Positions 1 through 54,975 of a stretch of DNA of 54,975 nucleotides are shown piece after piece. The notes below the pieces were generated by a model. That model was given only the letters and a program-made list of their open reading frames with translations. It was not told the DNA's origin and did not search any database. Source of the DNA: Limisphaerales bacterium (GTDB lineage: Bacteria; Verrucomicrobiota; Verrucomicrobiia; Limisphaerales; JAYPEY01). The DNA lies in assembly GCA_047618185.1 (NCBI GenBank), contig JBLHKZ010000003.1, positions 1 to 54,975 on the forward strand, given 5' to 3'. The position numbers were made by a program, and so were the translations under genes. How positions within the stretch are numbered: the stretch's first letter is position 1; each line of letters opens with the position of its first letter.

Positions 1-96
1 GAACCCAAATTCGATCAAATTCCGATCGAAGGCGAAATAAAATGTGACAGTCGGCTCGGAGGAATGCTGAACTACTATTACCGAAAAGCCGCGTGA
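1..96 (+). mobile_element. 3' end of an integrase-core (rve-type, IS481-like) transposase, cut by the window edge
   Basis: Frame +1 reads EPKFDQIPIEGEIKCDSRLGGMLNYYYRKAA*. The 'RLGG(L/M)LxYYxRxAA' ending is typical of PVC integrase-core transposases. Confidence 0.75.
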
Positions 97-141
97 AAAT
101 GAGGTATTCGAATTTCCGGACACTACGCCATTCGGGTTAAG

Positions 142-1650
142 TCAGGCGTGGCCGCCACCCAGCGGTTGTTCCTCATCGGGGACCAGACAACTGAGTTCCT
201 CCGCGTCGCCGGGCAATTCCTCCAGGCGATCGAGTCTTCCGTCACTCAGCGAAATCTCGGCGCTTTCGCAGTAGAAACCCAGATGGCCGCCGTTGAAGGC
301 GCCGTCGATCAACGCAAGACGCACGACGCCGTCCAGAGAGAATTCGATATAGTGACCGTAACGAATCAGTTTGAATGTGTGGGTCAGTTTCTCGTTGGGC
401 GCGAACATGTTGGTCTGAAGATTTTGAAAGACATAGTCCTTCATGATATCCTCGGGATTGTCTCCCCATCGCCGTATCTGAACATAGCCCTGGACGACAT
501 CCAGTGAGATGTAATAGCCGTTGCCCTTGTCGTCGCCGTCGAAATACAGCCCGCATTTTCCGCGGCCAAGAACCCGCAGTTGGCCGCTCCAGATATAGTT
601 GGAGGCATCAAGGCGAAAACTGAAAAGTTCATATCCGCTGGCGCTGGCGAAGCGGGGCATCTCGCCGTCGCAATCGTGTTCCGCGCTGGGATTGCAAAAC
701 ACGGGCAGGAAATCGGGGAAATGGGACTGTTCGATGGATTCGTTTATTTTCTCGTCCCAACGGTGGTAACTGACGAGTTCGAGCCGTCCATTGTTCCTGA
801 CGCGCAGTTTCTGGGGCGGCGGGAGGTAGCGGCGTTCGTGCTCCGTGTCGTGATCGGCGATGTAAAACGCGTGTATCAACACGTGATCACCGTCCCGTGT
901 GACGCGGGCGGCGTAGTTTCCCTGGGGCATGAGAACGTTGTCGTGAAACGCGTGGTACTCGCCCTGAAAGTCGTGGGCGTACCAGTAGTGCACCTTGACG
1001 TCTTCGCGAATGGAGCCGATGAGGTAAAATCGGTTGTCGAGTTCCACGAGGCAGGGGCATTCGACGTCGTCGTAGACAAAGGGGGTAAAAAGAGGCCCTT
1101 CAATGCGGGCCTGATCGTCTTCGAGTCGCACCACGCCGACGCATCCCCGGCGGGACACCGCGCCTCGATTGACGCGCGCGCAGACGAGGAGGAAGTCTTC
1201 GCCCTTGGCTCGGAAGAGAAAGGGATCGCGAAAGCTGACCCAGTGGCGCGGGTTATCGGTCTTCGATTCGTAATAGGGGCCGGCGGGGGATATTGGAAAC
1301 GGCGGCGCATTGACTTTTTCCCAGTGAACGAGGTCCGGGGACACCGCTTTCCCGATGCGCTGAATCCTCCCCTTCTCTTTTTGAGACAAGCCGGTGTAGA
1401 ACATTTCGAAGCCGCCGTCGCGCGCGCGGGAAACGTTCATGGTCCAGAGCATGTCGTCGTCCCATTCGCCCGGGTCGCCGACGAACAGGGCGCTTTTTAC
1501 CCGCGTCCAGTTGATGCAATCGGTGGAGGTCGCGTGGGCGATGTAGTCGTGATTTGGCAGGATCAGGTGGAAGAGATGATAGGTGTCGCCGATCCGAATG
1601 ACGTCGATGTCGCCGATTTCGGATTCTCGAAAGCCTCGGTTGGAATACAT
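142..1650 (-). CDS. GH32-like glycoside hydrolase (beta-fructofuranosidase/invertase-like five-bladed propeller plus C-terminal beta-sandwich)
   Basis: Has YHLF, an Asp-box-like SxDLVHW, FRDP and VECP motifs and no signal peptide. Lies directly downstream of sucrose-phosphate synthase. Confidence 0.8.
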   Translation of the reverse strand: MYSNRGFRESEIGDIDVIRIGDTYHLFHLILPNHDYIAHATSTDCINWTRVKSALFVGDPGEWDDDMLWTMNVSRARDGGFEMFYTGLSQKEKGRIQRIGKAVSPDLVHWEKVNAPPFPISPAGPYYESKTDNPRHWVSFRDPFLFRAKGEDFLLVCARVNRGAVSRRGCVGVVRLEDDQARIEGPLFTPFVYDDVECPCLVELDNRFYLIGSIREDVKVHYWYAHDFQGEYHAFHDNVLMPQGNYAARVTRDGDHVLIHAFYIADHDTEHERRYLPPPQKLRVRNNGRLELVSYHRWDEKINESIEQSHFPDFLPVFCNPSAEHDCDGEMPRFASASGYELFSFRLDASNYIWSGQLRVLGRGKCGLYFDGDDKGNGYYISLDVVQGYVQIRRWGDNPEDIMKDYVFQNLQTNMFAPNEKLTHTFKLIRYGHYIEFSLDGVVRLALIDGAFNGGHLGFYCESAEISLSDGRLDRLEELPGDAEELSCLVPDEEQPLGGGHA

Positions 1651-1689
1651 GGTCTGGGAACTGAATGGAGTCAGCGTCGGCCGGCCAGA

Positions 1690-3849
1690 TTATTTGAAGT
1701 TGAACTTGCGAAGCCCCTCAAGCACGCCGGCGGCGCTGGGTTGGGAGGCGAAATAGACGCCCCGGGAGCCGCGGAGGGGTTCGAGTTCGGGCGCGTGGTT
1801 TGCCACGACAATGCCGCGGGACGAGCCGGTGAACATGTCCAGGTCATTTCCCGAGTCGCCGCAGACGATGACATTGCGCAAGGGCACGGACCACTTGTGG
1901 CAGAGATACCGAATGGCCCGGCCTTTGGAGGCGCGTTTGGGCAGAATATCCACAAAGCGGTTTTGGGATATGATGACGTTCACCCGGCGAATCAACGGCC
2001 CCAGCGCGGAATGCAGGGCCTCGATCTGAAATCCGGCGTCTCTGAAAAACGAGATTTTGAACGGGTTCTGGGCGGCGTCCCCCTGGGGCCTCAAACCTTC
2101 AACGGTCACCGCCGCGCCAAGAATCTTTTCACGATCCCAACGAAAGGCCAGATGCTGTTCCCAGCCCTTGTCGCGGAGGCCATGATCGAGGCCGTAGTAA
2201 ATGTAGGAACCGACGGAGGCGATCGAGACATCGGGTTGCGGAAGCTGACGCTCCTCGATGATCTTGCGGGTGAGTTCCAGTGAACGACCGGTGGCGATGC
2301 CGAATATGAATCGGTTGCCTCGGTCGGCCAACAGGGTCTTCAATTCGTCCAGTCCGACGTAGTCTTCGGTTTCGCTGACGAGGGTCCCGTCGATGTCGGA
2401 CACGACCATCCAGTTCGAGGTCTTCAACCGTTCTTGCACCTTGGGCAGTTTGGCGATGTTCTTAATGCCCCAGCCGTCGGATGCGGCCCGATTTGCGTGG
2501 ACCAGCTTGAGGTAGTGGTCGACATGCGAAATCCAGCTGTAAGCCTCGTCCACATTTCGGATTCCGGTGAGGGAACGTTCCGTCCAGCGGTCCGGGTCCG
2601 AAAGCAGATCTCGCAGGGCGGTCTGGATTGCGGCGGTGTCCTCGGGGGCGACCAGAATTCCGTTTTCGCATTTGGGTATAATCTCCGCGGGGCCGCCATT
2701 GTTGGTCGCGACGATGGGCAGGCCGCAGGCGGAGGCCTCGAGGATGGTCAGGCCAAAGGGTTCGTGCAGCGCGATGTTGACGAACACTCCCTTCTGGCGG
2801 GCGCACAAGCGATAGATCTCAGGCACTTCCCATTCGGAATCGTGCTGCTTTGGGATGGCGAGTTTGCCGTAGAGGTTGTGCTTGTCCATCAACAGGAGAA
2901 TCTCGGTGAGGACTTCCTTGGCCTCGTTGGGCATGGTGGAAATGTCGCCGCGAATGCCGGCGAAGATCCCCAGATTCGCCATGGCCTGAAGCTGGGGATC
3001 CGAGCCGAAGGCCTCGATCAAGCCAGTGATGTTCTTTTTGCGATCGGGCCGACAGATGGCGAGAATCAGGGGCTTGTTGGGCTCGCTCAGAAACCGGTCC
3101 ATTCGTTCCTTCGCCATGTGCTTGGCCTGCTTGAGTTCGTGAGGCGCATCCTCCTGCTCCGCGCGTTCCTCGTAGTGCGGGTAGAACCTTCGGTAGTCGA
3201 TGCCCGGCGGAATCACATGAAACTCCGATTGATCGAAGTTTTCGTATTCGGAGAATTGGTTGATCTCCATCGCGGTGGACGTGCAGATAAATTCAGCGTC
3301 GGCGAGCGCCCGATTTTCCGCTTCGAACCGGGCTTCGAATTGATAGCGGTCGTAGGCTTCAGTCCGCTCCATGCCGGCATCGAGCGCCTTTTCCAGTTTG
3401 GGCTTACCCAGTGAGTGTGCGGTATGGACAAAGGGCACGTGGAGATAGGCGGACAGTTCCGCAGTGACGTAGGCGGCGTCTCCGTAGTGGGAATGCATCC
3501 AGTCCGGAAAGATGTTCTCCGATTTGATATGGGTGATGGCGTTGGTGACAAACTCGTCGAGGTGCGGCCAGATGGCCTCCTTCATCAGGTAGCGCTTCCC
3601 GCCGCAGGCGATTCGCCGGATGTCGAACTTGTCGGTCACCCGCTCGATGGGATCCGCGTAGGCCTCGGAGAGCGCCGAGTCCTCGATTCTTCGGGTGAAA
3701 AGGTGAACGTGATCGACATCGGGACGCTGACTCAGCGTCCGTGCAAGCTCCATGACATAGATGATCTGGCCTCCGTTGTCCGCGTCACGGCCAATCTCCA
3801 ACGATTCGCCGCGAAATAGTCCGTGCATACTGCATAATAGGATTCGCAT
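1690..3849 (-). CDS. sps: Bifunctional sucrose-phosphate synthase (GT4) / HAD-IIB sucrose-phosphate phosphatase; mannosylfructose-phosphate synthase not excluded
   Basis: GT4 motifs GRDADNGGQ, HSHYGDA, HSLG and EPFGLT, then HAD motifs SDIDGTL, ATGR, ASKG and GDSGND. Start placed at ATG 3849 (MRILL); the ORF's upstream 60 aa look non-coding. Confidence 0.88.
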   Translation of the reverse strand: MRILLCSMHGLFRGESLEIGRDADNGGQIIYVMELARTLSQRPDVDHVHLFTRRIEDSALSEAYADPIERVTDKFDIRRIACGGKRYLMKEAIWPHLDEFVTNAITHIKSENIFPDWMHSHYGDAAYVTAELSAYLHVPFVHTAHSLGKPKLEKALDAGMERTEAYDRYQFEARFEAENRALADAEFICTSTAMEINQFSEYENFDQSEFHVIPPGIDYRRFYPHYEERAEQEDAPHELKQAKHMAKERMDRFLSEPNKPLILAICRPDRKKNITGLIEAFGSDPQLQAMANLGIFAGIRGDISTMPNEAKEVLTEILLLMDKHNLYGKLAIPKQHDSEWEVPEIYRLCARQKGVFVNIALHEPFGLTILEASACGLPIVATNNGGPAEIIPKCENGILVAPEDTAAIQTALRDLLSDPDRWTERSLTGIRNVDEAYSWISHVDHYLKLVHANRAASDGWGIKNIAKLPKVQERLKTSNWMVVSDIDGTLVSETEDYVGLDELKTLLADRGNRFIFGIATGRSLELTRKIIEERQLPQPDVSIASVGSYIYYGLDHGLRDKGWEQHLAFRWDREKILGAAVTVEGLRPQGDAAQNPFKISFFRDAGFQIEALHSALGPLIRRVNVIISQNRFVDILPKRASKGRAIRYLCHKWSVPLRNVIVCGDSGNDLDMFTGSSRGIVVANHAPELEPLRGSRGVYFASQPSAAGVLEGLRKFNFK

Positions 3850-4198
3850 TCGGGGCGAGGATAACAGATGCGCCAAGAATCGCGAATTTGGAGCGGCTGG
3901 ACCACCACGCAGCGAGCCCAGCGTAGTGGTCCTGATTGAGCAAAACCGCCGTTTCCTGGTCCTGAGCCAAACCCGCATGCCCAATCGGCATCGCGCGCCC
4001 TGAGTCAGGCCCGCAAGGCTCTGTCCCACCAGGCGTGGCGAGAGGTGTATTGGTGAAAAACCCTATCGCAGCTGAAATCACCGTTTATCTCTTCTCGAAT
4101 CATTTTCTTTCCCTGGGTAGCAATTCCAACCAGAACTAATTCACCGGCACAGTTCCTCAGTCGATCTATGCGTTGATGACTTCGACTCATCGTGCGCG

Positions 4199-4500
4199 CT
4201 ACGCAGCGATCCTTTCGTATCGTTGATGAAGCCTGCCGAGCACGGGAATGGAAATGATTTTCCCTGCGGATTGGCCGTTCGGTTCTTCTCGTGAATTCGG
4301 GCAACTGCCGTCAAGTCCCTGGTGCAGCCGGTGGTTTTCGTACGGTTCAAAGATTCGCTGAGTAGATTTCTTAGATGTCGCTCGTGCAGAACGATGACAT
4401 GGTCGATCAGTTCGCGGCGCAAGCTTCCGAAATACCGTTCGACAAATGGATTCTGCCATGGTGATCGGTAGGCGCTGCGAACTTCCTCGATCCCCGAATC
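4199..4500 (-). pseudogene. Truncated, frameshifted integrase-core (IS481-like) transposase remnant
   Basis: One frame reads [44 protein letters not shown] second frame continues HRLHQGL...[19 protein letters not shown]. No 5' part is present. Confidence 0.8.
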
Positions 4501-4673
4501 TTGGGTGCTTTCGCTATTAACTGTTAAACGACACGCCGTAAGTTGTTCATAACGAATGAGTTAATGTCGGTTTTAAGATCGAATAGTTCTGTTCAGTGTC
4601 AAATGCAATGTAACCCATTCATTTCAAACGCTTTGCGTGCTAATCCTTAACACTTGATGACGGAAGCGCCCAA
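4501..4673. mobile_element. MITE-like non-coding element with ~27-bp imperfect terminal inverted repeats
   Basis: 4501-4527 TTGGGTGCTTTCGCTATTAACTGTTAA matches the reverse complement of 4647-4673 (TTGGGCGCTTCCGTCATCAAGTGTTAA) at 21/27 positions. The interior is AT-rich. Confidence 0.55.
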
Positions 4674-4701
4674 TTATCGGACCGACCATTTTTACAGGCT
4701 T

Positions 4702-5421
4702 TCATTTCTCGCCGGGACGTTTAAGCGAGAGCCGATCCCTGTTCTTCTCGGCGCTCTCAGTCTGAAAAATATTCCAGGCAACCTTCCAGGCTCCTCTCAC
4801 GGTGTAGCGAAAGAGTGTTTCGCCGGAATCGATCGATTTCATGAACCCCGTGCGCGCCATGCCACGGAATCGGGATTGCAGTGAATGCTCCAGAAACTCC
4901 AGGGCTTCATCGGCGTTGATGCGACGCGATGTTTTGCCACTATCGAGCAGCAGTTGTTTGTGTGAGTCGTAGAGTTCCCGAGGATTGGCTTTGAGGAGAA
5001 TATTCTCCAGGACCGTATTGCCGAAATCCGGACAGTCAAATTCATCGTGGCTTTGCAGAAAAGTTCCGTCATCAAATTCCGAAATCAGGAGGGTGCGTCT
5101 CACGTTGATCTTTGCTATTTTTCCGCCCCGGACCAGTAGAAGAGCATCGGCGTCCGGAGCCACCCATAGCGCGGCATAATCGGCGTAGATCCTGGACCGT
5201 TCTGGATGCGCGTAGAATCCGCAGCCCTGAAAGTCCATCTCCGCAACCATGCGATTTACAGCGGCAAAATAAGCCGACGAACTGGGAGCCTGGGAGAGAT
5301 CCGATTTCGCAAGGAATTTGACCCGTTGTTTTTCAATCAACGAGACGCAGAACGGGATGGCGATAACGGCAAAAAAGAAAAGGACCACCGCGCCGAGAAT
5401 CAGGGTTATCCAAAAACTCAT
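4702..5421 (-). CDS. Hypothetical protein with N-terminal membrane anchor
   Basis: 239-aa ATG ORF with a hydrophobic N-terminus, same strand as and 42 bp from the upstream HTH gene. Confidence 0.7.
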   Translation of the reverse strand: MSFWITLILGAVVLFFFAVIAIPFCVSLIEKQRVKFLAKSDLSQAPSSSAYFAAVNRMVAEMDFQGCGFYAHPERSRIYADYAALWVAPDADALLLVRGGKIAKINVRRTLLISEFDDGTFLQSHDEFDCPDFGNTVLENILLKANPRELYDSHKQLLLDSGKTSRRINADEALEFLEHSLQSRFRGMARTGFMKSIDSGETLFRYTVRGAWKVAWNIFQTESAEKNRDRLSLKRPGEK

Positions 5422-5463
5422 GACCTTGATTTGAAAAATTCCCCGACGCCCGAATCCCGCCCC

Positions 5464-5976
5464 CTACTGAATCTGACCTGCGGACTTGGTCGGGAGGGGC
5501 AACACCTCGCCCGTGGTGTTCGGATCGGTTTGATAAAGCCCCGGGCCCAGCTCGGAGGTGGGATCGTAGGCCCGGCGATTCTCAGCGACGCGATACCCCC
5601 AGAGGGCGAGCAGGAGGACCAGCAGGATTCCGCCGATTGGCAGCACGATTCGCCAGTTCATCTGCGAGGCCACAAACATGAGCTTGTCGATCGGGCCGCG
5701 TTTGGGGCCGCTCAGGCTGGGCGGGCCGCTGAAGTTTTCGGTCAGGGCGAGCTCGGCCTCGAGCTCCTTGACCAGCTCCTTGGCATCCAGGCCCACGGCG
5801 TTGGCGTAGCAGCGAACGAAACCGCGGATGTAGATGGGGGCGGCAAAAACGTTGAAATCGCCGTTCTCCAGGGCCCGAACATGCTCAGTCTTGATCTTGG
5901 TGATATCAGCAATCTGATGGACCGTGAAATTCTTCGCTTCACGGGCCTGCTGGAGTTGTTCGGAAACCGTCGGCAT
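5464..5976 (-). CDS. RodZ-like XRE/HTH_25 protein with one TM helix, lacking a large periplasmic domain
   Basis: LQQAREAK...IADITKIK..HVRALENGDF...IYIRGFVRCYA matches the RodZ HTH pattern. A TM segment sits near residues 108-127. Confidence 0.8.
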   Translation of the reverse strand: MPTVSEQLQQAREAKNFTVHQIADITKIKTEHVRALENGDFNVFAAPIYIRGFVRCYANAVGLDAKELVKELEAELALTENFSGPPSLSGPKRGPIDKLMFVASQMNWRIVLPIGGILLVLLLALWGYRVAENRRAYDPTSELGPGLYQTDPNTTGEVLPLPTKSAGQIQ

Positions 5977-6150
5977 TCGCGGGCAATCTATGGATTCACC
6001 CTATTCTTTGCAATCTTGGAAAGGCGGAGAGGCTTTTCAAGCGCAGCTCCGATTCCAGGATCAGTCTGAAACCGAATTCGAAAACCCACCCCAGACCCTC
6101 CTAGGAGCTGTGCGTTGCCCATAGGTTCCAACATTATCCGCTACCGGCAA

Positions 6151-6250
6151 GCCGAAGGCTTTTCAGCCATTAGCCGGGGGGTGAGCGAGGAACGAGCGAT
6201 ACCCGCGAATGCCTCCGGAAAACTCACGTTGCATCCCGGAGGGATGCCAG
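6151..6250. repeat. REP/REPIN-like extragenic palindromic element
   Basis: Hairpin GCATCCC-GGA-GGGATGC (6231-6247) plus CAGCCATTAGCCGGGGG...GAGCGATACCC, resembling PVC REP arrays. It lies just upstream of a RAYT fragment. Confidence 0.5.
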
Positions 6251-6268
6251 ATTCACGGCTCTCAGGCC

Positions 6269-6367
6269 ATGCCTCGCGCGTTGAGAATTGAGTATCTCGG
6301 AGCGGTTTATCATGTGATGAGCGGAGGCAACCACAGCGACCCTTTTGCAGCTCGATCGGAAAACTAG
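6269..6367 (+). pseudogene. N-terminal fragment of a REP-associated tyrosine transposase (Y1/RAYT)
   Basis: MPRALRIEYLGAVYHVMSGGNH... matches the RAYT N-terminus (MxRxLRIEYPGAxYHVxSRGN). It stops after 32 aa. Confidence 0.72.
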
Positions 6368-7593
6368 GACGGATCGTCAGATTTGAAAATGGAATTGCGC
6401 AGACGGTCGGTCTGTTCGCGCAACTTCTTCAGCCAGCGACGAGCCCAGACGAATTCCGTGCTCAACGCCGCCAGGCCCGCGATGATCGTCAGCAAACCAG
6501 GCATCGGCGTCAGCAGAAACACCAGCCCGAGCAGACATAAACTGGAGCCCATCGTCAGGATCACGACCCGCCGCGCCTGTTTGACCGACACGGCGCCCAG
6601 CTCCTCGAGATCCTGCGCTAGCGGCGAAAGCAGCGGCACGGCGTCGTGATGAAAACAGGCGGCCAGAATCCCGCTTCCCAACGCCAGGCACAGGACGGTC
6701 AGCGTCAGCCAGAACGGAACGTGCACATACGGATCGAACAGGAAACAGAGGCTCACGACAGCAAGCGAAAGCCCTAGGGCGATTTTCATGAATCGAAAAC
6801 GCTCCATCGCCGCCGCGACCACAAAGTACAAACTGCGCATGCCCAGACAGGCGCAAGCGGTCGCGACCACAATGATAAATGGTTTGCGGGTGAAGATCGC
6901 GAACACGGGCACGGAACTGATGGCGAACACCAGCGCCGCGCTTTGGGTCATCAGGAGCGTCACCAACGCGGGAGTCATCATACGGCGGCCTTTTTTCTGC
7001 CGGACAAAGAAGACGTCGTGGCCCGCGCTCGGCGCCATCGGATAGTACCGCCGCGCCAGCCGAACCAGGGGATTCCGTTTGACCTTTCGGTTGGTGTGAC
7101 GGGCCGCCACCAGCGCGGCGGAGGAATACATCGCGACGCCGCCAAAGAAATACACAATCCAGTCGTAGGTCGCCATCAGGCCGGTTCCCGCCGTCGCGAA
7201 AACAGCCCGCAGGGTCAAAGCGCCAAACACGCTCCAGAAGAGAATGCGCTCCTGCCCCTTCAACGGTGTTTCGAAATGAGCGAACAACAGGGCAATGATG
7301 AACACCGTCGCGACACTGAGCATTTTCTGCCCGATGAAACCGGCGAAGAACTGCTCTGCCGCCTGACGACCCGTCAACGCCTGGGTGATCGCCAGTTCGT
7401 CCCCCTGCCATTTGAATTCGTAGAGGCTGTAGACGACGAAGTTGAAGCTCAGCCCCAGGACGATCCAGACGCAGGTCCACACCGCCGCGTCGCCCGGCGC
7501 GTGCGCCAAGCCGCGCCCGCCGAAGGCTCCCAGGTCCATGGCCAGCAAGACAACAAACGCGAGGACCAGAGCGAACGCAATCCAGACAGTCAT
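6364..7593 (-). CDS. TerC/Alx-family membrane protein fused to a C-terminal PGPGW-like domain
   Basis: TerC architecture (QERILFWSVFGALTLRA, MTPALVTLL, GMRSLYF) followed by LLTPMPGLLTIIAGLAALSTEFVWARRWL. Confidence 0.8.
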   Translation of the reverse strand: MTVWIAFALVLAFVVLLAMDLGAFGGRGLAHAPGDAAVWTCVWIVLGLSFNFVVYSLYEFKWQGDELAITQALTGRQAAEQFFAGFIGQKMLSVATVFIIALLFAHFETPLKGQERILFWSVFGALTLRAVFATAGTGLMATYDWIVYFFGGVAMYSSAALVAARHTNRKVKRNPLVRLARRYYPMAPSAGHDVFFVRQKKGRRMMTPALVTLLMTQSAALVFAISSVPVFAIFTRKPFIIVVATACACLGMRSLYFVVAAAMERFRFMKIALGLSLAVVSLCFLFDPYVHVPFWLTLTVLCLALGSGILAACFHHDAVPLLSPLAQDLEELGAVSVKQARRVVILTMGSSLCLLGLVFLLTPMPGLLTIIAGLAALSTEFVWARRWLKKLREQTDRLRNSIFKSDDPS

Positions 7594-7947
7594 AATCGAC
7601 TTCCTCCAACTCCAAAGGCTCCAGCAGTGGCGTTCGCAAGTCGGTTATGTCGATTGGGTTCGAAGACGAGATTTGGCATGGTCCGGTCAGGCGTCGCTGA
7701 GGATGCGTCGTTGCGACGGCCCACGAGCAAGCCTGTTTACACCCCGTGATGTCGAGCAAAAGACGCGGCGCGGCGCGTTCAGCCGACACTGCATTCCGAT
7801 TCAATCGTTGCGCGCGATTTTTTTATCAGAAATTCAAATAGTTCATTGCGCGCCGCTCTCCACGTGAATTCGCCGCGGGCGTCCGGCCGTATAACTTGTG
7901 CGCGCTCGACGCGAGCCGTCGGTTCGGTAGATAAATGCCCGCCGCCC

Positions 7948-10900
7948 GTGAAGAAAGACGAAACCAAAGCATCAACAGGAGTCGCCGCGCCAAAGCCCCG
8001 CCGATCAACTCGGCGTCGACTGCTGCGCGCGACCGGCCTTGTTGCGTTGGCCCTGGCGCTCCTCCTGGCTTTCCATCCGATCTGGCAGCCCTGGGTCATG
8101 GGGCCCGTTCTGCGCCAGTATGGCGTGGCGTTCTCAGCCTACGATCGCATCGGGTATTCACGATTCGCCCTGCTCGACGGGACTTTCGAAAAAGACGGGA
8201 TCTCCTTTGATTTCAAGCGTCTGGAGGCGCCGACGGCGGGAGCGTTACTTTGGACGCGTTGCTTCAGAAACGACGCGTCAAAGACAAGTCGCCCCACGCT
8301 GAATCTGGCCGGCTGGCGGCTTGAAATTACGCCCGCAAGTTCACCCGACCCAACGCCCGAGGGTCTCGATTCGACGGCGGCCGTTCTGGATCTCATCTCC
8401 TCCCAGCTGCCCGAGGCGCGCGCATGGATTCCTTCGATCAAGATGACCAATGGCATCGTGCGGGCGCTGGACGAGCGCATCCAGATTCCCTCGCTGGATT
8501 GGAACGACGGCCGGCTACGGATAGACGCGCGCACAGATCGGTTTTCCGGCGACATGGTTTGTGAGATCGACGCCACCGGAGACAAGAAATTCGCCATCAA
8601 GATGGAGGCTCCCGCGCTTGGGATTCGATCCAGCGCCAGCCTTTCCAAATCCGATGGAAACTGGCCGCTGACCGGAACGCTGGAATGGCGGACCAACCGC
8701 GTCGGATTTACCGCGCTCTTCACCGACGATGACTGGCCGCCGCTGACTGCGGAGATTGCTGCGAGGGAACTGCGGATTCCCGGGCCACTGGCGCGCCTCG
8801 ATGGCTACCGTGAAATCAAGGGCGCTTTCAACGCGCGTTGGGCAGATGCGCGGTATGAGCTGGTCGCCGACGCGACAGCGACCGACGAATCGGGTTTGCC
8901 ACCGATCGTGGCGGGCTTCTCGGCGACGGGGGATTTGGCTTCCGTCCGGATCACCCGCGCGGAAGCAAGCGCGCGCGGTCTGCGAATTGCACAAGCCGAA
9001 CCTCTGGAGATCCGTTTTGCCGACGGACTGAACATGGACGCGGCGGAACTGCGAATCGCTTTGGATCTGGATCGGGCGTCCGGGGCGCTGGTCACCGGCG
9101 AGGTCACAGGCAATGTCCGCCTGCTGCCGCGCGCCGGCGAGCTGCCCAAGATCCGGGCGACCCTTGCCAGCGACACAACGGCATGGCGGGATTGGAAGTT
9201 GAGCTCGGCGGCGCTTCGCTGCTCCCTCGTCTGGCCGGAACTCCTGGTTCAGGAAATTGCCGCGCAACTGGAGGACGGTTCTCGATTCACGGCCGAAGCC
9301 CGGCTCGATCTCGCCCATCAGCGAATCCTCTCCAGCCGTTGGAGCTTGTCGGGAAATGCGTTGAACCGGCTCCTGCCCGCGGGCGCCGATACGAAGTCTC
9401 TCGAGGCATCGGGGAAAATTGAGGGCAGTTTCCCATCGCTGGCGCACACGACGCAGATCACGATTAGGGAATTGTCGCTTCCCGGTCTCGCCCCGGCGGA
9501 TGTTGAAGCCAGCTGGCGGGGCAAGGGAGCGGAGGCAACGATCGACCGGCTCGAGTGGCGCGCCGCGAATTCGACGGCGCGGATTTCCGGACGCCTCACA
9601 CTGCTGGCCGCGGACGGGCCAAGGGGCGCCAAACTGGCGTTGAAAACCATGGAGCTCGTGAAGGCCGATCAAACGCTCCTGCAGCTGGAATCGGAAACCC
9701 AGCTCCAACTCCTGCTGGATACGACTCGAGGCGGCTGGAGCGTGCGTTCCGGCGATCTTCGCCTCGCCGAGGGCAAGCGAAGCTTCGCGCTCGATGTCGC
9801 GCTGCAGTCCGATGGCGCGCAATCCATCCGCGCCGCCGCGCAGGCGCTCCCGCTCAACGATTTCAGCGAATTCCTGGCCCGTCCCATTCCTGGCGACATC
9901 ACGATTTCACGCCTTGCGGCTAACGCCTCCTGGAGCAATGGTCCGATCGCTTTTGCACTCGAAGTCGAAGCCGCAACTCTGGCGCCTGACGGCAAACCCA
10001 TTACGGTCAAGGGCAAAGCCCAAGGCGCTCCGGCGGGCGTGCGGATCGAATCCTTGACGCTCTCCGGCCAATCTTCCGAGATCATTCACACCGTCGGTTT
10101 CGCGCCGTTGATCGTCGTCCCGAGCGCGGGGAAAAATGCGCTGCAATTCGCGCCGGGGCAGTCGTTCGACCTGAACGTCACCGTGGAAACCAACCGCGTC
10201 TTTTGGAGTCGGGTTGCGGAACTGACCTCCGTGCGGATTGAAGAACCCGACATCCGGCTGCATCTGGGCGGAATGCCTGAATCTTTGAACGGAACCCTGC
10301 GGGCGTCCTTTGCAACCGCCGCCTGGGAGCGAAAGATCGGGTCGCTGGTTCCGCCGCGAATGGAGGCGATCGAGATCGACGCCGAACTAAACAAGGGCGC
10401 CGCCAGGCTAAAAAAGGCTGAATTCCAGATCGAGGGTCAGACCGTTCGGATCGACGCTTCGCTGCCCATCGACACGGACTTCCGGCTTGGTCTTACCAAG
10501 CGTCCGGAGCCGCCCAACTGGCGGGACGGCGAGGCGCGTATTCGCCTGTCCAACGCGCAGGTGGCGCCGTTTCAACGCTACTTGCCCGCGACACTGCGAC
10601 CTCAGGGTTCGATGGACGCGAACCTGAAGTGGCGGGCCGGCGGCGGCCTCGACGGCTTCGTGAAATTGCGCGGCGCCGCCACGCTTCCGCTCCCCGCCAT
10701 TGGGCCAGTTCGCGACATCGCCGCTCACGTTGAATTCGGCGGACGTGAGGCGATATTGAAATCCTTCTCCGGCGCGCTGGGCGACGAGCCCGTGTTCGTC
10801 GCCGGGAGAATCGCCCTGCCGCAAGACGGCTTGCCCCGCTTCGAATTCAGCCTGCGTGGAACCAATGTTTCCCTCGTGCGCCAGCCTGGAACAATCGTCC

Positions 10901-11709
10901 GCAGCGATCTCGATCTGCTCATCTCGCTCACCAACGGAACGCCGCTGCTGTCCGGCACGGCGACGCTTCGCGACAGCGCCTTCTTCCAGGATCTGCGCGT
11001 GCTGCGTGGTAAAGTTCGCCAGTCCGAACGGCGCTACCCCTTCTTCCAGATCGACGATCCCGCGCTCTCCGCGTGGAGGCTCGACCTGCGCGTGAAGGGC
11101 GACCAGTTCCTGAAGACGCGCACGCCCTGGTTTCGCGGCGTCGCCTCCGCCGATTTCCACCTCGGAGGAACCCTGGGCAATCCCGTGGCGCCGGGATTCG
11201 TGCGCGTGGATTCCGGCGTCGCGCAATTTCCCTTCGGGTTTCTGGACGTGTCGTCGGGAAGGGCCACGGTGGAACTGGCCGCGCCGCATCAAATGAAGCT
11301 CAACGTCGCCGCGTCTGGAAGCGCATTCGACTACAGCATCACCATGAAGGTCGAAGGGTCCCTCGAGGAGCCACGCGTGATCTTCTCCTCCTCGCCGCCG
11401 CTGAACTCCCAGCAGATTCTCCTGATGCTCACCGCCGGGCAAATTCCGCGGGACGACATTCATCTGACCAGCCAGCAAAAGGCGGCGCGCATCGCCGTGT
11501 ATCTGGGCAAGGATCTGCTCGCGCGGCTGGGAGCGGAGCCGGATCAGGCGGACCGCCTGACCATTCGTTCCGGAGAAAACGTCACCGATCAGGGACGGCT
11601 CAGCTACTCGCTGGAATACCGCCTGACCGATCGTTGGTCCGCGGTCGGCGAGTACGACCGATTCAGCGCGGTCAACGCCGGCCTCAAATGGAGGATCTAT
11701 TCCAAATGA
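7948..11709 (+). CDS. tamB: TamB/AsmA-like translocation-and-assembly module protein
   Basis: Long beta-rich protein with an N-terminal TM and a C-terminal DUF490-like region (FSSSPPLNSQQILLML...LEYRLTDRWS...GLKWRIYSK). Its stop overlaps the Omp85 ATG (ATGA). Start is uncertain (GTG 7948; ORF open from 7846). Confidence 0.8.
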   Translation: MKKDETKASTGVAAPKPRRSTRRRLLRATGLVALALALLLAFHPIWQPWVMGPVLRQYGVAFSAYDRIGYSRFALLDGTFEKDGISFDFKRLEAPTAGALLWTRCFRNDASKTSRPTLNLAGWRLEITPASSPDPTPEGLDSTAAVLDLISSQLPEARAWIPSIKMTNGIVRALDERIQIPSLDWNDGRLRIDARTDRFSGDMVCEIDATGDKKFAIKMEAPALGIRSSASLSKSDGNWPLTGTLEWRTNRVGFTALFTDDDWPPLTAEIAARELRIPGPLARLDGYREIKGAFNARWADARYELVADATATDESGLPPIVAGFSATGDLASVRITRAEASARGLRIAQAEPLEIRFADGLNMDAAELRIALDLDRASGALVTGEVTGNVRLLPRAGELPKIRATLASDTTAWRDWKLSSAALRCSLVWPELLVQEIAAQLEDGSRFTAEARLDLAHQRILSSRWSLSGNALNRLLPAGADTKSLEASGKIEGSFPSLAHTTQITIRELSLPGLAPADVEASWRGKGAEATIDRLEWRAANSTARISGRLTLLAADGPRGAKLALKTMELVKADQTLLQLESETQLQLLLDTTRGGWSVRSGDLRLAEGKRSFALDVALQSDGAQSIRAAAQALPLNDFSEFLARPIPGDITISRLAANASWSNGPIAFALEVEAATLAPDGKPITVKGKAQGAPAGVRIESLTLSGQSSEIIHTVGFAPLIVVPSAGKNALQFAPGQSFDLNVTVETNRVFWSRVAELTSVRIEEPDIRLHLGGMPESLNGTLRASFATAAWERKIGSLVPPRMEAIEIDAELNKGAARLKKAEFQIEGQTVRIDASLPIDTDFRLGLTKRPEPPNWRDGEARIRLSNAQVAPFQRYLPATLRPQGSMDANLKWRAGGGLDGFVKLRGAATLPLPAIGPVRDIAAHVEFGGREAILKSFSGALGDEPVFVAGRIALPQDGLPRFEFSLRGTNVSLVRQPGTIVRSDLDLLISLTNGTPLLSGTATLRDSAFFQDLRVLRGKVRQSERRYPFFQIDDPALSAWRLDLRVKGDQFLKTRTPWFRGVASADFHLGGTLGNPVAPGFVRVDSGVAQFPFGFLDVSSGRATVELAAPHQMKLNVAASGSAFDYSITMKVEGSLEEPRVIFSSSPPLNSQQILLMLTAGQIPRDDIHLTSQQKAARIAVYLGKDLLARLGAEPDQADRLTIRSGENVTDQGRLSYSLEYRLTDRWSAVGEYDRFSAVNAGLKWRIYSK

Positions 11710-13823
11710 GCGCCGCTGGTTTTTCCTGGCGCGCGCGTTGCGTTCGATTTTTGACCGGCGCTCTCGTTCTGACAGGGGTCGGCGGCGCGATTGCGGGGGA
11801 TAAGCAACCCGCGCTCATCGACGTTTCGGGCGCGGGGTTCTTCCGCAATCGAGAGTTGAAGAAAAACATCAAACTGCTGCTGCCCGGGAAAGATCCGGCG
11901 CGCGCATTGACCGCGAACTTTATCGAAGACTCCGCCTTGATTCTTTTCGCCCAACTGAGTGACGACGGCTATCTCTCGCCGACGCTCAAGGTCGTCGCAA
12001 AACTTCCCTCGGGCGAGGACGTCCGTAGAACCTGGCGGAGCCAAGTGAGCGACCCATTGCCCCGGCCGCTGCGGGCCGCGAGCGTCGCGTTTCGAATCGA
12101 TCGGGGGCGGTTCTACCACTACGACCGGCTGACGATCGAGGACCTCGAGGTCATTGGGAAGAAGGAAGCAAAGGCGTATTTCTACCAGACGGAAACCCTG
12201 GTTGGCCCGCAACGACAGCGTGTGTTCAGTCCGGGGCGTCTGGAGAAATCCATGGCCGAGTTGAAGGCGGAGCTGGCAGGTCGCGGCTTCGCCGACGCTA
12301 CGGTCACGGCGACGGACCCGGATCGCAACGACGAGACTGGCGCGGTCACCGTTCGCGTTGAAGTCGTCGAGGGCAAGCCGTCTCGAATTCGCAACGTGAC
12401 GACTCTGATTCGGGAACGGGCGGGCGGGCCCGTGGCGAGCGAGCGCGAACTTCGGCCCGATCTCGCGTATTCGCGCGGCTGGGTTCAGGACTTCGTTCAG
12501 GGGCTACAGGTCGAGCAGTATCGCAAAGGCTTTCCAGACGCCGCGGTGGAGGTGAAGCGCACCCGCAGCCCCGGCGAATCCGAGGTCGCCGTCGATCTGG
12601 CGACGGAGGTTGTCACCGGCCCGGCCATCGTCATCGGAGAGGTCAGCTTCGAGGGCCGGGAGAAAACCAAACCCTCGGTTCTCAAGCGGCACATCTCGCT
12701 CAAGCCCGGGCAGCCGCTGGATCGCACTCAGGCCGAGCTGGGGCGGCACCGCCTATCGCGGCTCGGCATCTTCGACAGCGTCGGGATGCGCTTCGACGCA
12801 ACCAACGACCCGATTCGAAACGTGGTCTACGAACTCAAGGAGGGACGCAAGATCGACCTGAGCGTGCTCTTTGGCTACGGCAGCTACGAGTTGCTTCGCG
12901 GCGGGGTCGAGCTGGAGCAGTTCAATGTCTTCGGCCGCGCCCATCACGCCCGCCTGCGCGCCGCGCAATCCTTCCGCGCCTCCACCTTCGACTACGACTA
13001 CAGTTTCCCGGAGACCGGCAAGCGCGCCATCAATGTGTTTCTAAACGCCAACGCGCTACGCCGTGAGGAGATCGATTTTGTCCGCGAAGAATTTGGCGGC
13101 GTGGTCGGCGCGGGACGCTTCGTGCCGGCCATCGACAGCACGGTAAGCCTCCGTTACACCCATCAACTGCTCAACGCGTCCGAAGCCGGCGAGGCCCTCC
13201 CCATCGGGCTGGCCAGCGCGCGCGTCGCCTCGCTCACCTTCGACATCAACCACGACCAGCTCGACAATCCCCTGGTCCCGCGCAAGGGCTTCAAAGGATT
13301 CGGCTCCTTCGAATTCGCCTCGGCCGGGCTGGGCGGTGAGGTCGATTATCAACGCATCGATGTCGGCGCCGCCTATCATCGCAAGCTCCTCGACGGACTG
13401 TTCTTCCACGTCGGGCTGCGACACGGCAACGCCCTGACCCTGGGCGGCAACAGCGGCAATCTTCCGTTCAACAAGCGCTTCTTTCCGGGCGGGGAAAACT
13501 CCATTCGCGGATTTCTCCGGGGTGAAGCCGCGCCGCGCAACGCAGGCGGCGAGCTGGTTGGCGCGGCCACCTACATGCAGGGCAACATTGAGCTGGAGCA
13601 GCTACTGACCCGCTCCTGGTCCCTGGTTGTCTTCGCGGATGGCGTCGGCTTCTCGCAGAACCTCGCTGACTATCCTTTTGACGAAACGCTTTTCTCAGTC
13701 GGCGGGGGCATACGATGGAAAACCATCATCGGACCCGCCCGCCTCGAGTACGGCCACAACCTCAATCCCCGCGGCTTCGATCCCTCAGGCACACTGCACT
13801 TCTCAGTCGGTTACCCGTTTTGA
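11706..13823 (+). CDS. Omp85/TamA-BamA family outer-membrane protein with POTRA domains
   Basis: POTRA-like repeats, the FFPGGENSIRGF loop-6 motif and a C-terminal LHFSVGYPF beta-signal. The true start is ATG 11706. Confidence 0.9.
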   Translation: MSAAGFSWRARCVRFLTGALVLTGVGGAIAGDKQPALIDVSGAGFFRNRELKKNIKLLLPGKDPARALTANFIEDSALILFAQLSDDGYLSPTLKVVAKLPSGEDVRRTWRSQVSDPLPRPLRAASVAFRIDRGRFYHYDRLTIEDLEVIGKKEAKAYFYQTETLVGPQRQRVFSPGRLEKSMAELKAELAGRGFADATVTATDPDRNDETGAVTVRVEVVEGKPSRIRNVTTLIRERAGGPVASERELRPDLAYSRGWVQDFVQGLQVEQYRKGFPDAAVEVKRTRSPGESEVAVDLATEVVTGPAIVIGEVSFEGREKTKPSVLKRHISLKPGQPLDRTQAELGRHRLSRLGIFDSVGMRFDATNDPIRNVVYELKEGRKIDLSVLFGYGSYELLRGGVELEQFNVFGRAHHARLRAAQSFRASTFDYDYSFPETGKRAINVFLNANALRREEIDFVREEFGGVVGAGRFVPAIDSTVSLRYTHQLLNASEAGEALPIGLASARVASLTFDINHDQLDNPLVPRKGFKGFGSFEFASAGLGGEVDYQRIDVGAAYHRKLLDGLFFHVGLRHGNALTLGGNSGNLPFNKRFFPGGENSIRGFLRGEAAPRNAGGELVGAATYMQGNIELEQLLTRSWSLVVFADGVGFSQNLADYPFDETLFSVGGGIRWKTIIGPARLEYGHNLNPRGFDPSGTLHFSVGYPF

Positions 13824-13960
13824 CGCACGGCGGATCGAAGCTCCGCACGCCGTTCCACCGCCCGACCTTTCGATACTGGTGATGCATTGACAAATTGAGC
13901 GAAGGCCTTTTTGAACAAAGAGGTCACAATTGCTCTGCAAATAAGTTAGAAGCGTCCGCC

Positions 13961-14923
13961 ATGCCCGTTGCTTTTCAAGATTACTACCAGACATTGGGCG
14001 TTTCGAAGGACGCGCCGCAGGACGAGGTCAAGAAGGCCTTCCGCGATCTCGCGCGAAAGCATCACCCTGACGTCGCCAAGGACAAGGCCGGCGGGGAGGA
14101 AAAATTCAAGACCATCAACGAGGCCTACGAGGTGCTCGGCAATCCCGAGAATCGGAAGAAATACGACGCGTTGGGCGCCGACTGGAGGAAGGGAGGCGCG
14201 GGACCCTCTCCGGGCGGGCCGCAGCCGGGCGCGCAGGGCGGACAGGAGTTCCACTTTGACGGAACGGGATTCAGCGATTTTTTCGAACAGTATTTCAGCG
14301 GTCGCGACGGCGGCGACTTGTTCGGGGGAGCGACGCGAGCCGGCGGCGGACGAAAGATTCAAGCCAAGGGAAGGGATATCGAAGGCGACCTGCTCGTCAC
14401 GCTGCTGGAGGTAACGACCGGATCGGTGCGCGCCGTTTCGCTCCAGCGGGTCGACTCGCAAACGGGAAAGAGCGAGAAGGAGACAATCCGCATTCGCGTG
14501 CCTCGTGGCGTTCTGGCCGGCCAGATCATTCGCGTCGCCGGCAAGGGCGGGGCCGGCTTCAACGGTGGCCCGCCGGGCGACATGTTCCTCCGAACACGCT
14601 TCGCCAGGGATCCCAACTTCCGGACTTCGGGCGTCGATCTGTATCACGACCTGCCGCTGGCCCCCTGGGAGGCGGTTCTCGGCGTCACGCTTTCGGTCCC
14701 GACGCTCGATCAGCCCGTCACGTTGAAGATTCCGCCCAACAGCCGCGCGGGTCAAAAGCTGCGCGTCCGCGGCCGGGGGCTTCCCGGGCGCAATGACAAG
14801 GTGGGCGATCTGATCGTCGCGCTCTCGATCGAAATGCCGCCAGAGACCGGCGAGGAAGAGAACGAAGCCTGGCGCGCGTTGGCGGAGAAATCAAAATTCG
14901 ACCCCAGGAAACCAACGGCATGA
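13961..14923 (+). CDS. cbpA: Type II DnaJ / curved DNA-binding protein CbpA-like
   Basis: J-domain DYYQTLGV...HHPD, G/F region and DnaJ_C domain; no CxxCxGxG zinc finger. Confidence 0.88.
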   Translation: MPVAFQDYYQTLGVSKDAPQDEVKKAFRDLARKHHPDVAKDKAGGEEKFKTINEAYEVLGNPENRKKYDALGADWRKGGAGPSPGGPQPGAQGGQEFHFDGTGFSDFFEQYFSGRDGGDLFGGATRAGGGRKIQAKGRDIEGDLLVTLLEVTTGSVRAVSLQRVDSQTGKSEKETIRIRVPRGVLAGQIIRVAGKGGAGFNGGPPGDMFLRTRFARDPNFRTSGVDLYHDLPLAPWEAVLGVTLSVPTLDQPVTLKIPPNSRAGQKLRVRGRGLPGRNDKVGDLIVALSIEMPPETGEEENEAWRALAEKSKFDPRKPTA

Positions 14924-15258
14924 ACGACAATTCGACATCCCCTGATCGACCGCACGAAGAGCTGGAGCCGTTTCAACCCGGGCCCGGCGCAGTGTATTCG
15001 CTGGAAACGACCGCGCGTCATGGGGGAGTCACCAGACGGACCCTGTTAATTTACTGGAAACACGGAATGGTGCGCCCGCGGGACCCGTCCCCGGACGAGG
15101 CTCCGTTCTTCACCGATGAGGCCATCCAGCGGATTCGCCACATCGAGTTTCTCAGGACGGCCCACGGCGCCAATCTGGCCAGCGTCAAAATCATCCTGAG
15201 CCTTTCGCAGGAACTCGAACGCCTGCAGGAGGAACTGAACTTTCTGCGCAAGATCTGA
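14920..15258 (+). CDS. cbpM: MerR-type chaperone modulator CbpM/HspR-like
   Basis: Overlaps the cbpA stop (ATGA). [25 protein letters not shown] followed by a coiled coil. Confidence 0.75.
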
Positions 15259-15304
15259 TCAGCCAGACTTTCGCGCGTTGGCGCCACCCCAATTTAATTC
15301 AACC

Positions 15305-17671
15305 ATGAGCAAGACACTCGGCGACAAGGAACTCAACGCCATCGACGCCTATTGGCGCGCCGCCAACTACCTGTCCGTTGGCCAGATCTATCTCTTCGAC
15401 AATCCCCTGCTCAAAGAGCCGCTGAAACGCGAGCACATCAAGCCGCGCCTGCTGGGGCACTGGGGAACGACACCCGGCCTCAATTTCATCTACGCCCACC
15501 TGAATCGCGTGATCAAGGACCGGGACCTCGACATGATCTACATCATCGGGCCCGGCCACGGCGGACCCGCCATCGTCGCCAACACCTATCTCGAAGGCAG
15601 CTACTCCGAACATTATCCGAATGTCTCGCAGGACACCGGCGGCATGAAGCGCCTGTTTAAGCAGTTCTCTTTTCCGGGGGGAATACCGAGTCACGTGGCG
15701 CCCCAAGTTCCGGGTTCCATCCACGAGGGCGGGGAGCTCGGCTATGCGCTGTCGCACGCCTACGGCGCGGCCTTCGACAATCCCGACCTGATCGTCTCCT
15801 GCGTCGTTGGCGACGGCGAGGCCGAGACCGGCCCGCTCGCGGCGTCATGGCACTCCAACAAATTCCTCAACCCCGCGCGCGACGGCGCCGTATTGCCGAT
15901 CCTGCACCTGAACGGCTACAAGATCGCCAATCCGACCTTGCTCGCCCGCATCAGTCATAAGGAGCTCGAAAGCCTGTTTGTCGGCTACGGCTACAAACCC
16001 TATTTCGTCGAAGGCTCCGACCCGGGCGACATGCACGGCAAGATGGCCGAAACGCTCGACACGGTTCTCGGGGAAATCAAGGCCATCCAGGACGCCGCCC
16101 GAAACGACGGCGCGACGAAGCGCCCACTCTGGCCGATGATCGTGCTCCGTTCGCCCAAGGGCTGGACCGGGCCAAAGGAGGTCGACGGCAAAAAGACCGA
16201 GGATTTCTGGCGCTCGCACCAGGTTCCTTTCTCCGACACGGCGAGCAATCCCGAACACGTCAGCCTGCTCGAATCGTGGATGAAGAGCTACCAGCCCGAG
16301 GAATTGTTCGACGAGGAGGGAAAGCTGATTCCCGAACTCGCGGCGCTGGCTCCGACCGGCGCGCGGCGAATGGGATCGAATCCCCACGCCAACGGCGGAA
16401 CCCTCCTGCGCAGCCTGCGCATGCCGGACTTTCGAGACTACGCCGTCGATGTCGTCCATCCTGGCGAATCGGAGGGGGAGTCGACCCGTGTCATGGGCGT
16501 CTTCCTGCGCGACGTCATGAAGTTGAATCTCGAACGAAAGAACTTTCGCGTCTTTGGCCCGGATGAAACCGCTTCAAACCGCCTCGGCGCGATCTTCGAA
16601 GTGACGGATCGCACCTGGCTGGATGAGCAGATTCCCGAGGACGATCATCTCGCGGCCGATGGCAGGGTCATGGAGATCCTCAGCGAGCACACCTGCCAGG
16701 GCTGGCTGGAAGGCTACCTGCTGACTGGCCGCCATGGGCTCTTCTCCTGCTACGAGGCATTCATTCACATCATCGATTCCATGTTCAACCAGCACGCCAA
16801 GTGGCTAAAGGTGACGCGCAAGGAAATCCCCTGGCGGCGGCCCATCGCCTCGCTCAATTACCTGCTCACCTCGCATGTCTGGCGGCAGGATCACAACGGG
16901 TTCAGCCATCAGGACCCCGGATTCATCGATCACGTCGTCAATAAGAAGGCGGACGTCGTGCGCTGCTATTTCCCCCCGGATGCCAATACGCTGCTCTCCG
17001 TGACCGATCACTGCCTGCGCAGCCGCGATTATGTGAATGTCATCGTCGCCGGCAAACAAATGGCGCCGCAGTGGCTGGACATGGACGCGGCTATCAAGCA
17101 CTGCACGGCCGGCATTGGCATGTGGGAATGGGCGAGCAACGACAAAGGCTCCGAGCCGGATGTTGTGATGGGCTGCTGTGGCGATGTGCCCACGCTCGAA
17201 ACGCTCGCGGCGATCGATCTTCTGCGCGAGCTGGTTCCCGACCTGAAGATTCGAGTCGTCAACGTGGTCGATCTGATGACGCTTCAAAGTCATGAAGAGC
17301 ATCCCCACGGTCTGCGGGACAAGGAATTCGACGTGCTGTTCACCACCGACAAGCCGATCATCTTCGCCTACCACGGCTATCCCTGGCTGATTCATCGACT
17401 GACCTATCGGCGGACGAATCATCGGAACCTGCACGTTCGCGGCTACAAGGAAGAAGGCACGACTTCAACGCCCTTTGACATGGTTGTGCGCAACGATTTG
17501 GACCGCTTTCATCTCGTGAGCGACGTCATCGATCGCGTTCCGCGACTCGGCAGCGTCGCGGCCTATGCAAAACAGGCCATGCGCGACAAGCTGATCGAGC
17601 ACAAGGAGTACATCACCCGCCACGGGGAGGACATGCCGGAGATTCGCGACTGGAAATGGCCGCACAAATAG
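15305..17671 (+). CDS. xfp: Xylulose-5-P/fructose-6-P phosphoketolase
   Basis: Motifs [34 protein letters not shown] and [12 protein letters not shown]. Confidence 0.97.
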
Positions 17672-17689
17672 GCGCAAATCGCGCCGGAC

Positions 17690-18874
17690 ATGAAGAGCAT
17701 CCTTGCCATCAACAGCGGCTCCTCGTCGCTGAAGTTCGCGCTGTTTCGCGCCGACTCGTCGGGCCTTTCGCCCATCGCGCGTGGAGCAGTCGAACGCATC
17801 GGGCAGCCCGCCGGTTTTCTGCGCATCGAGGACGCCGACGGCCAATCTCTTCTGCGCCTGGACTCTGAATATCCCGAGACCGTCACGGCCGTTCGCGCAA
17901 CAATGGAAGGCCTGGGGCGGCTGGAGCTGCCCGCGCCCGAGGTCGTCGGACACCGCATCGTCCATGGCGGTCCGAATCACTTAAGGCCCGAACGCGTCAC
18001 GCCTGAACTCCTTGAAGATCTGCGAGGGCTGACGCCGTTTGCCCCGCTTCATACGCCCAGTGCGGTCGCCGCCATCGAGGCCGTCCGCGTCCGCTATCCA
18101 ACGGCGCCGCAGATCGCCTGCTTTGACACCGGCTTCTTCGCGGACATGCCGGACGTCGCCAAACGGCTCCCGCTTCCGCGCGAGTTTCGGGACACGGGTG
18201 TCCGCCGCTACGGATTTCACGGGCTTTCCTACGAATCGATCGTCGAGCAACTCGGCGACGAAGTCTTGCCTCGAACGATCATCGCCCACCTCGGCAACGG
18301 CGTCAGCATGGCCGCGCTGCGCGACGGTCGCCCCGTGGACACGACGATGGGTTTCACACCCAACGGCGGCTGCGTCATGGGCACCCGCACCGGCGACATC
18401 GACCCCGGGACATTGCTGTACCTGATGCATGAAAAGGGGATGAACGTCGACGATCTGGATCGCCTGGTGAACAGGGAATCCGGCCTGCTTGGGATTTCAG
18501 GAATAAGCCGCGACATGCAAACACTGCTTGAGAAACAGGCGGATCATCCCGCCGCCGCCGAAGCAGTCGAATCCTTTTGCCACAGCGCCCGCAAGAATAT
18601 CGGCGCGCTGGCCACAACACTGAGCGGATTGGATCTGCTGGTGTTTACCGGCGGCATCGGTGAGCGGTCGCCGGAGATTCGGTTCCGCATTTGTGAGGGA
18701 CTGTCGTTCCTGGGCATTGAGCTGGATACGGAGCGAAATCAATCCGACTCGGCAGTGATTTCAAAGGATGGCGCCGGCTGCGTCGTGCTTGCGATGCAGA
18801 CCGACGAAGATCTCACGATCGCCCGACATACTTCGCGCTTGAGTTCCGGGCTTGAAGGCGACGGATCCGACTAG
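17690..18874 (+). CDS. ackA: Acetate kinase
   Basis: Motifs INSGSSSLK, GHRIVHGG, RRYGFHGLS, HLGNG, MGTRTGDIDPG and FTGGIGE. Confidence 0.95.
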   Translation: MKSILAINSGSSSLKFALFRADSSGLSPIARGAVERIGQPAGFLRIEDADGQSLLRLDSEYPETVTAVRATMEGLGRLELPAPEVVGHRIVHGGPNHLRPERVTPELLEDLRGLTPFAPLHTPSAVAAIEAVRVRYPTAPQIACFDTGFFADMPDVAKRLPLPREFRDTGVRRYGFHGLSYESIVEQLGDEVLPRTIIAHLGNGVSMAALRDGRPVDTTMGFTPNGGCVMGTRTGDIDPGTLLYLMHEKGMNVDDLDRLVNRESGLLGISGISRDMQTLLEKQADHPAAAEAVESFCHSARKNIGALATTLSGLDLLVFTGGIGERSPEIRFRICEGLSFLGIELDTERNQSDSAVISKDGAGCVVLAMQTDEDLTIARHTSRLSSGLEGDGSD

Positions 18875-18993
18875 CGCCGCGGGCGACGTCGAAAGCTTGG
18901 GATTGCAACGGACAGGACTGCGGCGCTAACACAGGGGCAGCCCACGACAAACCCGCGTGAGATCGACCGACTCAATGTCCCGTCCGTGACTCC

Positions 18994-20064
18994 ATGACTG
19001 ATCTCGATTATCCGACGCTTTCCAAATGGATTGGCATCGCCCTTTGCGTTTCGCAATCGGCGATATTCTCCGGCCTGAATCTCGCCCTGTTCGGGATCAG
19101 CCGTTTGAACCTCGAAGTCGAGGTGGCCTCGGGAAATGCCCGCGCCAAGAAGCTCCTGGCCCTGCGCAAGGATTCCAACTTCCTGCTCGCGACGATCCTC
19201 TGGGGCAATGTCGCGGCGAACTGCCTGCTGACGCTCTTGTCCGACTCTGTGCTGGCCGGCATCTCCGCCTTTCTCTTCTCGACCATCGTCATCACCTGTG
19301 TGGGCGAGATCGTGCCGCAGGCCTATTTCTCGCGAAACGCCCTGCGGATGGCGGCAATGCTTTCGCCCGTGCTTCGAATCTACCAGGTTCTGCTCTACGT
19401 TGTCGCCAAGCCCACTGGAGTGATCCTGGACTGGTGGCTCGGAAAGGAAGGTATGGAGTATTACCGCGAGCGCGATCTGCGCGAGGTCATCAAGAAGCAC
19501 GTGGAAGCCGAGGAATCGGATCTCGAACACATCGAAGGCCGCGGCGCGCTGAATTTCATGACGCTCGACGATCTGCCCGCATCCGAAGAGGGCGAACCGG
19601 TCGATCCCGCGAGCGTCGTCAGCCTGCCGGTCAACGTCGATCTGCCGGTTTTTCCGAAGTACGCAAACGACCGCGACGACCCCTTCGTTGTTGAATTACT
19701 GAAGTCCGGGAGGAAATGGGTCATCCTGACGGACCCCGAGGGCGAGCCACAGCTGGTGCTCGACGCCGATGAATTCGCGCGCGATTTGTTGCTCAACCCG
19801 AAGCCGCGATCGCCCTACTCGTTCTGCCATCGGCCCATCGTGGTGGCCAATCCGGACACGGAATTGGGCGATGTGATCAGCAAGCTGAAGATCCAGCCGG
19901 TTTCCGCCGAGGACGACGTGATCGACAACGATATCATCCTGGTCTGGGCCCACAACGAGAAGCGCATCATCACCGGCGCCGATATTCTGGGCCGCCTGAT
20001 GCGGGGAATCGCGAGTCGGGAAAAGAAACGCGAATCGGGGGCCGAGCCGACAAGCTCGGCCTAA
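18994..20064 (+). CDS. CNNM/DUF21 membrane protein with degenerate CBS-like C-terminus
   Basis: SAIFSGLNLALF, LATILWGN and GEIVPQA are DUF21 motifs; the protein ends IITGADILGRL. Confidence 0.85.
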   Translation: MTDLDYPTLSKWIGIALCVSQSAIFSGLNLALFGISRLNLEVEVASGNARAKKLLALRKDSNFLLATILWGNVAANCLLTLLSDSVLAGISAFLFSTIVITCVGEIVPQAYFSRNALRMAAMLSPVLRIYQVLLYVVAKPTGVILDWWLGKEGMEYYRERDLREVIKKHVEAEESDLEHIEGRGALNFMTLDDLPASEEGEPVDPASVVSLPVNVDLPVFPKYANDRDDPFVVELLKSGRKWVILTDPEGEPQLVLDADEFARDLLLNPKPRSPYSFCHRPIVVANPDTELGDVISKLKIQPVSAEDDVIDNDIILVWAHNEKRIITGADILGRLMRGIASREKKRESGAEPTSSA

Positions 20065-20174
20065 GACTCCTTTTTCTTTTTGCCCATGATCATCAACGTC
20101 ACCAACGAGCCCAGCCCGAAACCCAAGGCTGTGGCGACCAGGAGCAGAATGGCAACCCAGCTCACGCCGGGCAT
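20061..20174 (-). CDS. Putative 37-aa single-pass membrane microprotein (too short for the ORF track)
   Basis: ATG 20174 to TAG 20061 encodes MPGVSWVAILLLVATALGFGLGSLVTLMIMGKKKKES, a hydrophobic helix plus basic tail. Confidence 0.5.
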   Translation of the reverse strand: MPGVSWVAILLLVATALGFGLGSLVTLMIMGKKKKES

Positions 20175-20244
20175 TCATTGGAGGGTGGGCCTGACGGTCG
20201 CGTTCTAACGCCTGCGGGCGATGTGTCGCCGATGGCTCTCAACG

Positions 20245-23200
20245 TCATTCACCGCGACCGCAGCACTTCTTGTATTTCTTCCCGCTGCCACAGGGGCACG
20301 GATCGTTGCGCCCGACTTTGGGCCCGGACTGAATCGGCTGTGCTTTTTCGATTTCAGCCGCGGCCTCAGCCACCATATCACTGCCGCGCTGCGGTCCGGC
20401 GCCGCCGAAGGCGTCGACGTCCTCATGTATGGCCTGATTGCCGCGATTGGCAATCCGCAGCCGGAAACGCTCGAGAGCCTCGCGACTGGAATGACCCAGG
20501 AAAACGTTGTGGCAAATCTCGGTCTTGATCGCGACCATCATCTCGTCGAAGACGCGGAATGCCTCGGACTTGAACTCAATCAGAGGATCGCGTTGACCGT
20601 AGGCGCGCAGGCCAATGCTGGTGCGCAGACTGTCGATCTCGTAGAGATGCTCCTGCCATTTCTGGTCGATTGCCGCCAGGATCAGATAGCGCTCGATCGC
20701 CGTGAGCGACTCCGGCTCCTCGACGCTCGCCTTGATCTCGTAGGCTTCTTTGACAGCGTTTGTAATCGCAACGCAGAGGCCGTATTGCGCGGCGTTAAAT
20801 CCGTCGTAGAGAGAATCCGCGGGCGGCTCCTTGTCGCTGGACTCCGCCGCTTTCTCCAGGTCTTCCTCGGGAATGCCGATCGGAAAGGTAAGATTCACCC
20901 AGTCCGCGAGCCCCCGTATGTTCCACTCCTCGGGCTCTTTGTCGCTGTAAGCGAACTCCTCGACCTTCTGCAAGATCACCTCTTCGATGACCTCCATCAG
21001 GCGGTCGTGCACATTGTCGGCGCGGATGATCTCGTTACGAAATTCGTAGACGACGCAACGCTGTTTGTTCATCACGTCGTCGTACTCCAACGTGCGTTTG
21101 CGAATCTGAAAGTTGTGACCCTCCACCCGTTTCTGCGCGGAACCGATCGAGTGATTCAACATCGGGTGCTCGAGCTCCTGGCCTTCTTCGAGGCCGACGC
21201 GCTCCATGATCTTGCCAATTCGGTCCGAGCCAAACAGCCGCATCAAATTATCCTCCAATGAAATGAAGAAGTGCGAAGAGCCGTTGTCGCCCTGACGCGC
21301 ACAGCGGCCGCGCAGCTGCCGGTCAATGCGACGGGAATCATGTCGCTCCGTGCCCAGCACATGCAGCCCGCCGAGTTCCTGAACGCCCTCTGCCAGTTTA
21401 ATGTCCGTGCCGCGCCCGGCCATGTTGGTCGCGATGGTCACCGCACCTTTTTGTCCGGCTCGCGCGACGATCTCAGCTTCTTTCTCATGGAACTTGGCGT
21501 TCAGCACGCTGTGCACGACCCCGGCGCGCTTGAGCATCCGTGAAAGTTGTTCGGAGATTTCAACCGAGATCGTGCCGACCAGAATCGGGCGCCCTTGCTT
21601 GTGGATCTCCCGAATCTCCTCGACCACCGCATTGAACTTTTCGCGACCGGTCTTGTAGACCGTGTCGTTGAAGTCGTCGCGCGCGATGGGCCGATTCGTC
21701 GGGATGACGAGCACCCCGAGTTTATAGATGTCGAGGAATTCCGAGGCCTCGGTTTCGGCCGTGCCGGTCATGCCCGCAAGTTTATGATAGAGGCGGAAAT
21801 AGTTCTGAATGGTGATGGTCGCGAGGGTCTGAGTTTCGCCCTCCAGTTCCACGCCTTCCTTGGATTCCACCGCCATGTGCAATCCGTCGCTCCAACGGCG
21901 GCCCGGCATTTTGCGGCCCGTGTTCTCGTCGACGATGACGACCTTGTTGCCTTCAACAACGTACTGCACGTCTTTCTCATACAGGCAATAGCCCTTCAAC
22001 AGCTGTGACACCACGTGGATGGTCGACGCGCGTTCGTCCGATTTTTCCTGGACCTGGGCTTTCGCTTGGGCGCGCTCGTGGGCATCGAGCCCTTCCTGCT
22101 GATCGATCTCATGAAACTCCGTGGAAATGTCCGGAAGCATGAACGCCTCGGGATCATTGGGATTCATGAAAGCCCGGCCTTTTTCCGTGAGGTCGGCGTC
22201 GTGCGATTTCTCGTCGATCGCGAAATAGAGTTCCTCCTTTTGCGCGTAGAGTTCCTTCTTGGTCTGATCGCCAAGCAGTTGCAGCTCGGCCTTGGTCATC
22301 ATCATCAAGTTGTCCGGATCCTCCAGGATCGACATCAGACGTTGGGATTTGGGCTGACCCTGCTTGACCTTGTAGAGCGCCAGACCGATGTCGTACTTGA
22401 GCAAGTCTTCCTCGTCCCGCTTGCCATCCTCCAACCCTTTGAGCTGCGCGATTCGCTTCTTTGCCTCGTCCAGGTATTGCTCACAATGTTTGCGCTGCTT
22501 GCGGATCAACGCCTCAATCCTGGGTTTTGCCGCGACGTAGCGCTCGTTGTCGCTGTTGGCGACGGCCGGTCCGCTGATGATCAAAGGCGTGCGCGCTTCA
22601 TCGATCAGAATCGAGTCCACCTCGTCAACAATCGCAAAGTAGTGACCGCGCTGCACCTGGTCCTCAGCCCGCATCGCCATGCCGTTGTCGCGGAGGTAGT
22701 CGAAGCCAAATTCGGAGTTCGTGCCGTAGGTAATGTCGCATTCGTACTGCTCGCGCCGGTCGCCGGAACGTTGATTGTTCTGGATGCAACCCACGGTCAG
22801 GCCGAGGTAACGATACACCGCGCCCATCCATTCGCTGTCACGCGCGGCGAGATAGTCGTTCACGGTCACCAGATGCACGCCGCGGCCCGTCAAGGCGTTC
22901 AGATATACCGGCAAAGTGCCGACAAGCGTTTTGCCTTCACCGGTGGCCATTTCCGCAATGCGACCATTGTGAAGCGCCCAGCCGCCAGTCAATTGGACGT
23001 CGTAGGGAATCATTTCCCAACCCAGCGGATGATCGCGAACCATGACGTCCGTCCCGCAAAGCCGCCGGCAGGCGTTCTTCACCACGGCGAACGCGTCGGG
23101 AAGAATTTCATCGAGCCTCTGCTTCAGCTGCTCTTCGTCCTTGATTTCCGAAAGCTCTTTCTGCCAGCTTGCGGTTTTTTCCCGCAAAAAGTCTTCCGAC

Positions 23201-23313
23201 TCCTTTTGGTAGGATTCCTCAATCTCATTGATCTGGAGGAGCATTGGTTCCAACTTCTTGACCTCACGCTCGTTCTTCGAGCCAAAGATTTTATTGATGA
23301 TCGCCTTTATCAT
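20245..23313 (-). CDS. secA: Preprotein translocase ATPase SecA
   Basis: Motifs EMATGEGKT, IVDEVDSILIDEARTPLIISG, ATNMAGRGTDI and the C-terminal GRNDPCPCGSGKKYKKCC. Confidence 0.99.
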   Translation of the reverse strand: MIKAIINKIFGSKNEREVKKLEPMLLQINEIEESYQKESEDFLREKTASWQKELSEIKDEEQLKQRLDEILPDAFAVVKNACRRLCGTDVMVRDHPLGWEMIPYDVQLTGGWALHNGRIAEMATGEGKTLVGTLPVYLNALTGRGVHLVTVNDYLAARDSEWMGAVYRYLGLTVGCIQNNQRSGDRREQYECDITYGTNSEFGFDYLRDNGMAMRAEDQVQRGHYFAIVDEVDSILIDEARTPLIISGPAVANSDNERYVAAKPRIEALIRKQRKHCEQYLDEAKKRIAQLKGLEDGKRDEEDLLKYDIGLALYKVKQGQPKSQRLMSILEDPDNLMMMTKAELQLLGDQTKKELYAQKEELYFAIDEKSHDADLTEKGRAFMNPNDPEAFMLPDISTEFHEIDQQEGLDAHERAQAKAQVQEKSDERASTIHVVSQLLKGYCLYEKDVQYVVEGNKVVIVDENTGRKMPGRRWSDGLHMAVESKEGVELEGETQTLATITIQNYFRLYHKLAGMTGTAETEASEFLDIYKLGVLVIPTNRPIARDDFNDTVYKTGREKFNAVVEEIREIHKQGRPILVGTISVEISEQLSRMLKRAGVVHSVLNAKFHEKEAEIVARAGQKGAVTIATNMAGRGTDIKLAEGVQELGGLHVLGTERHDSRRIDRQLRGRCARQGDNGSSHFFISLEDNLMRLFGSDRIGKIMERVGLEEGQELEHPMLNHSIGSAQKRVEGHNFQIRKRTLEYDDVMNKQRCVVYEFRNEIIRADNVHDRLMEVIEEVILQKVEEFAYSDKEPEEWNIRGLADWVNLTFPIGIPEEDLEKAAESSDKEPPADSLYDGFNAAQYGLCVAITNAVKEAYEIKASVEEPESLTAIERYLILAAIDQKWQEHLYEIDSLRTSIGLRAYGQRDPLIEFKSEAFRVFDEMMVAIKTEICHNVFLGHSSREALERFRLRIANRGNQAIHEDVDAFGGAGPQRGSDMVAEAAAEIEKAQPIQSGPKVGRNDPCPCGSGKKYKKCCGRGE

Positions 23314-23630
23314 TGTGTAGGAATAACTTGCGCTGTCGGCAAAAATTTAAGAACCGGCAACGCTACGCGAAGGCCGTAGGGCCGTCAAAGGGAATTCGGG
23401 GCGGCCCGGCGCTTCGCCAGGACGCGTCCCACACTTGGCCCCTTGGTCGCAATTACTGCTTGCCACGACCATCCCCGAGGCATAGACACAGGCCATGGAA
23501 ACCCCAATCCCCGCAGCCTCTCGACGTTTTCCGATTCCAGGCTGACCGACGGATCGCATGCTCGATTCTCAATTGGGACAAAACCGCGTTCCGTTCGGCG
23601 CGACAATTAAACTGATACACCACATCTAAT

Positions 23631-24377
23631 ATGAGAACGTCAGCATTCCGCCGCTTGGCAACATTTCCTTCATTCGGAGCGCCCGCTTTCGTCGCGGCGT
23701 TGGTTTTCGGCTGTTTGACTTCGACTCTGCCCTCCGCTCATGCCGCGGCGCCGCCCGTTCCGGCAGGCGCGAAGGTATTCGATTTCGAGGCCGACAAGGC
23801 CGGTAAAATGCCCGCGGGATTTACCCCCGCAATTACCGGCTCTGGCGGGCCCATGAAATGGATTACCGCCATCGCGCGGGACGCGCCCTCCGGCGAGAAA
23901 ATGCTCACGCAGCTCAGCTCGGAAAAAATCACCAAGCGCTACCTCCAGGCCATCAATACAGATATTTCAGCGACCGACGTGGACATTTCCGTGAAGTTCA
24001 GGACCATCCGCGGCGAGATGTCGGCCACGGGAGGAATCATCTTTCGCCATCAGGACAACAACAACTACTACGTCATTCGGGCCAGTTCGGGTGAGAGCAA
24101 CGTGGTCGCGTTTAAGACCGAGAACGGCAGACGGGTCAACCTCGGCGTCAAGGGCAGCAGCGCAACCTACGGCGTCCATGCCCGGGTCTCCCACCGGCGT
24201 TGGCACACCCTTCGCGTCATTGCCAAAGGAAGTCTCTTCACGGTGTATCTGAACGACAAGAAACTCTTCGACGTTGAGAACGAAACCTTTATAGGTCCGG
24301 GCAGCATCGGCGTCTGGACCAAATCGGACTCCGTCACCGAGTTCGACGACCTCACCGTGGCCGTCTTGAAGAAGTAG
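23631..24377 (+). CDS. Secreted concanavalin-like / DUF1080 (3-keto-disaccharide hydrolase-like) domain protein
   Basis: Signal peptide ending AHA-A, GGIIFRHQD..YYVIRA, WHTLRV and GSIGVWTKSDSVTEFDDL. Confidence 0.7.
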   Translation: MRTSAFRRLATFPSFGAPAFVAALVFGCLTSTLPSAHAAAPPVPAGAKVFDFEADKAGKMPAGFTPAITGSGGPMKWITAIARDAPSGEKMLTQLSSEKITKRYLQAINTDISATDVDISVKFRTIRGEMSATGGIIFRHQDNNNYYVIRASSGESNVVAFKTENGRRVNLGVKGSSATYGVHARVSHRRWHTLRVIAKGSLFTVYLNDKKLFDVENETFIGPGSIGVWTKSDSVTEFDDLTVAVLKK

Positions 24378-24413
24378 GGCGGAACGGCCGGAGGGCCGCT
24401 TTAGTTCGGATCA

Positions 24414-24450
24414 AATGAGAAGAGGACCGCCTGTGCGGTCCTCTTTCATT
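24414..24450. terminator. Bidirectional intrinsic terminator between convergent genes
   Basis: AAGAGGACCGC-CTGT-GCGGTCCTCTT forms a perfect 11-bp stem. Confidence 0.75.
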
Positions 24451-24479
24451 GATGGAATCGTTCCCGCCCAGGCCCGCTG

Positions 24480-27374
24480 TCACCGCTCAACGATCCGGAA
24501 AAACAGCGATGGCTCGATCCCAATAATCGCGTCGAAGATGTGAACGGCGCCGTCTCCAGACACCGACACTCCAACGTCAGTCCACGGGCCAGCCGCATTC
24601 GGCGACGATTGCAGTTGATAGGTGATGCCTGCGCCCGTGGCAAAACCGAGCGTCAGCTTGCCCAGCGCGGGCGTGAAACCCAACTCCAGCGGAACGGGCG
24701 TCGCCATCCCGGCGCTCGTCAGGAATTCAGACTCATTCAGGATCGTCCAGCCGGCCGCCCAGTTGGCGACGCCAAACGCGCCCACAAAGTTGGCCTGAAC
24801 AAAGAAATCATCGCCCGCCGGGGCGACGCGACTCGGCGCAAATGCCGGGCTGGCCATTGCCGGACGCGGATCCAGCCCGAACACGACGTTGATATCCAGC
24901 CCGCCAAGCATCGGATCGACAATCTGATTGGCCTTGCTCATATCCGTAAAGAACACAAGCGCGTCCGCCGAGGCAATGTCCGTCGCCGTGGATCCGGCGC
25001 CGAAATCGAAGAAGATGTTGCCCGCAATGTCGAGATCGCCCGCCGCCACGCGGGCCGCGGCATTGCTGTCCACACGAACCGCCTGATCGCCAAAGCCGGT
25101 GAAGATCGAGTTGTAGTATTTGCCCCCGGCGTTCTCCCGCATCCGCAGGGCGTCGCCACCCGTGCCCGCGCCCGAGCCAGGCCCGACATACGTCACGTTG
25201 TAAATCGTCGGATTGCTGAAGGGCGTCTTTGTGAAATCATCCACGTCGCCATCGTGCTCGCCTCCGTTGTCCATCGCGTTGTCGCCAATCGTAAACCAAA
25301 ACTGCCCCTTACCGCGCCAGCCCTGGTCGTAGTCGAACGAATCGTCTCCACAGAACGTCACGACCGCATACTTCACACCGACCGTCCCGCCGAAGAACTC
25401 AACGCCATCATCGAGGTTGGCGTAGACTTCGATGAACTCCACCGTCGTCCCTCGGCCCACGCCGCCGAGCGTCAGGCCGTTGATCTCGTTGTTGGAGCCG
25501 ATCGAAACGCCTCCGTGCCGGATCGACACGTAGCGGATCACGCCCGAGTTGTCGTTGTCGTCGCTTCCTCCGAACTGACCACGAGGCTCGCTGGTCGGGA
25601 TTCCCTCGATGTTGTCCATGATCGGACTGCCGGCCGCGGCGGGGCTGTTGAGCGTCGCCGCTCCGAGGACGATCAAGCCTCCCCAACGCCCGCGATCCGT
25701 CGGTCCCAGGTCAAAGGGGTCGCCCATGTCATCGGCCTCCGCCGTGAAGATGATGGGATCGGCGGCTGTGCCTTCGGCAAATATCTTTCCGCCCCGGGCG
25801 ACAACCAATGCCGAGGCGTTCTCATTGCTGCCTGGCTTGCCCTTGATCACCACACCCGGCTCGATCGTCAGCGTTTCGCCCGCCTCCACGAACACGCGCC
25901 CCTCCAGGAGGTAAGTGTTGCCCTTGCGCCACACCGCGTTGCCCTGAATGTCATTGGCCCCGCCGTCAATCACCGTGATTGTCTGACCCTGCGCCAACGC
26001 GTAGTTCGGCTCCGCCGCTCCCGCCTCGCTGATCAGGTCCGTCGCCCCCATGATCGTCCAGGCCGACGCCCAGTTGACCGTCCCGTCAAAGGCGCCCTTG
26101 AAGCTCACGTCGTTGAAGAACCCATCGCCCGGCTCGTCCAGTCCGGCCATTAGCGCCGGGCTGCCGCCCTGCAGTCGGGGATCGAATGCATCCGCCGCGT
26201 CGAAGATCCGCCCGATGCCCATCAACATCGGATCGCTGATCGCATTGCCTTTGGCCATGTCCGTGAAGAACACCTGCGCGTCGGTCGACGCGATATCCGC
26301 CGCGGTCGATCCGGCGCCGAAATCGAAGAAGAGGCTCTGCTGGATGTCCAGGTCGCCGGCGGTGACCCGCGCCCCGGCGTTGCTGTCGACTCGAACCGCC
26401 TGATCGCCAAAGCCGGTGAAAATCGAGTTGTAGTATTTGCCCGCGGCGTTCTCCCGCATCCGCAGAGCGTCTCCGCCCGTCCCGGCTCCCGAGCCGGGAC
26501 CGATGTAGGTCACGTTGTAAATCAGCGGATTGCTCAACGGCAGTTTCGTGAAGTCGTCCACATCGCCGTCATGTTCGCCGCCGTTGTCCATCGCGTTATC
26601 GCCAATCGTCAGCCAGAACTGGCCCTTTCCACGCCAGCCCTGATCGTAGTCAAAGCTGTCGTCTCCGCAGTAGCTCACCACAGCGTGCTTCACGCCGACC
26701 GTCCCGCCGAAGAACTCAACGCCATCATCCAGGTTGGCGTAGACTTCAACGAACTCCACGGTCGTCCCTCGGCCCACGCCGCCGAGCGTCAGGCCGTTGA
26801 TCTCGTTGTTGGAGCCGATCGAAACGCCTCCGTGCCGGATCGACACGTAGCGGATCACGCCCGAGTTGTCGTTGTCGTCGCTTCCTCCGAACTGACCACG
26901 AGGCTCGCTGGTCGGGATTCCCTCGATGTTGTCCATGATCGGACTGCCGGCCGCGGCGGGGCTGTTGAGCGTCGCCGCTCCGAGGACGATCAAGCCTCCC
27001 CAACGCCCGCGATCCGTCGGTCCCAGGTCAAAGGGGTCGCCCATGTCATCGGCCTCCGCCGTGAAGATGATGGGATCGGCGGCTGTGCCTTCGGCAAATA
27101 TCTTTCCGCCCCGGGCGACAACCAATGCCGAGGCGTTCTCATTGCTGCCTGGCTTGCCCTTGATCACCACACCCGGCTCGATCGTCAGCGTTTCGCCCGC
27201 TTCCACGAACACGCGCCCCTCGAGTAGATAGACATTGTCGGAGGTCCAGGTCGTATTGCCGACGATGTCATTGACGCCGCCGTCGGAGACGGCAATGTCC
27301 GCGGCCGCCGCGACAGAAACAGTAAGCGACATTGCGAAGAGGCAGGAGATACGTTTGCGGATTTCAGTGATCAT
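24480..27374 (-). CDS. Secreted protein with two tandem ~439-aa Asp/Gly-rich (beta-helix-like) modules and a short C-terminal domain
   Basis: Signal peptide; duplicated module (LTIEPGVVIKG, WGGLIVLG, SGVIRYVSIRHGG, EINGLTLGGVG, DDGVEFFGGTV, GDDSFDYDQG); tail YQLQSS..W...FFRIVER. Confidence 0.85.
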   Translation of the reverse strand: MITEIRKRISCLFAMSLTVSVAAAADIAVSDGGVNDIVGNTTWTSDNVYLLEGRVFVEAGETLTIEPGVVIKGKPGSNENASALVVARGGKIFAEGTAADPIIFTAEADDMGDPFDLGPTDRGRWGGLIVLGAATLNSPAAAGSPIMDNIEGIPTSEPRGQFGGSDDNDNSGVIRYVSIRHGGVSIGSNNEINGLTLGGVGRGTTVEFVEVYANLDDGVEFFGGTVGVKHAVVSYCGDDSFDYDQGWRGKGQFWLTIGDNAMDNGGEHDGDVDDFTKLPLSNPLIYNVTYIGPGSGAGTGGDALRMRENAAGKYYNSIFTGFGDQAVRVDSNAGARVTAGDLDIQQSLFFDFGAGSTAADIASTDAQVFFTDMAKGNAISDPMLMGIGRIFDAADAFDPRLQGGSPALMAGLDEPGDGFFNDVSFKGAFDGTVNWASAWTIMGATDLISEAGAAEPNYALAQGQTITVIDGGANDIQGNAVWRKGNTYLLEGRVFVEAGETLTIEPGVVIKGKPGSNENASALVVARGGKIFAEGTAADPIIFTAEADDMGDPFDLGPTDRGRWGGLIVLGAATLNSPAAAGSPIMDNIEGIPTSEPRGQFGGSDDNDNSGVIRYVSIRHGGVSIGSNNEINGLTLGGVGRGTTVEFIEVYANLDDGVEFFGGTVGVKYAVVTFCGDDSFDYDQGWRGKGQFWFTIGDNAMDNGGEHDGDVDDFTKTPFSNPTIYNVTYVGPGSGAGTGGDALRMRENAGGKYYNSIFTGFGDQAVRVDSNAAARVAAGDLDIAGNIFFDFGAGSTATDIASADALVFFTDMSKANQIVDPMLGGLDINVVFGLDPRPAMASPAFAPSRVAPAGDDFFVQANFVGAFGVANWAAGWTILNESEFLTSAGMATPVPLELGFTPALGKLTLGFATGAGITYQLQSSPNAAGPWTDVGVSVSGDGAVHIFDAIIGIEPSLFFRIVER
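25444..27200. repeat. Intragenic direct repeat: 25444-25883 is identical to 26761-27200 (440 bp, offset 1317 bp)
   Basis: Line-by-line comparison found no mismatch in this block. Flanking parts of the two modules carry many synonymous differences. Confidence 0.92.
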
Positions 27375-27425
27375 GTTCTTTGTTTCGTTCGTTTGTTGTC
27401 GAATACCGAAAAGACTAAAACAACC

Positions 27426-27469
27426 GAAGGTTACACCAGAGCGTCGGGCTTGTTACGCTTTGGTGAACT
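27426..27469 (-). promoter_or_regulatory. Pho-box-like 11-bp register repeats upstream of the tandem-module gene
   Basis: Minus strand: agTTCACcaaa gcGTAACaagc (one degenerate unit) gtGTAACcttc. Confidence 0.45.
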
Positions 27470-27550
27470 ACTGGATGGCTGCGCAACCGAAAGGGAGATT
27501 GCTGGTTCAACTTCTGTCCAAATTCGTCCGGGAAGGGTCCGCGGGCTCGA

Positions 27551-30499
27551 TCAAAAATCGTAGCTAAAGGCAATGCCGATCGAGCGGCCCTTCCGGTAGG
27601 ACGACACCGTGCCGACGCCGCTTCCGTCGGGTTGGTCCTGGGTTCGCTCCACCGACGGATCGAGGAGGTTCTTGGCTGAGAGCTTCACGGTCCACTTTTC
27701 GGTGAGCCTCTGGGACAGTCGAAAATCCAACGACGCAAACGAGGCTTCGAAAACGCTCGGCGCGATGCGGGAGGTCTTTTCGAGGCGCTCACCGTAGATG
27801 TTGAAGAAGACACTCGCGGTCGTGCCCAGATCCGGGTGGCGATAGGTAAGATCGAGATTGATGATGTACGGCGACTGTCCCTGCAGCGGACGCGTGTTGA
27901 TGCCACGCGCGTGCTTGTCGAACTCGAACCTCGTCGTGTCCACCTCCGAGCGAATGTAGGAGAAATTCGCGCCAAAGTTGAAGTTGCTGAGCGACGAATC
28001 GATGAAATCCAAATCCTTGCGCAACTCCGCCTCGAAACCGAACACCGTGGCTTTCTCACGATTGTTGTAGGTCACTTCGTGATTCGCCGAAATCTCCTCC
28101 TTCTCAATCGGCATCTTCAATGTCTTGTAGAAAAAGCCCCCGGCCAACACCTCGCCCGGACGGGGAAACCACTCCCAGCGAATGTCGTAATTCTGAATCG
28201 AAGTCTGCTCGAGCGCCGAGTTGCCCTGCAGAATATCGCCGCCAATAAAGTCAAAGGTTGGAACCGGGGAAATTTCGCGAAAGGTTGGCCGCGCCAGCGT
28301 CTGTCCGTAGGCGACGCGGAGATTCACGTTGGTCCGCATCGCATACACGAAACTCGCGCCCGGCAGGATATCCAGATTGCTCTTCGAGGTGGACCCCTGG
28401 GCGCCCGGGGAGGAAACCGCGGCGCCGTTGGCGTCCAACGACAGGGTTGACGCCTCGGCCCGAACGCCGCCGATGAAGTTCAGCCTCTCGGTCAACGCGA
28501 GGTCGAACATGCCATATCCCGCATCCACGGTCAGCTCGCCCGTGTAGTTGTTGAACGGCTCTTCGAAGGCGTAGACGTTGTAGCGAAACCCGCCGAATCG
28601 ATTGGGAGGCGGCTGCGGCTCAAATGCCGAATCGATGATGAACAGATCCGGGTCGCCAAGATGCGCAAAATCGTTGTTGGACCCGTAGGTGAAGCGACGC
28701 TCTTTGTAGTCCCGCTTCGACAACGATCGGTTCACCCCGAATTTCAACTCGCTGTCGAGTCCGTTCCACTGCTCGAACGGAATGCTTTGATCGATTTTCA
28801 GATTCAGATTGTTCTCGTTTAGCTCGCGAAAGAATCGTGTCGGCGCGGTGTAGGACGACAGATCGATGCTGGCGGCGCCGGTGACCGGGTTGCGGTCCAG
28901 GGCGAAGAAACGCCGGTCCGGCTCGTTCTGGCTCGTCGTCGCGTAGGAAACGCTCCAATCCGTCTGGGCCTCATATTTCCATGGCAGCTCATGTTTGCCC
29001 GCCAGTTGAAAGGACTGAATCTCCCGCTCGATGAAAGCCAGCGCGTAATTCTCGAACACCCGGCCCGCGACATTGTCGAGTGAGCCGAGTTGGGTGACGG
29101 CGGTGTCTTCGCTGTTCCGATTATAGAGAAAATTAAAGGTGATCTCGTGCCGATCGTAGAACTTCAGTCCGAGATTGACCAACGAACCCCAAGACACTTC
29201 CTCCGTCGATTTTGCCTCAACCACATCGAGATCCGCCTGCAGCGTTCCGGCGTTGTTCCTGAATTGCCGCCGGAAGCCGTCGTCGTAATTTTTGAAATCG
29301 CGGTCATACGAAACGCCCGCGAGATAACCGAAAGTGACGTTCTCCGTGAGATTCGTGCTGTCCCCGATGGAGACGCTGAAATTGTGGTTTGCCGGCGCCC
29401 TTCGTCGATCGGGCGTCAGCTTCGGAAAAAAGGCCTGACCCAGCGCGGCCAACTCCTCGCCCGCCGCCATCGCCGCCGCGCCCCGACCCGTCGCCTGATC
29501 CAGAAGCGGCCGCTCTCCCGTGTTCGGATTCGGGAGAATAACGTAATTCGGGCCCGCCCACTCATCTGGAATCGACCGTGTCCCATCGTCGAAACCCGCC
29601 CAGTCCCATTTGCCGTCGCCCGGCGTCGTGAGAAAGTCGTCCGTGCCCGTCGTCTGCGTGTTGTAGGACAGGCCGACGCTCGCATTGGAAAAGAACTCCT
29701 CGGGAAAACTCTTCGTCTTGATGTTCACCGAGCCGCCGCTGAAACTGCCCGGCTGATCCGGAGTAAAGGTCTTGCTGATCACGATCGAATCAATCGCCGA
29801 AGCCGGGAAAATATCCATCTGCACCGACTTGCGATCCGGGTCGGGGCTCGGCACGCCGCTGCCGTTTAGCATCGTGTTGCTGTAACGATCGCCCAATCCG
29901 CGAATGACCACATACTTGCCGCCAACCACCGAAGCGCCGGTGACTTTCGACATCGCCTCCGCCGCATTCGCCGCGCCCGCCCGTGAGATGAACTCCGAGC
30001 CGATCGCGTCAGTCACCGCGGACGCGTCCTGACGATCGGCAAGCAGCGCCGTGATCTGGTTTTCGGCGGGTGGATCGGAAATGACCTCGAATGGCTCAAG
30101 CTCCTGAACCACCGGCGACAGCGCGGCGTCCGCCTTCGTCACTTGTCCGACCGCCACGCGGATATCAACAATCGTCATGCGCTCAAACCCCGGCTTTGAA
30201 ACAAAGATCGCGTGAACGCCCGCGGGAATATTCTGAATCTGAAAACTTCCCTGGGCATCGCTTGTCCCGCCCAGCGTCGTTCCCCGCACGCTGACGACCG
30301 CGCCGGGAATCGACCCGCCACGCCCGAACGAATTCGACACCCGGCCCGCGATCGCGCCGCCCTCCGACGACTGCGCCAACGCCGCGCCGGGCAGGAGCGC
30401 CGCCAGGACGAGGGTCAACCAGCGCCGTAATAACGACAAAGGCGACCGGCAACGGGCATGGCTCGCCCGATCGGAATGACATTCCCGCTGTGGTGACAT
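27551..30499 (-). CDS. TonB-dependent receptor with N-terminal carboxypeptidase-regulatory-like domain
   Basis: Plug motifs VVIRGLGDRYS, MDIFPAS and FSGGSVNIKTK; barrel motifs ARPTFREI and NLLD; C-terminal aromatic residue (FSYDF). Confidence 0.95.
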   Translation of the reverse strand: MSPQRECHSDRASHARCRSPLSLLRRWLTLVLAALLPGAALAQSSEGGAIAGRVSNSFGRGGSIPGAVVSVRGTTLGGTSDAQGSFQIQNIPAGVHAIFVSKPGFERMTIVDIRVAVGQVTKADAALSPVVQELEPFEVISDPPAENQITALLADRQDASAVTDAIGSEFISRAGAANAAEAMSKVTGASVVGGKYVVIRGLGDRYSNTMLNGSGVPSPDPDRKSVQMDIFPASAIDSIVISKTFTPDQPGSFSGGSVNIKTKSFPEEFFSNASVGLSYNTQTTGTDDFLTTPGDGKWDWAGFDDGTRSIPDEWAGPNYVILPNPNTGERPLLDQATGRGAAAMAAGEELAALGQAFFPKLTPDRRRAPANHNFSVSIGDSTNLTENVTFGYLAGVSYDRDFKNYDDGFRRQFRNNAGTLQADLDVVEAKSTEEVSWGSLVNLGLKFYDRHEITFNFLYNRNSEDTAVTQLGSLDNVAGRVFENYALAFIEREIQSFQLAGKHELPWKYEAQTDWSVSYATTSQNEPDRRFFALDRNPVTGAASIDLSSYTAPTRFFRELNENNLNLKIDQSIPFEQWNGLDSELKFGVNRSLSKRDYKERRFTYGSNNDFAHLGDPDLFIIDSAFEPQPPPNRFGGFRYNVYAFEEPFNNYTGELTVDAGYGMFDLALTERLNFIGGVRAEASTLSLDANGAAVSSPGAQGSTSKSNLDILPGASFVYAMRTNVNLRVAYGQTLARPTFREISPVPTFDFIGGDILQGNSALEQTSIQNYDIRWEWFPRPGEVLAGGFFYKTLKMPIEKEEISANHEVTYNNREKATVFGFEAELRKDLDFIDSSLSNFNFGANFSYIRSEVDTTRFEFDKHARGINTRPLQGQSPYIINLDLTYRHPDLGTTASVFFNIYGERLEKTSRIAPSVFEASFASLDFRLSQRLTEKWTVKLSAKNLLDPSVERTQDQPDGSGVGTVSSYRKGRSIGIAFSYDF

Positions 30500-30539
30500 G
30501 AATCTGAAAATGCGCGCGGAGTGGCGGTTCGAATGCGAA

Positions 30540-32135
30540 TCAGGACCGCTTTCGCGCCGCCCGTTGAACCGCCTCCAAATAGCGTTGGATGTTGTCGCGA
30601 TACCGGACTTTCTGAGCCTGTGTCAGCAAATCGACAGCTCTGTCGTATTTCCGCGCGCGCACCTGCAATTGCGCGCGTTTGACCAGTCCGGCCGCTTCAA
30701 ATCCCTCAATCTGCGAAGCCAGATCGTAACGATGATCCGCCCTGGCCACCCGGACGGCCGCCTGCTCGTCGGTTTCCTCCTCCGGCGGCGCCGCGTAGTA
30801 ATCGCCGACCATCAACAGCGCCTCGGCATCCAACGGATTCTTTCCAATGATCTTCTCCAGAACTTCGATCGCCCGATCGCCCTCGCCGCTGGCCAACGCG
30901 GCTTTGGACTCCAGCTTCAGCAGTGTCATCTCCTCGGCCTCCTTGAGTTTCTCGCCGTGAAGGTCGCGGATCCTGCCGAAGATCGCGCGCGCCTCGTCCC
31001 AGGCCCCGCTGGCCGCCAGAATGCCCGCCGCGCGCAGCGAGCGGCGCACATCGTTCACACCGTCCTTTTCGATCGCCTCCAGGTAAACCGACAACGCCAG
31101 CATTGGAGATTCCTGGCTCATGTAGATGTCGCCGAGCAGCATAAGATTCGCGAGGCTGGCCTTTCCGAGCTTGCGGAGAATCTCGTAGTTGATGGCCGCT
31201 CGCTTCGGTTTTTCCATCTGCATGAAAAGACTCGCCTGAATGTCCCAAAGCCTCGCGTCGGTCGGATCGGCCTTGATCAGCGTTTCGAGAAAGGAGTCCG
31301 CGGAGCTCAGTTTGCCCTGCTCGATCTGGCAGGTGAGCAATCCCATTCTCCAATCGCGCTGACCCGGCATCAACATCATTGCGTTGCGATAGGCGCCCTC
31401 CGCTCCGATGTAGTTCTCGTGCTTCAAATGGCACACGCCAAGGATGCCGTAGACGTGGCCATCACCGCCGCCGAGCTCGATGGTCCGGGTCAATTCCGGA
31501 ATCGCCTCCTCAAACCGCTCCATGCCCACAAGCGAAATGCCGAGGTTCTTGTGCGCGCGAAGGAAATTGGGAAACTTGTCGATCGCGCTTCGATACGCGG
31601 GAACCGCCTTCTCGTGTTCGCTCTTTTGAAAATACAGGTTGCCCAGATAGTAATCGAAAATGGCGTTGTCGTTGGTCGTGACGTTCTCAGTGAGCAGCTT
31701 GATGGCGGCGTCCGTGTCGCGGGTCATCAGCGGAAACAACATTTCATTGTGGAACGACAGTTCATTGGTTCCGCCAATGAAGTTGGTGTTGGAGGCCGTT
31801 GGTTTTGGAGGCTCGATGTCCGTGCGATATCCGAAACTGCCGGCAAAGCTTTTCACAAAGTTGCGATCGGACCAGAATGCGGCCAGGGGGTTGTCCGAGG
31901 AAGGAGGATTGGAGAGTTTGAGGTTCCGCGGGATCGCTGCGCGACCCGTGGGAAGTCGAATCGGCGCCGGCTCGACCACGACGGCGGCGGCGGCAGCCTC
32001 AGTCGCCGAATCCGCTCCGCGCTCCTTGAGTTTGAAAAGTTGAGCCGCGCCTGTCGTCGGCATGGCGAGCGCCAACGCCAGCCAGCCATACCATGCCAAG
32101 GCGCGAATTCGAGAGACGTGAAATAGAGGCTTCAT
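30540..32135 (-). CDS. Periplasmic tetratricopeptide-repeat protein (TtpD-like)
   Basis: Signal peptide and multiple TPRs (YYLGNLYF...AHKNLG). Follows tonB in the operon. Confidence 0.85.
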   Translation of the reverse strand: MKPLFHVSRIRALAWYGWLALALAMPTTGAAQLFKLKERGADSATEAAAAAVVVEPAPIRLPTGRAAIPRNLKLSNPPSSDNPLAAFWSDRNFVKSFAGSFGYRTDIEPPKPTASNTNFIGGTNELSFHNEMLFPLMTRDTDAAIKLLTENVTTNDNAIFDYYLGNLYFQKSEHEKAVPAYRSAIDKFPNFLRAHKNLGISLVGMERFEEAIPELTRTIELGGGDGHVYGILGVCHLKHENYIGAEGAYRNAMMLMPGQRDWRMGLLTCQIEQGKLSSADSFLETLIKADPTDARLWDIQASLFMQMEKPKRAAINYEILRKLGKASLANLMLLGDIYMSQESPMLALSVYLEAIEKDGVNDVRRSLRAAGILAASGAWDEARAIFGRIRDLHGEKLKEAEEMTLLKLESKAALASGEGDRAIEVLEKIIGKNPLDAEALLMVGDYYAAPPEEETDEQAAVRVARADHRYDLASQIEGFEAAGLVKRAQLQVRARKYDRAVDLLTQAQKVRYRDNIQRYLEAVQRAARKRS

Positions 32136-32149
32136 GGGGTAAGTCAGAG

Positions 32150-32815
32150 TCAGGAATTGACGTTGAATTGGATTTGCTGCCGAACGTAGACACTGACAGC
32201 CCCGCCTTCGCGTTGACCGGGTTTAAACTTCCACCGACGCACGGCATCCAGGGCGGGCTTCTCAAACTCAGGCCGACTAGAATTCTCCACCCGCGCTTCC
32301 TCGACCCGGCCCTGGTCGTTCACGACGAACAACAGGACGACCGAACCCGAAACCTTCTGTTTGAGCAGGCTTGGGGGATGTTTGGGCCGGACCGGACCGA
32401 CGAGCATGGGTTTGCTGTCCAAATCGGAAAGTTCGAAAACCTCCGCCTGATCCATCTGGGCGGCCGCGCCCACAAAACTCGCGAGACGATCATTCAAGGC
32501 GCCTCCAGTTCCCATGCCAATGTCGAGACTCGGAATCTCAAACGACATGTCGTTCGCCGCGAGGTCGAGTTCCGGCACGGGTTCCGGCTCCGGCTCCGGC
32601 TCGGGTTCGGGCTCTTCCTCCTCGACCACCGGAGGCGGGGGCGGGGGCTCAAGGGTCGCCGTCTCAAGGCCTGTCAGGACCTTGTCGACGCGACCGGCCG
32701 ACAGCATCTGGGTGAGCGGCAGCACGAGAAACACCGAGGCCGTCAGGAGGATCGCGCCGAACACCGCGCGCATCCAGCCGCCGCCAATCTCGGGTGGGGT
32801 AAATACTTTTCTCAT
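32150..32815 (-). CDS. tonB: Energy transducer TonB
   Basis: N-terminal TM, a Pro/Glu linker (EPEPEP) and TonB_C (FEKPALDAVRRWKFKPG). Confidence 0.93.
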   Translation of the reverse strand: MRKVFTPPEIGGGWMRAVFGAILLTASVFLVLPLTQMLSAGRVDKVLTGLETATLEPPPPPPVVEEEEPEPEPEPEPEPVPELDLAANDMSFEIPSLDIGMGTGGALNDRLASFVGAAAQMDQAEVFELSDLDSKPMLVGPVRPKHPPSLLKQKVSGSVVLLFVVNDQGRVEEARVENSSRPEFEKPALDAVRRWKFKPGQREGGAVSVYVRQQIQFNVNS

Positions 32816-32838
32816 CGATGCATTCCTCCAGCGCGCGC

Positions 32839-33246
32839 TCAGCCGTCCTTGTCCGTTGCCAGACTCACGTTTTCGGCGCCGCCCATGCGGGCCTCGTCCA
32901 CGACCGACATCACCACCCCGGCGTGGGCGCCTTTAAGCGCCTTGACGATCACCGGCGATTCCTCGCGCACCGCCTTGTCGCGCACCAGAGCCCGCACGCC
33001 CGCGACCCCGACTTCCTTGCCGTCAAGGATCACCTGCCCCCTGGCGTCCACTTCGAAAATCAGACTTTCGCTCTCCGACATGGAGACGCTGGCGCTCTGC
33101 GGCCGATCCACCCCCACGCCGCTTTCCTCAACGAAAACCGTGGTGACGATGAAAAAGATCAGGAGGATAAAAACCATGTCGATCAACGGGGAAATGTTGA
33201 TCTCCTCGATCTCATCGGAATCCTGAATGGAACGTCGGCCTCTCAT
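32839..33246 (-). CDS. exbD: Biopolymer transporter ExbD (copy 2)
   Basis: EINISPLIDMVFILLIFFIVTT with the conserved TM Asp. Confidence 0.93.
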   Translation of the reverse strand: MRGRRSIQDSDEIEEINISPLIDMVFILLIFFIVTTVFVEESGVGVDRPQSASVSMSESESLIFEVDARGQVILDGKEVGVAGVRALVRDKAVREESPVIVKALKGAHAGVVMSVVDEARMGGAENVSLATDKDG

Positions 33247-33252
33247 CGGTCG

Positions 33253-33657
33253 TCAGCCCTTGTCCGTGGCGATGTCGATCCGCAGCGCGCCGCCCAGTTG
33301 CGCGGCGTCCAGCGCCTTCGCGACCGTCTCCGCCAACGCAGCGGCGTCGACCTGGAGAATGACCGGCATGGGATCCTGTCGGGTAAGTCTCTTCACCAGG
33401 GGACGGATCCCGCCGACGCCAATATTGGAGCCGCCGTAGATGACCTGATCGTCGCCGGTGATCGCGATGAGAATGCTGTTCTTGTCGAGCTGCTCGCCGG
33501 ACGCCGCCCGCGGGCGGCTCACATCGACGCCCGGCTCCTCGACAAACACCGTGGTGACGATGAAGAAGATCAGGAGGATAAACACCATATCGATCAGCGG
33601 GGAGATGTTGATCTCCTCCAGCTTGTCGGATTCGGTGATGGATCGACGGCTTTTCAT
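33253..33657 (-). CDS. exbD: Biopolymer transporter ExbD (copy 1)
   Basis: EINISPLIDMVFILLIFFIVTT. Confidence 0.93.
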   Translation of the reverse strand: MKSRRSITESDKLEEINISPLIDMVFILLIFFIVTTVFVEEPGVDVSRPRAASGEQLDKNSILIAITGDDQVIYGGSNIGVGGIRPLVKRLTRQDPMPVILQVDAAALAETVAKALDAAQLGGALRIDIATDKG

Positions 33658-33669
33658 GGACGGCGGGCG

Positions 33670-34368
33670 TCAGGCGGGAACGGGCGCTCCGAGGTAGTCG
33701 TCCTCGTTGACGGCCTCAAACACCGGCTCGGCGTTGGAGGAACTCATGGACTCGGGAGAAACCGGCGGTCGACCGCCATTTCCGCCGTCAAAGGTCAACA
33801 GCGTAAAACTTTCGAGCTTGGCGAGAAAGGCCTCGTACTCGTCGCGTCGAGCCTTGACGAGAGAGGCAAGCGCGTAGCCGGGAAGCGCGACCAGCAGCCC
33901 CATTTCCGTGGTGATCAGCGCCTCGGAGATGCCCGAGGCGATCAGATCGGCGGTTTTGGCTCCGCCGATGGAAATGCCGTCGAACGTGGCGATCATGCCC
34001 AACACCGTGCCGAGCAGGCCGAGCAACGGCGCGGCGGCGACCATGACGTTCATAAACACCAGACGGCGGTCAATTTCAGGAAGCTTGGCGGAGACGACCT
34101 CGGAAAAGCGGTCCTGCACCTCATCCCTCGTGCGGGCGTCGTCCTGGGTGTAGCGAATGATCTCTCCGACCTCGCCGCGACCCGAGTCGGGTTCCAACAC
34201 CCACTGCTCCCAATCCTTCTGCGGCGTCCGCTTGAACTCGCGTTTGGAAAAATAGACCAGCAATTGCAGCGCGGTCCCATAAATGAAAAAGGCCATGACG
34301 AGCAACGGGATCATCAGCCAGCCACCGGCCAGCCACAAATGAGTCAATTTCGCGATTTCGTCGATCAT
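33670..34368 (-). CDS. exbB: MotA/TolQ/ExbB proton-channel protein
   Basis: APLLGLLGTVLGMI and GISEALITTEMGL. Start placed at ATG 34368 (MIDEIAK). Confidence 0.9.
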   Translation of the reverse strand: MIDEIAKLTHLWLAGGWLMIPLLVMAFFIYGTALQLLVYFSKREFKRTPQKDWEQWVLEPDSGRGEVGEIIRYTQDDARTRDEVQDRFSEVVSAKLPEIDRRLVFMNVMVAAAPLLGLLGTVLGMIATFDGISIGGAKTADLIASGISEALITTEMGLLVALPGYALASLVKARRDEYEAFLAKLESFTLLTFDGGNGGRPPVSPESMSSSNAEPVFEAVNEDDYLGAPVPA

Positions 34369-34417
34369 GTCGTTTCCTGTTTGGTTGTGGTTTCGGAGAA
34401 AGGCTCCCGGGTTCGGG

Positions 34418-35932
34418 TCAGGCGGCCACGGGCGCCGCGTTCGTGAGCTCCTCGGTTTCTTCAACGGTCTCAGATTTTTCGGGGACAGGGCTCGGCGCCG
34501 GCTTGCCGCCTTCGGCCCTCGGCGGTTCGCCGCCGTCATCGCCGCCTTCGTCAGGAACGCCATTGATGAAGGCGACGGAAGCCTGCTCCATGCTGCCCAG
34601 CACGCCCTTGGCCTTCCGCGAGATGAAGGCATGAATCAGCAACGCCGGGATGGCGACAATCAGGCCAAACTCCGTGGTGACCAACGCCTCGGAAATGCCG
34701 GATGACAGCATCTTCGGATCCCCCGTGCCGAACACGCTGATCAGACGGAAAGTGTTGATCATGCCGGTGACCGTGCCGAGCAGACCAAGCAGCGGCGCGG
34801 TGGCGGCGGCCAACGCCACGAAGGGCATCCACCGCTCAAGTTGAGGCTTGGCAATGAGCATCTTCTCGTAAAGCGCCTCCTCAATGTACTCCTTCTTTTC
34901 GCCGGCGTGCTGGACCGCCGCCTGCATGAGTTCACCGACCGGACCCTTGATCGTCTGTGCGTGGGCCATGGCGCCCTCCTCGTTGCCGGCCTTCACCCGA
35001 TCGAGAATGATCTGCAGGTCGCGCGGCTTCGCCAGGCGGACGCCCGCGATTTGAATCCACTTCATCAGGCCGATGACGACGGCGAGAATGCCCATGACGA
35101 GAATGGGAACCACCACCGGACCGCCCTTGGAAACGTGCTCCACAAAACTTTCCTTCGTTGCCGCGATCTTGTCGGCGTTGCCCCCGGAAGGATCGAATGG
35201 AACCGCGCCGGCGCCGCCGCTGACGAGCGCCTTGAGTTCGGCCTGAAAAGCTTCTGCCGCGGGAATGACCGACGGCTCTGTTGTGTTCAACTGCAGCCGG
35301 GTCAACCCGATCGCTCCGCTCTCGCTGGAGGCGAAGGCGGCCAACGGTCCGACCAGCGCGTAGGTTCCGTTCTCCAGCTTGCCGGACTCGGTGAGCGCCT
35401 TGCCCTCGAACGACTCGCCGCCCAGCACGGCGTCGATGCGATCCAGCGCCGTGTCCAGCATGCCGAGGCGTTTTTCAAGACGCTCGAACACGCCCCGATC
35501 CGCGTTGCCCGAGTCGGCGCGCGCGGCGGCGATGCCATCCTTGTAACGCGCGACCTCCGCGATATGCGTCCGTGATTCGAAGGCGTTCAGGTATTCGTTC
35601 AAGGCGCCGCTTACGAAGGAGATTTCAGCGCCGCGAGCCTTCACTTCGGATTTCAGCACATTCAAATCCACGATCTTGTTTTCCAGATCGCGGGTGGTCT
35701 TCTCGACCTCCCGACGCCGGGCGAGCGTCGCTTCCTCCGCCTTGGCCCATTTCTCCGCCAATGGGATTTTCTCCTCCGAAATGCGCATTTGCGCCGCCGC
35801 CAGATCCGACAGCGCCGCGTTCAGATCCTTTTTAGCGGAACCTGAAACGGCCGAGAAATCCTGCGCCGTCGCCGTGGCGGCGAATCCAACCAGTAGAAGC
35901 CCGGAAATGAATTTGAAAAATCGGTGTAGCAT
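34418..35932 (-). CDS. TtpC-like large ExbB homolog (periplasmic coiled-coil N-terminus plus ExbB domain)
   Basis: Signal peptide, coiled coil, PFDPSGG, then APLLGLLGTVTGMI..GDPKMLSSGISEALVTT. Confidence 0.85.
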   Translation of the reverse strand: MLHRFFKFISGLLLVGFAATATAQDFSAVSGSAKKDLNAALSDLAAAQMRISEEKIPLAEKWAKAEEATLARRREVEKTTRDLENKIVDLNVLKSEVKARGAEISFVSGALNEYLNAFESRTHIAEVARYKDGIAAARADSGNADRGVFERLEKRLGMLDTALDRIDAVLGGESFEGKALTESGKLENGTYALVGPLAAFASSESGAIGLTRLQLNTTEPSVIPAAEAFQAELKALVSGGAGAVPFDPSGGNADKIAATKESFVEHVSKGGPVVVPILVMGILAVVIGLMKWIQIAGVRLAKPRDLQIILDRVKAGNEEGAMAHAQTIKGPVGELMQAAVQHAGEKKEYIEEALYEKMLIAKPQLERWMPFVALAAATAPLLGLLGTVTGMINTFRLISVFGTGDPKMLSSGISEALVTTEFGLIVAIPALLIHAFISRKAKGVLGSMEQASVAFINGVPDEGGDDGGEPPRAEGGKPAPSPVPEKSETVEETEELTNAAPVAA

Positions 35933-35947
35933 TCGCGTGGGGGAAAA

Positions 35948-36727
35948 TCAGTTCACCTTGATCGGGAGTCCGACGTAGGCGGCGGGTTGCGCGCTGTCAT
36001 AGATGGCCAGAGTCTTGGCGACGAGCGGCGCCAGTTCCTTGTTCTCGGCCCACTCCCAGCCGGTCGCCGTGGCGGTTCCCGTTCCGGCGTAATTGCCGTT
36101 CTTGTCGGTGTAGAAAGCCTGACCCAGTCCGAGATAGAGCGTGCGAACCTGGATTTCGCCGCCTTCGGAGATTTGCCGCACCTCGGGTTCAACACGGACC
36201 GAGCCGTTGAATTCGTCGACCGCCTTGAGCATGCCGATCAAAACCTGGACACGCTTGCCCTCGGTCATTTTGGTGCTCGCCGGATCCACGGGCATCATCG
36301 CAAACAGCGGCGTGATCTTGTCGATCACCGGCGGCGGCAAACGCTTGTGAAGCTTTTGGAACTTGGCTTCAAACCTCGTGAGCAGCGCGCCGATTTTATC
36401 GAGCGCCGATTTCAATTCCTCGTTTTCGACCGTCTGCTCCTCGATCTCTTTCTTGATCTGTTGGTTGCCCTTGTTCTGGCCTGCGCCCGATTCGATGGCC
36501 TTGAGCTGGTCGTCCAGGCGTTTGAGCTCTCCCTCGAACAGTCCGATGGCCGCCCCGAGCGTTTCACGGTCGGAGAGCCAGTCAGCCTCGACGCGGCCCA
36601 AAGTCATTCGCGCCTCGACCCATTGCTGAAGCGTTGCGCGCGTATCTCCAATTTCATCCTGGGCGTGGGAGCCCTGTGATAAACTGGCGGACATGAATCC
36701 AACCGACACCCAGATTCGAAATTTCAT
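35948..36727 (-). CDS. DUF3450-family (TtpB-like) periplasmic coiled-coil protein
   Basis: Signal peptide, coiled coil and LYLGLGQAFY...WEW. First gene of a TtpC-ExbB-ExbD-TonB operon. Confidence 0.8.
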   Translation of the reverse strand: MKFRIWVSVGFMSASLSQGSHAQDEIGDTRATLQQWVEARMTLGRVEADWLSDRETLGAAIGLFEGELKRLDDQLKAIESGAGQNKGNQQIKKEIEEQTVENEELKSALDKIGALLTRFEAKFQKLHKRLPPPVIDKITPLFAMMPVDPASTKMTEGKRVQVLIGMLKAVDEFNGSVRVEPEVRQISEGGEIQVRTLYLGLGQAFYTDKNGNYAGTGTATATGWEWAENKELAPLVAKTLAIYDSAQPAAYVGLPIKVN

Positions 36728-36745
36728 GTCGCCACTCTCCGGCCG

Positions 36746-36789
36746 ATCAATTACGACAGCGTGACGAGGAAGTTACGATTCCGTGACAG
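36746..36789 (-). promoter_or_regulatory. Four-unit Pho-box-like direct repeat array oriented toward the TonB operon
   Basis: Minus strand: CTGTCACGGAA TCGTAACTTCC TCGTCACGCTG TCGTAATTGAT. The 11-bp period with a GT(C/A)A(C/T) core resembles the PhoB consensus CTGTCAT-N4. Confidence 0.75.
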
Positions 36790-36848
36790 GCATGGCTGAT
36801 CCAATGAAATAGTTGGAAGAAGGAGGCCGCTTGATTCTCTTAGCTCAC

Positions 36849-37653
36849 ATGGCTGTTTCAGTGATGCTGTTCATTCTGGTTCTCGGCCTGGCATTCTGGA
36901 ATGGCGCCAATGATGTCTCCAAAGGCATCGCCACCCTCGCGGGCAGCGGCGGCGACGTTCGCGCGAATGCCGGTGTCCACCACGCACGCAATCACCGGAT
37001 CGCTGGTGGGCGCGGGGATCGTCGTTGCGGGGGTCGGCGGGTTGGCATGGCAAAGATTGATTGAGAAGTTTCTGATCCCGTTGGCGGTGAGCCCGATTCT
37101 GGCTCTCGCGTTCACCTTCGCGCTGTATCCGTTGTTCCAACGACTCATGGCAAAGCTGGCTCAGCATTGCCTGTGCCTGTCCAGCTCCACCGGAGGCATC
37201 GTTCCCCTGGAAAACAACGCCGTCGCAATGACAACCAACGGCGCATGCGTTATCTCCGAGTCCTCCGAGTCCTGCGGCGCCAACCCCGAAATCACTCGCC
37301 GGCTAAACCTGCCCTCGAACGCCGCGCTTCTCGCAGTGGCGGTCGCGATGGGACTTGGAAGCGCGCTCGCCGGCTTCAAAGTCACCGAGACCCTCGCCAC
37401 CAAAGTCACGTCCATGTCTCCGGCCGAAGGCTGCTCGGCCAACCTCGTCACAGCCGCTCTGGTGATCGTCGCCTCCCGCCTCGGAGCGCCAGTTTCCACG
37501 ACTCACGTGAGTTCCTGCTCGATCATTGGCATGGGCCTCAAACGCGATGCCCGGTCCATCCAATGGAAAACTGTACGTGAAATGCTCTTCGCCTGGATCG
37601 TCACGCTGCCTGTTGCCGGTCTGATCGCCGCCGCAGTGGCATGGCTGCTTTGA
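36849..37653 (+). pseudogene. Inorganic phosphate transporter (PiT/PHO4 family), frameshifted with internal deletions
   Basis: One frame gives FWNGANDVSKGIATLAGSG. It then shifts frame to MPVSTTHAITGSLVGAG...PVSTTHVSSCSIIG...AWIVTLP. The intervening TMs and the second GxND motif are missing. Confidence 0.8.
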
Positions 37654-37687
37654 GGAAATCCGCAATTTCAGCTGAACTCTCTCGCCT

Positions 37688-37709
37688 TTGTCACACAACT
37701 GTAACATTG
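37688..37709 (+). promoter_or_regulatory. Pho box upstream of the phosphate porin
   Basis: TTGTCACACAA CTGTAACATTG, a near-consensus two-unit box. Confidence 0.8.
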
Positions 37710-37777
37710 GCGCCATCTTCTCGTTGCTCCGGCAATTCACCTTATCACCAAGCAAATCGAAACGAGAAACCGAACCG

Positions 37778-39181
37778 ATGAAACAACTGAACCAAAAAGT
37801 GAAACGATGCCTCACGGCAACCGTCGCCTTCATTGCGCTTGGGAGCCTTTGCGTAGCCGCCCACGCTCAATCAAACGACGCCCTGCTCGACGCCTTGATC
37901 AAGAAGGGCATCTTGACCAAAGACGAGGCCACGGCAATCCAGACCGAAGCGGCGCAACCCGGGACCGTCGCCATGCCAGTCAGAGAACTCAGCCCGATCA
38001 CAGCCGATCCGGAATTCAAGTCCATTCTCGACAAGGCAATCAACGAAAGACTGGATGGAAAGTGGTACAACAAGCTGAAACTCGCTGGCTACACCCAGGT
38101 TCGCTACACGAGCCTCTTCAATCAAAGCGGAGCCGTCCTGAACGTGCCCAACGACGGATCAGCCCGGGATAGTGAGTCGCTTCGAATCCGCCGGGGCCGG
38201 ATCAAGTTTTCCGGCGACGTGGCGGAGCGGCTCTACCTCTACGCTCAGATGGATTTCGCGGCGTCCGTCGGCGGCGGTTTCGCCCTGCAAATGCGCGACC
38301 TTTACGGGGATCTGGCCTTGGACGCCAACAAGGAATTCCGCGTTCGTCTTGGACAGTCGAAGGTCCCCTTTGGCTTCGTGAACCTCCAATCGAGCCAGAA
38401 CCGCCCGACGCTTGAACGAGCAGACGGCATCAACAGCGCCGCAGAAAACGAACGTGATATTGCCGCGATCTTTTATTGGACCCCCACGGAAGTTCAGAAG
38501 CGCTTCAAGGAGATGAAGAAGCTGGGCCTTAAGCATTCGGGAAATTATGGCATGCTGGGCCTCGGTATTTACAACGGGCAAGGTCCCAATCGAAACGACG
38601 TCAACGGCGCCTTTCACACGGTGGCCAGGGCGACCTACCCGTTCAAGTTTGACAACGGTCGGTTTCTGGAACTGGGCGTCCAGGCCTACCACGGCGAATA
38701 TCAGGTCAGCACAGTGGATCCCGATGGCCTCGGACTGCTGGTGACTCCCTCCGCCGGCGCGAACGGCACGACCGACCAGCGCGTCGGAGGCAGCATCATT
38801 CTCTATCCCCAGCCATGGGGTGTGGAGGCGGAATGGAACGTGGGTCGCGGTCCGACTCTGAGTCCGGATCTCACTCGCGTCGACTCAACCTTCCTTCACG
38901 GCGGATACCTGATGGCCTACTACCAGAAGGAAACCAGCTGGGGACGTTTCTTTCCCTACGTCAGGTGGAACTACTACGACGGCGGACGAAAATTTGCCGC
39001 CAACGCCCCGGGATCCGTCGTCAATGAAATGGATTTCGGCGTGGAATGGTCGCCGTGGCCCTACGCCGAGTTGTCCGTTCAATACACCAAGACCTTTGAG
39101 CGCACCAACACGGGAGTGGCGCCCTACGCATCAACCACAGATGCGGATCGCGTAGGATTTCAATTGCAGTTCAACTATTGA
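37778..39181 (+). CDS. Phosphate-selective porin OprO/OprP family
   Basis: Signal peptide, LLDALIKKGILT, RIRRGRIKFSG, RLGQSKVPFG..NLQSSQNR..LER and C-terminal QLQFNY. Lies upstream of pstS. Start placed at ATG 37778. Confidence 0.85.
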   Translation: MKQLNQKVKRCLTATVAFIALGSLCVAAHAQSNDALLDALIKKGILTKDEATAIQTEAAQPGTVAMPVRELSPITADPEFKSILDKAINERLDGKWYNKLKLAGYTQVRYTSLFNQSGAVLNVPNDGSARDSESLRIRRGRIKFSGDVAERLYLYAQMDFAASVGGGFALQMRDLYGDLALDANKEFRVRLGQSKVPFGFVNLQSSQNRPTLERADGINSAAENERDIAAIFYWTPTEVQKRFKEMKKLGLKHSGNYGMLGLGIYNGQGPNRNDVNGAFHTVARATYPFKFDNGRFLELGVQAYHGEYQVSTVDPDGLGLLVTPSAGANGTTDQRVGGSIILYPQPWGVEAEWNVGRGPTLSPDLTRVDSTFLHGGYLMAYYQKETSWGRFFPYVRWNYYDGGRKFAANAPGSVVNEMDFGVEWSPWPYAELSVQYTKTFERTNTGVAPYASTTDADRVGFQLQFNY

Positions 39182-39196
39182 ATGCGGGTCGGAGCA

Positions 39197-39218
39197 TTGT
39201 CACAGATCCATCACCTGC
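39197..39218 (+). promoter_or_regulatory. Pho box upstream of pstS
   Basis: TTGTCACAGAT CCATCACCTGC. Confidence 0.65.
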
Positions 39219-39299
39219 CCGGCGCCTGTTCGTGACTTTGGCGTTGGATAATCCGCGGAGCCTAACGGCATCACATCGAATCCATCGCTCAAACACAAT

Positions 39300-40154
39300 A
39301 TGAAGAAACTGATTCAATCCATCTGCGCCGCGGCCATTGTCGCGACCGCCGCAACCGCCCAGGCCGGAACCATCACCGCCAAGGGCTCGGACACCCTCGT
39401 GATTCTCGCCCAGAAATGGGCCGAGGTTTACATGGCTCAAAACCCCGGCACGACCATCCAGGTCACCGGCGGCGGCTCGGGCACCGGATTTGCGGCCCTG
39501 CAGAACAAGACCACCGACCTGGCCAACGCCTCCCGCAAGATCAAGGCCAAGGAAAAGATCGCCTGCATCAAGGCCTTCAGAAAATCGCCGACCGAATACA
39601 AGGTCGCGCTGGACGGACTGTCGGTCTACGTCAACGCCGCCAACGGCGTCGAACACCTCACCATCGACCAGCTCGACAACATCTTCACCGGCAAGATCAC
39701 CGACTGGAGCCAGGTCGGCGGCAAAGCGGGAAGGATCACGGTCTATAGCCGCGAGAACAGCTCGGGCACCTATGAGTTTTTCAAGAAGAACGTGCTCAAA
39801 GGAAAAGACTTCGTCGCCCGCGCCCAGACCATGCCCGGCACCGCCGCCGTGCTCCAGGCCGTTGGCAAGGACACGACCGGCATCGGCTACGGCGGCGCCG
39901 CCTACGGAGGTGGAGCCAAGACCATCCTCGTGAAAAAGGACGCGAATTCACCCGCGATCGCGCCAACCGAAGAAAACGTCATCAGCGGCAGGTATCCGAT
40001 CTGGCGTTACTTGTATATCTACGTGAACCCCGCGCTCGACAAGGGCGAGGTCGGCGCCTACCTGAAGTGGATCCGCTCGGCCGACGGCCAAAAAATCGTC
40101 AAAAACGTCGGCTATTACCCGCTGCCGAAAGCCATGCAACTCTCCTCTCGATAG
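39300..40154 (+). CDS. pstS: Phosphate ABC transporter substrate-binding protein
   Basis: Motifs KGSDT, GGGSGTG, DLANASR, SRENSSGT and YPIWRYLY. Confidence 0.95.
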   Translation: MKKLIQSICAAAIVATAATAQAGTITAKGSDTLVILAQKWAEVYMAQNPGTTIQVTGGGSGTGFAALQNKTTDLANASRKIKAKEKIACIKAFRKSPTEYKVALDGLSVYVNAANGVEHLTIDQLDNIFTGKITDWSQVGGKAGRITVYSRENSSGTYEFFKKNVLKGKDFVARAQTMPGTAAVLQAVGKDTTGIGYGGAAYGGGAKTILVKKDANSPAIAPTEENVISGRYPIWRYLYIYVNPALDKGEVGAYLKWIRSADGQKIVKNVGYYPLPKAMQLSSR

Positions 40155-40205
40155 TTCCTCCTGGAGAACGGGAACCTGTCCTCCAACAGACCCGTGACTG
40201 AATCC

Positions 40206-40250
40206 AGGGCGTCCCGGCTCAGCCAACGCAGATCCGGGGCGCCCTTTCTT
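40206..40250 (+). terminator. Intercistronic stem-loop after pstS (terminator or mRNA stabiliser)
   Basis: AGGGCGTCCCGG...CCGGGGCGCCCT followed by TTCTT. Confidence 0.55.
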
Positions 40251-40264
40251 CATCTAAACACACA

Positions 40265-41446
40265 TTGTCAGTGACCAGTCCATCCGGCAAATCCAGCGAC
40301 TCCCGATGGACCGGCATTCTTCGCGGGAAGAAGCGTCGCCCGCTGGAGTGGCTCGTTGAGAAAGGCATCTTCCTCGTTTCCCTGTCCGCGATCCTGATGG
40401 TGTTTCTCATCTTCCTGTTCGTCGGACGGGAAGCCTTGCCGATCTTCCTCGGCAAGATGGACAGCTCGGTGGAAATCGACGTTGTCCAACCCGATCAAAT
40501 GGCCTCGCTTTCCAAAGCGGAGCTGCAGACGTATCTCGAACTGTCGGACGACGAGTTCGTCGAGATGGACGAGGAGACCCTCATGCTGATGATGGAGGTC
40601 AAGGTGGAGGAGGCCGCCGAAGCGCCCGAAGACAAGGACGCCGCCGTCAACACCACGGAGTGGAAATACCTGCTCAAACCCTACCAATGGACAGGCTATG
40701 ACAAACCCGAACACATCTGGCAGCCCGTTTCCGAGATTCACAAATACAACATCGTTCCCCTCCTGATCGGCAGCCTGAAGGCGACGCTCGTCGCGCTGCT
40801 ATTCGCCGTGCCGCTCTCGCTTGCCGCCGCCATCTATGTCTCCCAATTGGCAAAACCGCGCGTCAAGGAATGGCTCAAACCCGCGATCGAAATGCTCGCC
40901 GGCATCCCCTCGGTCGTGCTCGGTTTTTTTGCGCTGCTCGTCATGGCGACCGTGTTGCAAAAAGTCTTCAACTACGATTCGCGTCTGAACACCTTTGTCG
41001 CCGGCATCGCGCTGGGCCTGGCGATCGTGCCGGTCATTTTCTCGATCGCGGAGGATGCGCTGACCAGTGTGCCTCGCAGCTACACGCAGGCCGCGCTGGC
41101 GCTGGGCTCCTCAAAGTGGCAGGCCGCCTGGCGCATTGTCCTGCCGGCCGCGCTGCCCGGTGTATTCGCCGCCGTCGTTCTCGGCTTCGGTCGCGCAATC
41201 GGTGAAACCATGATCGTCCTCATGGCCAGCGGCAACGCCAGCATCGTCTCCTGGGACATTCTCGAATCCGCGCGCACCATCACCGCGACGATCGCCGCCG
41301 AGCTGGCCGAGACCGTCTTCGGCGGCCACCACTACCGAATGCTTTTCATGCTCGGCACGATTCTCTTCGCCGTAACCTTCGTCTCCAATCTCGCGGGCGA
41401 CCTCATCATTCATCGCCTCAAGAAGAAACTGGAGGGCAACGCCTGA
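40265..41446 (+). CDS. pstC: Phosphate ABC transporter permease PstC
   Basis: IEMLAGIPSVVLGFF and GFGRAIGETM. Start is TTG 40265 or GTG 40271. Confidence 0.95.
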   Translation: MSVTSPSGKSSDSRWTGILRGKKRRPLEWLVEKGIFLVSLSAILMVFLIFLFVGREALPIFLGKMDSSVEIDVVQPDQMASLSKAELQTYLELSDDEFVEMDEETLMLMMEVKVEEAAEAPEDKDAAVNTTEWKYLLKPYQWTGYDKPEHIWQPVSEIHKYNIVPLLIGSLKATLVALLFAVPLSLAAAIYVSQLAKPRVKEWLKPAIEMLAGIPSVVLGFFALLVMATVLQKVFNYDSRLNTFVAGIALGLAIVPVIFSIAEDALTSVPRSYTQAALALGSSKWQAAWRIVLPAALPGVFAAVVLGFGRAIGETMIVLMASGNASIVSWDILESARTITATIAAELAETVFGGHHYRMLFMLGTILFAVTFVSNLAGDLIIHRLKKKLEGNA

Positions 41447-42399
41447 TGAGCGCGAAGAACACGCCGAATCAGTTCCACCGCCAGAGCTTCGATCTGGCCT
41501 CGTTCTTTTTCTCCGGCCTCACCGGACTGGCGACCGCGCTCATCCTGGGCATCCTCGCCGTCATTCTGATCAATGTCACCTGGCATGGCTGGGAGGGCAT
41601 TTCGCTGCGCTTCATCATTTCCGGCACGGACCAGGACATGTTCGACGTCAACAAGGCCGGCGTGCTGCCCATGATCGTCGGCACCTCCGCCCGCGTTATC
41701 CTGATGACGATCTTCGTCATACCCGTCGGCGTTATCACCGCCATCTACCTGACCGAATACGCCAACCCAATTTCCGTCTACACCCGCGTCATCCGCGGCG
41801 CGGTAAACAACCTCGCGGGCGTGCCTTCGATCGTCTTCGGCCTGTTTGGACTGGGTTTTTTCATCGGCTTTGTCGGCGGTGAAATGGACGCGCTATTCTA
41901 TCCCGACAGTGACGAGCCGGTCTGGGGCAAGCCCGCCATTCTCTGGGCTTCAATGACGCTCGCGGTGATGACCCTTCCCGTCGTGATCGTCGCAACCGAG
42001 GAATCGCTGAAATCCATCGCGCCGGGCCTGCGCGAAGCAAGTCTGGCCCTCGGCGCCACCAAACTGCAAACCGTCGTCAAGGTCGTGCTCCCGCAGGCGC
42101 TGCCCGGCATTCTGACCGGCGGCATCCTTTCGATCAGCCGCGCGGCCGGCGAAGTCGCGCCCATCCTTTTCACCGGCGCCGCCTACTACATGTCCGGCTA
42201 CCCGACCGGTCCCACCGATCAATTCATGGATCTGGGCTATCATGTTTTCATTCTCTCGACCCAGTCGCCCAACATCGAGCAGACCCGGCCCATTCTTTAC
42301 GCGACCGTTCTGGTCTTGCTGCTGCTCACGTTCACCCTGAATATTGTCGCCGTTCTCGTGCGCGCCAAAATGCGCCGTGGAATGCGCCAAAGCCACTAG
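41446..42399 (+). CDS. pstA: Phosphate ABC transporter permease PstA
   Basis: [22 protein letters not shown] and RAAGEVAP. Confidence 0.95.
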
Positions 42400-42413
42400 A
42401 CGCCAGTCACCCC

Positions 42414-43247
42414 ATGTCCCAATCCTCCGCCACCGCCCCGCTCGCCCGGCCTGCCGTTCAGGAAAAGGAATCCGCGCCGCGCCCCGACGACGACGCGCCG
42501 CTGATCGAGGTGGAGGACCTTTCGCTCTTCTACGGCGACTCGCCTGCGTTGAAGAACATTTCCTTTTCCATCCGCGAGAAAGTCGTGACAGCTTTCATCG
42601 GCCCCTCGGGCTGCGGCAAGTCCACCTTGCTGCGCTGTTTCAATCGCATGAACGACCTCATCGACGACGTGCGCATCGAGGGCCGCGTCACGATCGGCGG
42701 CGAGGAGATCTACGGACCCGGAGTCGACGCGATCGAACTGCGCAAACACGTGGGCATGGTGTTCCAACGCTCCAATCCCTTTCCGAAATCAATCTACGAA
42801 AACATTGCCTACGGGCTGCGCCTGCACGGGATGAAGCAAAAGGCCGCGCTCGATGAGGCGATTGAAACCAGCCTCCAACAGGCCGCGCTCTGGGACGAGG
42901 TCAAGGACCGCCTCCACACCAGCGCGCTCAGCCTCTCGGGCGGACAGCAACAACGGCTCTGCATTGCCCGTGCCATTGCTATAAAGCCGACTGTCCTGCT
43001 GATGGACGAGCCCGCCTCGGCTCTCGATCCCATCGCCACCGCCCGTATCGAAGACCTGGCGCTCGAGCTGAAGGAGGATTTCACCATCGTCATTGTCACC
43101 CACAACATGCAGCAGGCCGCGCGCATCTCCGACGACACCGCCTTTTTCTATCTCGGCGAGCTGATCGAATTCAGCGCCACCTCAAAGATCTTCACCAACC
43201 CAACCGAAAAACAGACCGAAGATTACGTCACCGGCCGCTTCGGCTGA
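42414..43247 (+). CDS. pstB: Phosphate ABC transporter ATPase PstB
   Basis: [23 protein letters not shown] and YVTGRFG. Confidence 0.97.
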
Positions 43248-43263
43248 TTCCTCATTGCATCTC

Positions 43264-43935
43264 ATGTCCCACTTCCAACAAGAACTCGCCGATCTCAAGG
43301 AAACCCTGCTGCGCATGGCGGCGCTGGCCAAAGGCGTCGTCAACAAGGCCGTCAAATCGCTCATCGAGCGCGACGACGTGCTCGCTCAGGAGGTCCAGGA
43401 CGAGGACAACGCCATCGATGAGCTGGAGATCCTCGTCGATGAAAAAGCAGTCCTGCTGCTCTCCAAGGCGCCCCTCGCCAACGATCTGCGACTGATCACC
43501 GTCGCGCTGAAAACCTCCAACGACCTGGAGCGCGTCGGCGACGAATCCACCACGATCGCGCGTCGAGCCATGGAACTGAACAAGGAGCCCCAGCTCAAGG
43601 AGTACATCGACATCCCCCGCATGACCAACATGGCGATGGAGATGCTCGACGATGCCCTGGACGCCTTCGTCAACGCCGACGCCGCCAAGGCCAAGTCAAT
43701 CGTCCCCCGCGACAAGGACGTGGACGCGCTCAACAAGCAGATGCACCGCGAGCTCGCCGGCTACATGATCGAAGATCCCAAGAACATCACGCGCAGCCTG
43801 CACCTGATGACGATCTCCAAAAGCCTGGAACGCATCGCCGACCACGCCAAGAACATCGCCGAGGAAGTCGTGTTTCTCTACGAAGGCCGCGACATCCGCC
43901 ACGCCGCCAATCTGAGCGCCGATCGTCAAGTTTGA
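43264..43935 (+). CDS. phoU: Phosphate signalling protein PhoU
   Basis: Duplicated PhoU motifs DLERVGD and LERIADHAKNIAE. Confidence 0.96.
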   Translation: MSHFQQELADLKETLLRMAALAKGVVNKAVKSLIERDDVLAQEVQDEDNAIDELEILVDEKAVLLLSKAPLANDLRLITVALKTSNDLERVGDESTTIARRAMELNKEPQLKEYIDIPRMTNMAMEMLDDALDAFVNADAAKAKSIVPRDKDVDALNKQMHRELAGYMIEDPKNITRSLHLMTISKSLERIADHAKNIAEEVVFLYEGRDIRHAANLSADRQV

Positions 43936-43966
43936 GAGGGTCGGAGATTCAGCCCGTCCGCCAGTG

Positions 43967-44908
43967 TCACGCGGACGCGGCCTGCCCGGCAGCGGCCTGA
44001 TTGCCCTGACCGCCAAACAGCTTTTCACGCGCTGTCTGGGTGATGGCCAGCGCAACCGGATGCCGCACTTTACGCTCAACCGTGATGGCGTAAAACGCCT
44101 CGAGTATCTGATCCGTTCGTCCAATGACTTCGACGTGAAACTCACGGCAGATTTCGTTTTCAATGATCGTGGGCCCCACGAATATTCCAGCGCCATCGCG
44201 TCCGAACACCTTCAACAGGGCGCTGTCATGAAATTCGGCGCGAATACGTGGAGCATAACCGTTGGAAGACAGCCACCGGTCGATCGACCGCCGCAACAGC
44301 GTGCCCTCTGACGGAACGAGCAAAGGGGCTCCAGAGATGCTTCCGGGAAAACCCTTGCGGTAAAGCCGGACGAGTTTCTTCGTTCCAAAGAATGTGACGC
44401 CACACGAACCCAGGAAATGGTTGAAGGCGTTGATCCTCGCGGCTCCGCCAATGGGGCCGTCCGCAATCACCAGATCCAGCCGATGAATGGAGAGATCCGC
44501 CAGCAAAGCCTCGGTCTTGTCCTCCTCGCAAATCAATTGAACGGGGATTTCCATTTCCAGCGCCGGCGCAAGTAGACGGTGCGAGATCAGTTTGGGCAGC
44601 ACGTCGGAAATGCCCACCCGCAAGCGGGCCGGCCGGTCCGTGCCGACGCCTTTCAGATTCTCCCGAAATTCCTTGCCGAGCCGGAAGATCTCGTCGGCAT
44701 ACTCGAAAGCCACACGGCCGGCCTCAGTCAGTCGCAAGCCGCCCTTGCCCCGGTGGAACAGCGACTCCTCCAGACTTGATTCCAGCGACTTGATCTGGGA
44801 GCTGACTGCGGGCTGCGAGAGATTCAGCGCCTTGCTCGCCTTCCCGATGCTCCCTTCCTTGGCAGCCGTCCAGAAATAGTAGAAGTGATGGTAGTTAAGC
44901 CAGTTCAT
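43967..44908 (-). CDS. nhaR: LysR-family regulator, NhaR-like
   Basis: LNYHHFYYFW..AKEGSI...SQPAVSSQIKSLE; FYAITVERKVRHP. Confidence 0.85.
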   Translation of the reverse strand: MNWLNYHHFYYFWTAAKEGSIGKASKALNLSQPAVSSQIKSLESSLEESLFHRGKGGLRLTEAGRVAFEYADEIFRLGKEFRENLKGVGTDRPARLRVGISDVLPKLISHRLLAPALEMEIPVQLICEEDKTEALLADLSIHRLDLVIADGPIGGAARINAFNHFLGSCGVTFFGTKKLVRLYRKGFPGSISGAPLLVPSEGTLLRRSIDRWLSSNGYAPRIRAEFHDSALLKVFGRDGAGIFVGPTIIENEICREFHVEVIGRTDQILEAFYAITVERKVRHPVALAITQTAREKLFGGQGNQAAAGQAASA

Positions 44909-44911
44909 AAG

Positions 44912-44930
44912 CCATAGATATTATCTATGG
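44912..44930. promoter_or_regulatory. LysR operator (T-N11-A palindrome) in the divergent nhaR/sulP region
   Basis: CCATAGATA-T-TATCTATGG is a perfect 9-bp inverted repeat in an AT-rich segment. Confidence 0.7.
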
Positions 44931-45065
44931 ATATACGTAAATTGTTTCAATTTGTCTATAACTACCTTCACGTTATCCTCCATGCAGTTCGATTCGGCGG
45001 GAATGGACAGCCTTGACGGTCAATCCACCTGGCCCCGGGCAACTACGTTCAGTTTTATTTACAGC

Positions 45066-46760
45066 ATGAAGGACAAACAACACCTGCGCGGCGATATCTT
45101 CGGCGGAATTACGGCGGGCATCGTCGCGATTCCGCTGGCTTTGGCGTTCGGCGTTTCGTCCGGACTGGGCGCCATTTACGGACTTTACGGAGCCTTTGCG
45201 TTGGGCATCATCGCCGCGTTCTTTGGCGGGACTCCTTCCCAGATCAGCGGCCCCACCGGTCCGATGACCGTCGTCTCCGCCATGGTGGTCGCCGCCGCAA
45301 TTACGGCGTTCGGTTCGTTGGAAAACGCATGGGGCTTGATCATCGCCTGCTTTCTTGCGGCGGGCGCCTTTCAAATCGTCATGGGCGTCCTCGGGCTTGG
45401 CCGCTACATCCGCTACATCCCCTATCCCGTTCTATCCGGCTTCATGTCGGGCATCGGAGCGATCATCATCATCATCCAGCTCTTCCCGTTTCTGGGGCAG
45501 GTTTCACCCAAGGGAGCCTTCAACGTCCTCATGTCGCTGCCGTCGGCCCTGGGCGGAATCAACTTGGCGGCAACCCTCATCGGCGCCGGGACCGTTGCGA
45601 TCATTTACCTGTTTCCCAAAGTTAACAAAACCGTCCCCAGCGCCCTCGTCGCCCTCGTTGCGATGACCGTTTTGACGACGGTGTTCAAGCTGAACGTCCC
45701 CGTCATCGGCGACGTCCCGGCAGGGTTTCCCGCCTTCAAACTGGGCGCTCTTGGCCAAATTGGAATGGAGCATATCGTTCTCATCCTCAAGTTCGGCGCC
45801 ATGCTGGCAGCCTTGGGCGCCATAGACTCACTCCTGACCTCGGTGGTCGCCGACAACATCACCAAGACGCGGCACAACTCCAACAAGGAACTCATCGGGC
45901 AGGGCATTGGAAACATGGCTTCCGCCTGCATTGGAGGTCTGCCGGGCGCCGGCGCCACGATGCGAACGGTGGTCAATGTGAAGGCCGGCGGCCGCACCCG
46001 CCGCTCGGGCGTCATCCATGGCGTCTTGTTACTGGGCCTGCTTCTCGGCGCGGGACCGCTCGCCGAAAAAATTCCTCTGACCGTGCTCGCCGGAATCCTG
46101 ATCACCGTTGGAATCGGCATCATCGACTACAAGGGCATGCGACAATTGGCCCACATCCCCCGGTCCGATGCCTTTGTTCTGATCATTGTGCTCACCTTGA
46201 CGGTGTTCTGGAATCTCCTCTTTGCGGTCGCCATTGGCCTGGTCCTCGCTGCGGTCACCTTCATGAAGAAGTGCGGCGATCTGGGTGAGCAGGAGTCTGA
46301 AACAGCGCTGTTGGGAGAGGTCGTCAAAGACGCCCCCTGGGCTGATGAGCTGGACCTGCCCGATGAAATGAGCGACCGCGTCTACATCAAACGTCTACAC
46401 GGTCCTCTGTTCTTCGGTTTCGCCTTCGGTTTCAAGGACCTCGTCGCCGCCATGCCGGATGTCGATCATGTGGTCATTCGCATGAAGAAGGTGCCCTTTA
46501 TCGATCAAAGCGGCGCCTACGCGCTGGAGGAAGCGCTAGTGGATCTCCGAGACAAGGGCGTCACCGTCGCCCTGACCGGCTTGAACGACGGTTCCAGAGA
46601 CCGGCTTACGCGAATGCAGATCATACCGACACTCCTGCCGGAAAACCAGATCTTCGACCGCTTCGCCGAGTGCCTGACCTGGCTGAAATCCGAGAGCCAG
46701 AAATCGAGTCCTCCCTCTACGCCTCTCGTCATACAACCGAAACTCAATCCCACGACATAA
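45066..46760 (+). CDS. SulP/SLC26 anion (likely bicarbonate) transporter with STAS domain
   Basis: GDIFGGITAGIVAIPLALAFG, ISGPTGP, ELIGQGIGN and STAS motifs GPLFFG/PFIDQSG. Start placed at ATG 45066. Confidence 0.93.
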   Translation: MKDKQHLRGDIFGGITAGIVAIPLALAFGVSSGLGAIYGLYGAFALGIIAAFFGGTPSQISGPTGPMTVVSAMVVAAAITAFGSLENAWGLIIACFLAAGAFQIVMGVLGLGRYIRYIPYPVLSGFMSGIGAIIIIIQLFPFLGQVSPKGAFNVLMSLPSALGGINLAATLIGAGTVAIIYLFPKVNKTVPSALVALVAMTVLTTVFKLNVPVIGDVPAGFPAFKLGALGQIGMEHIVLILKFGAMLAALGAIDSLLTSVVADNITKTRHNSNKELIGQGIGNMASACIGGLPGAGATMRTVVNVKAGGRTRRSGVIHGVLLLGLLLGAGPLAEKIPLTVLAGILITVGIGIIDYKGMRQLAHIPRSDAFVLIIVLTLTVFWNLLFAVAIGLVLAAVTFMKKCGDLGEQESETALLGEVVKDAPWADELDLPDEMSDRVYIKRLHGPLFFGFAFGFKDLVAAMPDVDHVVIRMKKVPFIDQSGAYALEEALVDLRDKGVTVALTGLNDGSRDRLTRMQIIPTLLPENQIFDRFAECLTWLKSESQKSSPPSTPLVIQPKLNPTT

Positions 46761-47389
46761 TGCGCGTTCTCCCCGCTCTTTTCGAAAAAAACAGGACCTG
46801 GGCCGGCCAGATGCTGGAGTCCGATCCCGACTTCTTCAACAAGCTCTCCAAGGTGCAGGCTCCGGAGTATCTTTGGATCGGCTGTTCGGACAGCCGTGTG
46901 CCCGCAAACCAAATCGTCGGTTTGATGCCGGGCGAGGTTTTTGTTCACCGCAATATTGCCAACCTGGTCGTCCACTCGGACCTGAACTGCCTCTCGGTCA
47001 TTCAGTACGCGGTGGACGTGCTTAAAGTGAAGCACGTCATTGTCTGCGGCCACTATGGCTGCGGCGGCGTCAAGGCGGCTCTGGACAACGGGGAGAACGG
47101 TCTGATCGACAACTGGATTCGCAACATCAAGGACGTCTACCGCCTCCGGCAGGCCGAGGTCGACGCCTGCGCGACCGACGAAGAGAAGCACAGCAAATTG
47201 TGCGAGCTCAACGTTGTCGAGCAGGTCGCCAACGTCTGCCACACATCCATCGTGCAGAACGCGTGGAAAGCCGGACAACCCGTGACGGTGCATGGCTGGA
47301 TCTACGACATCAGCGACGGCGTCCTCAAGGATCTGGATGTTTGCATCACCGGCCCCGAAGAAGTGGCCCTGACGCACAGGATGAAATAA
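46760..47389 (+). CDS. can: Beta-class carbonic anhydrase
   Basis: WIGCSDSR, HRNIAN and GHYGCGG. Translationally coupled to sulP (TAATG). Confidence 0.96.
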   Translation: MRVLPALFEKNRTWAGQMLESDPDFFNKLSKVQAPEYLWIGCSDSRVPANQIVGLMPGEVFVHRNIANLVVHSDLNCLSVIQYAVDVLKVKHVIVCGHYGCGGVKAALDNGENGLIDNWIRNIKDVYRLRQAEVDACATDEEKHSKLCELNVVEQVANVCHTSIVQNAWKAGQPVTVHGWIYDISDGVLKDLDVCITGPEEVALTHRMK

Positions 47390-47418
47390 CCGGCTGACGT
47401 CGGGCGACCGCGGAATCC

Positions 47419-47498
47419 GTGGCCGCAACCTGTAGGTTGCGTCGCCCGCCCATCGTCATCGTTCAATCATCGGAACCCGACCTGAAGGTCGCGGCTAC
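47419..47498. repeat. GTAG-type REP doublet (REPIN)
   Basis: GTGGCCGCAACCTGTAGGTTGCG (47419-47441) and an inverted copy CCCGACCTGAAGGTCGCGGCTAC (47476-47498). Confidence 0.65.
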
Positions 47499-48772
47499 AA
47501 TGACTGAGCCGCCTCGCCCAGCCGCTTGATGCCCTCCCGAATCCGCGCCGCGCTCGCCGCGCCGAAGCTCAACCGCATTTCACAATTCGGCTTTCGCCGC
47601 GTCGGGTCGTCCGCGTAGCAAAGCTGCCCCGGCACGTAGAGGACATCGCGTTCGAGCGTCGCGGCAAACAGCTTTGATTTGAGACCCGTCGCCACTCGGC
47701 GGGAAAAACGCGCCCAGACATTCAGCCCGCCGCGAGGCTCCGCCCAGTCGGCGACGTCCGCGCAATGCCGCTTCAGGGCGCCCAGCATTACCCGCGCCTT
47801 GGTTCCATATCGAACGCGCAGCGCCTGCACGTGAGTTTCGTACACGCCCGACGAAAGGGCCTCCCGAAGAATTTGCTGCGGCAGATTGGAAGTCCCAAAA
47901 TCGTGGTTCCCCTTGATCCGCATGACCGCCGGGAAAAGATCCTCTGGCGCCAGGCCAAACCCCACCCGGATGCCGGTCGCGAAGGGCTTGCTGTAGGTGC
48001 CCGAATAGATCACGCGCTCCTCCGCGCCGGGCAGTGTCAGCGCGGAAGGCGTGTCCTCGCCGGCAAAAAGCAACTCCCGGTAAGCCGCGTCCTCAAGCAG
48101 ATAGATCGGGTGGCCAGCGGCGCGCTCGTAACACCTCAACAATTCCAACGCCGCTTTCTTCTTCGCGAGGCTCGTCGTCGTCCCGGTCGGATTCTGATGA
48201 TACGAGACCAGATACAGCGCCTTGAGCCTCGGCAGGTCGCCGGCGCGCTTCAATTCCTCCAGCCGCGCTTCGAGGCTCGCGATGTCAATGCCATCGGCCT
48301 CCATGCGCACACCTCGACACCGCATTCCGCGGCTCTGCCCGATGCCGAGATAAACAAAATAGGTCGGGTCCTCCACCAGCACGATGTCGCCCGGGTCGAA
48401 CAACGCCTCGCTGACCATGTAGAGAAACTGCTGCGAGCCATGCGTCATCATCAGTCGATCCACGGCGTGCGCGCCGGATCCCGGCTTCGCCCCGTCCTGC
48501 TCCCGAATTCGCTTCGCAGTCAACTCGCGCAAATGAGCGTCGCCCGCGCCGGTTCCATATTGCAGCGCGCTTTGTCCGCGGGCCGGCGACCCCAGAATCT
48601 TCTCCAGCAATTCACGCGTGGCATCGACAGGCAACGAAGGATTGTCGGTGAAGCCGGCGGCAAGGGAGATCAACTTCGGCCGATCCAGCGCCAGCTTCAT
48701 CAGCCAGGCGATCGGCGGTTCATCCGTGCGGAGACCGAGCTCCGACAAAGCTGTTTGATTGGATCGACGCAC
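47495..48772 (-). CDS. PLP-dependent class I/II aminotransferase (LysN/MocR-AT-like, no HTH)
   Basis: ISLAAG, VEDPTY, QNPTG, EDAAY and GTYSK..ATGIRVG. Confidence 0.9.
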   Translation of the reverse strand: MRRSNQTALSELGLRTDEPPIAWLMKLALDRPKLISLAAGFTDNPSLPVDATRELLEKILGSPARGQSALQYGTGAGDAHLRELTAKRIREQDGAKPGSGAHAVDRLMMTHGSQQFLYMVSEALFDPGDIVLVEDPTYFVYLGIGQSRGMRCRGVRMEADGIDIASLEARLEELKRAGDLPRLKALYLVSYHQNPTGTTTSLAKKKAALELLRCYERAAGHPIYLLEDAAYRELLFAGEDTPSALTLPGAEERVIYSGTYSKPFATGIRVGFGLAPEDLFPAVMRIKGNHDFGTSNLPQQILREALSSGVYETHVQALRVRYGTKARVMLGALKRHCADVADWAEPRGGLNVWARFSRRVATGLKSKLFAATLERDVLYVPGQLCYADDPTRRKPNCEMRLSFGAASAARIREGIKRLGEAAQSL

Positions 48773-48876
48773 GGCGAATGTTATGCTCGAAATCTGGAAA
48801 TCACAAATCCGAAGACGGCGCCACGAACCAGTCGCCGGTCCTTGGAGACTTCGGCTCGCCGCGGAATCTCAGGCGT

Positions 48877-49947
48877 TCAAGTCCGGGCTCGAAACCGCAG
48901 CATGATCATCAGAAAGATGGAAGCAACCACGAGGAATGCGACCACAATCCACGGTCGCCGCGCCTCCCTTTCCTCCGGCGTATCGGGGACTCTGCCGATC
49001 AAAACCAAGTTCGTGCCTTTCACCTCATAGAGCTCTCGCGCTTTTTCAACCTGCAAGACCGTTTCATTCGTGTTGAAAAATCCCTCGTATGAAAAAACAC
49101 TCTCAGGCAATAGCGCGTTCGTCGTCATCAGCGAAAAAATCTCAAAACTCCGGTAGAATCTACTCTTGCCCCCGACAATCGCCCGAATCTTCACATCGTC
49201 CGGCAGTGCGGTTGAGTTGGTCGGGCTGTACGCGTATTGGACCGTCCAGAAATTCGTCACCGTCGTCCCCATGTCCTGCCGCGCAAAGTCAGGGCCGACC
49301 ACGGTGTAGTCCAGCCCGACCGGCGTTTCATTTTCCACCCGCAGAGCCCCTTCAAGTTTCCGGCCCCAGACATCGACCGCCTTGAATGATTCACCAGCCC
49401 AAACAACACCCCCGGGCTCAACCATCAGCACGCCAAAATTTACCGCCGGAGAAGCGCGAATCAGCGCCCGAATATACATGCCGTATCCGCCAGATGAATC
49501 GCGATCCGGCTGGCCTTCATCCACCCAGGTGATCACGTTGGTGGCGTTCGGCTGGAAACTCCAATAGTTGGTCTCGTAATAGCCGATGAGATCCAGACCC
49601 ACCATCGATCGGGGCTTGATCAAATCGCCTCGCTCTTTGCCGTCTCGATAGAACAACGCGTTCGTTTGCCACCGCAGGAACGAGTAACGTTTATGCGTCG
49701 GCGTGCTCGGCCCCGTTTCCTGCCACACGAATTCGCTGATCACGGGCGGCGACTGCATGAAGCTCTTCAACGACGAAACTCGGTCGGTTCGCGCGTTTTG
49801 GCCCGACGGCGCCGCCTTCAAATCGACATACGCCGCCAAGCAGGCCAACGACACACAAGTCGCGAGCCTGCCACCCGACTTCCACCGGCCCAAACCAGCG
49901 TGCGTTCGACGGACCAACCTGGCGCTGAGTTCATTCTTGCGGATCAT
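48877..49947 (-). CDS. Hypothetical exported protein with C-terminal TM anchor
   Basis: Long ORF with a signal-like segment and C-terminal WIVVAFLVVASIFLMIMLRFRART. Start is uncertain. Confidence 0.65.
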   Translation of the reverse strand: MIRKNELSARLVRRTHAGLGRWKSGGRLATCVSLACLAAYVDLKAAPSGQNARTDRVSSLKSFMQSPPVISEFVWQETGPSTPTHKRYSFLRWQTNALFYRDGKERGDLIKPRSMVGLDLIGYYETNYWSFQPNATNVITWVDEGQPDRDSSGGYGMYIRALIRASPAVNFGVLMVEPGGVVWAGESFKAVDVWGRKLEGALRVENETPVGLDYTVVGPDFARQDMGTTVTNFWTVQYAYSPTNSTALPDDVKIRAIVGGKSRFYRSFEIFSLMTTNALLPESVFSYEGFFNTNETVLQVEKARELYEVKGTNLVLIGRVPDTPEEREARRPWIVVAFLVVASIFLMIMLRFRART

Positions 49948-50036
49948 TTCGACAATTGGCCAACGACGACAGTTGAATAACACCAAAAAAACTGCGCTGA
50001 ATCTCGTCCCGCGCAGCTTTGGTCGCGAAAAAATTA

Positions 50037-50510
50037 TCAACCCCCTGTCGTTGGACACATTGTGCCGGTGTTGGGGCTTGGGCGACCAATGTTATCGACC
50101 ATGCAGGTCCCGGTCTGAGCCTGCCCCTGTCCGTCGGTATACTGGCAGGGAAACGTGCACAGCGAGTCATACGCCAAGGTGTCGCGACCTTGCGTGTTGT
50201 CTGCGGGATCGGTGGTGGTATAGCTGGCCGCGCTCGCGTTCTGTGTGGCATAGCCGTCAAACGGACCTTCGGTCACCGCTTCGCCGGACTCCGGATCAAT
50301 ATAGGTGAACAACAAGCAATCCCAATACGTGACGTTGTTCTGCGTAAACTGGCCGGCTACACAACCGGAGCTCGCTGACGTCATGGGTTGCCCCGGGGGA
50401 GCCACCGAAGCGCAGGAAGCGATTGCGGCCCAGTAGCAGTCATTCTCATTAGCCACAATATTCAGGGCGATTGCGGCGAAAACGAATAAGAGTACAGTCG
50501 TTTTCTTCAT
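50037..50510 (-). CDS. Small secreted Cys-rich protein (157 aa, 8 Cys)
   Basis: Signal peptide MKKTTVLLFVFAAIALNIVA starting at ATG 50510, with an AT-rich upstream region. Confidence 0.72.
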   Translation of the reverse strand: MKKTTVLLFVFAAIALNIVANENDCYWAAIASCASVAPPGQPMTSASSGCVAGQFTQNNVTYWDCLLFTYIDPESGEAVTEGPFDGYATQNASAASYTTTDPADNTQGRDTLAYDSLCTFPCQYTDGQGQAQTGTCMVDNIGRPSPNTGTMCPTTGG

Positions 50511-50761
50511 TCGATTTACGTATTTTTGGTTTGTGATTTCATTATTCAAACTGTGGGTCCCTTGGTTGAAGCGAACAGGCCATTTCGCAACTGCCAGGTC
50601 AAGTTCCAATTTTGAGGCGTTCAATTCTTCTATCGCAGATTGAGAGGGCATTCGAGACGCCCTCCGCGGCACGGGGCAGGCCCCGCGGACAAGTCTCAAG
50701 GGCAACGGTTCACTCGCGGAAGGCAATCGTTGGGATCATACCCGTCACGGTTTTGCGACGC

Positions 50762-51598
50762 TCACTCCAACGTCTTGAGGAACTCCTCCAAAGCGTCCAG
50801 GTAACCCCGGCGATTCGCAAAGAGCGTTTCGTTATGACCGCCATCCAACTCGCGAAACAACTTCGGCTCGTTGGCCGCCTGGAAATTCTTCTCACCATGA
50901 TGGAAGCCGACGATTTCATCCCCGCGACTGTGAAGCACGAGAACCGGAGCCATGATTCGCGGCAGCTTGCTGAGGGTGTCGTACTTGATCGAACTCAGCA
51001 GTCGCACCGGCAGAAACCAAAAAATTTCCGCGCCCACGTCCGGGATGCTCGTGAAGGTTCGCTCAAGGATCAGGGCCTTGATCGGCTCACGCAACGCCAA
51101 CTCGGAGCCGACGCCGCCGCCCAGCGACTCGCCCAGCACGATGATATTCGTCGCCGCGAAGCCGCGATCCGCCAGCCAACGATGCGCGGCCTGCGCGTCA
51201 CGATACGTGCCTTCCTCGCCCGGCTTGCCCTCGCTATTTCCATAACCGCGATAGTCAAAGGCAAACACGCTCGCGCCCGTCTCCAACAAGGCTTCATATT
51301 GCCCCAGCCGCCCGCTGATATTCCCCGCGTTGCCGTGGCATTGCAGGATCGCCCAGTCCTTGCGCGGGGAAGCGGCGTCCGCGGGGAAGAACCAACCATG
51401 CAGCTTGACGCCATCTTCGGCCTCGAAAAGCGCCTCTTCAAACGCGCGCCCCAGTGACGACGCCTCGCCATGGATCTTCCGGCTCGGGTGATAGACCTGA
51501 CTGGTTTCAAACTGACGAAAAAACATACAGCCGCCGGAGGTGAATAGCAGAGCGATGAACAGAATGCGCAGGATCCTTTTTCGCTTCAACGCCGCCAT
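50762..51598 (-). CDS. Alpha/beta hydrolase (ABHD13/YfhR-like)
   Basis: HGNAGN, DYRGYG, GESLGG, HSRGDE and GGHN. Start placed at ATG 51598. Confidence 0.9.
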   Translation of the reverse strand: MAALKRKRILRILFIALLFTSGGCMFFRQFETSQVYHPSRKIHGEASSLGRAFEEALFEAEDGVKLHGWFFPADAASPRKDWAILQCHGNAGNISGRLGQYEALLETGASVFAFDYRGYGNSEGKPGEEGTYRDAQAAHRWLADRGFAATNIIVLGESLGGGVGSELALREPIKALILERTFTSIPDVGAEIFWFLPVRLLSSIKYDTLSKLPRIMAPVLVLHSRGDEIVGFHHGEKNFQAANEPKLFRELDGGHNETLFANRRGYLDALEEFLKTLE

Positions 51599-51872
51599 CG
51601 CGGGACTCTGCCACACGACCCCCCGAATAACGAGCTTGCAGCCTTTGCCGCGCGCGTTCGAAAGTGATGGGTGTTTCTTGGGCTGGAAGCCCTGCTCGAC
51701 CCCGCCCTCCGGATCGAAACCCAAACCCGGGGCCCGGAACACCCCCAGCTCCTGGTCGCCTTACCCAGTCGCAGCCCGATTGAAATAGGCGCGCGGTCTC
51801 CGGCAAGCATCGAAGCCCGCCAACCCCCCCCCGCGCTTGCGCCGCCCGATACGCGGCGCTAAAAGTTTCGCC

Positions 51873-52067
51873 ATGGACGCCAGAACTCCCCAGCCCGACG
51901 ACGGCGGCAGCGGCGCCTCCGCCGAAGCCTGCCCCGCCGGTTCAAGCGACGTTTCCGGTGAATACTGGCGCTGGTGCCCGCGCTGCGGCGGCGAGCTGCA
52001 CAATGAAAAATGCAAACTGCGCTGCCGCAAATGCCACTACTTCATGAGCTGCTCGGACTTTGACTGA
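51873..52067 (+). CDS. Small zinc-ribbon protein
   Basis: CPRCGG...CKLRCRKCHYFMSCSD; 64 aa. Confidence 0.7.
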   Translation: MDARTPQPDDGGSGASAEACPAGSSDVSGEYWRWCPRCGGELHNEKCKLRCRKCHYFMSCSDFD

Positions 52068-52199
52068 ACAATCTCGGCCGACCGCGATTCTTTGGGTTTG
52101 TTTTTCCCCGGACGACCGTTAACGTTGCGCCCTCAAATGGCGGACCCAGGTCCGTTAGTCAAAAAATGAAACCCCGCCCCGGTCCGCGACGTTTCGCCA

Positions 52200-53291
<1,092 letters not shown>

Positions 53292-53393
53292 TTTTGACCT
53301 GAGAGGGACGCCGTCTCCCTCAAACACGTCATCGCCTTCTCTTCCGACGCTTTTTAGCTGACGCGCCGCCGTTTCTGGAAAATCCTTTTCCGC

Positions 53394-54170
53394 ATGGGCG
53401 ACGGGCTAAATCGATTCTGGATCTATCGACTGCATATTCCTTTTCGCGACTTCGCGCACGGTTGTCGTTCCACCAGCCGTTCCATTCGCACCGCCCTCGG
53501 CTTGAGAAAAAAGCGCGCCAACGAAACCGGCTGGAAACTCCCCACCGTGCATTGGTCCACCCTCTGCAAATCCTCCGGAACCCGCTTTCTTGAGACCGAC
53601 AAGGCCGACGGCAACGTGAATCTCACCGAGCTGGCCACGCTCAATGCCCTTTGCCGCACCTATTCGCCAAAGGAGATTTTTGAAATCGGCACCTTCGACG
53701 GCCGCACCACGCTCAACCTCGCGCTGAATTGCGAAGCCAACGTCGCCACTCTCGACCTCCCCGCCGAGGAGCTCGAATCCTCCGAGGTCATCGGCGCCGA
53801 CAAACGCTACGTCGACAAGCCCTACTCGGGCGCCCGCTTCACCTCCCCGCCGCACAACGCGCTGCCCTGCGTCAAACGCATCACCCAGCATCTGGGCGAT
53901 TCGGCGAAATTCGATTTCTCGCCTTGGCACGGCAAGATCGATTTCATCTTCGTCGACGGCGCGCACAGCTACGATTTCGTAGTCAACGATTCCGAGATCG
54001 CCCTGAAGCTGCTCAACCCCGACGGCGGCGTCATCGCCTGGCACGACTACGGCGTCTGGCCCGACGTCGCCAAGGCGCTCAAGGAACTGACCGAGAAGAA
54101 TCCCGACCTGCCATTGGTGCACGTGAAAGGAACCAGCCTCGCGATATCCGTCAGCGCGAAACGCAACTGA
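53394..54170 (+). CDS. Class I SAM-dependent methyltransferase (Methyltransf_24-like)
   Basis: FEIGTFDG, DFIFVDGAHSY and GGVIAWHDY. Confidence 0.88.
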   Translation: MGDGLNRFWIYRLHIPFRDFAHGCRSTSRSIRTALGLRKKRANETGWKLPTVHWSTLCKSSGTRFLETDKADGNVNLTELATLNALCRTYSPKEIFEIGTFDGRTTLNLALNCEANVATLDLPAEELESSEVIGADKRYVDKPYSGARFTSPPHNALPCVKRITQHLGDSAKFDFSPWHGKIDFIFVDGAHSYDFVVNDSEIALKLLNPDGGVIAWHDYGVWPDVAKALKELTEKNPDLPLVHVKGTSLAISVSAKRN

Positions 54171-54207
54171 CCGAGTTTCAACTATCAACCCGAACCGAAA
54201 GGCCGTC

Positions 54208-54975
54208 ATGCCGCTCGACTCCATTCCCAATCGCAAGATCCTGATAGGCGTCATTCACCTCAAGCCGCTTCCCGGCTCCCCGCGATGGGCGGGCGACATG
54301 GAGGCGCTCGTCGACGCGGCCCTCGCCGACGCACAAGCCTACGAGCAAGGCGGAGCGGACGCCGTCATCGTCGAGAACTTCGGCGACGCGCCCTTCGCCA
54401 AAAGCGCCGTGGGGCCCGAGACGATCGCCGCCATGGCCCGCGCCGGAGCCGCCGTGCGACAATCGATCAAAATCCCCCTCGGCTTCAACGTCCTGCGCAA
54501 CGACGCCCGCGCCGCGCTCGCTCTTTGCTCGGCCTGCGAAGGCGCCTTCATCCGGGTCAACGTGCACAGCGGATCCATGTTGACCGACCAGGGACTGATT
54601 GAAGGCAAAGCTCATGAAACCCTGCGCGAACGACAACGCCTGTGCCCCAACGTGAAAATCCTCGCCGACGTTCACGTCAAACACGCCACGCCGCTGGGTT
54701 CCGAATCGCTCGAAGACGCCGCCTGCGACACGCTCGAACGCGGCCTGGCCGACGCGTTGATCATCTCCGGCACGGGAACGGGCAAAGCCACCGACCCCGG
54801 CATCGCCCGCCGCCTGCACAGAGCGCTCCCCAACGCAAAGATATTGATCGGCAGCGGCGTCGACGCAAAGAACGTGGAGAAACTCCTGCCCTTCGCCAAC
54901 GGCGTCATCGTCGGAAGCTCGCTCAAGGTAAAAGGAAAACTCGACAACCCGGTCGATGAGAAACGCGTCAAAGCG
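54208..54975 (+). CDS. BtpA/SgcQ-family protein (partial, runs off the window)
   Basis: MPLDSIPNRKILIGVIHLKPLPGSP...VIVENFGDAPF...NVLRND...ADVHVKH...IGSGV. It is absent from the ORF track because there is no stop in the window. Confidence 0.9.
   Translation, partial: MPLDSIPNRKILIGVIHLKPLPGSPRWAGDMEALVDAALADAQAYEQGGADAVIVENFGDAPFAKSAVGPETIAAMARAGAAVRQSIKIPLGFNVLRNDARAALALCSACEGAFIRVNVHSGSMLTDQGLIEGKAHETLRERQRLCPNVKILADVHVKHATPLGSESLEDAACDTLERGLADALIISGTGTGKATDPGIARRLHRALPNAKILIGSGVDAKNVEKLLPFANGVIVGSSLKVKGKLDNPVDEKRVKA

Follow-up and report, generated by a model that had tools for sequence, protein, structure and literature searches.

Pairs of a TonB-dependent receptor and a pectin-lyase-fold lipoprotein have already been published (PMC2996285; PMC8115612; bioRxiv 10.1101/2023.03.17.533168), so the original prediction was wrong to call the system described here undescribed. 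In Caulobacter crescentus, ElpS (CC0170) is an extracellular, phosphate-starvation-induced protein that raises alkaline phosphatase activity and has a link to phosphate mobilisation (Le Blastier et al. 2010, PMC2996285). Its gene lies near type II secretion genes and adjoins that of the TonB-dependent receptor CC0171, a pair kept in many bacteria; CC0171 was reported to be constitutively expressed, and its deletion left ElpS production unchanged (PMC2996285). The Flavobacterium johnsoniae systems, termed 'PUSIII/PUSIV', comprise Fjoh_3857/3856 (FI), Fjoh_0545/0546 (FII) and Fjoh_4889 (FIII), and expression of the two pairs rises strongly upon Pi depletion (Lidbury et al., ISME J, PMC8115612). 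According to the same report, the pairs are located with phoBR and oprP (Fjoh_0545/0546 within the phoBR cluster), Fjoh_3856 ranked first in abundance among the exoproteins when Pi was depleted, and Fjoh_0545/0546 and Fjoh_3856 did not respond to N or Fe limitation. In Bacteroides thetaiotaomicron, BT4055/BT4056 is a proposed transporter-lid pair, in which the Pfam-less BT4056, of the pectin-lyase superfamily, lies beside a non-SusC TonB-dependent transporter, a proximity conserved in 621 genera (Price 2023, bioRxiv 10.1101/2023.03.17.533168). There, BT4056 is described as a homologue of Fjoh_0546 (40% identity) and a distant one of ElpS; its role as a lid is predicted, few contacts being of high confidence.

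Two TonB complexes are also relevant. Vibrio TonB2/TonB3 systems share the gene order ttpB-ttpC-exbB-exbD-tonB-ttpD, and TonB2, which is preceded by a Fur box and switched on when iron is limiting, represents a type best known from iron uptake (PMC6957404). In Pseudomonas aeruginosa, exbB2-exbD2-tonB4 (PA0693-PA0695) is upregulated with the phosphate-starvation sigma-VreI regulon, and its authors call the complex still uncharacterised (PMC7035377).

Here, we analysed a 54,975-nt stretch of DNA (the window) from a marine or sea-ice Verrucomicrobium and consider it likely that the window carries a PhoB-controlled phosphate-starvation operon for outer-membrane uptake. Its receptor and beta-helix pair probably belongs to the ElpS / Fjoh_0546 / BT4056 family, to which we liken it by fold, pairing and published descriptions. 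What is new here is the joining of such a pair to a TonB2-type energiser under a conserved Pho-box-like site, the tandem non-lipoprotein modules, and the widespread linkage to pst.

Gene content of the two divergent arms

Nine closely packed co-directional genes on the minus strand diverge from a PiT remnant-porin-pstSCAB-phoU arm; every gene of the original prediction was found by Pfam, at the positions and in the back-to-back order that it gave. The minus-strand order is DUF3450, TtpC-like, ExbB, ExbD, ExbD, TonB, TPR, receptor and a 964-aa protein, with intergenic gaps of 6-49 nt except for 176 nt ahead of the last gene. The first gene (35948..36727) encodes a TtpB-like DUF3450 protein (PF11932, E 9e-22) with a signal-like segment at its N-terminus, and is followed by a 504-aa TtpC-like protein (34418..35932) with a C-terminal MotA/TolQ/ExbB domain (PF01618, E 5e-30, residues 330-449). 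ExbB (33670..34368; PF01618) ends at 33670 and likely starts at ATG 34368, which has a GGA-rich stretch just ahead. Two ExbD copies (33253..33657, PF02472, E 1e-23; 32839..33246, PF02472, E 3e-27), 51% identical to each other by tblastn, precede TonB (32150..32815; TonB_C, E 9e-16) and a 531-aa protein matching several TPR-repeat families in Pfam (30540..32135). Vibrio TtpD is a TPR protein. By position, the 531-aa protein holds the slot of TtpD (PMC6957404).

Like Vibrio TonB2/TonB3, the operon opens with DUF3450 and continues with a long MotA/ExbB protein, ExbB, ExbD, TonB and an accessory gene, and the Vibrio TonB3 operon also includes a receptor gene. Unlike the Vibrio systems, the operon in the window has a doubled ExbD, with receptor and beta-helix genes at its 3' end; unlike TonB2, it has a Pho-box-like array, and the window holds no match to a 19-nt Fur-box consensus at up to three mismatches, a weak test because the consensus comes from distant bacteria. 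PA0693-PA0695 likewise ties a TonB complex to phosphate starvation, but as a set of three genes (ExbB-ExbD-TonB) that lacks DUF3450, TtpC and TPR proteins and is controlled through an ECF sigma factor, with no ElpS-type partner reported. Since the genome encodes four TonB-dependent receptors in all and a second DUF3450-type energiser (contig C69), the energiser in the window need not serve the adjacent receptor alone. In three marine metatranscriptome runs, drawn from two studies, contigs contain short near-identical stretches of most genes of the operon; as a hint of transcription this is weak, silent on conditions and possibly due to DNA carry-over.

The receptor (27551..30499, minus strand; PF00593, PF14905, PF13620, PF07715) combines Plug, barrel and OMP_b-brl_3 domains with an N-terminal CarboxypepD_reg domain, the F. 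johnsoniae receptors having Plug, CarbopepD_reg_2 and OMP_b-brl_3. It scored 218 bits against TIGR01782 (cut-off 310). An assignment as SusC-type was rejected, the SusC model giving 19 bits (cut-off 368). We also rejected a SusCD-type polysaccharide utilisation locus, given a SusC score so far under the cut-off and no SusD or CAZyme among the neighbours scanned (149 ORFs, 36 loci).

The plus-strand arm begins with a broken PiT (PHO4) gene (36849..37653). Its N-terminal signature, beginning at 36849, lies in a different frame from the rest, and the ORF at 36901-37653 aligns only to residues 112-173 and 367-452 of a relative's 469-aa PiT (L005), internal parts being absent. A phosphate-selective porin O/P follows (37778..39181; PF07396, E 4e-30), with its true start likely at 37778, where the signal peptide begins. 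Next come PstS (39300..40154; TIGR02136, 249.7 bits, cut-off 206.6), PstC (40265-41446) and PstA (41446-42399), both assigned by Pfam BPD_transp_1 and gene order, PstB (42414..43247; ABC_tran) and PhoU (43255..43935; PF01895, E 5e-42, two stretches), all on the plus strand, so that the full Pst phosphate ABC importer set is present in one operon. Elsewhere, the genome encodes PhoX (contig C258) and several PhoD-like enzymes.

The secreted beta-helix protein

The last gene of the minus-strand operon (24480..27374) encodes a secreted 964-aa protein with a signal peptide, two acidic parallel beta-helix modules (approximately residues 25-463 and 464-900) and roughly 65 further residues that form a C-terminal domain. 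The modules are spaced about 439 aa apart and are 81-82% identical. The cleavage region of the signal peptide has no lipobox cysteine; a lipobox is present in Bacteroidales and Flavobacteriales homologues, and the trait varies across the homologues found. Even at E 10, the protein matched no NCBIfam family and no family of a Pfam release that lacks PF28492, and no solved structure matched the module by sequence at E<=1. In the ESM Atlas, all members of the three closest clusters (score 0.98) are annotated as PF28492 Beta_helix_4 (Pfam 38.1).

An AlphaFold2 model of the module (pLDDT 91.7, pTM 0.93) makes us confident that it adopts a right-handed parallel beta-helix of the pectin-lyase-like kind. 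Comparisons by VIA gave Z 20-22.5 against many beta-helix proteins, with 8ja4 (Z 22.5), 2pyg (21.6), 7dmk (21.0) and 1ru4 (21.0) at the top; the top matches are polysaccharide lyases, epimerases and tailspike depolymerases, and the best Foldseek match was a PL6 lyase (E 1e-3). Identity to the fold-matched structures was only 5-17%, and 142 chains reached Z>=8. To PL6/PL9 there is likeness in fold only (Z 21, 11-14% identity). So many matches at similar Z show that the modelled module resembles a generic beta-helix. Across 41 modules the median pI is 4.07 and the net charge -40, with 13 invariant Asp/Glu residues against one invariant Arg. A pI of about 4 makes it less likely that naked polyanions, for example polyphosphate or DNA, are bound directly; phosphorus bridged by cations or associated with minerals, or a metal, fits the acidity better.

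As with ElpS/CC0171, a secreted protein gene lies beside a TonB-dependent receptor gene with a link to phosphate, and as with the F. johnsoniae pairs, a non-SusC receptor is combined with a Pfam-less exoprotein of pectin-lyase fold. Unlike the window protein, with its plain signal peptide, two modules and extra C-terminal domain, ElpS is a single-module lipoprotein, as are the F. johnsoniae proteins (about 450-570 aa). An energiser is present here, whereas none is reported for the Caulobacter cluster (PMC2996285), and the F. johnsoniae cluster as described has no energiser genes and has regulators adjacent instead of a pst operon (PMC8115612). Since the window protein is tandemly duplicated and not a lipoprotein, a simple lid geometry as proposed for BT4056 is less obvious.

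Pho-box-like sites and phosphate genes in relatives

The original prediction placed Pho-box-like arrays on both arms, which holds for the TonB arm; on the pst arm there is just one box, of two repeats. The array consists of four 7-nt direct repeats with an 11-nt period (36750..36789, minus strand) ahead of DUF3450. As it ends only 22 nt from the start codon, its four repeats cannot all sit upstream of a -10 element. The two-repeat site (37689..37705, plus strand) lies 73 nt ahead of the porin start. Both share the design of the classical Pho box (7-nt direct repeats, 4-nt spacers) and resemble the E. coli Pho-box core CTGTCAT (PMC4415409), deviating from the E. coli consensus at more than three of 14 positions. 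The pattern YGTMAY-N5-YGTMAY has four matches in the 55-kb window (three overlapping at 36750-36788 on the minus strand, equal to the four repeats, and one on the plus strand) against 0.12 expected, a circular count because the pattern was built from these same sites. Genome-wide (5.93 Mb), the motif has 20 matches against four for a reversed control, and the array at this operon is the sole triple one. No significant motif precedes pstS or the 964-aa gene, and a PWM made from the sites found none ahead of the PhoX or PhoD-like genes; either the motif is not a general PhoB site or the PWM is too narrow.

Relatives, unlike the window sites from which the pattern was taken, offer an independent test. 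The motif occurs upstream of DUF3450 in seven of the eight relatives with that region (L001, L003, L006, L008, L009, L010 and L011, the exception being L004), 45-111 nt from the first aligned DUF3450 residue and on the operon strand. Only L001 of these seven has pst alongside, and there the motif also precedes porin-pstS, as it does in the window's genome. An Opitutaceae locus (L091) carries it ahead of a DUF3450 cluster, and across all loci there are 81 matches against 13 for the control.

We surveyed 158 loci with module homologues, 83 of them at least 17 kb long, as the original prediction had proposed for co-location with pst/pho genes. The receptor gene adjoins the module gene in 116 loci (79 of the 83 longer ones). 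A phosphorus gene (PhoU, PstS, PstC/A, porin O/P, PiT, DUF47 or Na/Pi transporter) flanks 53 (41 of the longer ones) and was found in the flanks of none of the other 105. In the window's own genome, about 0.8-1% of positions have such a gene no more than 10 kb away. The linkage in the surveyed loci reaches roughly 30-50 times this baseline and bears out the predicted tie of TonB-dependent import to phosphorus. Linkage of the pair to pst recurs across phyla in varied arrangements. In 20 loci the pair has a PhoB-like regulator beside it; of 12 regulators tested, 11 had a PhoB model as their best NCBIfam match, each under the curated cut-offs. Together with the motif in relatives and the phosphorus-gene linkage, these regulators support the Pho-regulon membership originally claimed. 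Flavobacteriales relatives have the same layout as the F. johnsoniae clusters, with PhoR-like, PhoB-like, lipoprotein module and receptor genes, and a Na/Pi transporter and porin O/P nearby.

Phosphate transporters are the dominant neighbours. The 149 neighbour ORFs scanned included no glycoside hydrolase, lyase or sulfatase, and genes for metal uptake (ABC-type importers of metals or siderophore genes) were likewise absent. Only one neighbour with a link to metals recurs, a SCO1-CusF fusion on the opposite strand in four Verrucomicrobial loci. A scan seeded with the homologue from L076, supposedly alphaproteobacterial, returned Verrucomicrobia and others, with no Caulobacter among them.

Regulation and cargo of the operon

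That the repeats are not PhoB sites, and that a general-purpose TonB2 energiser and an unrelated receptor merely happen to lie beside pst here, would fit the missing motif at the PhoX and PhoD genes, the circular window-level count and the similar second energiser on C69. We regard this as very unlikely, because the motif is kept upstream of the operon in all but one testable relative and ahead of porin-pstS in two genomes, and because the pst linkage recurs across phyla. Even more improbable, in our view, is a role in polysaccharide uptake, in which the beta-helix protein would be secreted to depolymerise or bind glycans and its adjacency to pst would be incidental or reflect general nutrient scavenging. 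The fold matches to lyases, epimerases and depolymerases point that way, and Lidbury et al. suggested that the F. johnsoniae exoprotein binds or hydrolyses plant cell-wall glycans (PMC8115612); yet identities are low and the many matches at similar Z indicate a generic beta-helix, the neighbours scanned include no CAZyme or SusD, the receptor is not SusC-type, and both the phosphorus-gene linkage and the conserved Pho-box-like site speak against it.

Pho regulation would be retained if the cargo were a cofactor, the acidic beta-helix binding Ca2+, Fe3+ or another cation and the receptor importing metal that loads phosphate-starvation phosphatases such as PhoX. PhoX requires Fe and Ca, and PhoX as well as several PhoD-like enzymes are encoded in this genome. 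The extreme acidity of the modules is compatible with such a role, the role reported for ElpS is to stimulate alkaline phosphatase, not to carry phosphorus (PMC2996285), and TonB2-type energisers are best known for iron (PMC6957404). We nonetheless judge metal import unlikely, since the neighbours are dominated by phosphate transporters, the 149 ORFs scanned offer, apart from the SCO1-CusF fusion, nothing recurrent related to metals, and the window has no Fur-box match, weak as that test is.

Under the favoured reading of phosphorus uptake, PhoB would bind, at low phosphate, the array ahead of the DUF3450 gene and the box ahead of the porin gene, and a single transcript would supply the TonB2-type energiser, the receptor and the secreted two-module ElpS-family protein. 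The beta-helix protein may then capture or process a P-bearing, most likely cation-bridged, extracellular ligand at the cell surface and pass it to its cognate receptor, with the co-expressed TonB complex powering import. Phosphate freed in the periplasm would enter through PstSCAB, encoded next door. Just as type II secretion genes lie near the ElpS gene in Caulobacter, a T2SS-K gene adjoins the module gene in two relatives (L004 and L011).

A TonB2-type operon divergent from the pst genes

The gene list and coordinates of the original prediction were borne out by Pfam and NCBIfam. Nine genes lie head to tail on the minus strand, beginning with DUF3450 (35948-36727) and continuing with a TtpC-like 504-aa protein whose MotA/ExbB domain sits at the C-terminus (34418-35932), ExbB (33670 to ~34368), two ExbD (33253-33657 and 32839-33246), TonB (32150-32815), a TPR protein (30540-32135) and a TonB-dependent receptor with an N-terminal CarboxypepD_reg domain (27551-30499); the last gene codes for a 964-aa protein (24480-27374) without a family in the Pfam and NCBIfam copies scanned. 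The plus-strand series opens with a broken PiT gene, in which matches are limited to residues 112-173 and 367-452 of a 469-aa PiT and the N-terminal signature sits in a different frame from the rest of the remnant. A phosphate-selective porin follows (start probably 37778), with pstS, pstC, pstA, pstB and phoU downstream of it. G+C is ~60% across the window, and the public genomes most closely related to it are MAGs of Verrucomicrobiota that carry the labels Verrucomicrobiales, Limisphaerales or Pedosphaera. Promoter and terminator scans gave matches no commoner than chance. Pfam identified the genes directly after phoU (43967-46760) as encoding a minus-strand LysR-type regulator and a plus-strand SulP/STAS anion transporter. 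In SecA (1022 aa, 20245-23313, minus strand), the 290-position SecA_DEAD profile is stretched over residues 7-526, implying that this domain contains an insertion of ~230 residues.

The order DUF3450, long MotA/ExbB protein, ExbB, ExbD, TonB and a last accessory gene is common to the locus and to the TonB2 system of Vibrio vulnificus, whose operon carries a Fur box and is induced under iron limitation; the TonB3 system includes a receptor gene (both from the accessible text of PMC6957404). In contrast to TonB2, the operon here has a duplicated ExbD, an appended receptor and beta-helix gene, and a Pho-box-like array where TonB2 has its Fur box. A Fur-box consensus found no match in the window, although this is a weak test. 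The complete energiser (DUF3450 to TPR) and the pair of receptor and module protein occurred together in 10 of 158 homologous loci, all from Verrucomicrobiota: nine close to the window and one from Opitutaceae (L091). The energiser need not serve the operon's receptor alone, since the window's genome (88% complete) encodes four receptors with a Plug domain, carries TonB twice and contains another DUF3450 cluster. This second TonB2-type cluster (DUF3450, TtpC-like, ExbD and TonB; contig C69, 18660-22550) lies at a contig end, so that its upstream region, including any Pho or Fur site, is unreadable. A Pi-starvation-linked set, exbB2-exbD2-tonB4, was reported in P. aeruginosa and is called still uncharacterised in the accessible text of that paper (PMC7035377).

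Pho-box-like sites and linkage to phosphate genes

Ahead of DUF3450, on the strand of that gene, lie four 7-nt direct repeats with an 11-nt period (36750-36789), and one two-repeat box (37689-37705) lies 73 nt ahead of the porin start. These sites have classical Pho-box architecture and a repeat resembling the E. coli core, CTGTCAT (PMC4415409, accessible part), while differing at more than three positions from the full E. coli consensus; allowing up to 3 mismatches, that consensus gave 2 matches where 2.4 were expected, and both fell elsewhere than the array and the porin box. Because the array stops only 22 nt short of the start codon, its last repeat probably overlaps the -10 region. The pattern occurs 4 times in the window against 0.12 expected, a statistic that is circular because the pattern was written from those very sites. 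We therefore turn to relatives, whose loci had been fetched by protein similarity alone: the DUF3450-upstream box was present in seven of the eight spanning the region (L001, L003, L006, L008, L009, L010 and L011), 45-111 nt before the first aligned DUF3450 residue and on the same strand as the operon. It was absent upstream of DUF3450 in L004; L002 and L005, in which the region lies beyond the locus, fall outside the count. Only L001 of the seven box-bearing relatives has pst nearby, which argues that the box belongs to the TonB operon itself. L001 carries a second, nearly identical box ahead of porin-pstS, and in L091 a box precedes a DUF3450 cluster converging on a PstS-receptor-module unit. 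Over all 158 loci, the pattern gave 81 matches versus 13 in the control.

Across the 5.93-Mb genome, the pattern was found 20 times versus 4 times for the reversed control, its sole overlapping triple being the window array, and matches outside the window were mostly intragenic or beside genes without a clear phosphate role. A weight matrix built from 12 sites added few further sites (5 in the genome at a score of at least 18 versus 1 in the control), and its strong matches elsewhere in the genome were limited to contigs C439 (3175-3210), C26 (6137) and C6 (5123). The C439 site has three repeats and adjoins genes for a MauG-like di-haem peroxidase and a metallo-beta-lactamase-fold protein; PhoX and a MauG-like gene occur together in the Pho regulon of Flavobacterium, according to the accessible text of PMC8115612. 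Neither the pattern nor the weight-matrix scan placed a site ahead of the genome's PhoX or PhoD-like genes.

The survey of homologue neighbourhoods suggested in the original prediction showed that linkage to phosphate genes is common among the 158 loci (two scans, one genome per species, flanks of 8-10 kb at most; neighbours counted by tblastn at a query cover of at least 50%). A receptor related to that of the window was present at 116 of the 158 loci and at 79 of the 83 loci of at least 17 kb. At least one of PhoU, PstS, PstC/A, porin O/P, PiT, DUF47 or a Na/Pi transporter was found at 53 loci (41 of the 83 longer ones), an OmpR-type regulator at 20 (11 of 83), and a P gene or regulator at 68 (48 of 83). 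P genes of these kinds occupy only two places in the window's genome, so that ~0.8% of positions there fall within 10 kb of them. Of the 12 regulators tested, 11 had PhoB models as their top NCBIfam match and one had them in second place, all below curated cut-offs. The arrangement varies: pst is divergent from the operon in the window and downstream on the same strand in L001, DUF47-PiT lies downstream in L005 and L006, PstS stands immediately upstream of the receptor in L058, many Latescibacterota and Gemmatimonadota loci, and Opitutales, and in Flavobacteriales PhoR- and PhoB-like genes are divergent, with a Na/Pi transporter and porin nearby. Such differences among lineages speak for function rather than inherited synteny. 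Candidate cultured carriers among the loci are Thalassobacterium maritimum SDUM461003 (L093, where PstS and the porin occur with the pair), Pontibacter or Rufibacter species (L114, L125 and L140) and Roseithermus sacchariphilus (L126). The locus described in the original prediction is real, and its phosphorus link is well supported.

Glycoside hydrolases, polysaccharide lyases, sulfatases and SusD were absent from the 149 neighbour ORFs (36 loci) scanned with Pfam; the other 182 selected neighbour ORFs were covered by targeted tblastn only. At four loci (L003, L007, L008 and L010), a SCO1/SenC-CusF fusion on the opposite strand, followed by 3-dehydroquinate synthase, adjoins the module gene, and L006 and L009 have a molybdopterin oxidoreductase downstream of the module gene in place of the fusion.

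The module protein and its probable published relatives

The 964-aa protein starts with a signal peptide that lacks a lipobox and ends in a C-terminal tail of ~65 aa; between them lie two modules of ~439 aa, 81-82% identical to each other. Among 1.84 billion representative proteins, 8037 clusters matched the module at E <=0.001 and 2998 at <=1e-30; at least two matched stretches were seen in 140 of the best 150 clusters, a ranking by total score that favours multi-module proteins. The AlphaFold2 model of the module is a confident right-handed parallel beta-helix (pLDDT 91.7, pTM 0.93). It resembles the alginate epimerase/lyase 8ja4 (Z 22.5, rmsd 3.5, 271 residues), AlgE4 (2pyg, Z 21.6), NosD (7o0y, Z 21.1), lyases of PL6 (7dmk, Z 21.0) and PL9 (1ru4, Z 21.0), and phage tailspikes, with a top Foldseek match at E 1e-3. 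Since beta-helix proteins of all kinds score alike in such searches, the modelled resemblance speaks to fold and not to function. The module sequence had no match in PDB chains, NCBIfam or a Pfam version lacking PF28492 (Beta_helix_4); in the ESM Atlas, all members of the clusters nearest the module (score 0.98) carry this recent family.

Modules of one protein are 81-92% identical, compared with 55-81% between orthologous modules of different genomes (window 24672-27302, L002, L003, L004, L006 and L011), and the number of modules varies among close relatives between 1 and at least 4 (protein length suggests up to ~5 in L003). Both observations fit repeated independent duplication or gene conversion of modules.

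Receptor and beta-helix pairs have been described in three bacteria. In Caulobacter, ElpS (CC0170) is an outer-membrane-anchored lipoprotein that is produced under phosphate starvation, is released by type II secretion and stimulates alkaline phosphatase activity; its gene adjoins that of the receptor CC0171, a pair kept in many bacteria (Le Blastier et al. 2010, PMC2996285), and the PhoB regulon of Caulobacter is reported to include TonB-dependent receptors under Pho control (PMC11208175). In F. johnsoniae, Pi depletion induces the receptor Fjoh_0545 with the lipoprotein FII (Fjoh_0546), which has a pectin-lyase fold without Pfam family and lies in a phoBR cluster with oprP, as well as the receptor Fjoh_3857 with FI (Fjoh_3856), the top exoprotein (18.7%). 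As far as the accessible text goes, N or Fe limitation did not induce these pairs, and FI-FIII are 31-36% identical to ElpS (Lidbury et al., PMC8115612). BT4056 of Bacteroides, a pectin-lyase superfamily protein likewise described as lacking a Pfam family, shares 40% identity with Fjoh_0546 and is a distant relative of ElpS; it is the proposed lid of the non-SusC transporter BT4055, and their proximity is kept in 621 genera (Price 2023, bioRxiv 10.1101/2023.03.17.533168, accessible part).

The family studied here shares with these pairs a beta-helix fold without a family in the Pfam copy scanned and a non-SusC receptor partner with the same Pfam domains. Its Bacteroidales and Flavobacteriales homologues are lipoprotein forms, the latter in a phoBR/oprP context like that of Fjoh_0546, and a T2SS-K gene adjoins the module gene in L004 and L011, recalling the type II secretion of ElpS. 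Matched by these described properties, it is, we are confident, the ElpS/Fjoh_0546/BT4056 family. The system is thus not undescribed, as had been supposed, and very probably corresponds to the pair in the accessible parts of the three papers (PMC2996285, PMC8115612 and bioRxiv 10.1101/2023.03.17.533168). A scan that started from the L076 homologue and aimed at ElpS of Caulobacter led instead to Verrucomicrobiota, Latescibacterota, Gemmatimonadota and Bacteroidota. Contigs L076, L030, L077 and L112 are labelled Marinovum, Hyphomicrobiales or Thalassovita (Alphaproteobacteria); at least L076 and L030 look misbinned, because the L076 module is nearest Coraliomargaritaceae/Opitutales and the L030 neighbours are of T9SS type.

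The locus is very probably a new variant of a published receptor and ElpS-type system. That system is spread across hundreds of genera, and in Flavobacterium and Caulobacter its proteins rank with the strongest-induced and most plentiful products of phosphate starvation. To this the locus adds a conserved regulatory site by which, in Verrucomicrobiota, a full TonB motor is tied to the pair, a pst/phoU/PiT/porin linkage common in many phyla beyond one genome, and a narrower range of plausible ligands, given the module's extreme acidity and its invariant acidic residues.

Predicted cargo and occurrence at sea

The best-supported prediction is a PhoB-controlled operon that supplies the motor, the receptor and the extracellular ElpS-type protein with which the cell would take up a phosphorus source and pass it to the adjacent Pst system. 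Modules are strongly acidic (median pI 4.07, median net charge -40), and an alignment of 41 modules, translated unchanged from the loci, has 53 invariant columns, of which 13 are Asp or Glu and only 1 is Arg. One row of invariant acidic positions is formed by D145, E167, D192/D193/E196, D214/D215/D218/D220 and E243. Direct binding of naked polyphosphate or DNA, two of the substrates originally considered, is therefore unlikely. The acidity points to cations, that is, to cation-bridged phosphorus or a metal cofactor, and so would also fit the main rival explanation, in which the cargo is a metal cofactor for phosphatases. Cation-bridged phosphorus as the putative ligand would correspond to the mineral-bound P or metal-phytate options of the original prediction. 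A joint reading, which we advance tentatively and regard as rather unlikely in its entirety, is that ElpS-family modules are multi-cation-binding beta-helices that capture cation-bridged phosphorus (e.g., colloidal calcium or iron phosphate, or phytate or polyphosphate complexed with metals) and feed it to a dedicated receptor; in Verrucomicrobiota, a separate TonB2-type motor under PhoB control would serve this receptor, duplications recurring within the gene would adjust the number of modules, and natural populations would gain or lose the whole 12.4-kb cassette. If true, the capture of cation-bridged phosphorus would be a phosphorus counterpart of siderophore-type uptake.

In one DNA sequencing run (X4), a contig (depth 19.3, shorter side 63 letters) connects 24473 straight to 36845, skipping 12,371 bases that are exactly the DUF3450-to-module cluster including the Pho-box array. 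Depth in this run was ~8-14 over the cluster versus 21-31 over pst, and together these observations suggest that only some members of the natural population may carry the cassette; a search for repeats at the boundaries of the skip found none. The stretch 27300-37200 was detected at >=80% of sampled words in 17 DNA runs from seawater, marine, estuary or ice metagenomes, including three ice runs that may be the source; the organism is therefore widespread in cold marine waters. Since many metagenomes from seawater and sea ice contain DNA of the organism, the system may be relevant to phosphorus cycling in the sea. Short, near-identical contigs for most operon genes turned up in three metatranscriptome runs (marine, two studies). 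They hint weakly at transcription in the sea, under conditions that the contigs leave unspecified; window parts without RNA contigs carry no meaning here. The TonB linker region (32248-32901) had a very high summed depth in all four runs examined (up to ~5770 in X4), presumably reflecting low-complexity, proline-rich coding sequence common to other organisms.

Follow-up and report, generated by a model that had tools for sequence, protein, structure and literature searches.

Organization of the locus

The window, meaning the whole stretch of 54,975 nt that was analyzed, contains a gene for an acidic protein composed of a predicted signal peptide, two 439-aa modules and a 70-aa tail, referred to below as the beta-helix protein (Table 1). 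A gene for a TonB-dependent receptor directly precedes it, as the initial annotation had stated; it lies on the same strand and ends 176 nt upstream. The receptor scored 218 bits on TIGR01782, which is below the cut-off, and was not of the SusC type, reaching only 19 bits on TIGR04056 (cut-off 368). The pair closes a TonB2-type operon that is divergent from the genes PiT-OprP-PstSCAB-PhoU, of which the PiT/PHO4 gene is apparently frameshifted. The gene ahead of the receptor encodes a TPR protein, and we take TtpD to be a TPR protein as well.

Gene order in the operon is that of the Vibrio TonB2 system (ttpB2, ttpC2, exbB2, exbD2, tonB2, ttpD2; PMC6957404). A DUF3450 gene, which TtpB2 also represents, comes first, followed by a long MotA/ExbB gene, ExbB, ExbD, TonB and a further closing gene, so that the TPR gene shares the last-gene position with ttpD2. 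Vibrio TonB2 is Fur/iron-regulated and serves several receptors (PMC6957404), whereas the operon described here has two ExbD genes, runs into one dedicated receptor pair and has Pho-box-like repeats in its promoter. On a Pseudoalteromonas megaplasmid, a homologue with three modules and its receptor immediately follow the same type of TonB2 motor.

A 3-keto-disaccharide-hydrolase-like gene at 23631-24377 is convergent with the beta-helix gene. A scan of 41 ORFs of the window revealed neither T2SS families nor phosphatase genes. Near-identical copies of the locus occurred in at least 17 metagenome runs from ice, seawater, marine and estuary samples. Metatranscriptome matches were a few short contigs, of which five fell in the gene of the receptor and one in that of the beta-helix protein; they do not prove transcription.

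Table 1. Features of the beta-helix gene and its surroundings, in positions of the window.
Feature	Position	Strand	Evidence or details
Beta-helix gene ORF	24480-27374	-	ATG start, 964 aa, acidic product
Predicted signal peptide, Sec type, without lipobox (residues 1-24)	27303-27374	-	N-terminus reading, homologue alignment
Beta_helix_4 module 1 (residues 25-463)	25986-27302	-	AF2, VIA-align, HMM, motifs
Beta_helix_4 module 2 (residues 464-894)	24693-25985	-	Identity to module 1, HMM, AF2
C-terminal tail domain, 70 aa (residues 895-964), end FFRIVER	24483-24692	-	Homologue alignment, tail HMM
440-nt tract, module 2 copy	25444-25883	.	100% DNA identity to 26761-27200
440-nt tract, module 1 copy	26761-27200	.	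100% DNA identity to 25444-25883
Pho-box-like phased repeats upstream of the beta-helix gene	27426-27469	-	GTTCAC, CGTAAC, degenerate site, TGTAAC; 11-nt phase
TonB-dependent receptor, N-terminal CarboxypepD_reg, plug and barrel	27551-30499	-	PF00593, PF14905, PF13620, PF13715, PF07715
TPR protein, TtpD position	30540-32135	-	TPR families
TonB	32150-32815	-	PF03544, E 8.8e-16
Two ExbD genes	32839-33246, 33253-33657	-	PF02472, E 3.4e-27 and 1.3e-23
ExbB	33670-34632	-	PF01618
Long MotA/ExbB-family protein, TtpC position	34418-35932	-	PF01618
First operon gene, DUF3450 protein in the TtpB position	35948-36727	-	PF11932, E 9.4e-22
Four phased half-sites, divergent promoter	36750-36789	-	CTGTCAC, TCGTAAC, TCGTCAC, TCGTAAT
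PiT/PHO4, OprO/P porin, PstS, PstC, PstA, PstB, PhoU	36813-43935	+	PF01384, PF07396, PF12849, PF00528 (x2), PF00005, PF01895
Pho-box-like sites in the stretch of the phosphate-uptake genes	37688-37705, 39197-39214

Structure of the beta-helix protein

The two tandem modules of ~439 aa that the initial annotation had described correspond to a duplication that repeats every 1317 nt (439 aa), and the halves of the protein are identical at 352 of 431 residues (82%, BLASTP). The module junction was spanned by a contig (25875-26693) of the independent DNA run X6, in which the identical tract appeared as a 440-nt unitig with a depth of 12.5, versus 6-9 in its flanks. This junction contig and the approximately doubled depth of the unitig show that the duplication is no assembly artefact.

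The AF2 model of module 1 is a right-handed parallel beta-helix (pLDDT 94.4, pTM 0.94). In the full-length model, module 2 was of high confidence and the linker at residues 460-462 had pLDDT below 50. The HMM searched against the organism's own genome recovered module 1 at E 7.5e-201 and module 2 at E 6.5e-202. VIA-align of module 1 against 48,161 chains gave Z of 22.5-16.8 for the best 50 listed, matches that we take to be right-handed beta-helix proteins, including AlgE4, tailspikes, NosD and Pel9A; the adhesins PfbA and pertactin were also in the list. Structure prediction and fold search, both proposed with the initial annotation, agree on the parallel beta-helix that it had supposed. Pectate-lyase-fold enzymes and tailspikes (AlgE4, 2pyg; Pel9A, 1ru4; an alginate epimerase/lyase, 8ja4; CBA120 TSP2) have the same right-handed parallel beta-helix as module 1, with Z of 21-22.5 and rmsd of 2.7-3.7 across 258-300 residues, but sequence identity is only 10-17%. 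Foldseek returned no match at E 0.001 or better. The protein matched no characterised enzyme in Pfam or NCBIfam and no solved chain by sequence or profile at E up to 10, and on these models the likeness to the beta-helix PL1, PL3, PL6, PL9 and GH28 enzymes is at the level of fold alone.

The acidic motifs noted in the initial annotation are real: DDGVEFFGG (aa 216-224 and 655-663), GDDSFDYDQG (aa 237-246 and 676-685) and DNGGEHDGD (aa 263-271 and 702-710) each occur once per module. D+E outnumber K+R by 62 versus 24 in module 1 and by 55 versus 25 in module 2. Of the motif residues, D216/D217/E220, D238/D242 and E267 were invariant in both modules of 30 two-module relatives, and their equivalents were invariant in 43 single-module rows. 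The complete invariant polar set comprised E151, R180, E191, E210, D216, D217, E220, D238, D242, Q252, E267, N287 and N316, all kept in both modules of the beta-helix protein.

Catalysis would explain such an invariant charged site just as well, which counts against reading it as a site of ligand capture. The modules might then form an extracellular lyase, hydrolase or esterase that cuts an anionic phosphorus-bearing polymer (phosphorylated glycans, teichoic-acid-like polymers, extracellular nucleic acid or polyphosphate) into fragments that the receptor imports, a function beyond capture. We regard this as possible but rather unlikely. The invariance of 13 polar residues (nine acidic and one Arg) across phyla and in both modules is more what would be expected of an active site than of a binding surface, and module 1 comes closest in fold to lyases, epimerases, glycosidases and depolymerising tailspikes (Z 22.5 for 8ja4, 22.3 for AlgE4, 21.3 for Pel9A). 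However, the structural match list is flat, with no enzyme family standing out, and the searches at E up to 10 matched neither a characterised enzyme family nor a solved structure.

The N-terminus, MITEIRKRISCLFAMSLTVSVAAAAD, reads as a Sec-type signal peptide, with a basic n-region, a hydrophobic core and AAA ahead of the conserved mature start. N-termini of homologues align with it, the conserved mature start following, and AF2 placed a low-confidence helix at residues 3-15. On this reading the protein would be secreted, as had been claimed for it. No L-(A/S)-(G/A)-C box precedes its mature start; verrucomicrobial homologues likewise have no lipobox, and the Sphingomonas member has LSAC. The 70-aa tail is conserved in verrucomicrobial homologues at the place where FCB-group homologues have a T9SS C-terminal domain. 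It had no Pfam or NCBIfam match, and the T9SS sorting domain PF18962, present in many FCB-group homologues, was absent from the beta-helix protein. A tail HMM run on the organism's own genome found 10 further ORFs, the match always lying 1-43 residues from the ORF end.

Family membership and receptor pairing

The beta-helix protein is a member of PF28492 (Beta_helix_4), probably also the family of ElpS, FII and BT4056, and is thus neither an orphan nor an undescribed entity. The assignment (PF28492.1) is the precomputed label on the protein's own cluster, P0389. All of the 120 homologues among the matches listed carry the same label, as do 30 of 30 atlas matches (top score 0.98). The family holds 8087 representative clusters at 50% identity, with one to several modules per protein.

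A homologous TonB-dependent receptor adjoins the beta-helix gene in 60 of 70 related loci. Where a receptor ORF was available (n = 59), it lay on the same strand in 58 loci and within 600 nt or overlapping in 54. In a tblastn search, the Sphingomonas and Indioceanicola relatives were found to be encoded as a lipoprotein, a TonB receptor and gspN/D/E/F, an order matching the elpS layout (PMC2996285). The Sphingomonas lipoprotein is also labelled PF28492, and hhalign matched the module to it at 99.9% probability (E 3e-35), bringing the acidic motifs into register. Homology to ElpS (CC0170) is indirect, through this Sphingomonas sequence in the elpS layout. The Indioceanicola and Sphingomonas loci contain T2SS genes, which are also neighbours in the Caulobacter and Xanthomonas layout, and a T2SS-K-like gene lies beside the Limisphaerales homologue in locus L004.

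Caulobacter crescentus ElpS, encoded with CC0171 and gspC-N, resembles the beta-helix protein in being adjacent to a receptor and in having no recognised functional domain. It is made only under phosphate starvation and is surface exposed, its gene lying beside that of the TonB receptor CC0171, which was reported to be constitutive (PMC2996285). ElpS is a single-module lipoprotein of ~50 kDa released by a T2SS-dependent protease (PMC2996285), whereas the protein described here has two modules, a predicted Sec signal free of a lipobox and a C-terminal tail. The loci also differ: here the receptor comes first, the operon contains its own TonB2-type motor and no T2SS family was found in the window.

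In the same source, purified or immunoprecipitated ElpS had no pNPP/alkaline phosphatase activity, which is a further point against an enzymatic role of the modules, and phosphatase activity was unchanged on elpS deletion (PMC2996285). Together with the constitutive cc0171, these findings also count against the role proposed below. Supernatants had higher alkaline phosphatase activity when elpS was overexpressed, although ElpS itself was inactive (PMC2996285), a result that favours an accessory factor which activates or scaffolds separate secreted phosphatases, as proposed for ElpS, with the receptor a mere neighbour. We consider such a role very unlikely for the beta-helix protein. A phosphatase gene was not a recurrent neighbour in the 70 loci, nor was one found among the window ORFs scanned, and the receptor is the one partner conserved across phyla, in the 60 loci above and in 621 genera in which homologues of BT4055 and BT4056 are neighbours (10.1101/2023.03.17.533168).

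In Flavobacterium johnsoniae, Fjoh_0545 and Fjoh_0546 (FII) lie within the phoBR operon with OprP in 'Pus4' (PMC8115612; 10.64898/2026.09.03.749221). Under Pi depletion they showed log2 fold changes of 8.0 and 9.9, respectively, and they were repressed under N and Fe limitation (PMC8115612). FI-FIII are 31-36% identical to ElpS and were modelled on polygalacturonase by Lidbury et al. (PMC8115612), which is in keeping with an enzyme; the function of FII was still termed hard to predict in September 2026 (10.64898/2026.09.03.749221). The FII locus is like the present one in having a receptor followed by a beta-helix protein, with an OprP porin and Pho genes alongside, and the Fjoh_0545 receptor has the same Pfam set as the receptor here (Plug, CarbopepD_reg_2, OMP_b-brl_3; PMC8115612). 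FII has been assigned to the pectin-lyase fold, comparable by description to the beta-helix modelled here. Unlike our protein, FII is a single-module lipoprotein, and its cluster contains phoBR, which the window does not.

BT4056 of Bacteroides thetaiotaomicron has been proposed as a non-SusD lid of the TonB-dependent transporter BT4055, and its homology to ElpS and Fjoh_0546 has been stated (10.1101/2023.03.17.533168). The role is the same as that proposed below, a surface partner on the outer face of the receptor, but BT4056 is a lipoprotein, unlike the protein here, and its AlphaFold-Multimer contacts with BT4055 are few (10.1101/2023.03.17.533168). The pair would work like the SusCD/PusCD systems of Bacteroidota, whose TonB-dependent barrel receives its ligand from a capturing protein at the surface; PusCD systems are Pho-regulated (PMC8115612; 10.64898/2026.09.03.749221). 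They differ from the present pair in that SusD is helical and the receptor here is not SusC-type. The Beta_helix_4/receptor pair is also spread far beyond Bacteroidota, unlike SusCD/PusCD.

Pho-type context and promoter repeats

At least one Pho-type neighbour was found in 31 of the 70 related loci, from many phyla. These were an OmpR-type regulator (20), a PAS-HisKA kinase (9), PstB-like (11), PstC/A-like (7), PhoU (7), PPK (6), PstS-like (5) and PHO4-PhoU (3) genes. Within the sequence available for the remaining 39 loci there was no Pho-type neighbour, which counts against a Pho reading. PPK or Ppx genes near some loci would suit an enzyme acting on a phosphorus-bearing polymer, but a scan of 88 out of 176 additional neighbour ORFs showed no recurrent downstream enzyme. 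The link to phosphorus made in the initial annotation is upheld by the PiT/OprP/PstSCAB/PhoU neighbours, by the 31 loci and by reports that homologues are induced when Pi is scarce (PMC2996285, PMC8115612).

The Pho-like repeats credited to the beta-helix gene itself also held up, as a phased half-site common to the locus. CGTAAC and TGTAAC are spaced 22 nt at 27430-27456, and their half-site is shared with the other promoters of the locus, including those of pstS and oprP. All five phased half-site pairs in the window were in promoters of the locus, versus 0.5 in shuffles, the half-site consensus having been drawn by eye from the same regions that were later scored. Across the genome there were six matches with 22-nt spacing; only two fell outside long ORFs, both in the locus. 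A PWM scan returned five more intergenic sites, flanked by genes that show no phosphorus function, which counts against the Pho reading. The site between the receptor and beta-helix genes recurs in two of the three verrucomicrobial relatives that share the whole operon (L011 and L069).

Adhesins and enzymes that act on polysaccharides typically have a beta-helix fold, a point against the Pho reading. A protein that serves attachment or the acquisition of carbon, as an adhesin or carbohydrate-active enzyme, with the phosphate genes adjacent by chance, would agree with the pectate-lyase-like fold, with PfbA and pertactin in the fold list and with the convergent 3-keto-disaccharide-hydrolase-like gene. 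It is nevertheless extremely improbable given the Pho-type context in 31 loci of many phyla, the Pho-box-like repeats common to the pstS and oprP promoters, the absence of a CAZy-type Pfam match and the induction of homologues by Pi depletion, not by N or Fe limitation (PMC8115612).

Proposed role

We propose that the beta-helix protein is probably the cell-surface partner of the receptor in Pho uptake, capturing and possibly processing a phosphorus-containing substrate. Under Pi limitation, a PhoB-type regulator would bind the phased repeats, as motif and context suggest, and turn on the TonB2-type operon (DUF3450, TtpC-like, ExbB, two ExbD, TonB, TPR and receptor), with an extra internal promoter ahead of the beta-helix gene switched on too. 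The protein would be exported by Sec without a lipid anchor, and the verrucomicrobial C-terminal tail may help it to reach or stay at the surface, replacing the lipid anchor or T9SS domain of its relatives. The invariant acidic site in each module, most likely loaded with a divalent cation, may capture a polyanionic phosphorus-containing ligand. The ligand or a fragment would be handed to the receptor for TonB-energised import, and phosphate would then be taken up by the neighbouring PstSCAB/PiT systems. That the lipid anchor of the characterised members is missing here counts against the partner role.

A bolder proposal, which we hold to be doubtful, is that the invariant acidic site of Beta_helix_4 modules serves as the active centre of a cation-dependent enzyme not yet described. 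At the cell surface it would break down an environmental polymer that is phosphodiester-linked or polyphosphorylated (for example polyphosphate, a teichoic-acid-like polymer or a phosphoglycan), and the receptor would import the oligomers. In Verrucomicrobiota, a C-terminal sorting domain that has yet to be named, and that other large exoproteins would also carry, would keep the protein at the surface. If this were true, the cation-dependent depolymerase and receptor pair would be a new route of bacterial phosphorus acquisition.

The copy described here adds little that is new, namely a putative verrucomicrobial variant of export and anchoring and another dedicated TonB2-type motor in a Pho island. 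Few outer-membrane uptake modules that lack an assigned substrate are as widespread as the Beta_helix_4/TonB-dependent receptor pair, and in two model bacteria its induction by phosphate starvation ranks with the strongest of any locus. Once identified, its ligand would bring a further step into the phosphorus cycle of sea and soil.

Gene organization

The beta-helix gene encodes 964 residues and is the last of nine co-oriented minus-strand genes. These run in the order DUF3450, long MotA/ExbB-family, ExbB, two ExbD, TonB, TPR, receptor and beta-helix gene, and the initial annotation was right to place the last of them directly after the receptor, a TonB-dependent protein with CarboxypepD_reg, plug and barrel domains. 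The first six positions, from DUF3450 to TPR, match the Vibrio TonB2 operon, described as six genes with the DUF3450 gene ttpB2 first and ttpD2 last (PMC6957404). Plus-strand phosphate genes for PiT/PHO4, a phosphate-selective OprO/P porin, PstS, PstC, PstA, PstB and PhoU are transcribed divergently to the operon from one shared 170-nt region.

The PiT/PHO4 gene lies in two frames, with the N-terminal GANDVSKGI motif in one ORF and the remainder in another; the break is a frameshift, unless the assembly is wrong at this point. The MotA/ExbB and ExbB ORFs overlap by 215 nt as listed, and ExbB probably starts further downstream. Elsewhere in the window, a phosphoketolase gene with acetate kinase after it and a fused sucrose-phosphate synthase/phosphatase-like gene belong to ordinary metabolism and are unrelated to the beta-helix gene. 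RNA-library (Logan) contigs covered the receptor gene in short pieces and the beta-helix gene in one, and carry no starts, strand or level.

Coordinates of the beta-helix gene, neighboring features, repeats and related ORFs. Positions are in the window unless another contig or locus is named (C, contigs of the same genome; L, loci with homologues).
Feature	Position	Strand	Detail
Beta-helix gene	24480-27374	-	
Module 1		-	residues 25-463
Module 2		-	residues 464-894
C-terminal tail	24483-24692	-	residues 895-964
Identical tract, two copies	25444-25883 and 26761-27200		
Junction-spanning contig, run X6	25875-26693		
RNA-library contig	26683-26999		
Repeats upstream of beta-helix gene	27426-27469		
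Receptor gene	27551-30499	-	
ExbB ORF	33670-34632	-	
MotA/ExbB ORF	34418-35932	-	
Divergent promoter half-sites	36750-36789		
PiT/PHO4, motif ORF	36813-37064	+	
PiT/PHO4, remainder	36901-37653	+	
Half-site pair, porin	37688-37705		
Porin, start region	37688-37778	+	listed TTG start 37688
Half-site pair, pstS	39197-39214		
Sucrose-phosphate synthase/phosphatase-like	1690-4029		
Phosphoketolase, acetate kinase	15278-18874		
Homologue and T2SS-K-like gene	L004:11787-13022		Limisphaerales genome
Motor, homologue, receptor	L079:2804-14252		Pseudoalteromonas shioyasakiensis megaplasmid
Tail-bearing ORF	C31:10275-19319		
Tail-bearing ORF	C31:2435-10306		
Tail-bearing ORF	C96:7356-13607		
Tail-bearing ORF	C63:15281-18919		
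Tail-bearing ORF	C63:18970-22107		
Tail-bearing ORF	C343:2-3028		
Tail-bearing ORF	C98:11745-13913		
Tail-bearing ORF	C19:10844-12163		
Tail-bearing ORF	C204:8453-10363		
Tail-bearing ORF	C70:10234-11199		

Tandem modules and their evolution

From the sequence and its alignment with homologues, the N-terminus reads as a Sec-type signal peptide that lacks a lipobox; two tandem modules of 439 residues each and a C-terminal tail of 70 residues follow. The two modules of about this length proposed initially were borne out as a 439-residue repeat that is 82% identical as protein (352 of 431 residues). Each module is strongly acidic, with 62 D+E versus 24 K+R in module 1 and 55 versus 25 in module 2, and the three acidic motifs singled out in the initial annotation each occurred once per module. 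DNA identity of the repeat was ~80% over most of its length, and a 440-nt tract was 100% shared by both copies. In X6, an independent DNA sequencing run, one contig spanned the module junction, and a 440-nt unitig corresponding to the identical tract had a depth of 12.5, compared with 6-9 in its flanks (~2-fold). These two observations ruled out an assembly artefact and showed that the duplication and the identical tract are real in the population.

In a quick maximum-likelihood tree covering 26 proteins and their 55 modules, the modules of a given protein grouped as a supported clade in 20 of 21 multi-module proteins. The window modules were each other's nearest rows, and formed a supported four-row clade with both modules of L011, the closest relative (74% identity, likewise two modules). 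Four related Melioribacteraceae, with two modules each, also paired by species. Because of this species-wise pairing and the 440-nt identical tract, the sequences point to recombination that keeps neighboring modules alike, rather than to many independent duplications. Both window modules are probably functional, since every invariant polar residue is kept in each.

Fold and family

An AlphaFold2 model of module 1, built from a 43-sequence alignment, had a pLDDT of 94.4 and a pTM of 0.94 and consisted of stacked short strands. When it was compared by VIA-align with 48,161 representative chains, the many matches were right-handed parallel beta-helix proteins whose scores fell off only gradually: an alginate epimerase/lyase (Z = 22.5) and AlgE4 (22.3) came first, tailspikes, NosD and Pel9A (21.3) followed, and polygalacturonases scored ~19. 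Foldseek returned nothing at E 0.001 or better, and no solved chain in the PDB was matched by sequence or by profile A1, even with hits allowed up to E 10. At the level of structure prediction and fold search, the parallel beta-helix anticipated from the sequence is confirmed; no characterised family stands out among the structural matches, and the family has no member with a solved structure. The full-length model contained two confident beta-helices joined by a short weak linker (residues 460-462), and its pTM was 0.56, so the relative placement of the modules is not defined by it. The tail was modelled poorly (pLDDT <50 for residues 893-964).

Searches of NCBIfam and of a Pfam copy that lacked PF28492 gave no match for the protein. 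In large protein collections, 7994 of 8000 scored candidates matched at E 0.001 or better. Among representatives clustered at 50% identity, 8087 clusters matched, and 3004 of these reached E 1e-30 or better. The precomputed label PF28492 was carried by 120 of 120 among the matches listed and by the window protein's own cluster, and all 30 ESM Atlas matches were Beta_helix_4 (PF28492, Pfam 38.1). HMMER found 1-8 matched stretches per protein in the best 150 of the 8087 representatives, and the module HMM divided 26 proteins into 1-4 full modules each.

Export signals differed by lineage. Many members from Bacteroidota and others of the FCB group are closed by the T9SS sorting domain PF18962, proteobacterial members are opened by a lipobox, and verrucomicrobial members, including the window protein, combine a plain signal peptide with their own type of tail. 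Two metagenome-assembled genomes, labelled Hyphomicrobiales (L024, genome G001) and Gammaproteobacteria (L060, genome G002), had 24 and 8 weaker matches, respectively, all within positions 408-537 of profile A1, the T9SS C-terminal-domain part. Their Beta_helix_4 proteins look FCB-like, so the taxonomic labels may be wrong.

C-terminal tail

A profile of eight verrucomicrobial tails matched ten further ORFs in the window's own genome, 322-3015 residues long, always 1-43 residues from the ORF end. By reading, the pattern they share is G..Y.(V/L)(E/Q).S.DL..W....G.G....(F/Y)YR(V/I/L). Neither Pfam nor NCBIfam had a model that matched the tail. Used as a single query, the tail recovered only itself from the same genome, and among longer proteins only three were matched, all Beta_helix_4. 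Its constant C-terminal position, in the place where relatives carry the T9SS domain, suggests that this unnamed verrucomicrobial stretch of ~70 residues may serve in sorting or anchoring.

Receptor pairing in other genomes

A scan of species-representative genomes yielded 70 related loci from Verrucomicrobiota, Bacteroidota, Ignavibacteriota, Latescibacterota, Gemmatimonadota, Fibrobacterota, Acidobacteriota and other phyla. A homologue of the window receptor was present in 60 of the 70, at 27-70% identity and mostly full length. The receptor ORF was on the same strand in 58 of the 59 loci having one. In 28 it came directly before the beta-helix gene and in 22 directly after it, and crude ORF calls made the two overlap in 4. 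Three verrucomicrobial loci (L004, L011 and L069) had a complete TonB2-type motor with the pair. On a Pseudoalteromonas megaplasmid (L079), the complete TonB2-type motor, a three-module homologue of 1366 residues and a receptor were found in a row, and 14 of 23 plasmid-collection records with a match were Pseudoalteromonas.

Neighboring ORFs were clustered and one or two representatives per cluster were scanned. Recurrent neighbors were regulators (OmpR-type response regulator, 20/70; PAS-HisKA kinase, 9/70), transport components (ABC ATPase, 11/70; Pst-type permeases, 7/70; PstS-like binding protein, 5/70) and other phosphate genes (PhoU, 7/70; polyphosphate kinase, 6/70; PHO4-PhoU, 3/70). 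At least one of these Pho-type neighbors occurred in 31 of 70 loci, and a Pst, PhoU, PPK or PHO4 gene in 19; the other 39 had none in the available stretch, which was often ended by contig ends. Ppx-GppA (L007), Exo_endo_phos and 5'-nucleotidase (L030) and T2SS-K (L004) were single cases. No further recurrent neighbor was found within 2.6 kb of the pairs among the 88 of 176 remaining ORFs that were scanned.

Pho-box-like repeats

The divergent promoter contained four half-sites in 11-nt phase (CTGTCAC, TCGTAAC, TCGTCAC and TCGTAAT on the minus strand). The repeats noted initially upstream of the beta-helix gene followed the same scheme (GTTCAC, CGTAAC, a degenerate site and TGTAAC), and similar pairs lay upstream of the porin gene and pstS. 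The porin pair overlaps the listed TTG start, and 30 codons past that start there is a Met with a signal-peptide-like stretch; with translation beginning at this Met, the repeat would precede the true start by ~75 nt. The enterobacterial Pho box consists of two CTGTCAT sequences separated by four bases, which we take the half-sites of the locus to resemble.

The window contains five GT(A/C)AC pairs at 11 or 22 nt, every one of them at a promoter of the locus, against 0.5 expected from shuffles. A stricter six-base pair was counted over the whole 5.9-Mb genome. At 11-nt spacing there were four, three of them within the locus; at 22-nt spacing there were six, and the only two outside long ORFs were both in the locus. 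Control spacings of 10, 12, 21, 23 and 33 nt gave 1, 6, 7, 2 and 6 strict pairs, of which 0, 0, 2, 1 and 0 were outside ORFs. One extra strict site, on contig C439, adjoins what reads as a transposase-like fragment. Phased pairs were also found between receptor and beta-helix gene in L011 and L069, and ahead of the DUF3450 gene in L004 and L069. A genome-wide PWM scan added five intergenic sites; none of the 10 flanking ORFs pointed to phosphorus (one carries DUF7133 with cytochrome c, another matches BPL_LplA_LipB weakly, and the other eight have no family). The half-site was picked by eye from these same regions and the PWM scan brought no independent confirmation, so that the reading of the repeats as a Pho box stays at the level of a well-founded inference.

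Published relatives

Caulobacter crescentus ElpS (CC0170) is described as a lipoprotein of the cell surface whose production is confined to phosphate starvation, released with the aid of a neighboring type II secretion system and encoded next to the TonB receptor CC0171; overexpression of elpS increased supernatant phosphatase activity, ElpS itself being inactive (PMC2996285). Flavobacterium johnsoniae is reported to encode the receptor Fjoh_0545 and a lipoprotein, FII (Fjoh_0546), beside oprP and phoBR; their induction upon Pi depletion is 8.0 and 9.9, respectively, as log2 fold change, and FI-FIII are given as 31-36% identical to ElpS (PMC8115612). BT4056, for which homology to ElpS is stated, was proposed to be the lid of receptor BT4055, with homologue pairs in 621 genera (10.1101/2023.03.17.533168).

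The module search reached Sphingomonas and Indioceanicola proteins whose gene order (lipoprotein, TonB receptor, gspN/D/E/F) is that of elpS, a layout also given for a sphingomonad in the 2010 paper (PMC2996285). The Sphingomonas protein carries PF28492 and aligned to profile A1 with 99.9% probability (E 3e-35), acidic motifs included. A search with it gave no Caulobacter among the 120 matches listed, where named rows were all Sphingomonas bar one (Facivitalis). Through these proteins, the sequence evidence that the window protein is related to ElpS, FII and BT4056 is indirect but strong. The association of ElpS with type II secretion in Proteobacteria is echoed at L004, where the T2SS-K-like gene directly adjoins a single-module homologue.

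Proposed role

The most likely role is that of a Pho-regulated surface partner capturing a phosphorus-containing ligand for the receptor. This reading draws on the dedicated motor and receptor and the predicted export of the partner to the outside, on the nearby inner-membrane systems, which are only Pi transporters, and on the Pi-starvation control of relatives. The invariant site is composed mostly of Asp and Glu, plus one Arg, one Gln and two Asn. Such a site would repel phosphate unless loaded with divalent cations, which makes a cation-bridged grip on a polyanionic ligand the most plausible binding mode. Ca-dependent pectate lyases and beta-propeller phytases hold polyanions through bridging cations. 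An enzymatic role, in which the modules would also cut the ligand beyond binding it, is kept alive by the degree of residue invariance and by the nearest folds. A literature search on PF28492/Beta_helix_4 returned no paper assigning a substrate, and loci of this type were still called hard to interpret in a September 2026 preprint (10.64898/2026.09.03.749221).

Almost the whole receptor stretch was present in each of 17 DNA runs on ice, seawater, marine and estuary metagenomes, and the host is a marine or sea-ice verrucomicrobium. The initial observation was correct, and the protein belongs to a known family. Three features are particular to the window copy: a Sec signal combined with a C-terminal tail where relatives use a lipid or T9SS anchor, a module that is doubled and has been partly homogenised, and a TonB2-type motor built into the operon.

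Follow-up and report, generated by a model that had tools for sequence, protein, structure and literature searches.

The window considered here, a stretch of 54,975 nucleotides corresponding to contig C3, belongs to a genome (G000) whose assembly comprises 5,932,968 bases in 468 contigs and is 88% complete. Four congeners (G001 to G004) as well as one genome of another family within the same order (G034) are used for comparison. Public DNA runs that contain the stretch are labelled as ice, seawater and marine metagenomes. On the minus strand of the window lies a string of genes that is headed by a DUF3450 (TtpB-like) gene (35948..36727; Pfam PF11932, E 9.4e-22), the product of which has a signal-peptide-like N-terminus that is kept in orthologues. 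This first gene is followed, at 30540..35932 and as assigned by Pfam, by genes for a large MotA/ExbB (TtpC-like) protein of 504 aa, ExbB, two ExbD proteins, TonB, and a TtpD-like TPR protein. The TPR gene is followed after about 40 bp, on the same strand, by the gene of a TonB-dependent receptor of 982 aa with CarboxypepD_reg, Plug and barrel domains (27551..30499), and beyond it is found the gene of a secreted, PF28492-type beta-helix protein (24480..27332, also minus strand), the 950 aa of which include a tandem duplication of a unit of approximately 531 aa. This last protein has zero matches in the local Pfam copy. The operon, i.e., DUF3450/TtpB-TtpC-ExbB-ExbD-ExbD-TonB-TPR, very probably continues into the receptor and beta-helix genes, with the beta-helix gene possibly the last of the transcription unit. 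A terminator scan returned 19 hits versus 17.8 expected from shuffled sequence, that is, no excess that would mark the 3' end of the operon.

Divergent from this operon, on the plus strand, are genes that Pfam assigns to Pit (PHO4), to a phosphate-selective porin (37778-39181), and then to PstS, PstC, PstA, PstB and PhoU. In this assembly the reading frame of the pit gene (36849..37653) is broken near 36946-36951, with the frame shifting after about 34 codons and the gene being about 60 codons short. A DNA contig from an independent run (X5) possesses about 180-185 extra bases exactly at this break, bases which would restore the frame, and the window therefore reflects either an allele with a deletion or a collapse during assembly.

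Between the DUF3450 and pit genes, at 36746-36789 and as read on the minus strand, are four 7-mers, each followed by a spacer of 4 nt. In order of approach to the DUF3450 gene these are unit 1, CTGTCAC (36783..36789), unit 2, TCGTAAC (36772..36778), unit 3, TCGTCAC (36761..36767), and unit 4, TCGTAAT (36750..36756), with their GT(C/A)A(C/T) cores, which span 36750-36787, spaced by exactly 11 bp. An earlier reading of the sequence, here the first-pass annotation, had described a four-unit array on the minus strand with just this period, ending 18 bp before the DUF3450 ATG (36727-36725). The array is indeed as described, and the distance is correct if counted from 36746, the end of the array, the last 7-mer being instead 22 nt from the ATG. 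A hexamer, GAGAGT (36734..36739, minus strand), which is predicted to serve as the -10 element, follows unit 4 at a distance of 10 bp and is separated from the ATG by 6 nt.

The four-core pattern has a single match in the window, also when one mismatch is tolerated, is seen in 0 of 100 dinucleotide shuffles, and is unique genome-wide, i.e., has but one match over both strands of the entire assembly. Pairs of cores are not enriched at the 11-bp period, with 39 found genome-wide versus 31-49 at other periods that are not multiples of 3, and a two-core match alone therefore is uninformative. As Tandem Repeats Finder reported nothing, this is a spaced motif array rather than a simple tandem repeat. 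PHO boxes are described as consisting of direct-repeat units of 11 nt, of which 7 nucleotides are conserved, with CTGTCAT as the E. coli core (PMC4415409), and a degenerate, multi-species PHO consensus has been presented along with a placement of the box around the -35 position (PMC8601176). All four of the 7-mers here match NTKTMAY if C is allowed at position 2, and units 1 and 2 fit the degenerate PHO consensus in all of the orthologues. A consensus scan found no TTGACA/TATAAT-type promoter before any of the three operons, i.e., those beginning with DUF3450, porin, and pstS.

The first-pass annotation had pointed as well to boxes of the same kind before the porin gene (37688-37709) and before pstS (39197-39218). 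These are present where they were said to be, but each is only the first half of what is itself a four-unit array. Specifically, the porin promoter (37688..37743, plus strand) reads TTGTCAC, CTGTAAC, GCGCCAT, TCGTTGC and then, after 10 bp, CACCTT, of which CAnnnT is invariant in five genomes, and the pstS promoter (39197..39252, plus strand) reads TTGTCAC, CCATCAC, CCGGCGC, TCGTGAC and, again after 10 bp, GATAAT. Ten promoters were anchored on unit 1, three of them of DUF3450 genes, five of porin genes, and two of pstS. All ten display four units at an 11-bp period as well as a hexamer, separated from unit 4 by exactly 10 bp, of which the second position is A and the sixth is T (GAGAGT, GAAGCT, GATTGT, CACCTT, CAGTAT, CAGTCT, CATGGT, CACGAT, GATAAT and GAGACT). 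Downstream of the box, few columns of the porin alignment are invariant, those of CA...T among them. The layout precedes the phosphate porin gene in five of five genomes of the genus, and precedes pstS in G000 and G003. Judged by its arrangement, this shared layout would be that of an activator-dependent PHO-box promoter, with the box lying around -35. In G004 and G003, additional two-unit boxes precede the main porin array by about 80 bp (L045:7197-7214 and L046:9019-9036).

It had been proposed that a matrix be built from such sites and then used to scan the genome, and that equally frequent matches to random intergenic DNA would speak against a regulatory role. Such scans were performed here with matrices that were trained on relatives only, to avoid circularity. 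A two-unit matrix was based on 9 sites that precede porin, pstS and DUF3450 genes in G001-G004. Its best match in G000 is the porin box (25.0), followed by a site on contig C439 (21.3) and then, in third place, by units 1-2 of the present array (20.7). Intergenic hits scoring at least 18 number 4, versus a mean of 0.53 (maximum 2) for 30 column-permuted matrices, and at a low threshold there is no excess, with 85 hits of at least 12 versus a control mean of 124.5. A composite model of 34 columns, i.e., four units plus hexamer, was built from 7 promoters of relatives. Over both strands of the assembly, this model places the DUF3450 promoter first (35.1), the porin promoter second (27.3), and the pstS promoter third (23.7), with a shifted register of the DUF3450 array in fourth place and the next site at 18.5. 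The maxima in six trinucleotide-shuffled genomes range from 16.2 to 20.5. The three promoters of the window consequently are the top three of the composite scan and exceed every shuffled-genome maximum, and random intergenic DNA accordingly does not match the model as well as they do.

Beyond these three promoters, the composite scan finds no site in G000 that is above the null. Two candidates, C64:7341 (18.5) and C112:14912 (18.2), were rejected as Pho sites, being within the null range and beside unrelated genes, and so too was a two-unit match at C26:6139, which faces no gene and for which no tie to phosphate was found. At G000:C439:3177-3205 there are three good half-sites in a row, overlapping an IS-like open reading frame near the contig end; as a Pho site this candidate, C439:3177, could not be tied to phosphate. 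No box was found before the G000 genes for PhoX (C258), before the four PhoD-like genes examined, or before ppk1.

Orthologues of the DUF3450 protein are found in G004 and G003, at 77% and 68% protein identity, respectively, and there the genes upstream of DUF3450 are unrelated to pit. On alignment of the three promoter regions the flanks are seen to have diverged, with TGTCAC-N5-GTAAC (i.e., most of units 1 and 2), unit 4 as GT.AT, a GGA...TG block, and the ATG all invariant. The conserved elements are ungapped relative to the ATG, with unit 1 starting at -62 in all three genomes. Unit 3, which is strong here, is by contrast degenerate in the orthologues, its position being occupied by TCGGCAT in G004 and GCGACTC in G003, as well as by CTGACTT in G034. 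That is, four strong units are peculiar to this genome, and unit 3 is not conserved in orthologues.

The G034 homologue of the DUF3450 protein, which is about 38-40% identical, heads the same operon, and that operon is divergent to a transporter gene that is followed by pstSCAB-phoU. Its promoter reads CCGTCAC, ACGTAAC, CTGACTT, TTGTCAT, 10 bp, GATGGT, 7 nt, and then ATG, for a composite score of 30.3. Unit 1 as well as the GTAAC of unit 2 thus are kept there also, a GT(C/A)AT core of unit 4 is found in four of four DUF3450 promoters, and GAnnnT of the hexamer is invariant across G000, G004, G003 and G034. Of 19 DUF3450 loci of other genomes that were scored, three, those of G003, G004 and G034, reach a composite of at least 20, and the remaining 16 score 14.9 or less. 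A further DUF3450 locus, G000:C69, was left out of the scoring, its contig ending 6 bp upstream of the gene. The retention of the array at -62 despite a different upstream neighbour, along with its occurrence in G034, indicates that it is the TonB operon, rather than pit, to which the array belongs. G001 and G002 have a pst arm that is 88-89% identical, and no orthologous TonB operon was found in them with this query. A search of public genomes with a single protein returned nothing, and one with the alignment returned only the two known orthologous contigs plus one distant locus.

The locus otherwise looks mosaic when window positions 27551-43935 are compared with G001-G004. The G000 pstS shares 88-89% identity with its G001 and G002 counterparts but only 41% with those of G003 and G004, and the G000 TonB arm resembles the G003/G004 version. 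The position that in G000 is held by pit is occupied by a PhoU-like gene together with a Na/Pi cotransporter gene in G001-G003 and by a PhoU-like gene in G004.

The first-pass annotation had remarked that neither phoB nor phoR is in the window, and this is borne out, as none of 45 response-regulator and 9 kinase matches genome-wide is on C3. All four congeners possess a 228-aa response regulator beside a PAS-containing kinase of 408-412 aa that has one N-terminal membrane segment. The best match of the regulator is PhoB, at 256 bits and thus below the curated cut-off of 296.2, and the best matches of the kinase are PnpS, at 360 bits (cut-off 400), and PhoR, at 296 bits (cut-off 334.2). The pair accordingly can be described as PhoB/PhoR-like by best match only, with scores that are under the curated cut-offs. 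Comparison of the PhoB candidate with PDB entries puts MtrA and RegX3 first, given the whole protein, and places the E. coli PhoB DNA-binding domain 10th to 12th, given the C-terminal domain only, with neither comparison discriminating.

The promoters of these phoB-phoR candidates were excluded from model training, and yet the full architecture is found before them in four of four congeners, with unit 1 at -92 to -95 and with composite scores of 25.7-33.7. An array in that location would represent the autoregulation that is expected of phoBR. Together with the ten anchored promoters and that of the G034 DUF3450 gene, these four bring to 15 the four-unit promoters that have nAnnnT at the 10-bp offset. 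An exception is the G034 array that faces pstS, which reads GAAGCC and has a composite of 14.0. In addition, two-unit boxes are located about 83 bp before ppk1 in three congeners (G002:C86:9678-9693, G001:C592:392-407 and G003:C20:37957-37972), with no two-unit box at the ppk1 of G000 (C46:2399-3835).

A phoB gene was not found in the G000 assembly, where no full-length tblastn match to the congener PhoB exceeds 39% identity. Three OmpR-type regulators of G000 were considered for the role of PhoB and set aside, as they are CusR-like or unassigned. What the assembly does contain, at the end of contig C384 (4054-4422), is the last 123 codons of a PhoR-like kinase, which shares 65% identity with the G002 kinase across 113 residues. 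As only this 3' end of the kinase gene is present, and that at the end of a contig, the G000 phoBR most likely fell into an assembly gap. Given the lack of phoB in the assembly, what is said here of the regulator in G000 is drawn from its congeners.

From the end of the hexamer to the DUF3450 ATG there are 6 nt in G000, G004 and G003, and 7 nt in G034. The DUF3450 mRNA is predicted from this spacing to be leaderless, with transcription starting at the A of the ATG (36727), and a leaderless transcript would account for the short distance of the array from that ATG. For the genome as a whole, 4,326 genes were called by a crude procedure of our own, and the upstream spacer is 60 bp or longer for 2,955 of them. 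A TAnnnT word that ends 6 nt ahead of the predicted start is found for 68 genes, versus a background of about 17, and GGAG-type words show no peak, i.e., there is no Shine-Dalgarno enrichment. This suggests that many genes of G000 may be leaderless. The TAnnnT peak, in combination with the missing GGAG peak, also makes the GGAGAG that precedes the DUF3450 ATG likelier to be a part of the -10 region than a ribosome-binding site.

Expression data consist of assembled contigs from public runs, which cannot show regulation, absence, or level of expression. In two RNA runs, which have different study codes, contigs begin at about 37763-37764, that is, about 13 nt after the start that is predicted for the porin promoter (37750). 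This constitutes a weak hint only; the contig starts form no loose end, and a DNA contig runs across the same place. One RNA contig bridges the gap between porin and pstS, and a third RNA run has fragments that lie within DUF3450 (36166-36386) as well as within the large ExbB gene, pit, porin and pstS. The RNA runs X15 and X16 have zero contigs on the TonB operon, which, these being contigs, cannot be read as absence.

The reading that we favour, and which we regard as probable, is that the array is a PhoB-type operator, i.e., a PHO box, which places a TonB2-type operon within the phosphate-starvation regulon. That the array is a Pho box aimed at the TonB operon had been claimed from the window by itself, and the claim has gained from the specificity of the scans, from conservation at -62, and from the layout that is shared with phoB-phoR. 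As to how such an operator could work, phosphorylated PhoB dimers would, as phosphate becomes scarce, bind head-to-tail on units 1-2, which would be the conserved, high-affinity pair. Cooperative binding would then extend PhoB to units 3-4, where it would stand in for a -35 element, and RNA polymerase would thereby be recruited to the hexamer GAGAGT, 10 bp downstream. Transcription would start from the A of the DUF3450 ATG or from a position adjacent to it, giving rise to a leaderless mRNA. To this four-unit, leaderless mechanism we give even chances or slightly better. The consequence would be a cell that energises a dedicated outer-membrane receptor for a phosphorus-containing substrate while inducing its phosphate porin and PstSCAB. 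We infer, in all of this, PhoB as the binder, activation rather than repression, the start of transcription, and the phosphorus-containing nature of the substrate.

A narrower version would have only units 1-2 as a functional PhoB site, with units 3-4 incidental, the -10 element located elsewhere, and GGAGAG acting as a Shine-Dalgarno sequence on an mRNA with a leader. The degeneracy of unit 3 in G004, G003 and G034 is in keeping with this, as is a GGA that is conserved 10-13 nt before the ATG, a distance that would suit a ribosome-binding site. Nevertheless, unit 4 and the hexamer stand in exact register in four of four DUF3450 promoters, the identical 10-bp offset is seen in the porin, pstS and phoB promoters, there is no conserved -10-like element 10 bp after unit 2, and the genome is one without Shine-Dalgarno enrichment that instead has a -10 peak 6 nt before starts. 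We therefore consider this version to be unlikely, if less so than the others to be considered here. One of these others is that the motif is bound by a winged-helix response regulator other than PhoB, one that controls this transport neighbourhood. Consistent with such a regulator, phoB is missing from the G000 assembly, the PhoB candidates of congeners fall below the curated PhoB cut-off, and G000 has three other regulators of OmpR type. One of those three is CusR/CopR-like, however, the half-site is close to CTGTCAT, and a Pho regulon is recognizable in the set of genes that the motif precedes (pstS, the phosphate porin gene, ppk1, and the phoB-phoR candidates), leaving a different regulator as quite improbable.

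The array could also be thought to serve the divergent pit gene, via repression by PhoB of a low-affinity phosphate transporter, instead of the TonB operon. The array is, after all, 60 bp upstream of the pit ATG in an intergenic region that the two genes share, and PhoB represses pit in Sinorhizobium. But G004, G003 and G034 have no pit upstream and still keep the position and orientation of the array relative to the DUF3450 ATG, and the repeats point toward the TonB operon. Pit as the target in place of the TonB operon is for these reasons very improbable, though the array may have an additional effect on pit. As for a chance cluster of GTNAY words, pairs of cores are no commoner at 11 bp than at other spacings, as would be expected of chance, and yet the array of four cores has no second copy in the genome and no counterpart in 100 shuffles, three other genomes conserve it, and its composite score is far above the null maxima. 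The likelihood of mere chance is, in consequence, next to nil.

Downstream of the motor genes, the receptor has orthologues behind the operon in G004 and G003 (75% and 71% identity, respectively), and the beta-helix protein follows the receptor in three genomes, with 1, 2 or about 2.5 tandem copies of the 531-aa unit (24480-27332 on the minus strand of the window, L045:4413-6008, and L047:10588-14517). The 531-aa unit is PF28492 (Beta_helix_4, pectate-lyase-like), a very large family without assigned function, and at least 7,999 homologues of the beta-helix protein are found in metagenomes, many of them named as T9SS-target proteins. In G034 the homologue is encoded elsewhere in the genome, behind an array of its own (G034:C6 near 420673-420688; composite 24.2). 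Tentatively, and with the balance of probability still somewhat against it, marine Verrucomicrobiales may thus possess a conserved phosphorus-scavenging module that consists of a PhoB-driven, leaderless TonB2-type motor operon, a CarboxypepD_reg-type receptor, and a secreted PF28492 beta-helix protein. The case for the beta-helix protein having a role in phosphorus acquisition comes from its following the receptor in three genomes and from its possession of a Pho-type array in a fourth. If that is true, then the PF28492 beta-helix family would be a new component of phosphorus acquisition. The receptor and the beta-helix protein are candidates through which the use of organic or complexed phosphorus could be studied in seawater that is poor in phosphate.

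The promoters described here would also provide a Pho operator and promoter model, at the level of sequence, for the Verrucomicrobiales. This would be the first for the group, as a full-text literature search, gauged by titles and the openings of abstracts, found no published Pho operator of Verrucomicrobia among the papers listed. The model, i.e., four units, 10 bp, nAnnnT, and often a leaderless start, could serve to chart Pho regulons across metagenome-assembled genomes from this group.

In E. coli, two boxes stand in a row at pstS, with a 10-bp gap to the -10 element. The autoregulation of phoBR that is suggested by the promoters of the congeners would be a further likeness to E. coli. The E. 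coli PHO-box promoters (phoA, pstS and phoB), as they are outlined in PMC4415409 and PMC8601176, resemble the array in having 7-nt repeats that are arranged head-to-tail, an 11-bp period, a CTGTCAT-like core, and, if the hexamer is the -10 element, a location around -35. What differs from E. coli is the GT(C/A)AC core, the G+C-rich spacers, the promoter's predicted leaderless character, and a host that belongs to the Verrucomicrobiota. The complex PHO operators of Streptomyces coelicolor are similar in that they are described as having a variable number of unequally conserved 11-nt repeat units, but they have GTTCACC as core and a regulator of another lineage (PMC4415409).

With regard to the genes that the array would control, the nearest likeness in gene content and order is to the Vibrio TonB2 system, given as TtpB2-TtpC2-ExbB2-ExbD2-TonB2-TtpD2 and thus with its DUF3450 protein first; that system is reported to be induced by iron limitation and to function in siderophore uptake (PMC6957404). 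The operon here has instead two ExbD genes, a receptor within the gene string, and a probable Pho-type operator. A complete TonB2-type motor plus receptor appears to be committed to phosphorus supply, where in Vibrio the corresponding system is one of iron uptake. In P. aeruginosa, the PphdA promoter, i.e., of phdA-pdtB-exbB2D2-tonB4, similarly serves an extra ExbB/ExbD/TonB set and is described as PhoB-dependent at low phosphate (PMC4971064), but it is controlled also via the ECF sigma factor VreI, its genes are not of the DUF3450/TtpC/TPR type, and there is no adjacent pst. In Caulobacter crescentus, PhoB is described as controlling several TonB-dependent receptors with a presumed role in the import of compounds that contain phosphorus (PMC11208175). 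There it is receptors that are regulated, whereas here it would be the whole of the energising motor together with its receptor. Pho control of TonB systems thus is already known, from Pseudomonas and Caulobacter, and what is added here is the arrangement in four units, a start that is predicted to be leaderless, and conservation in two families of the order.
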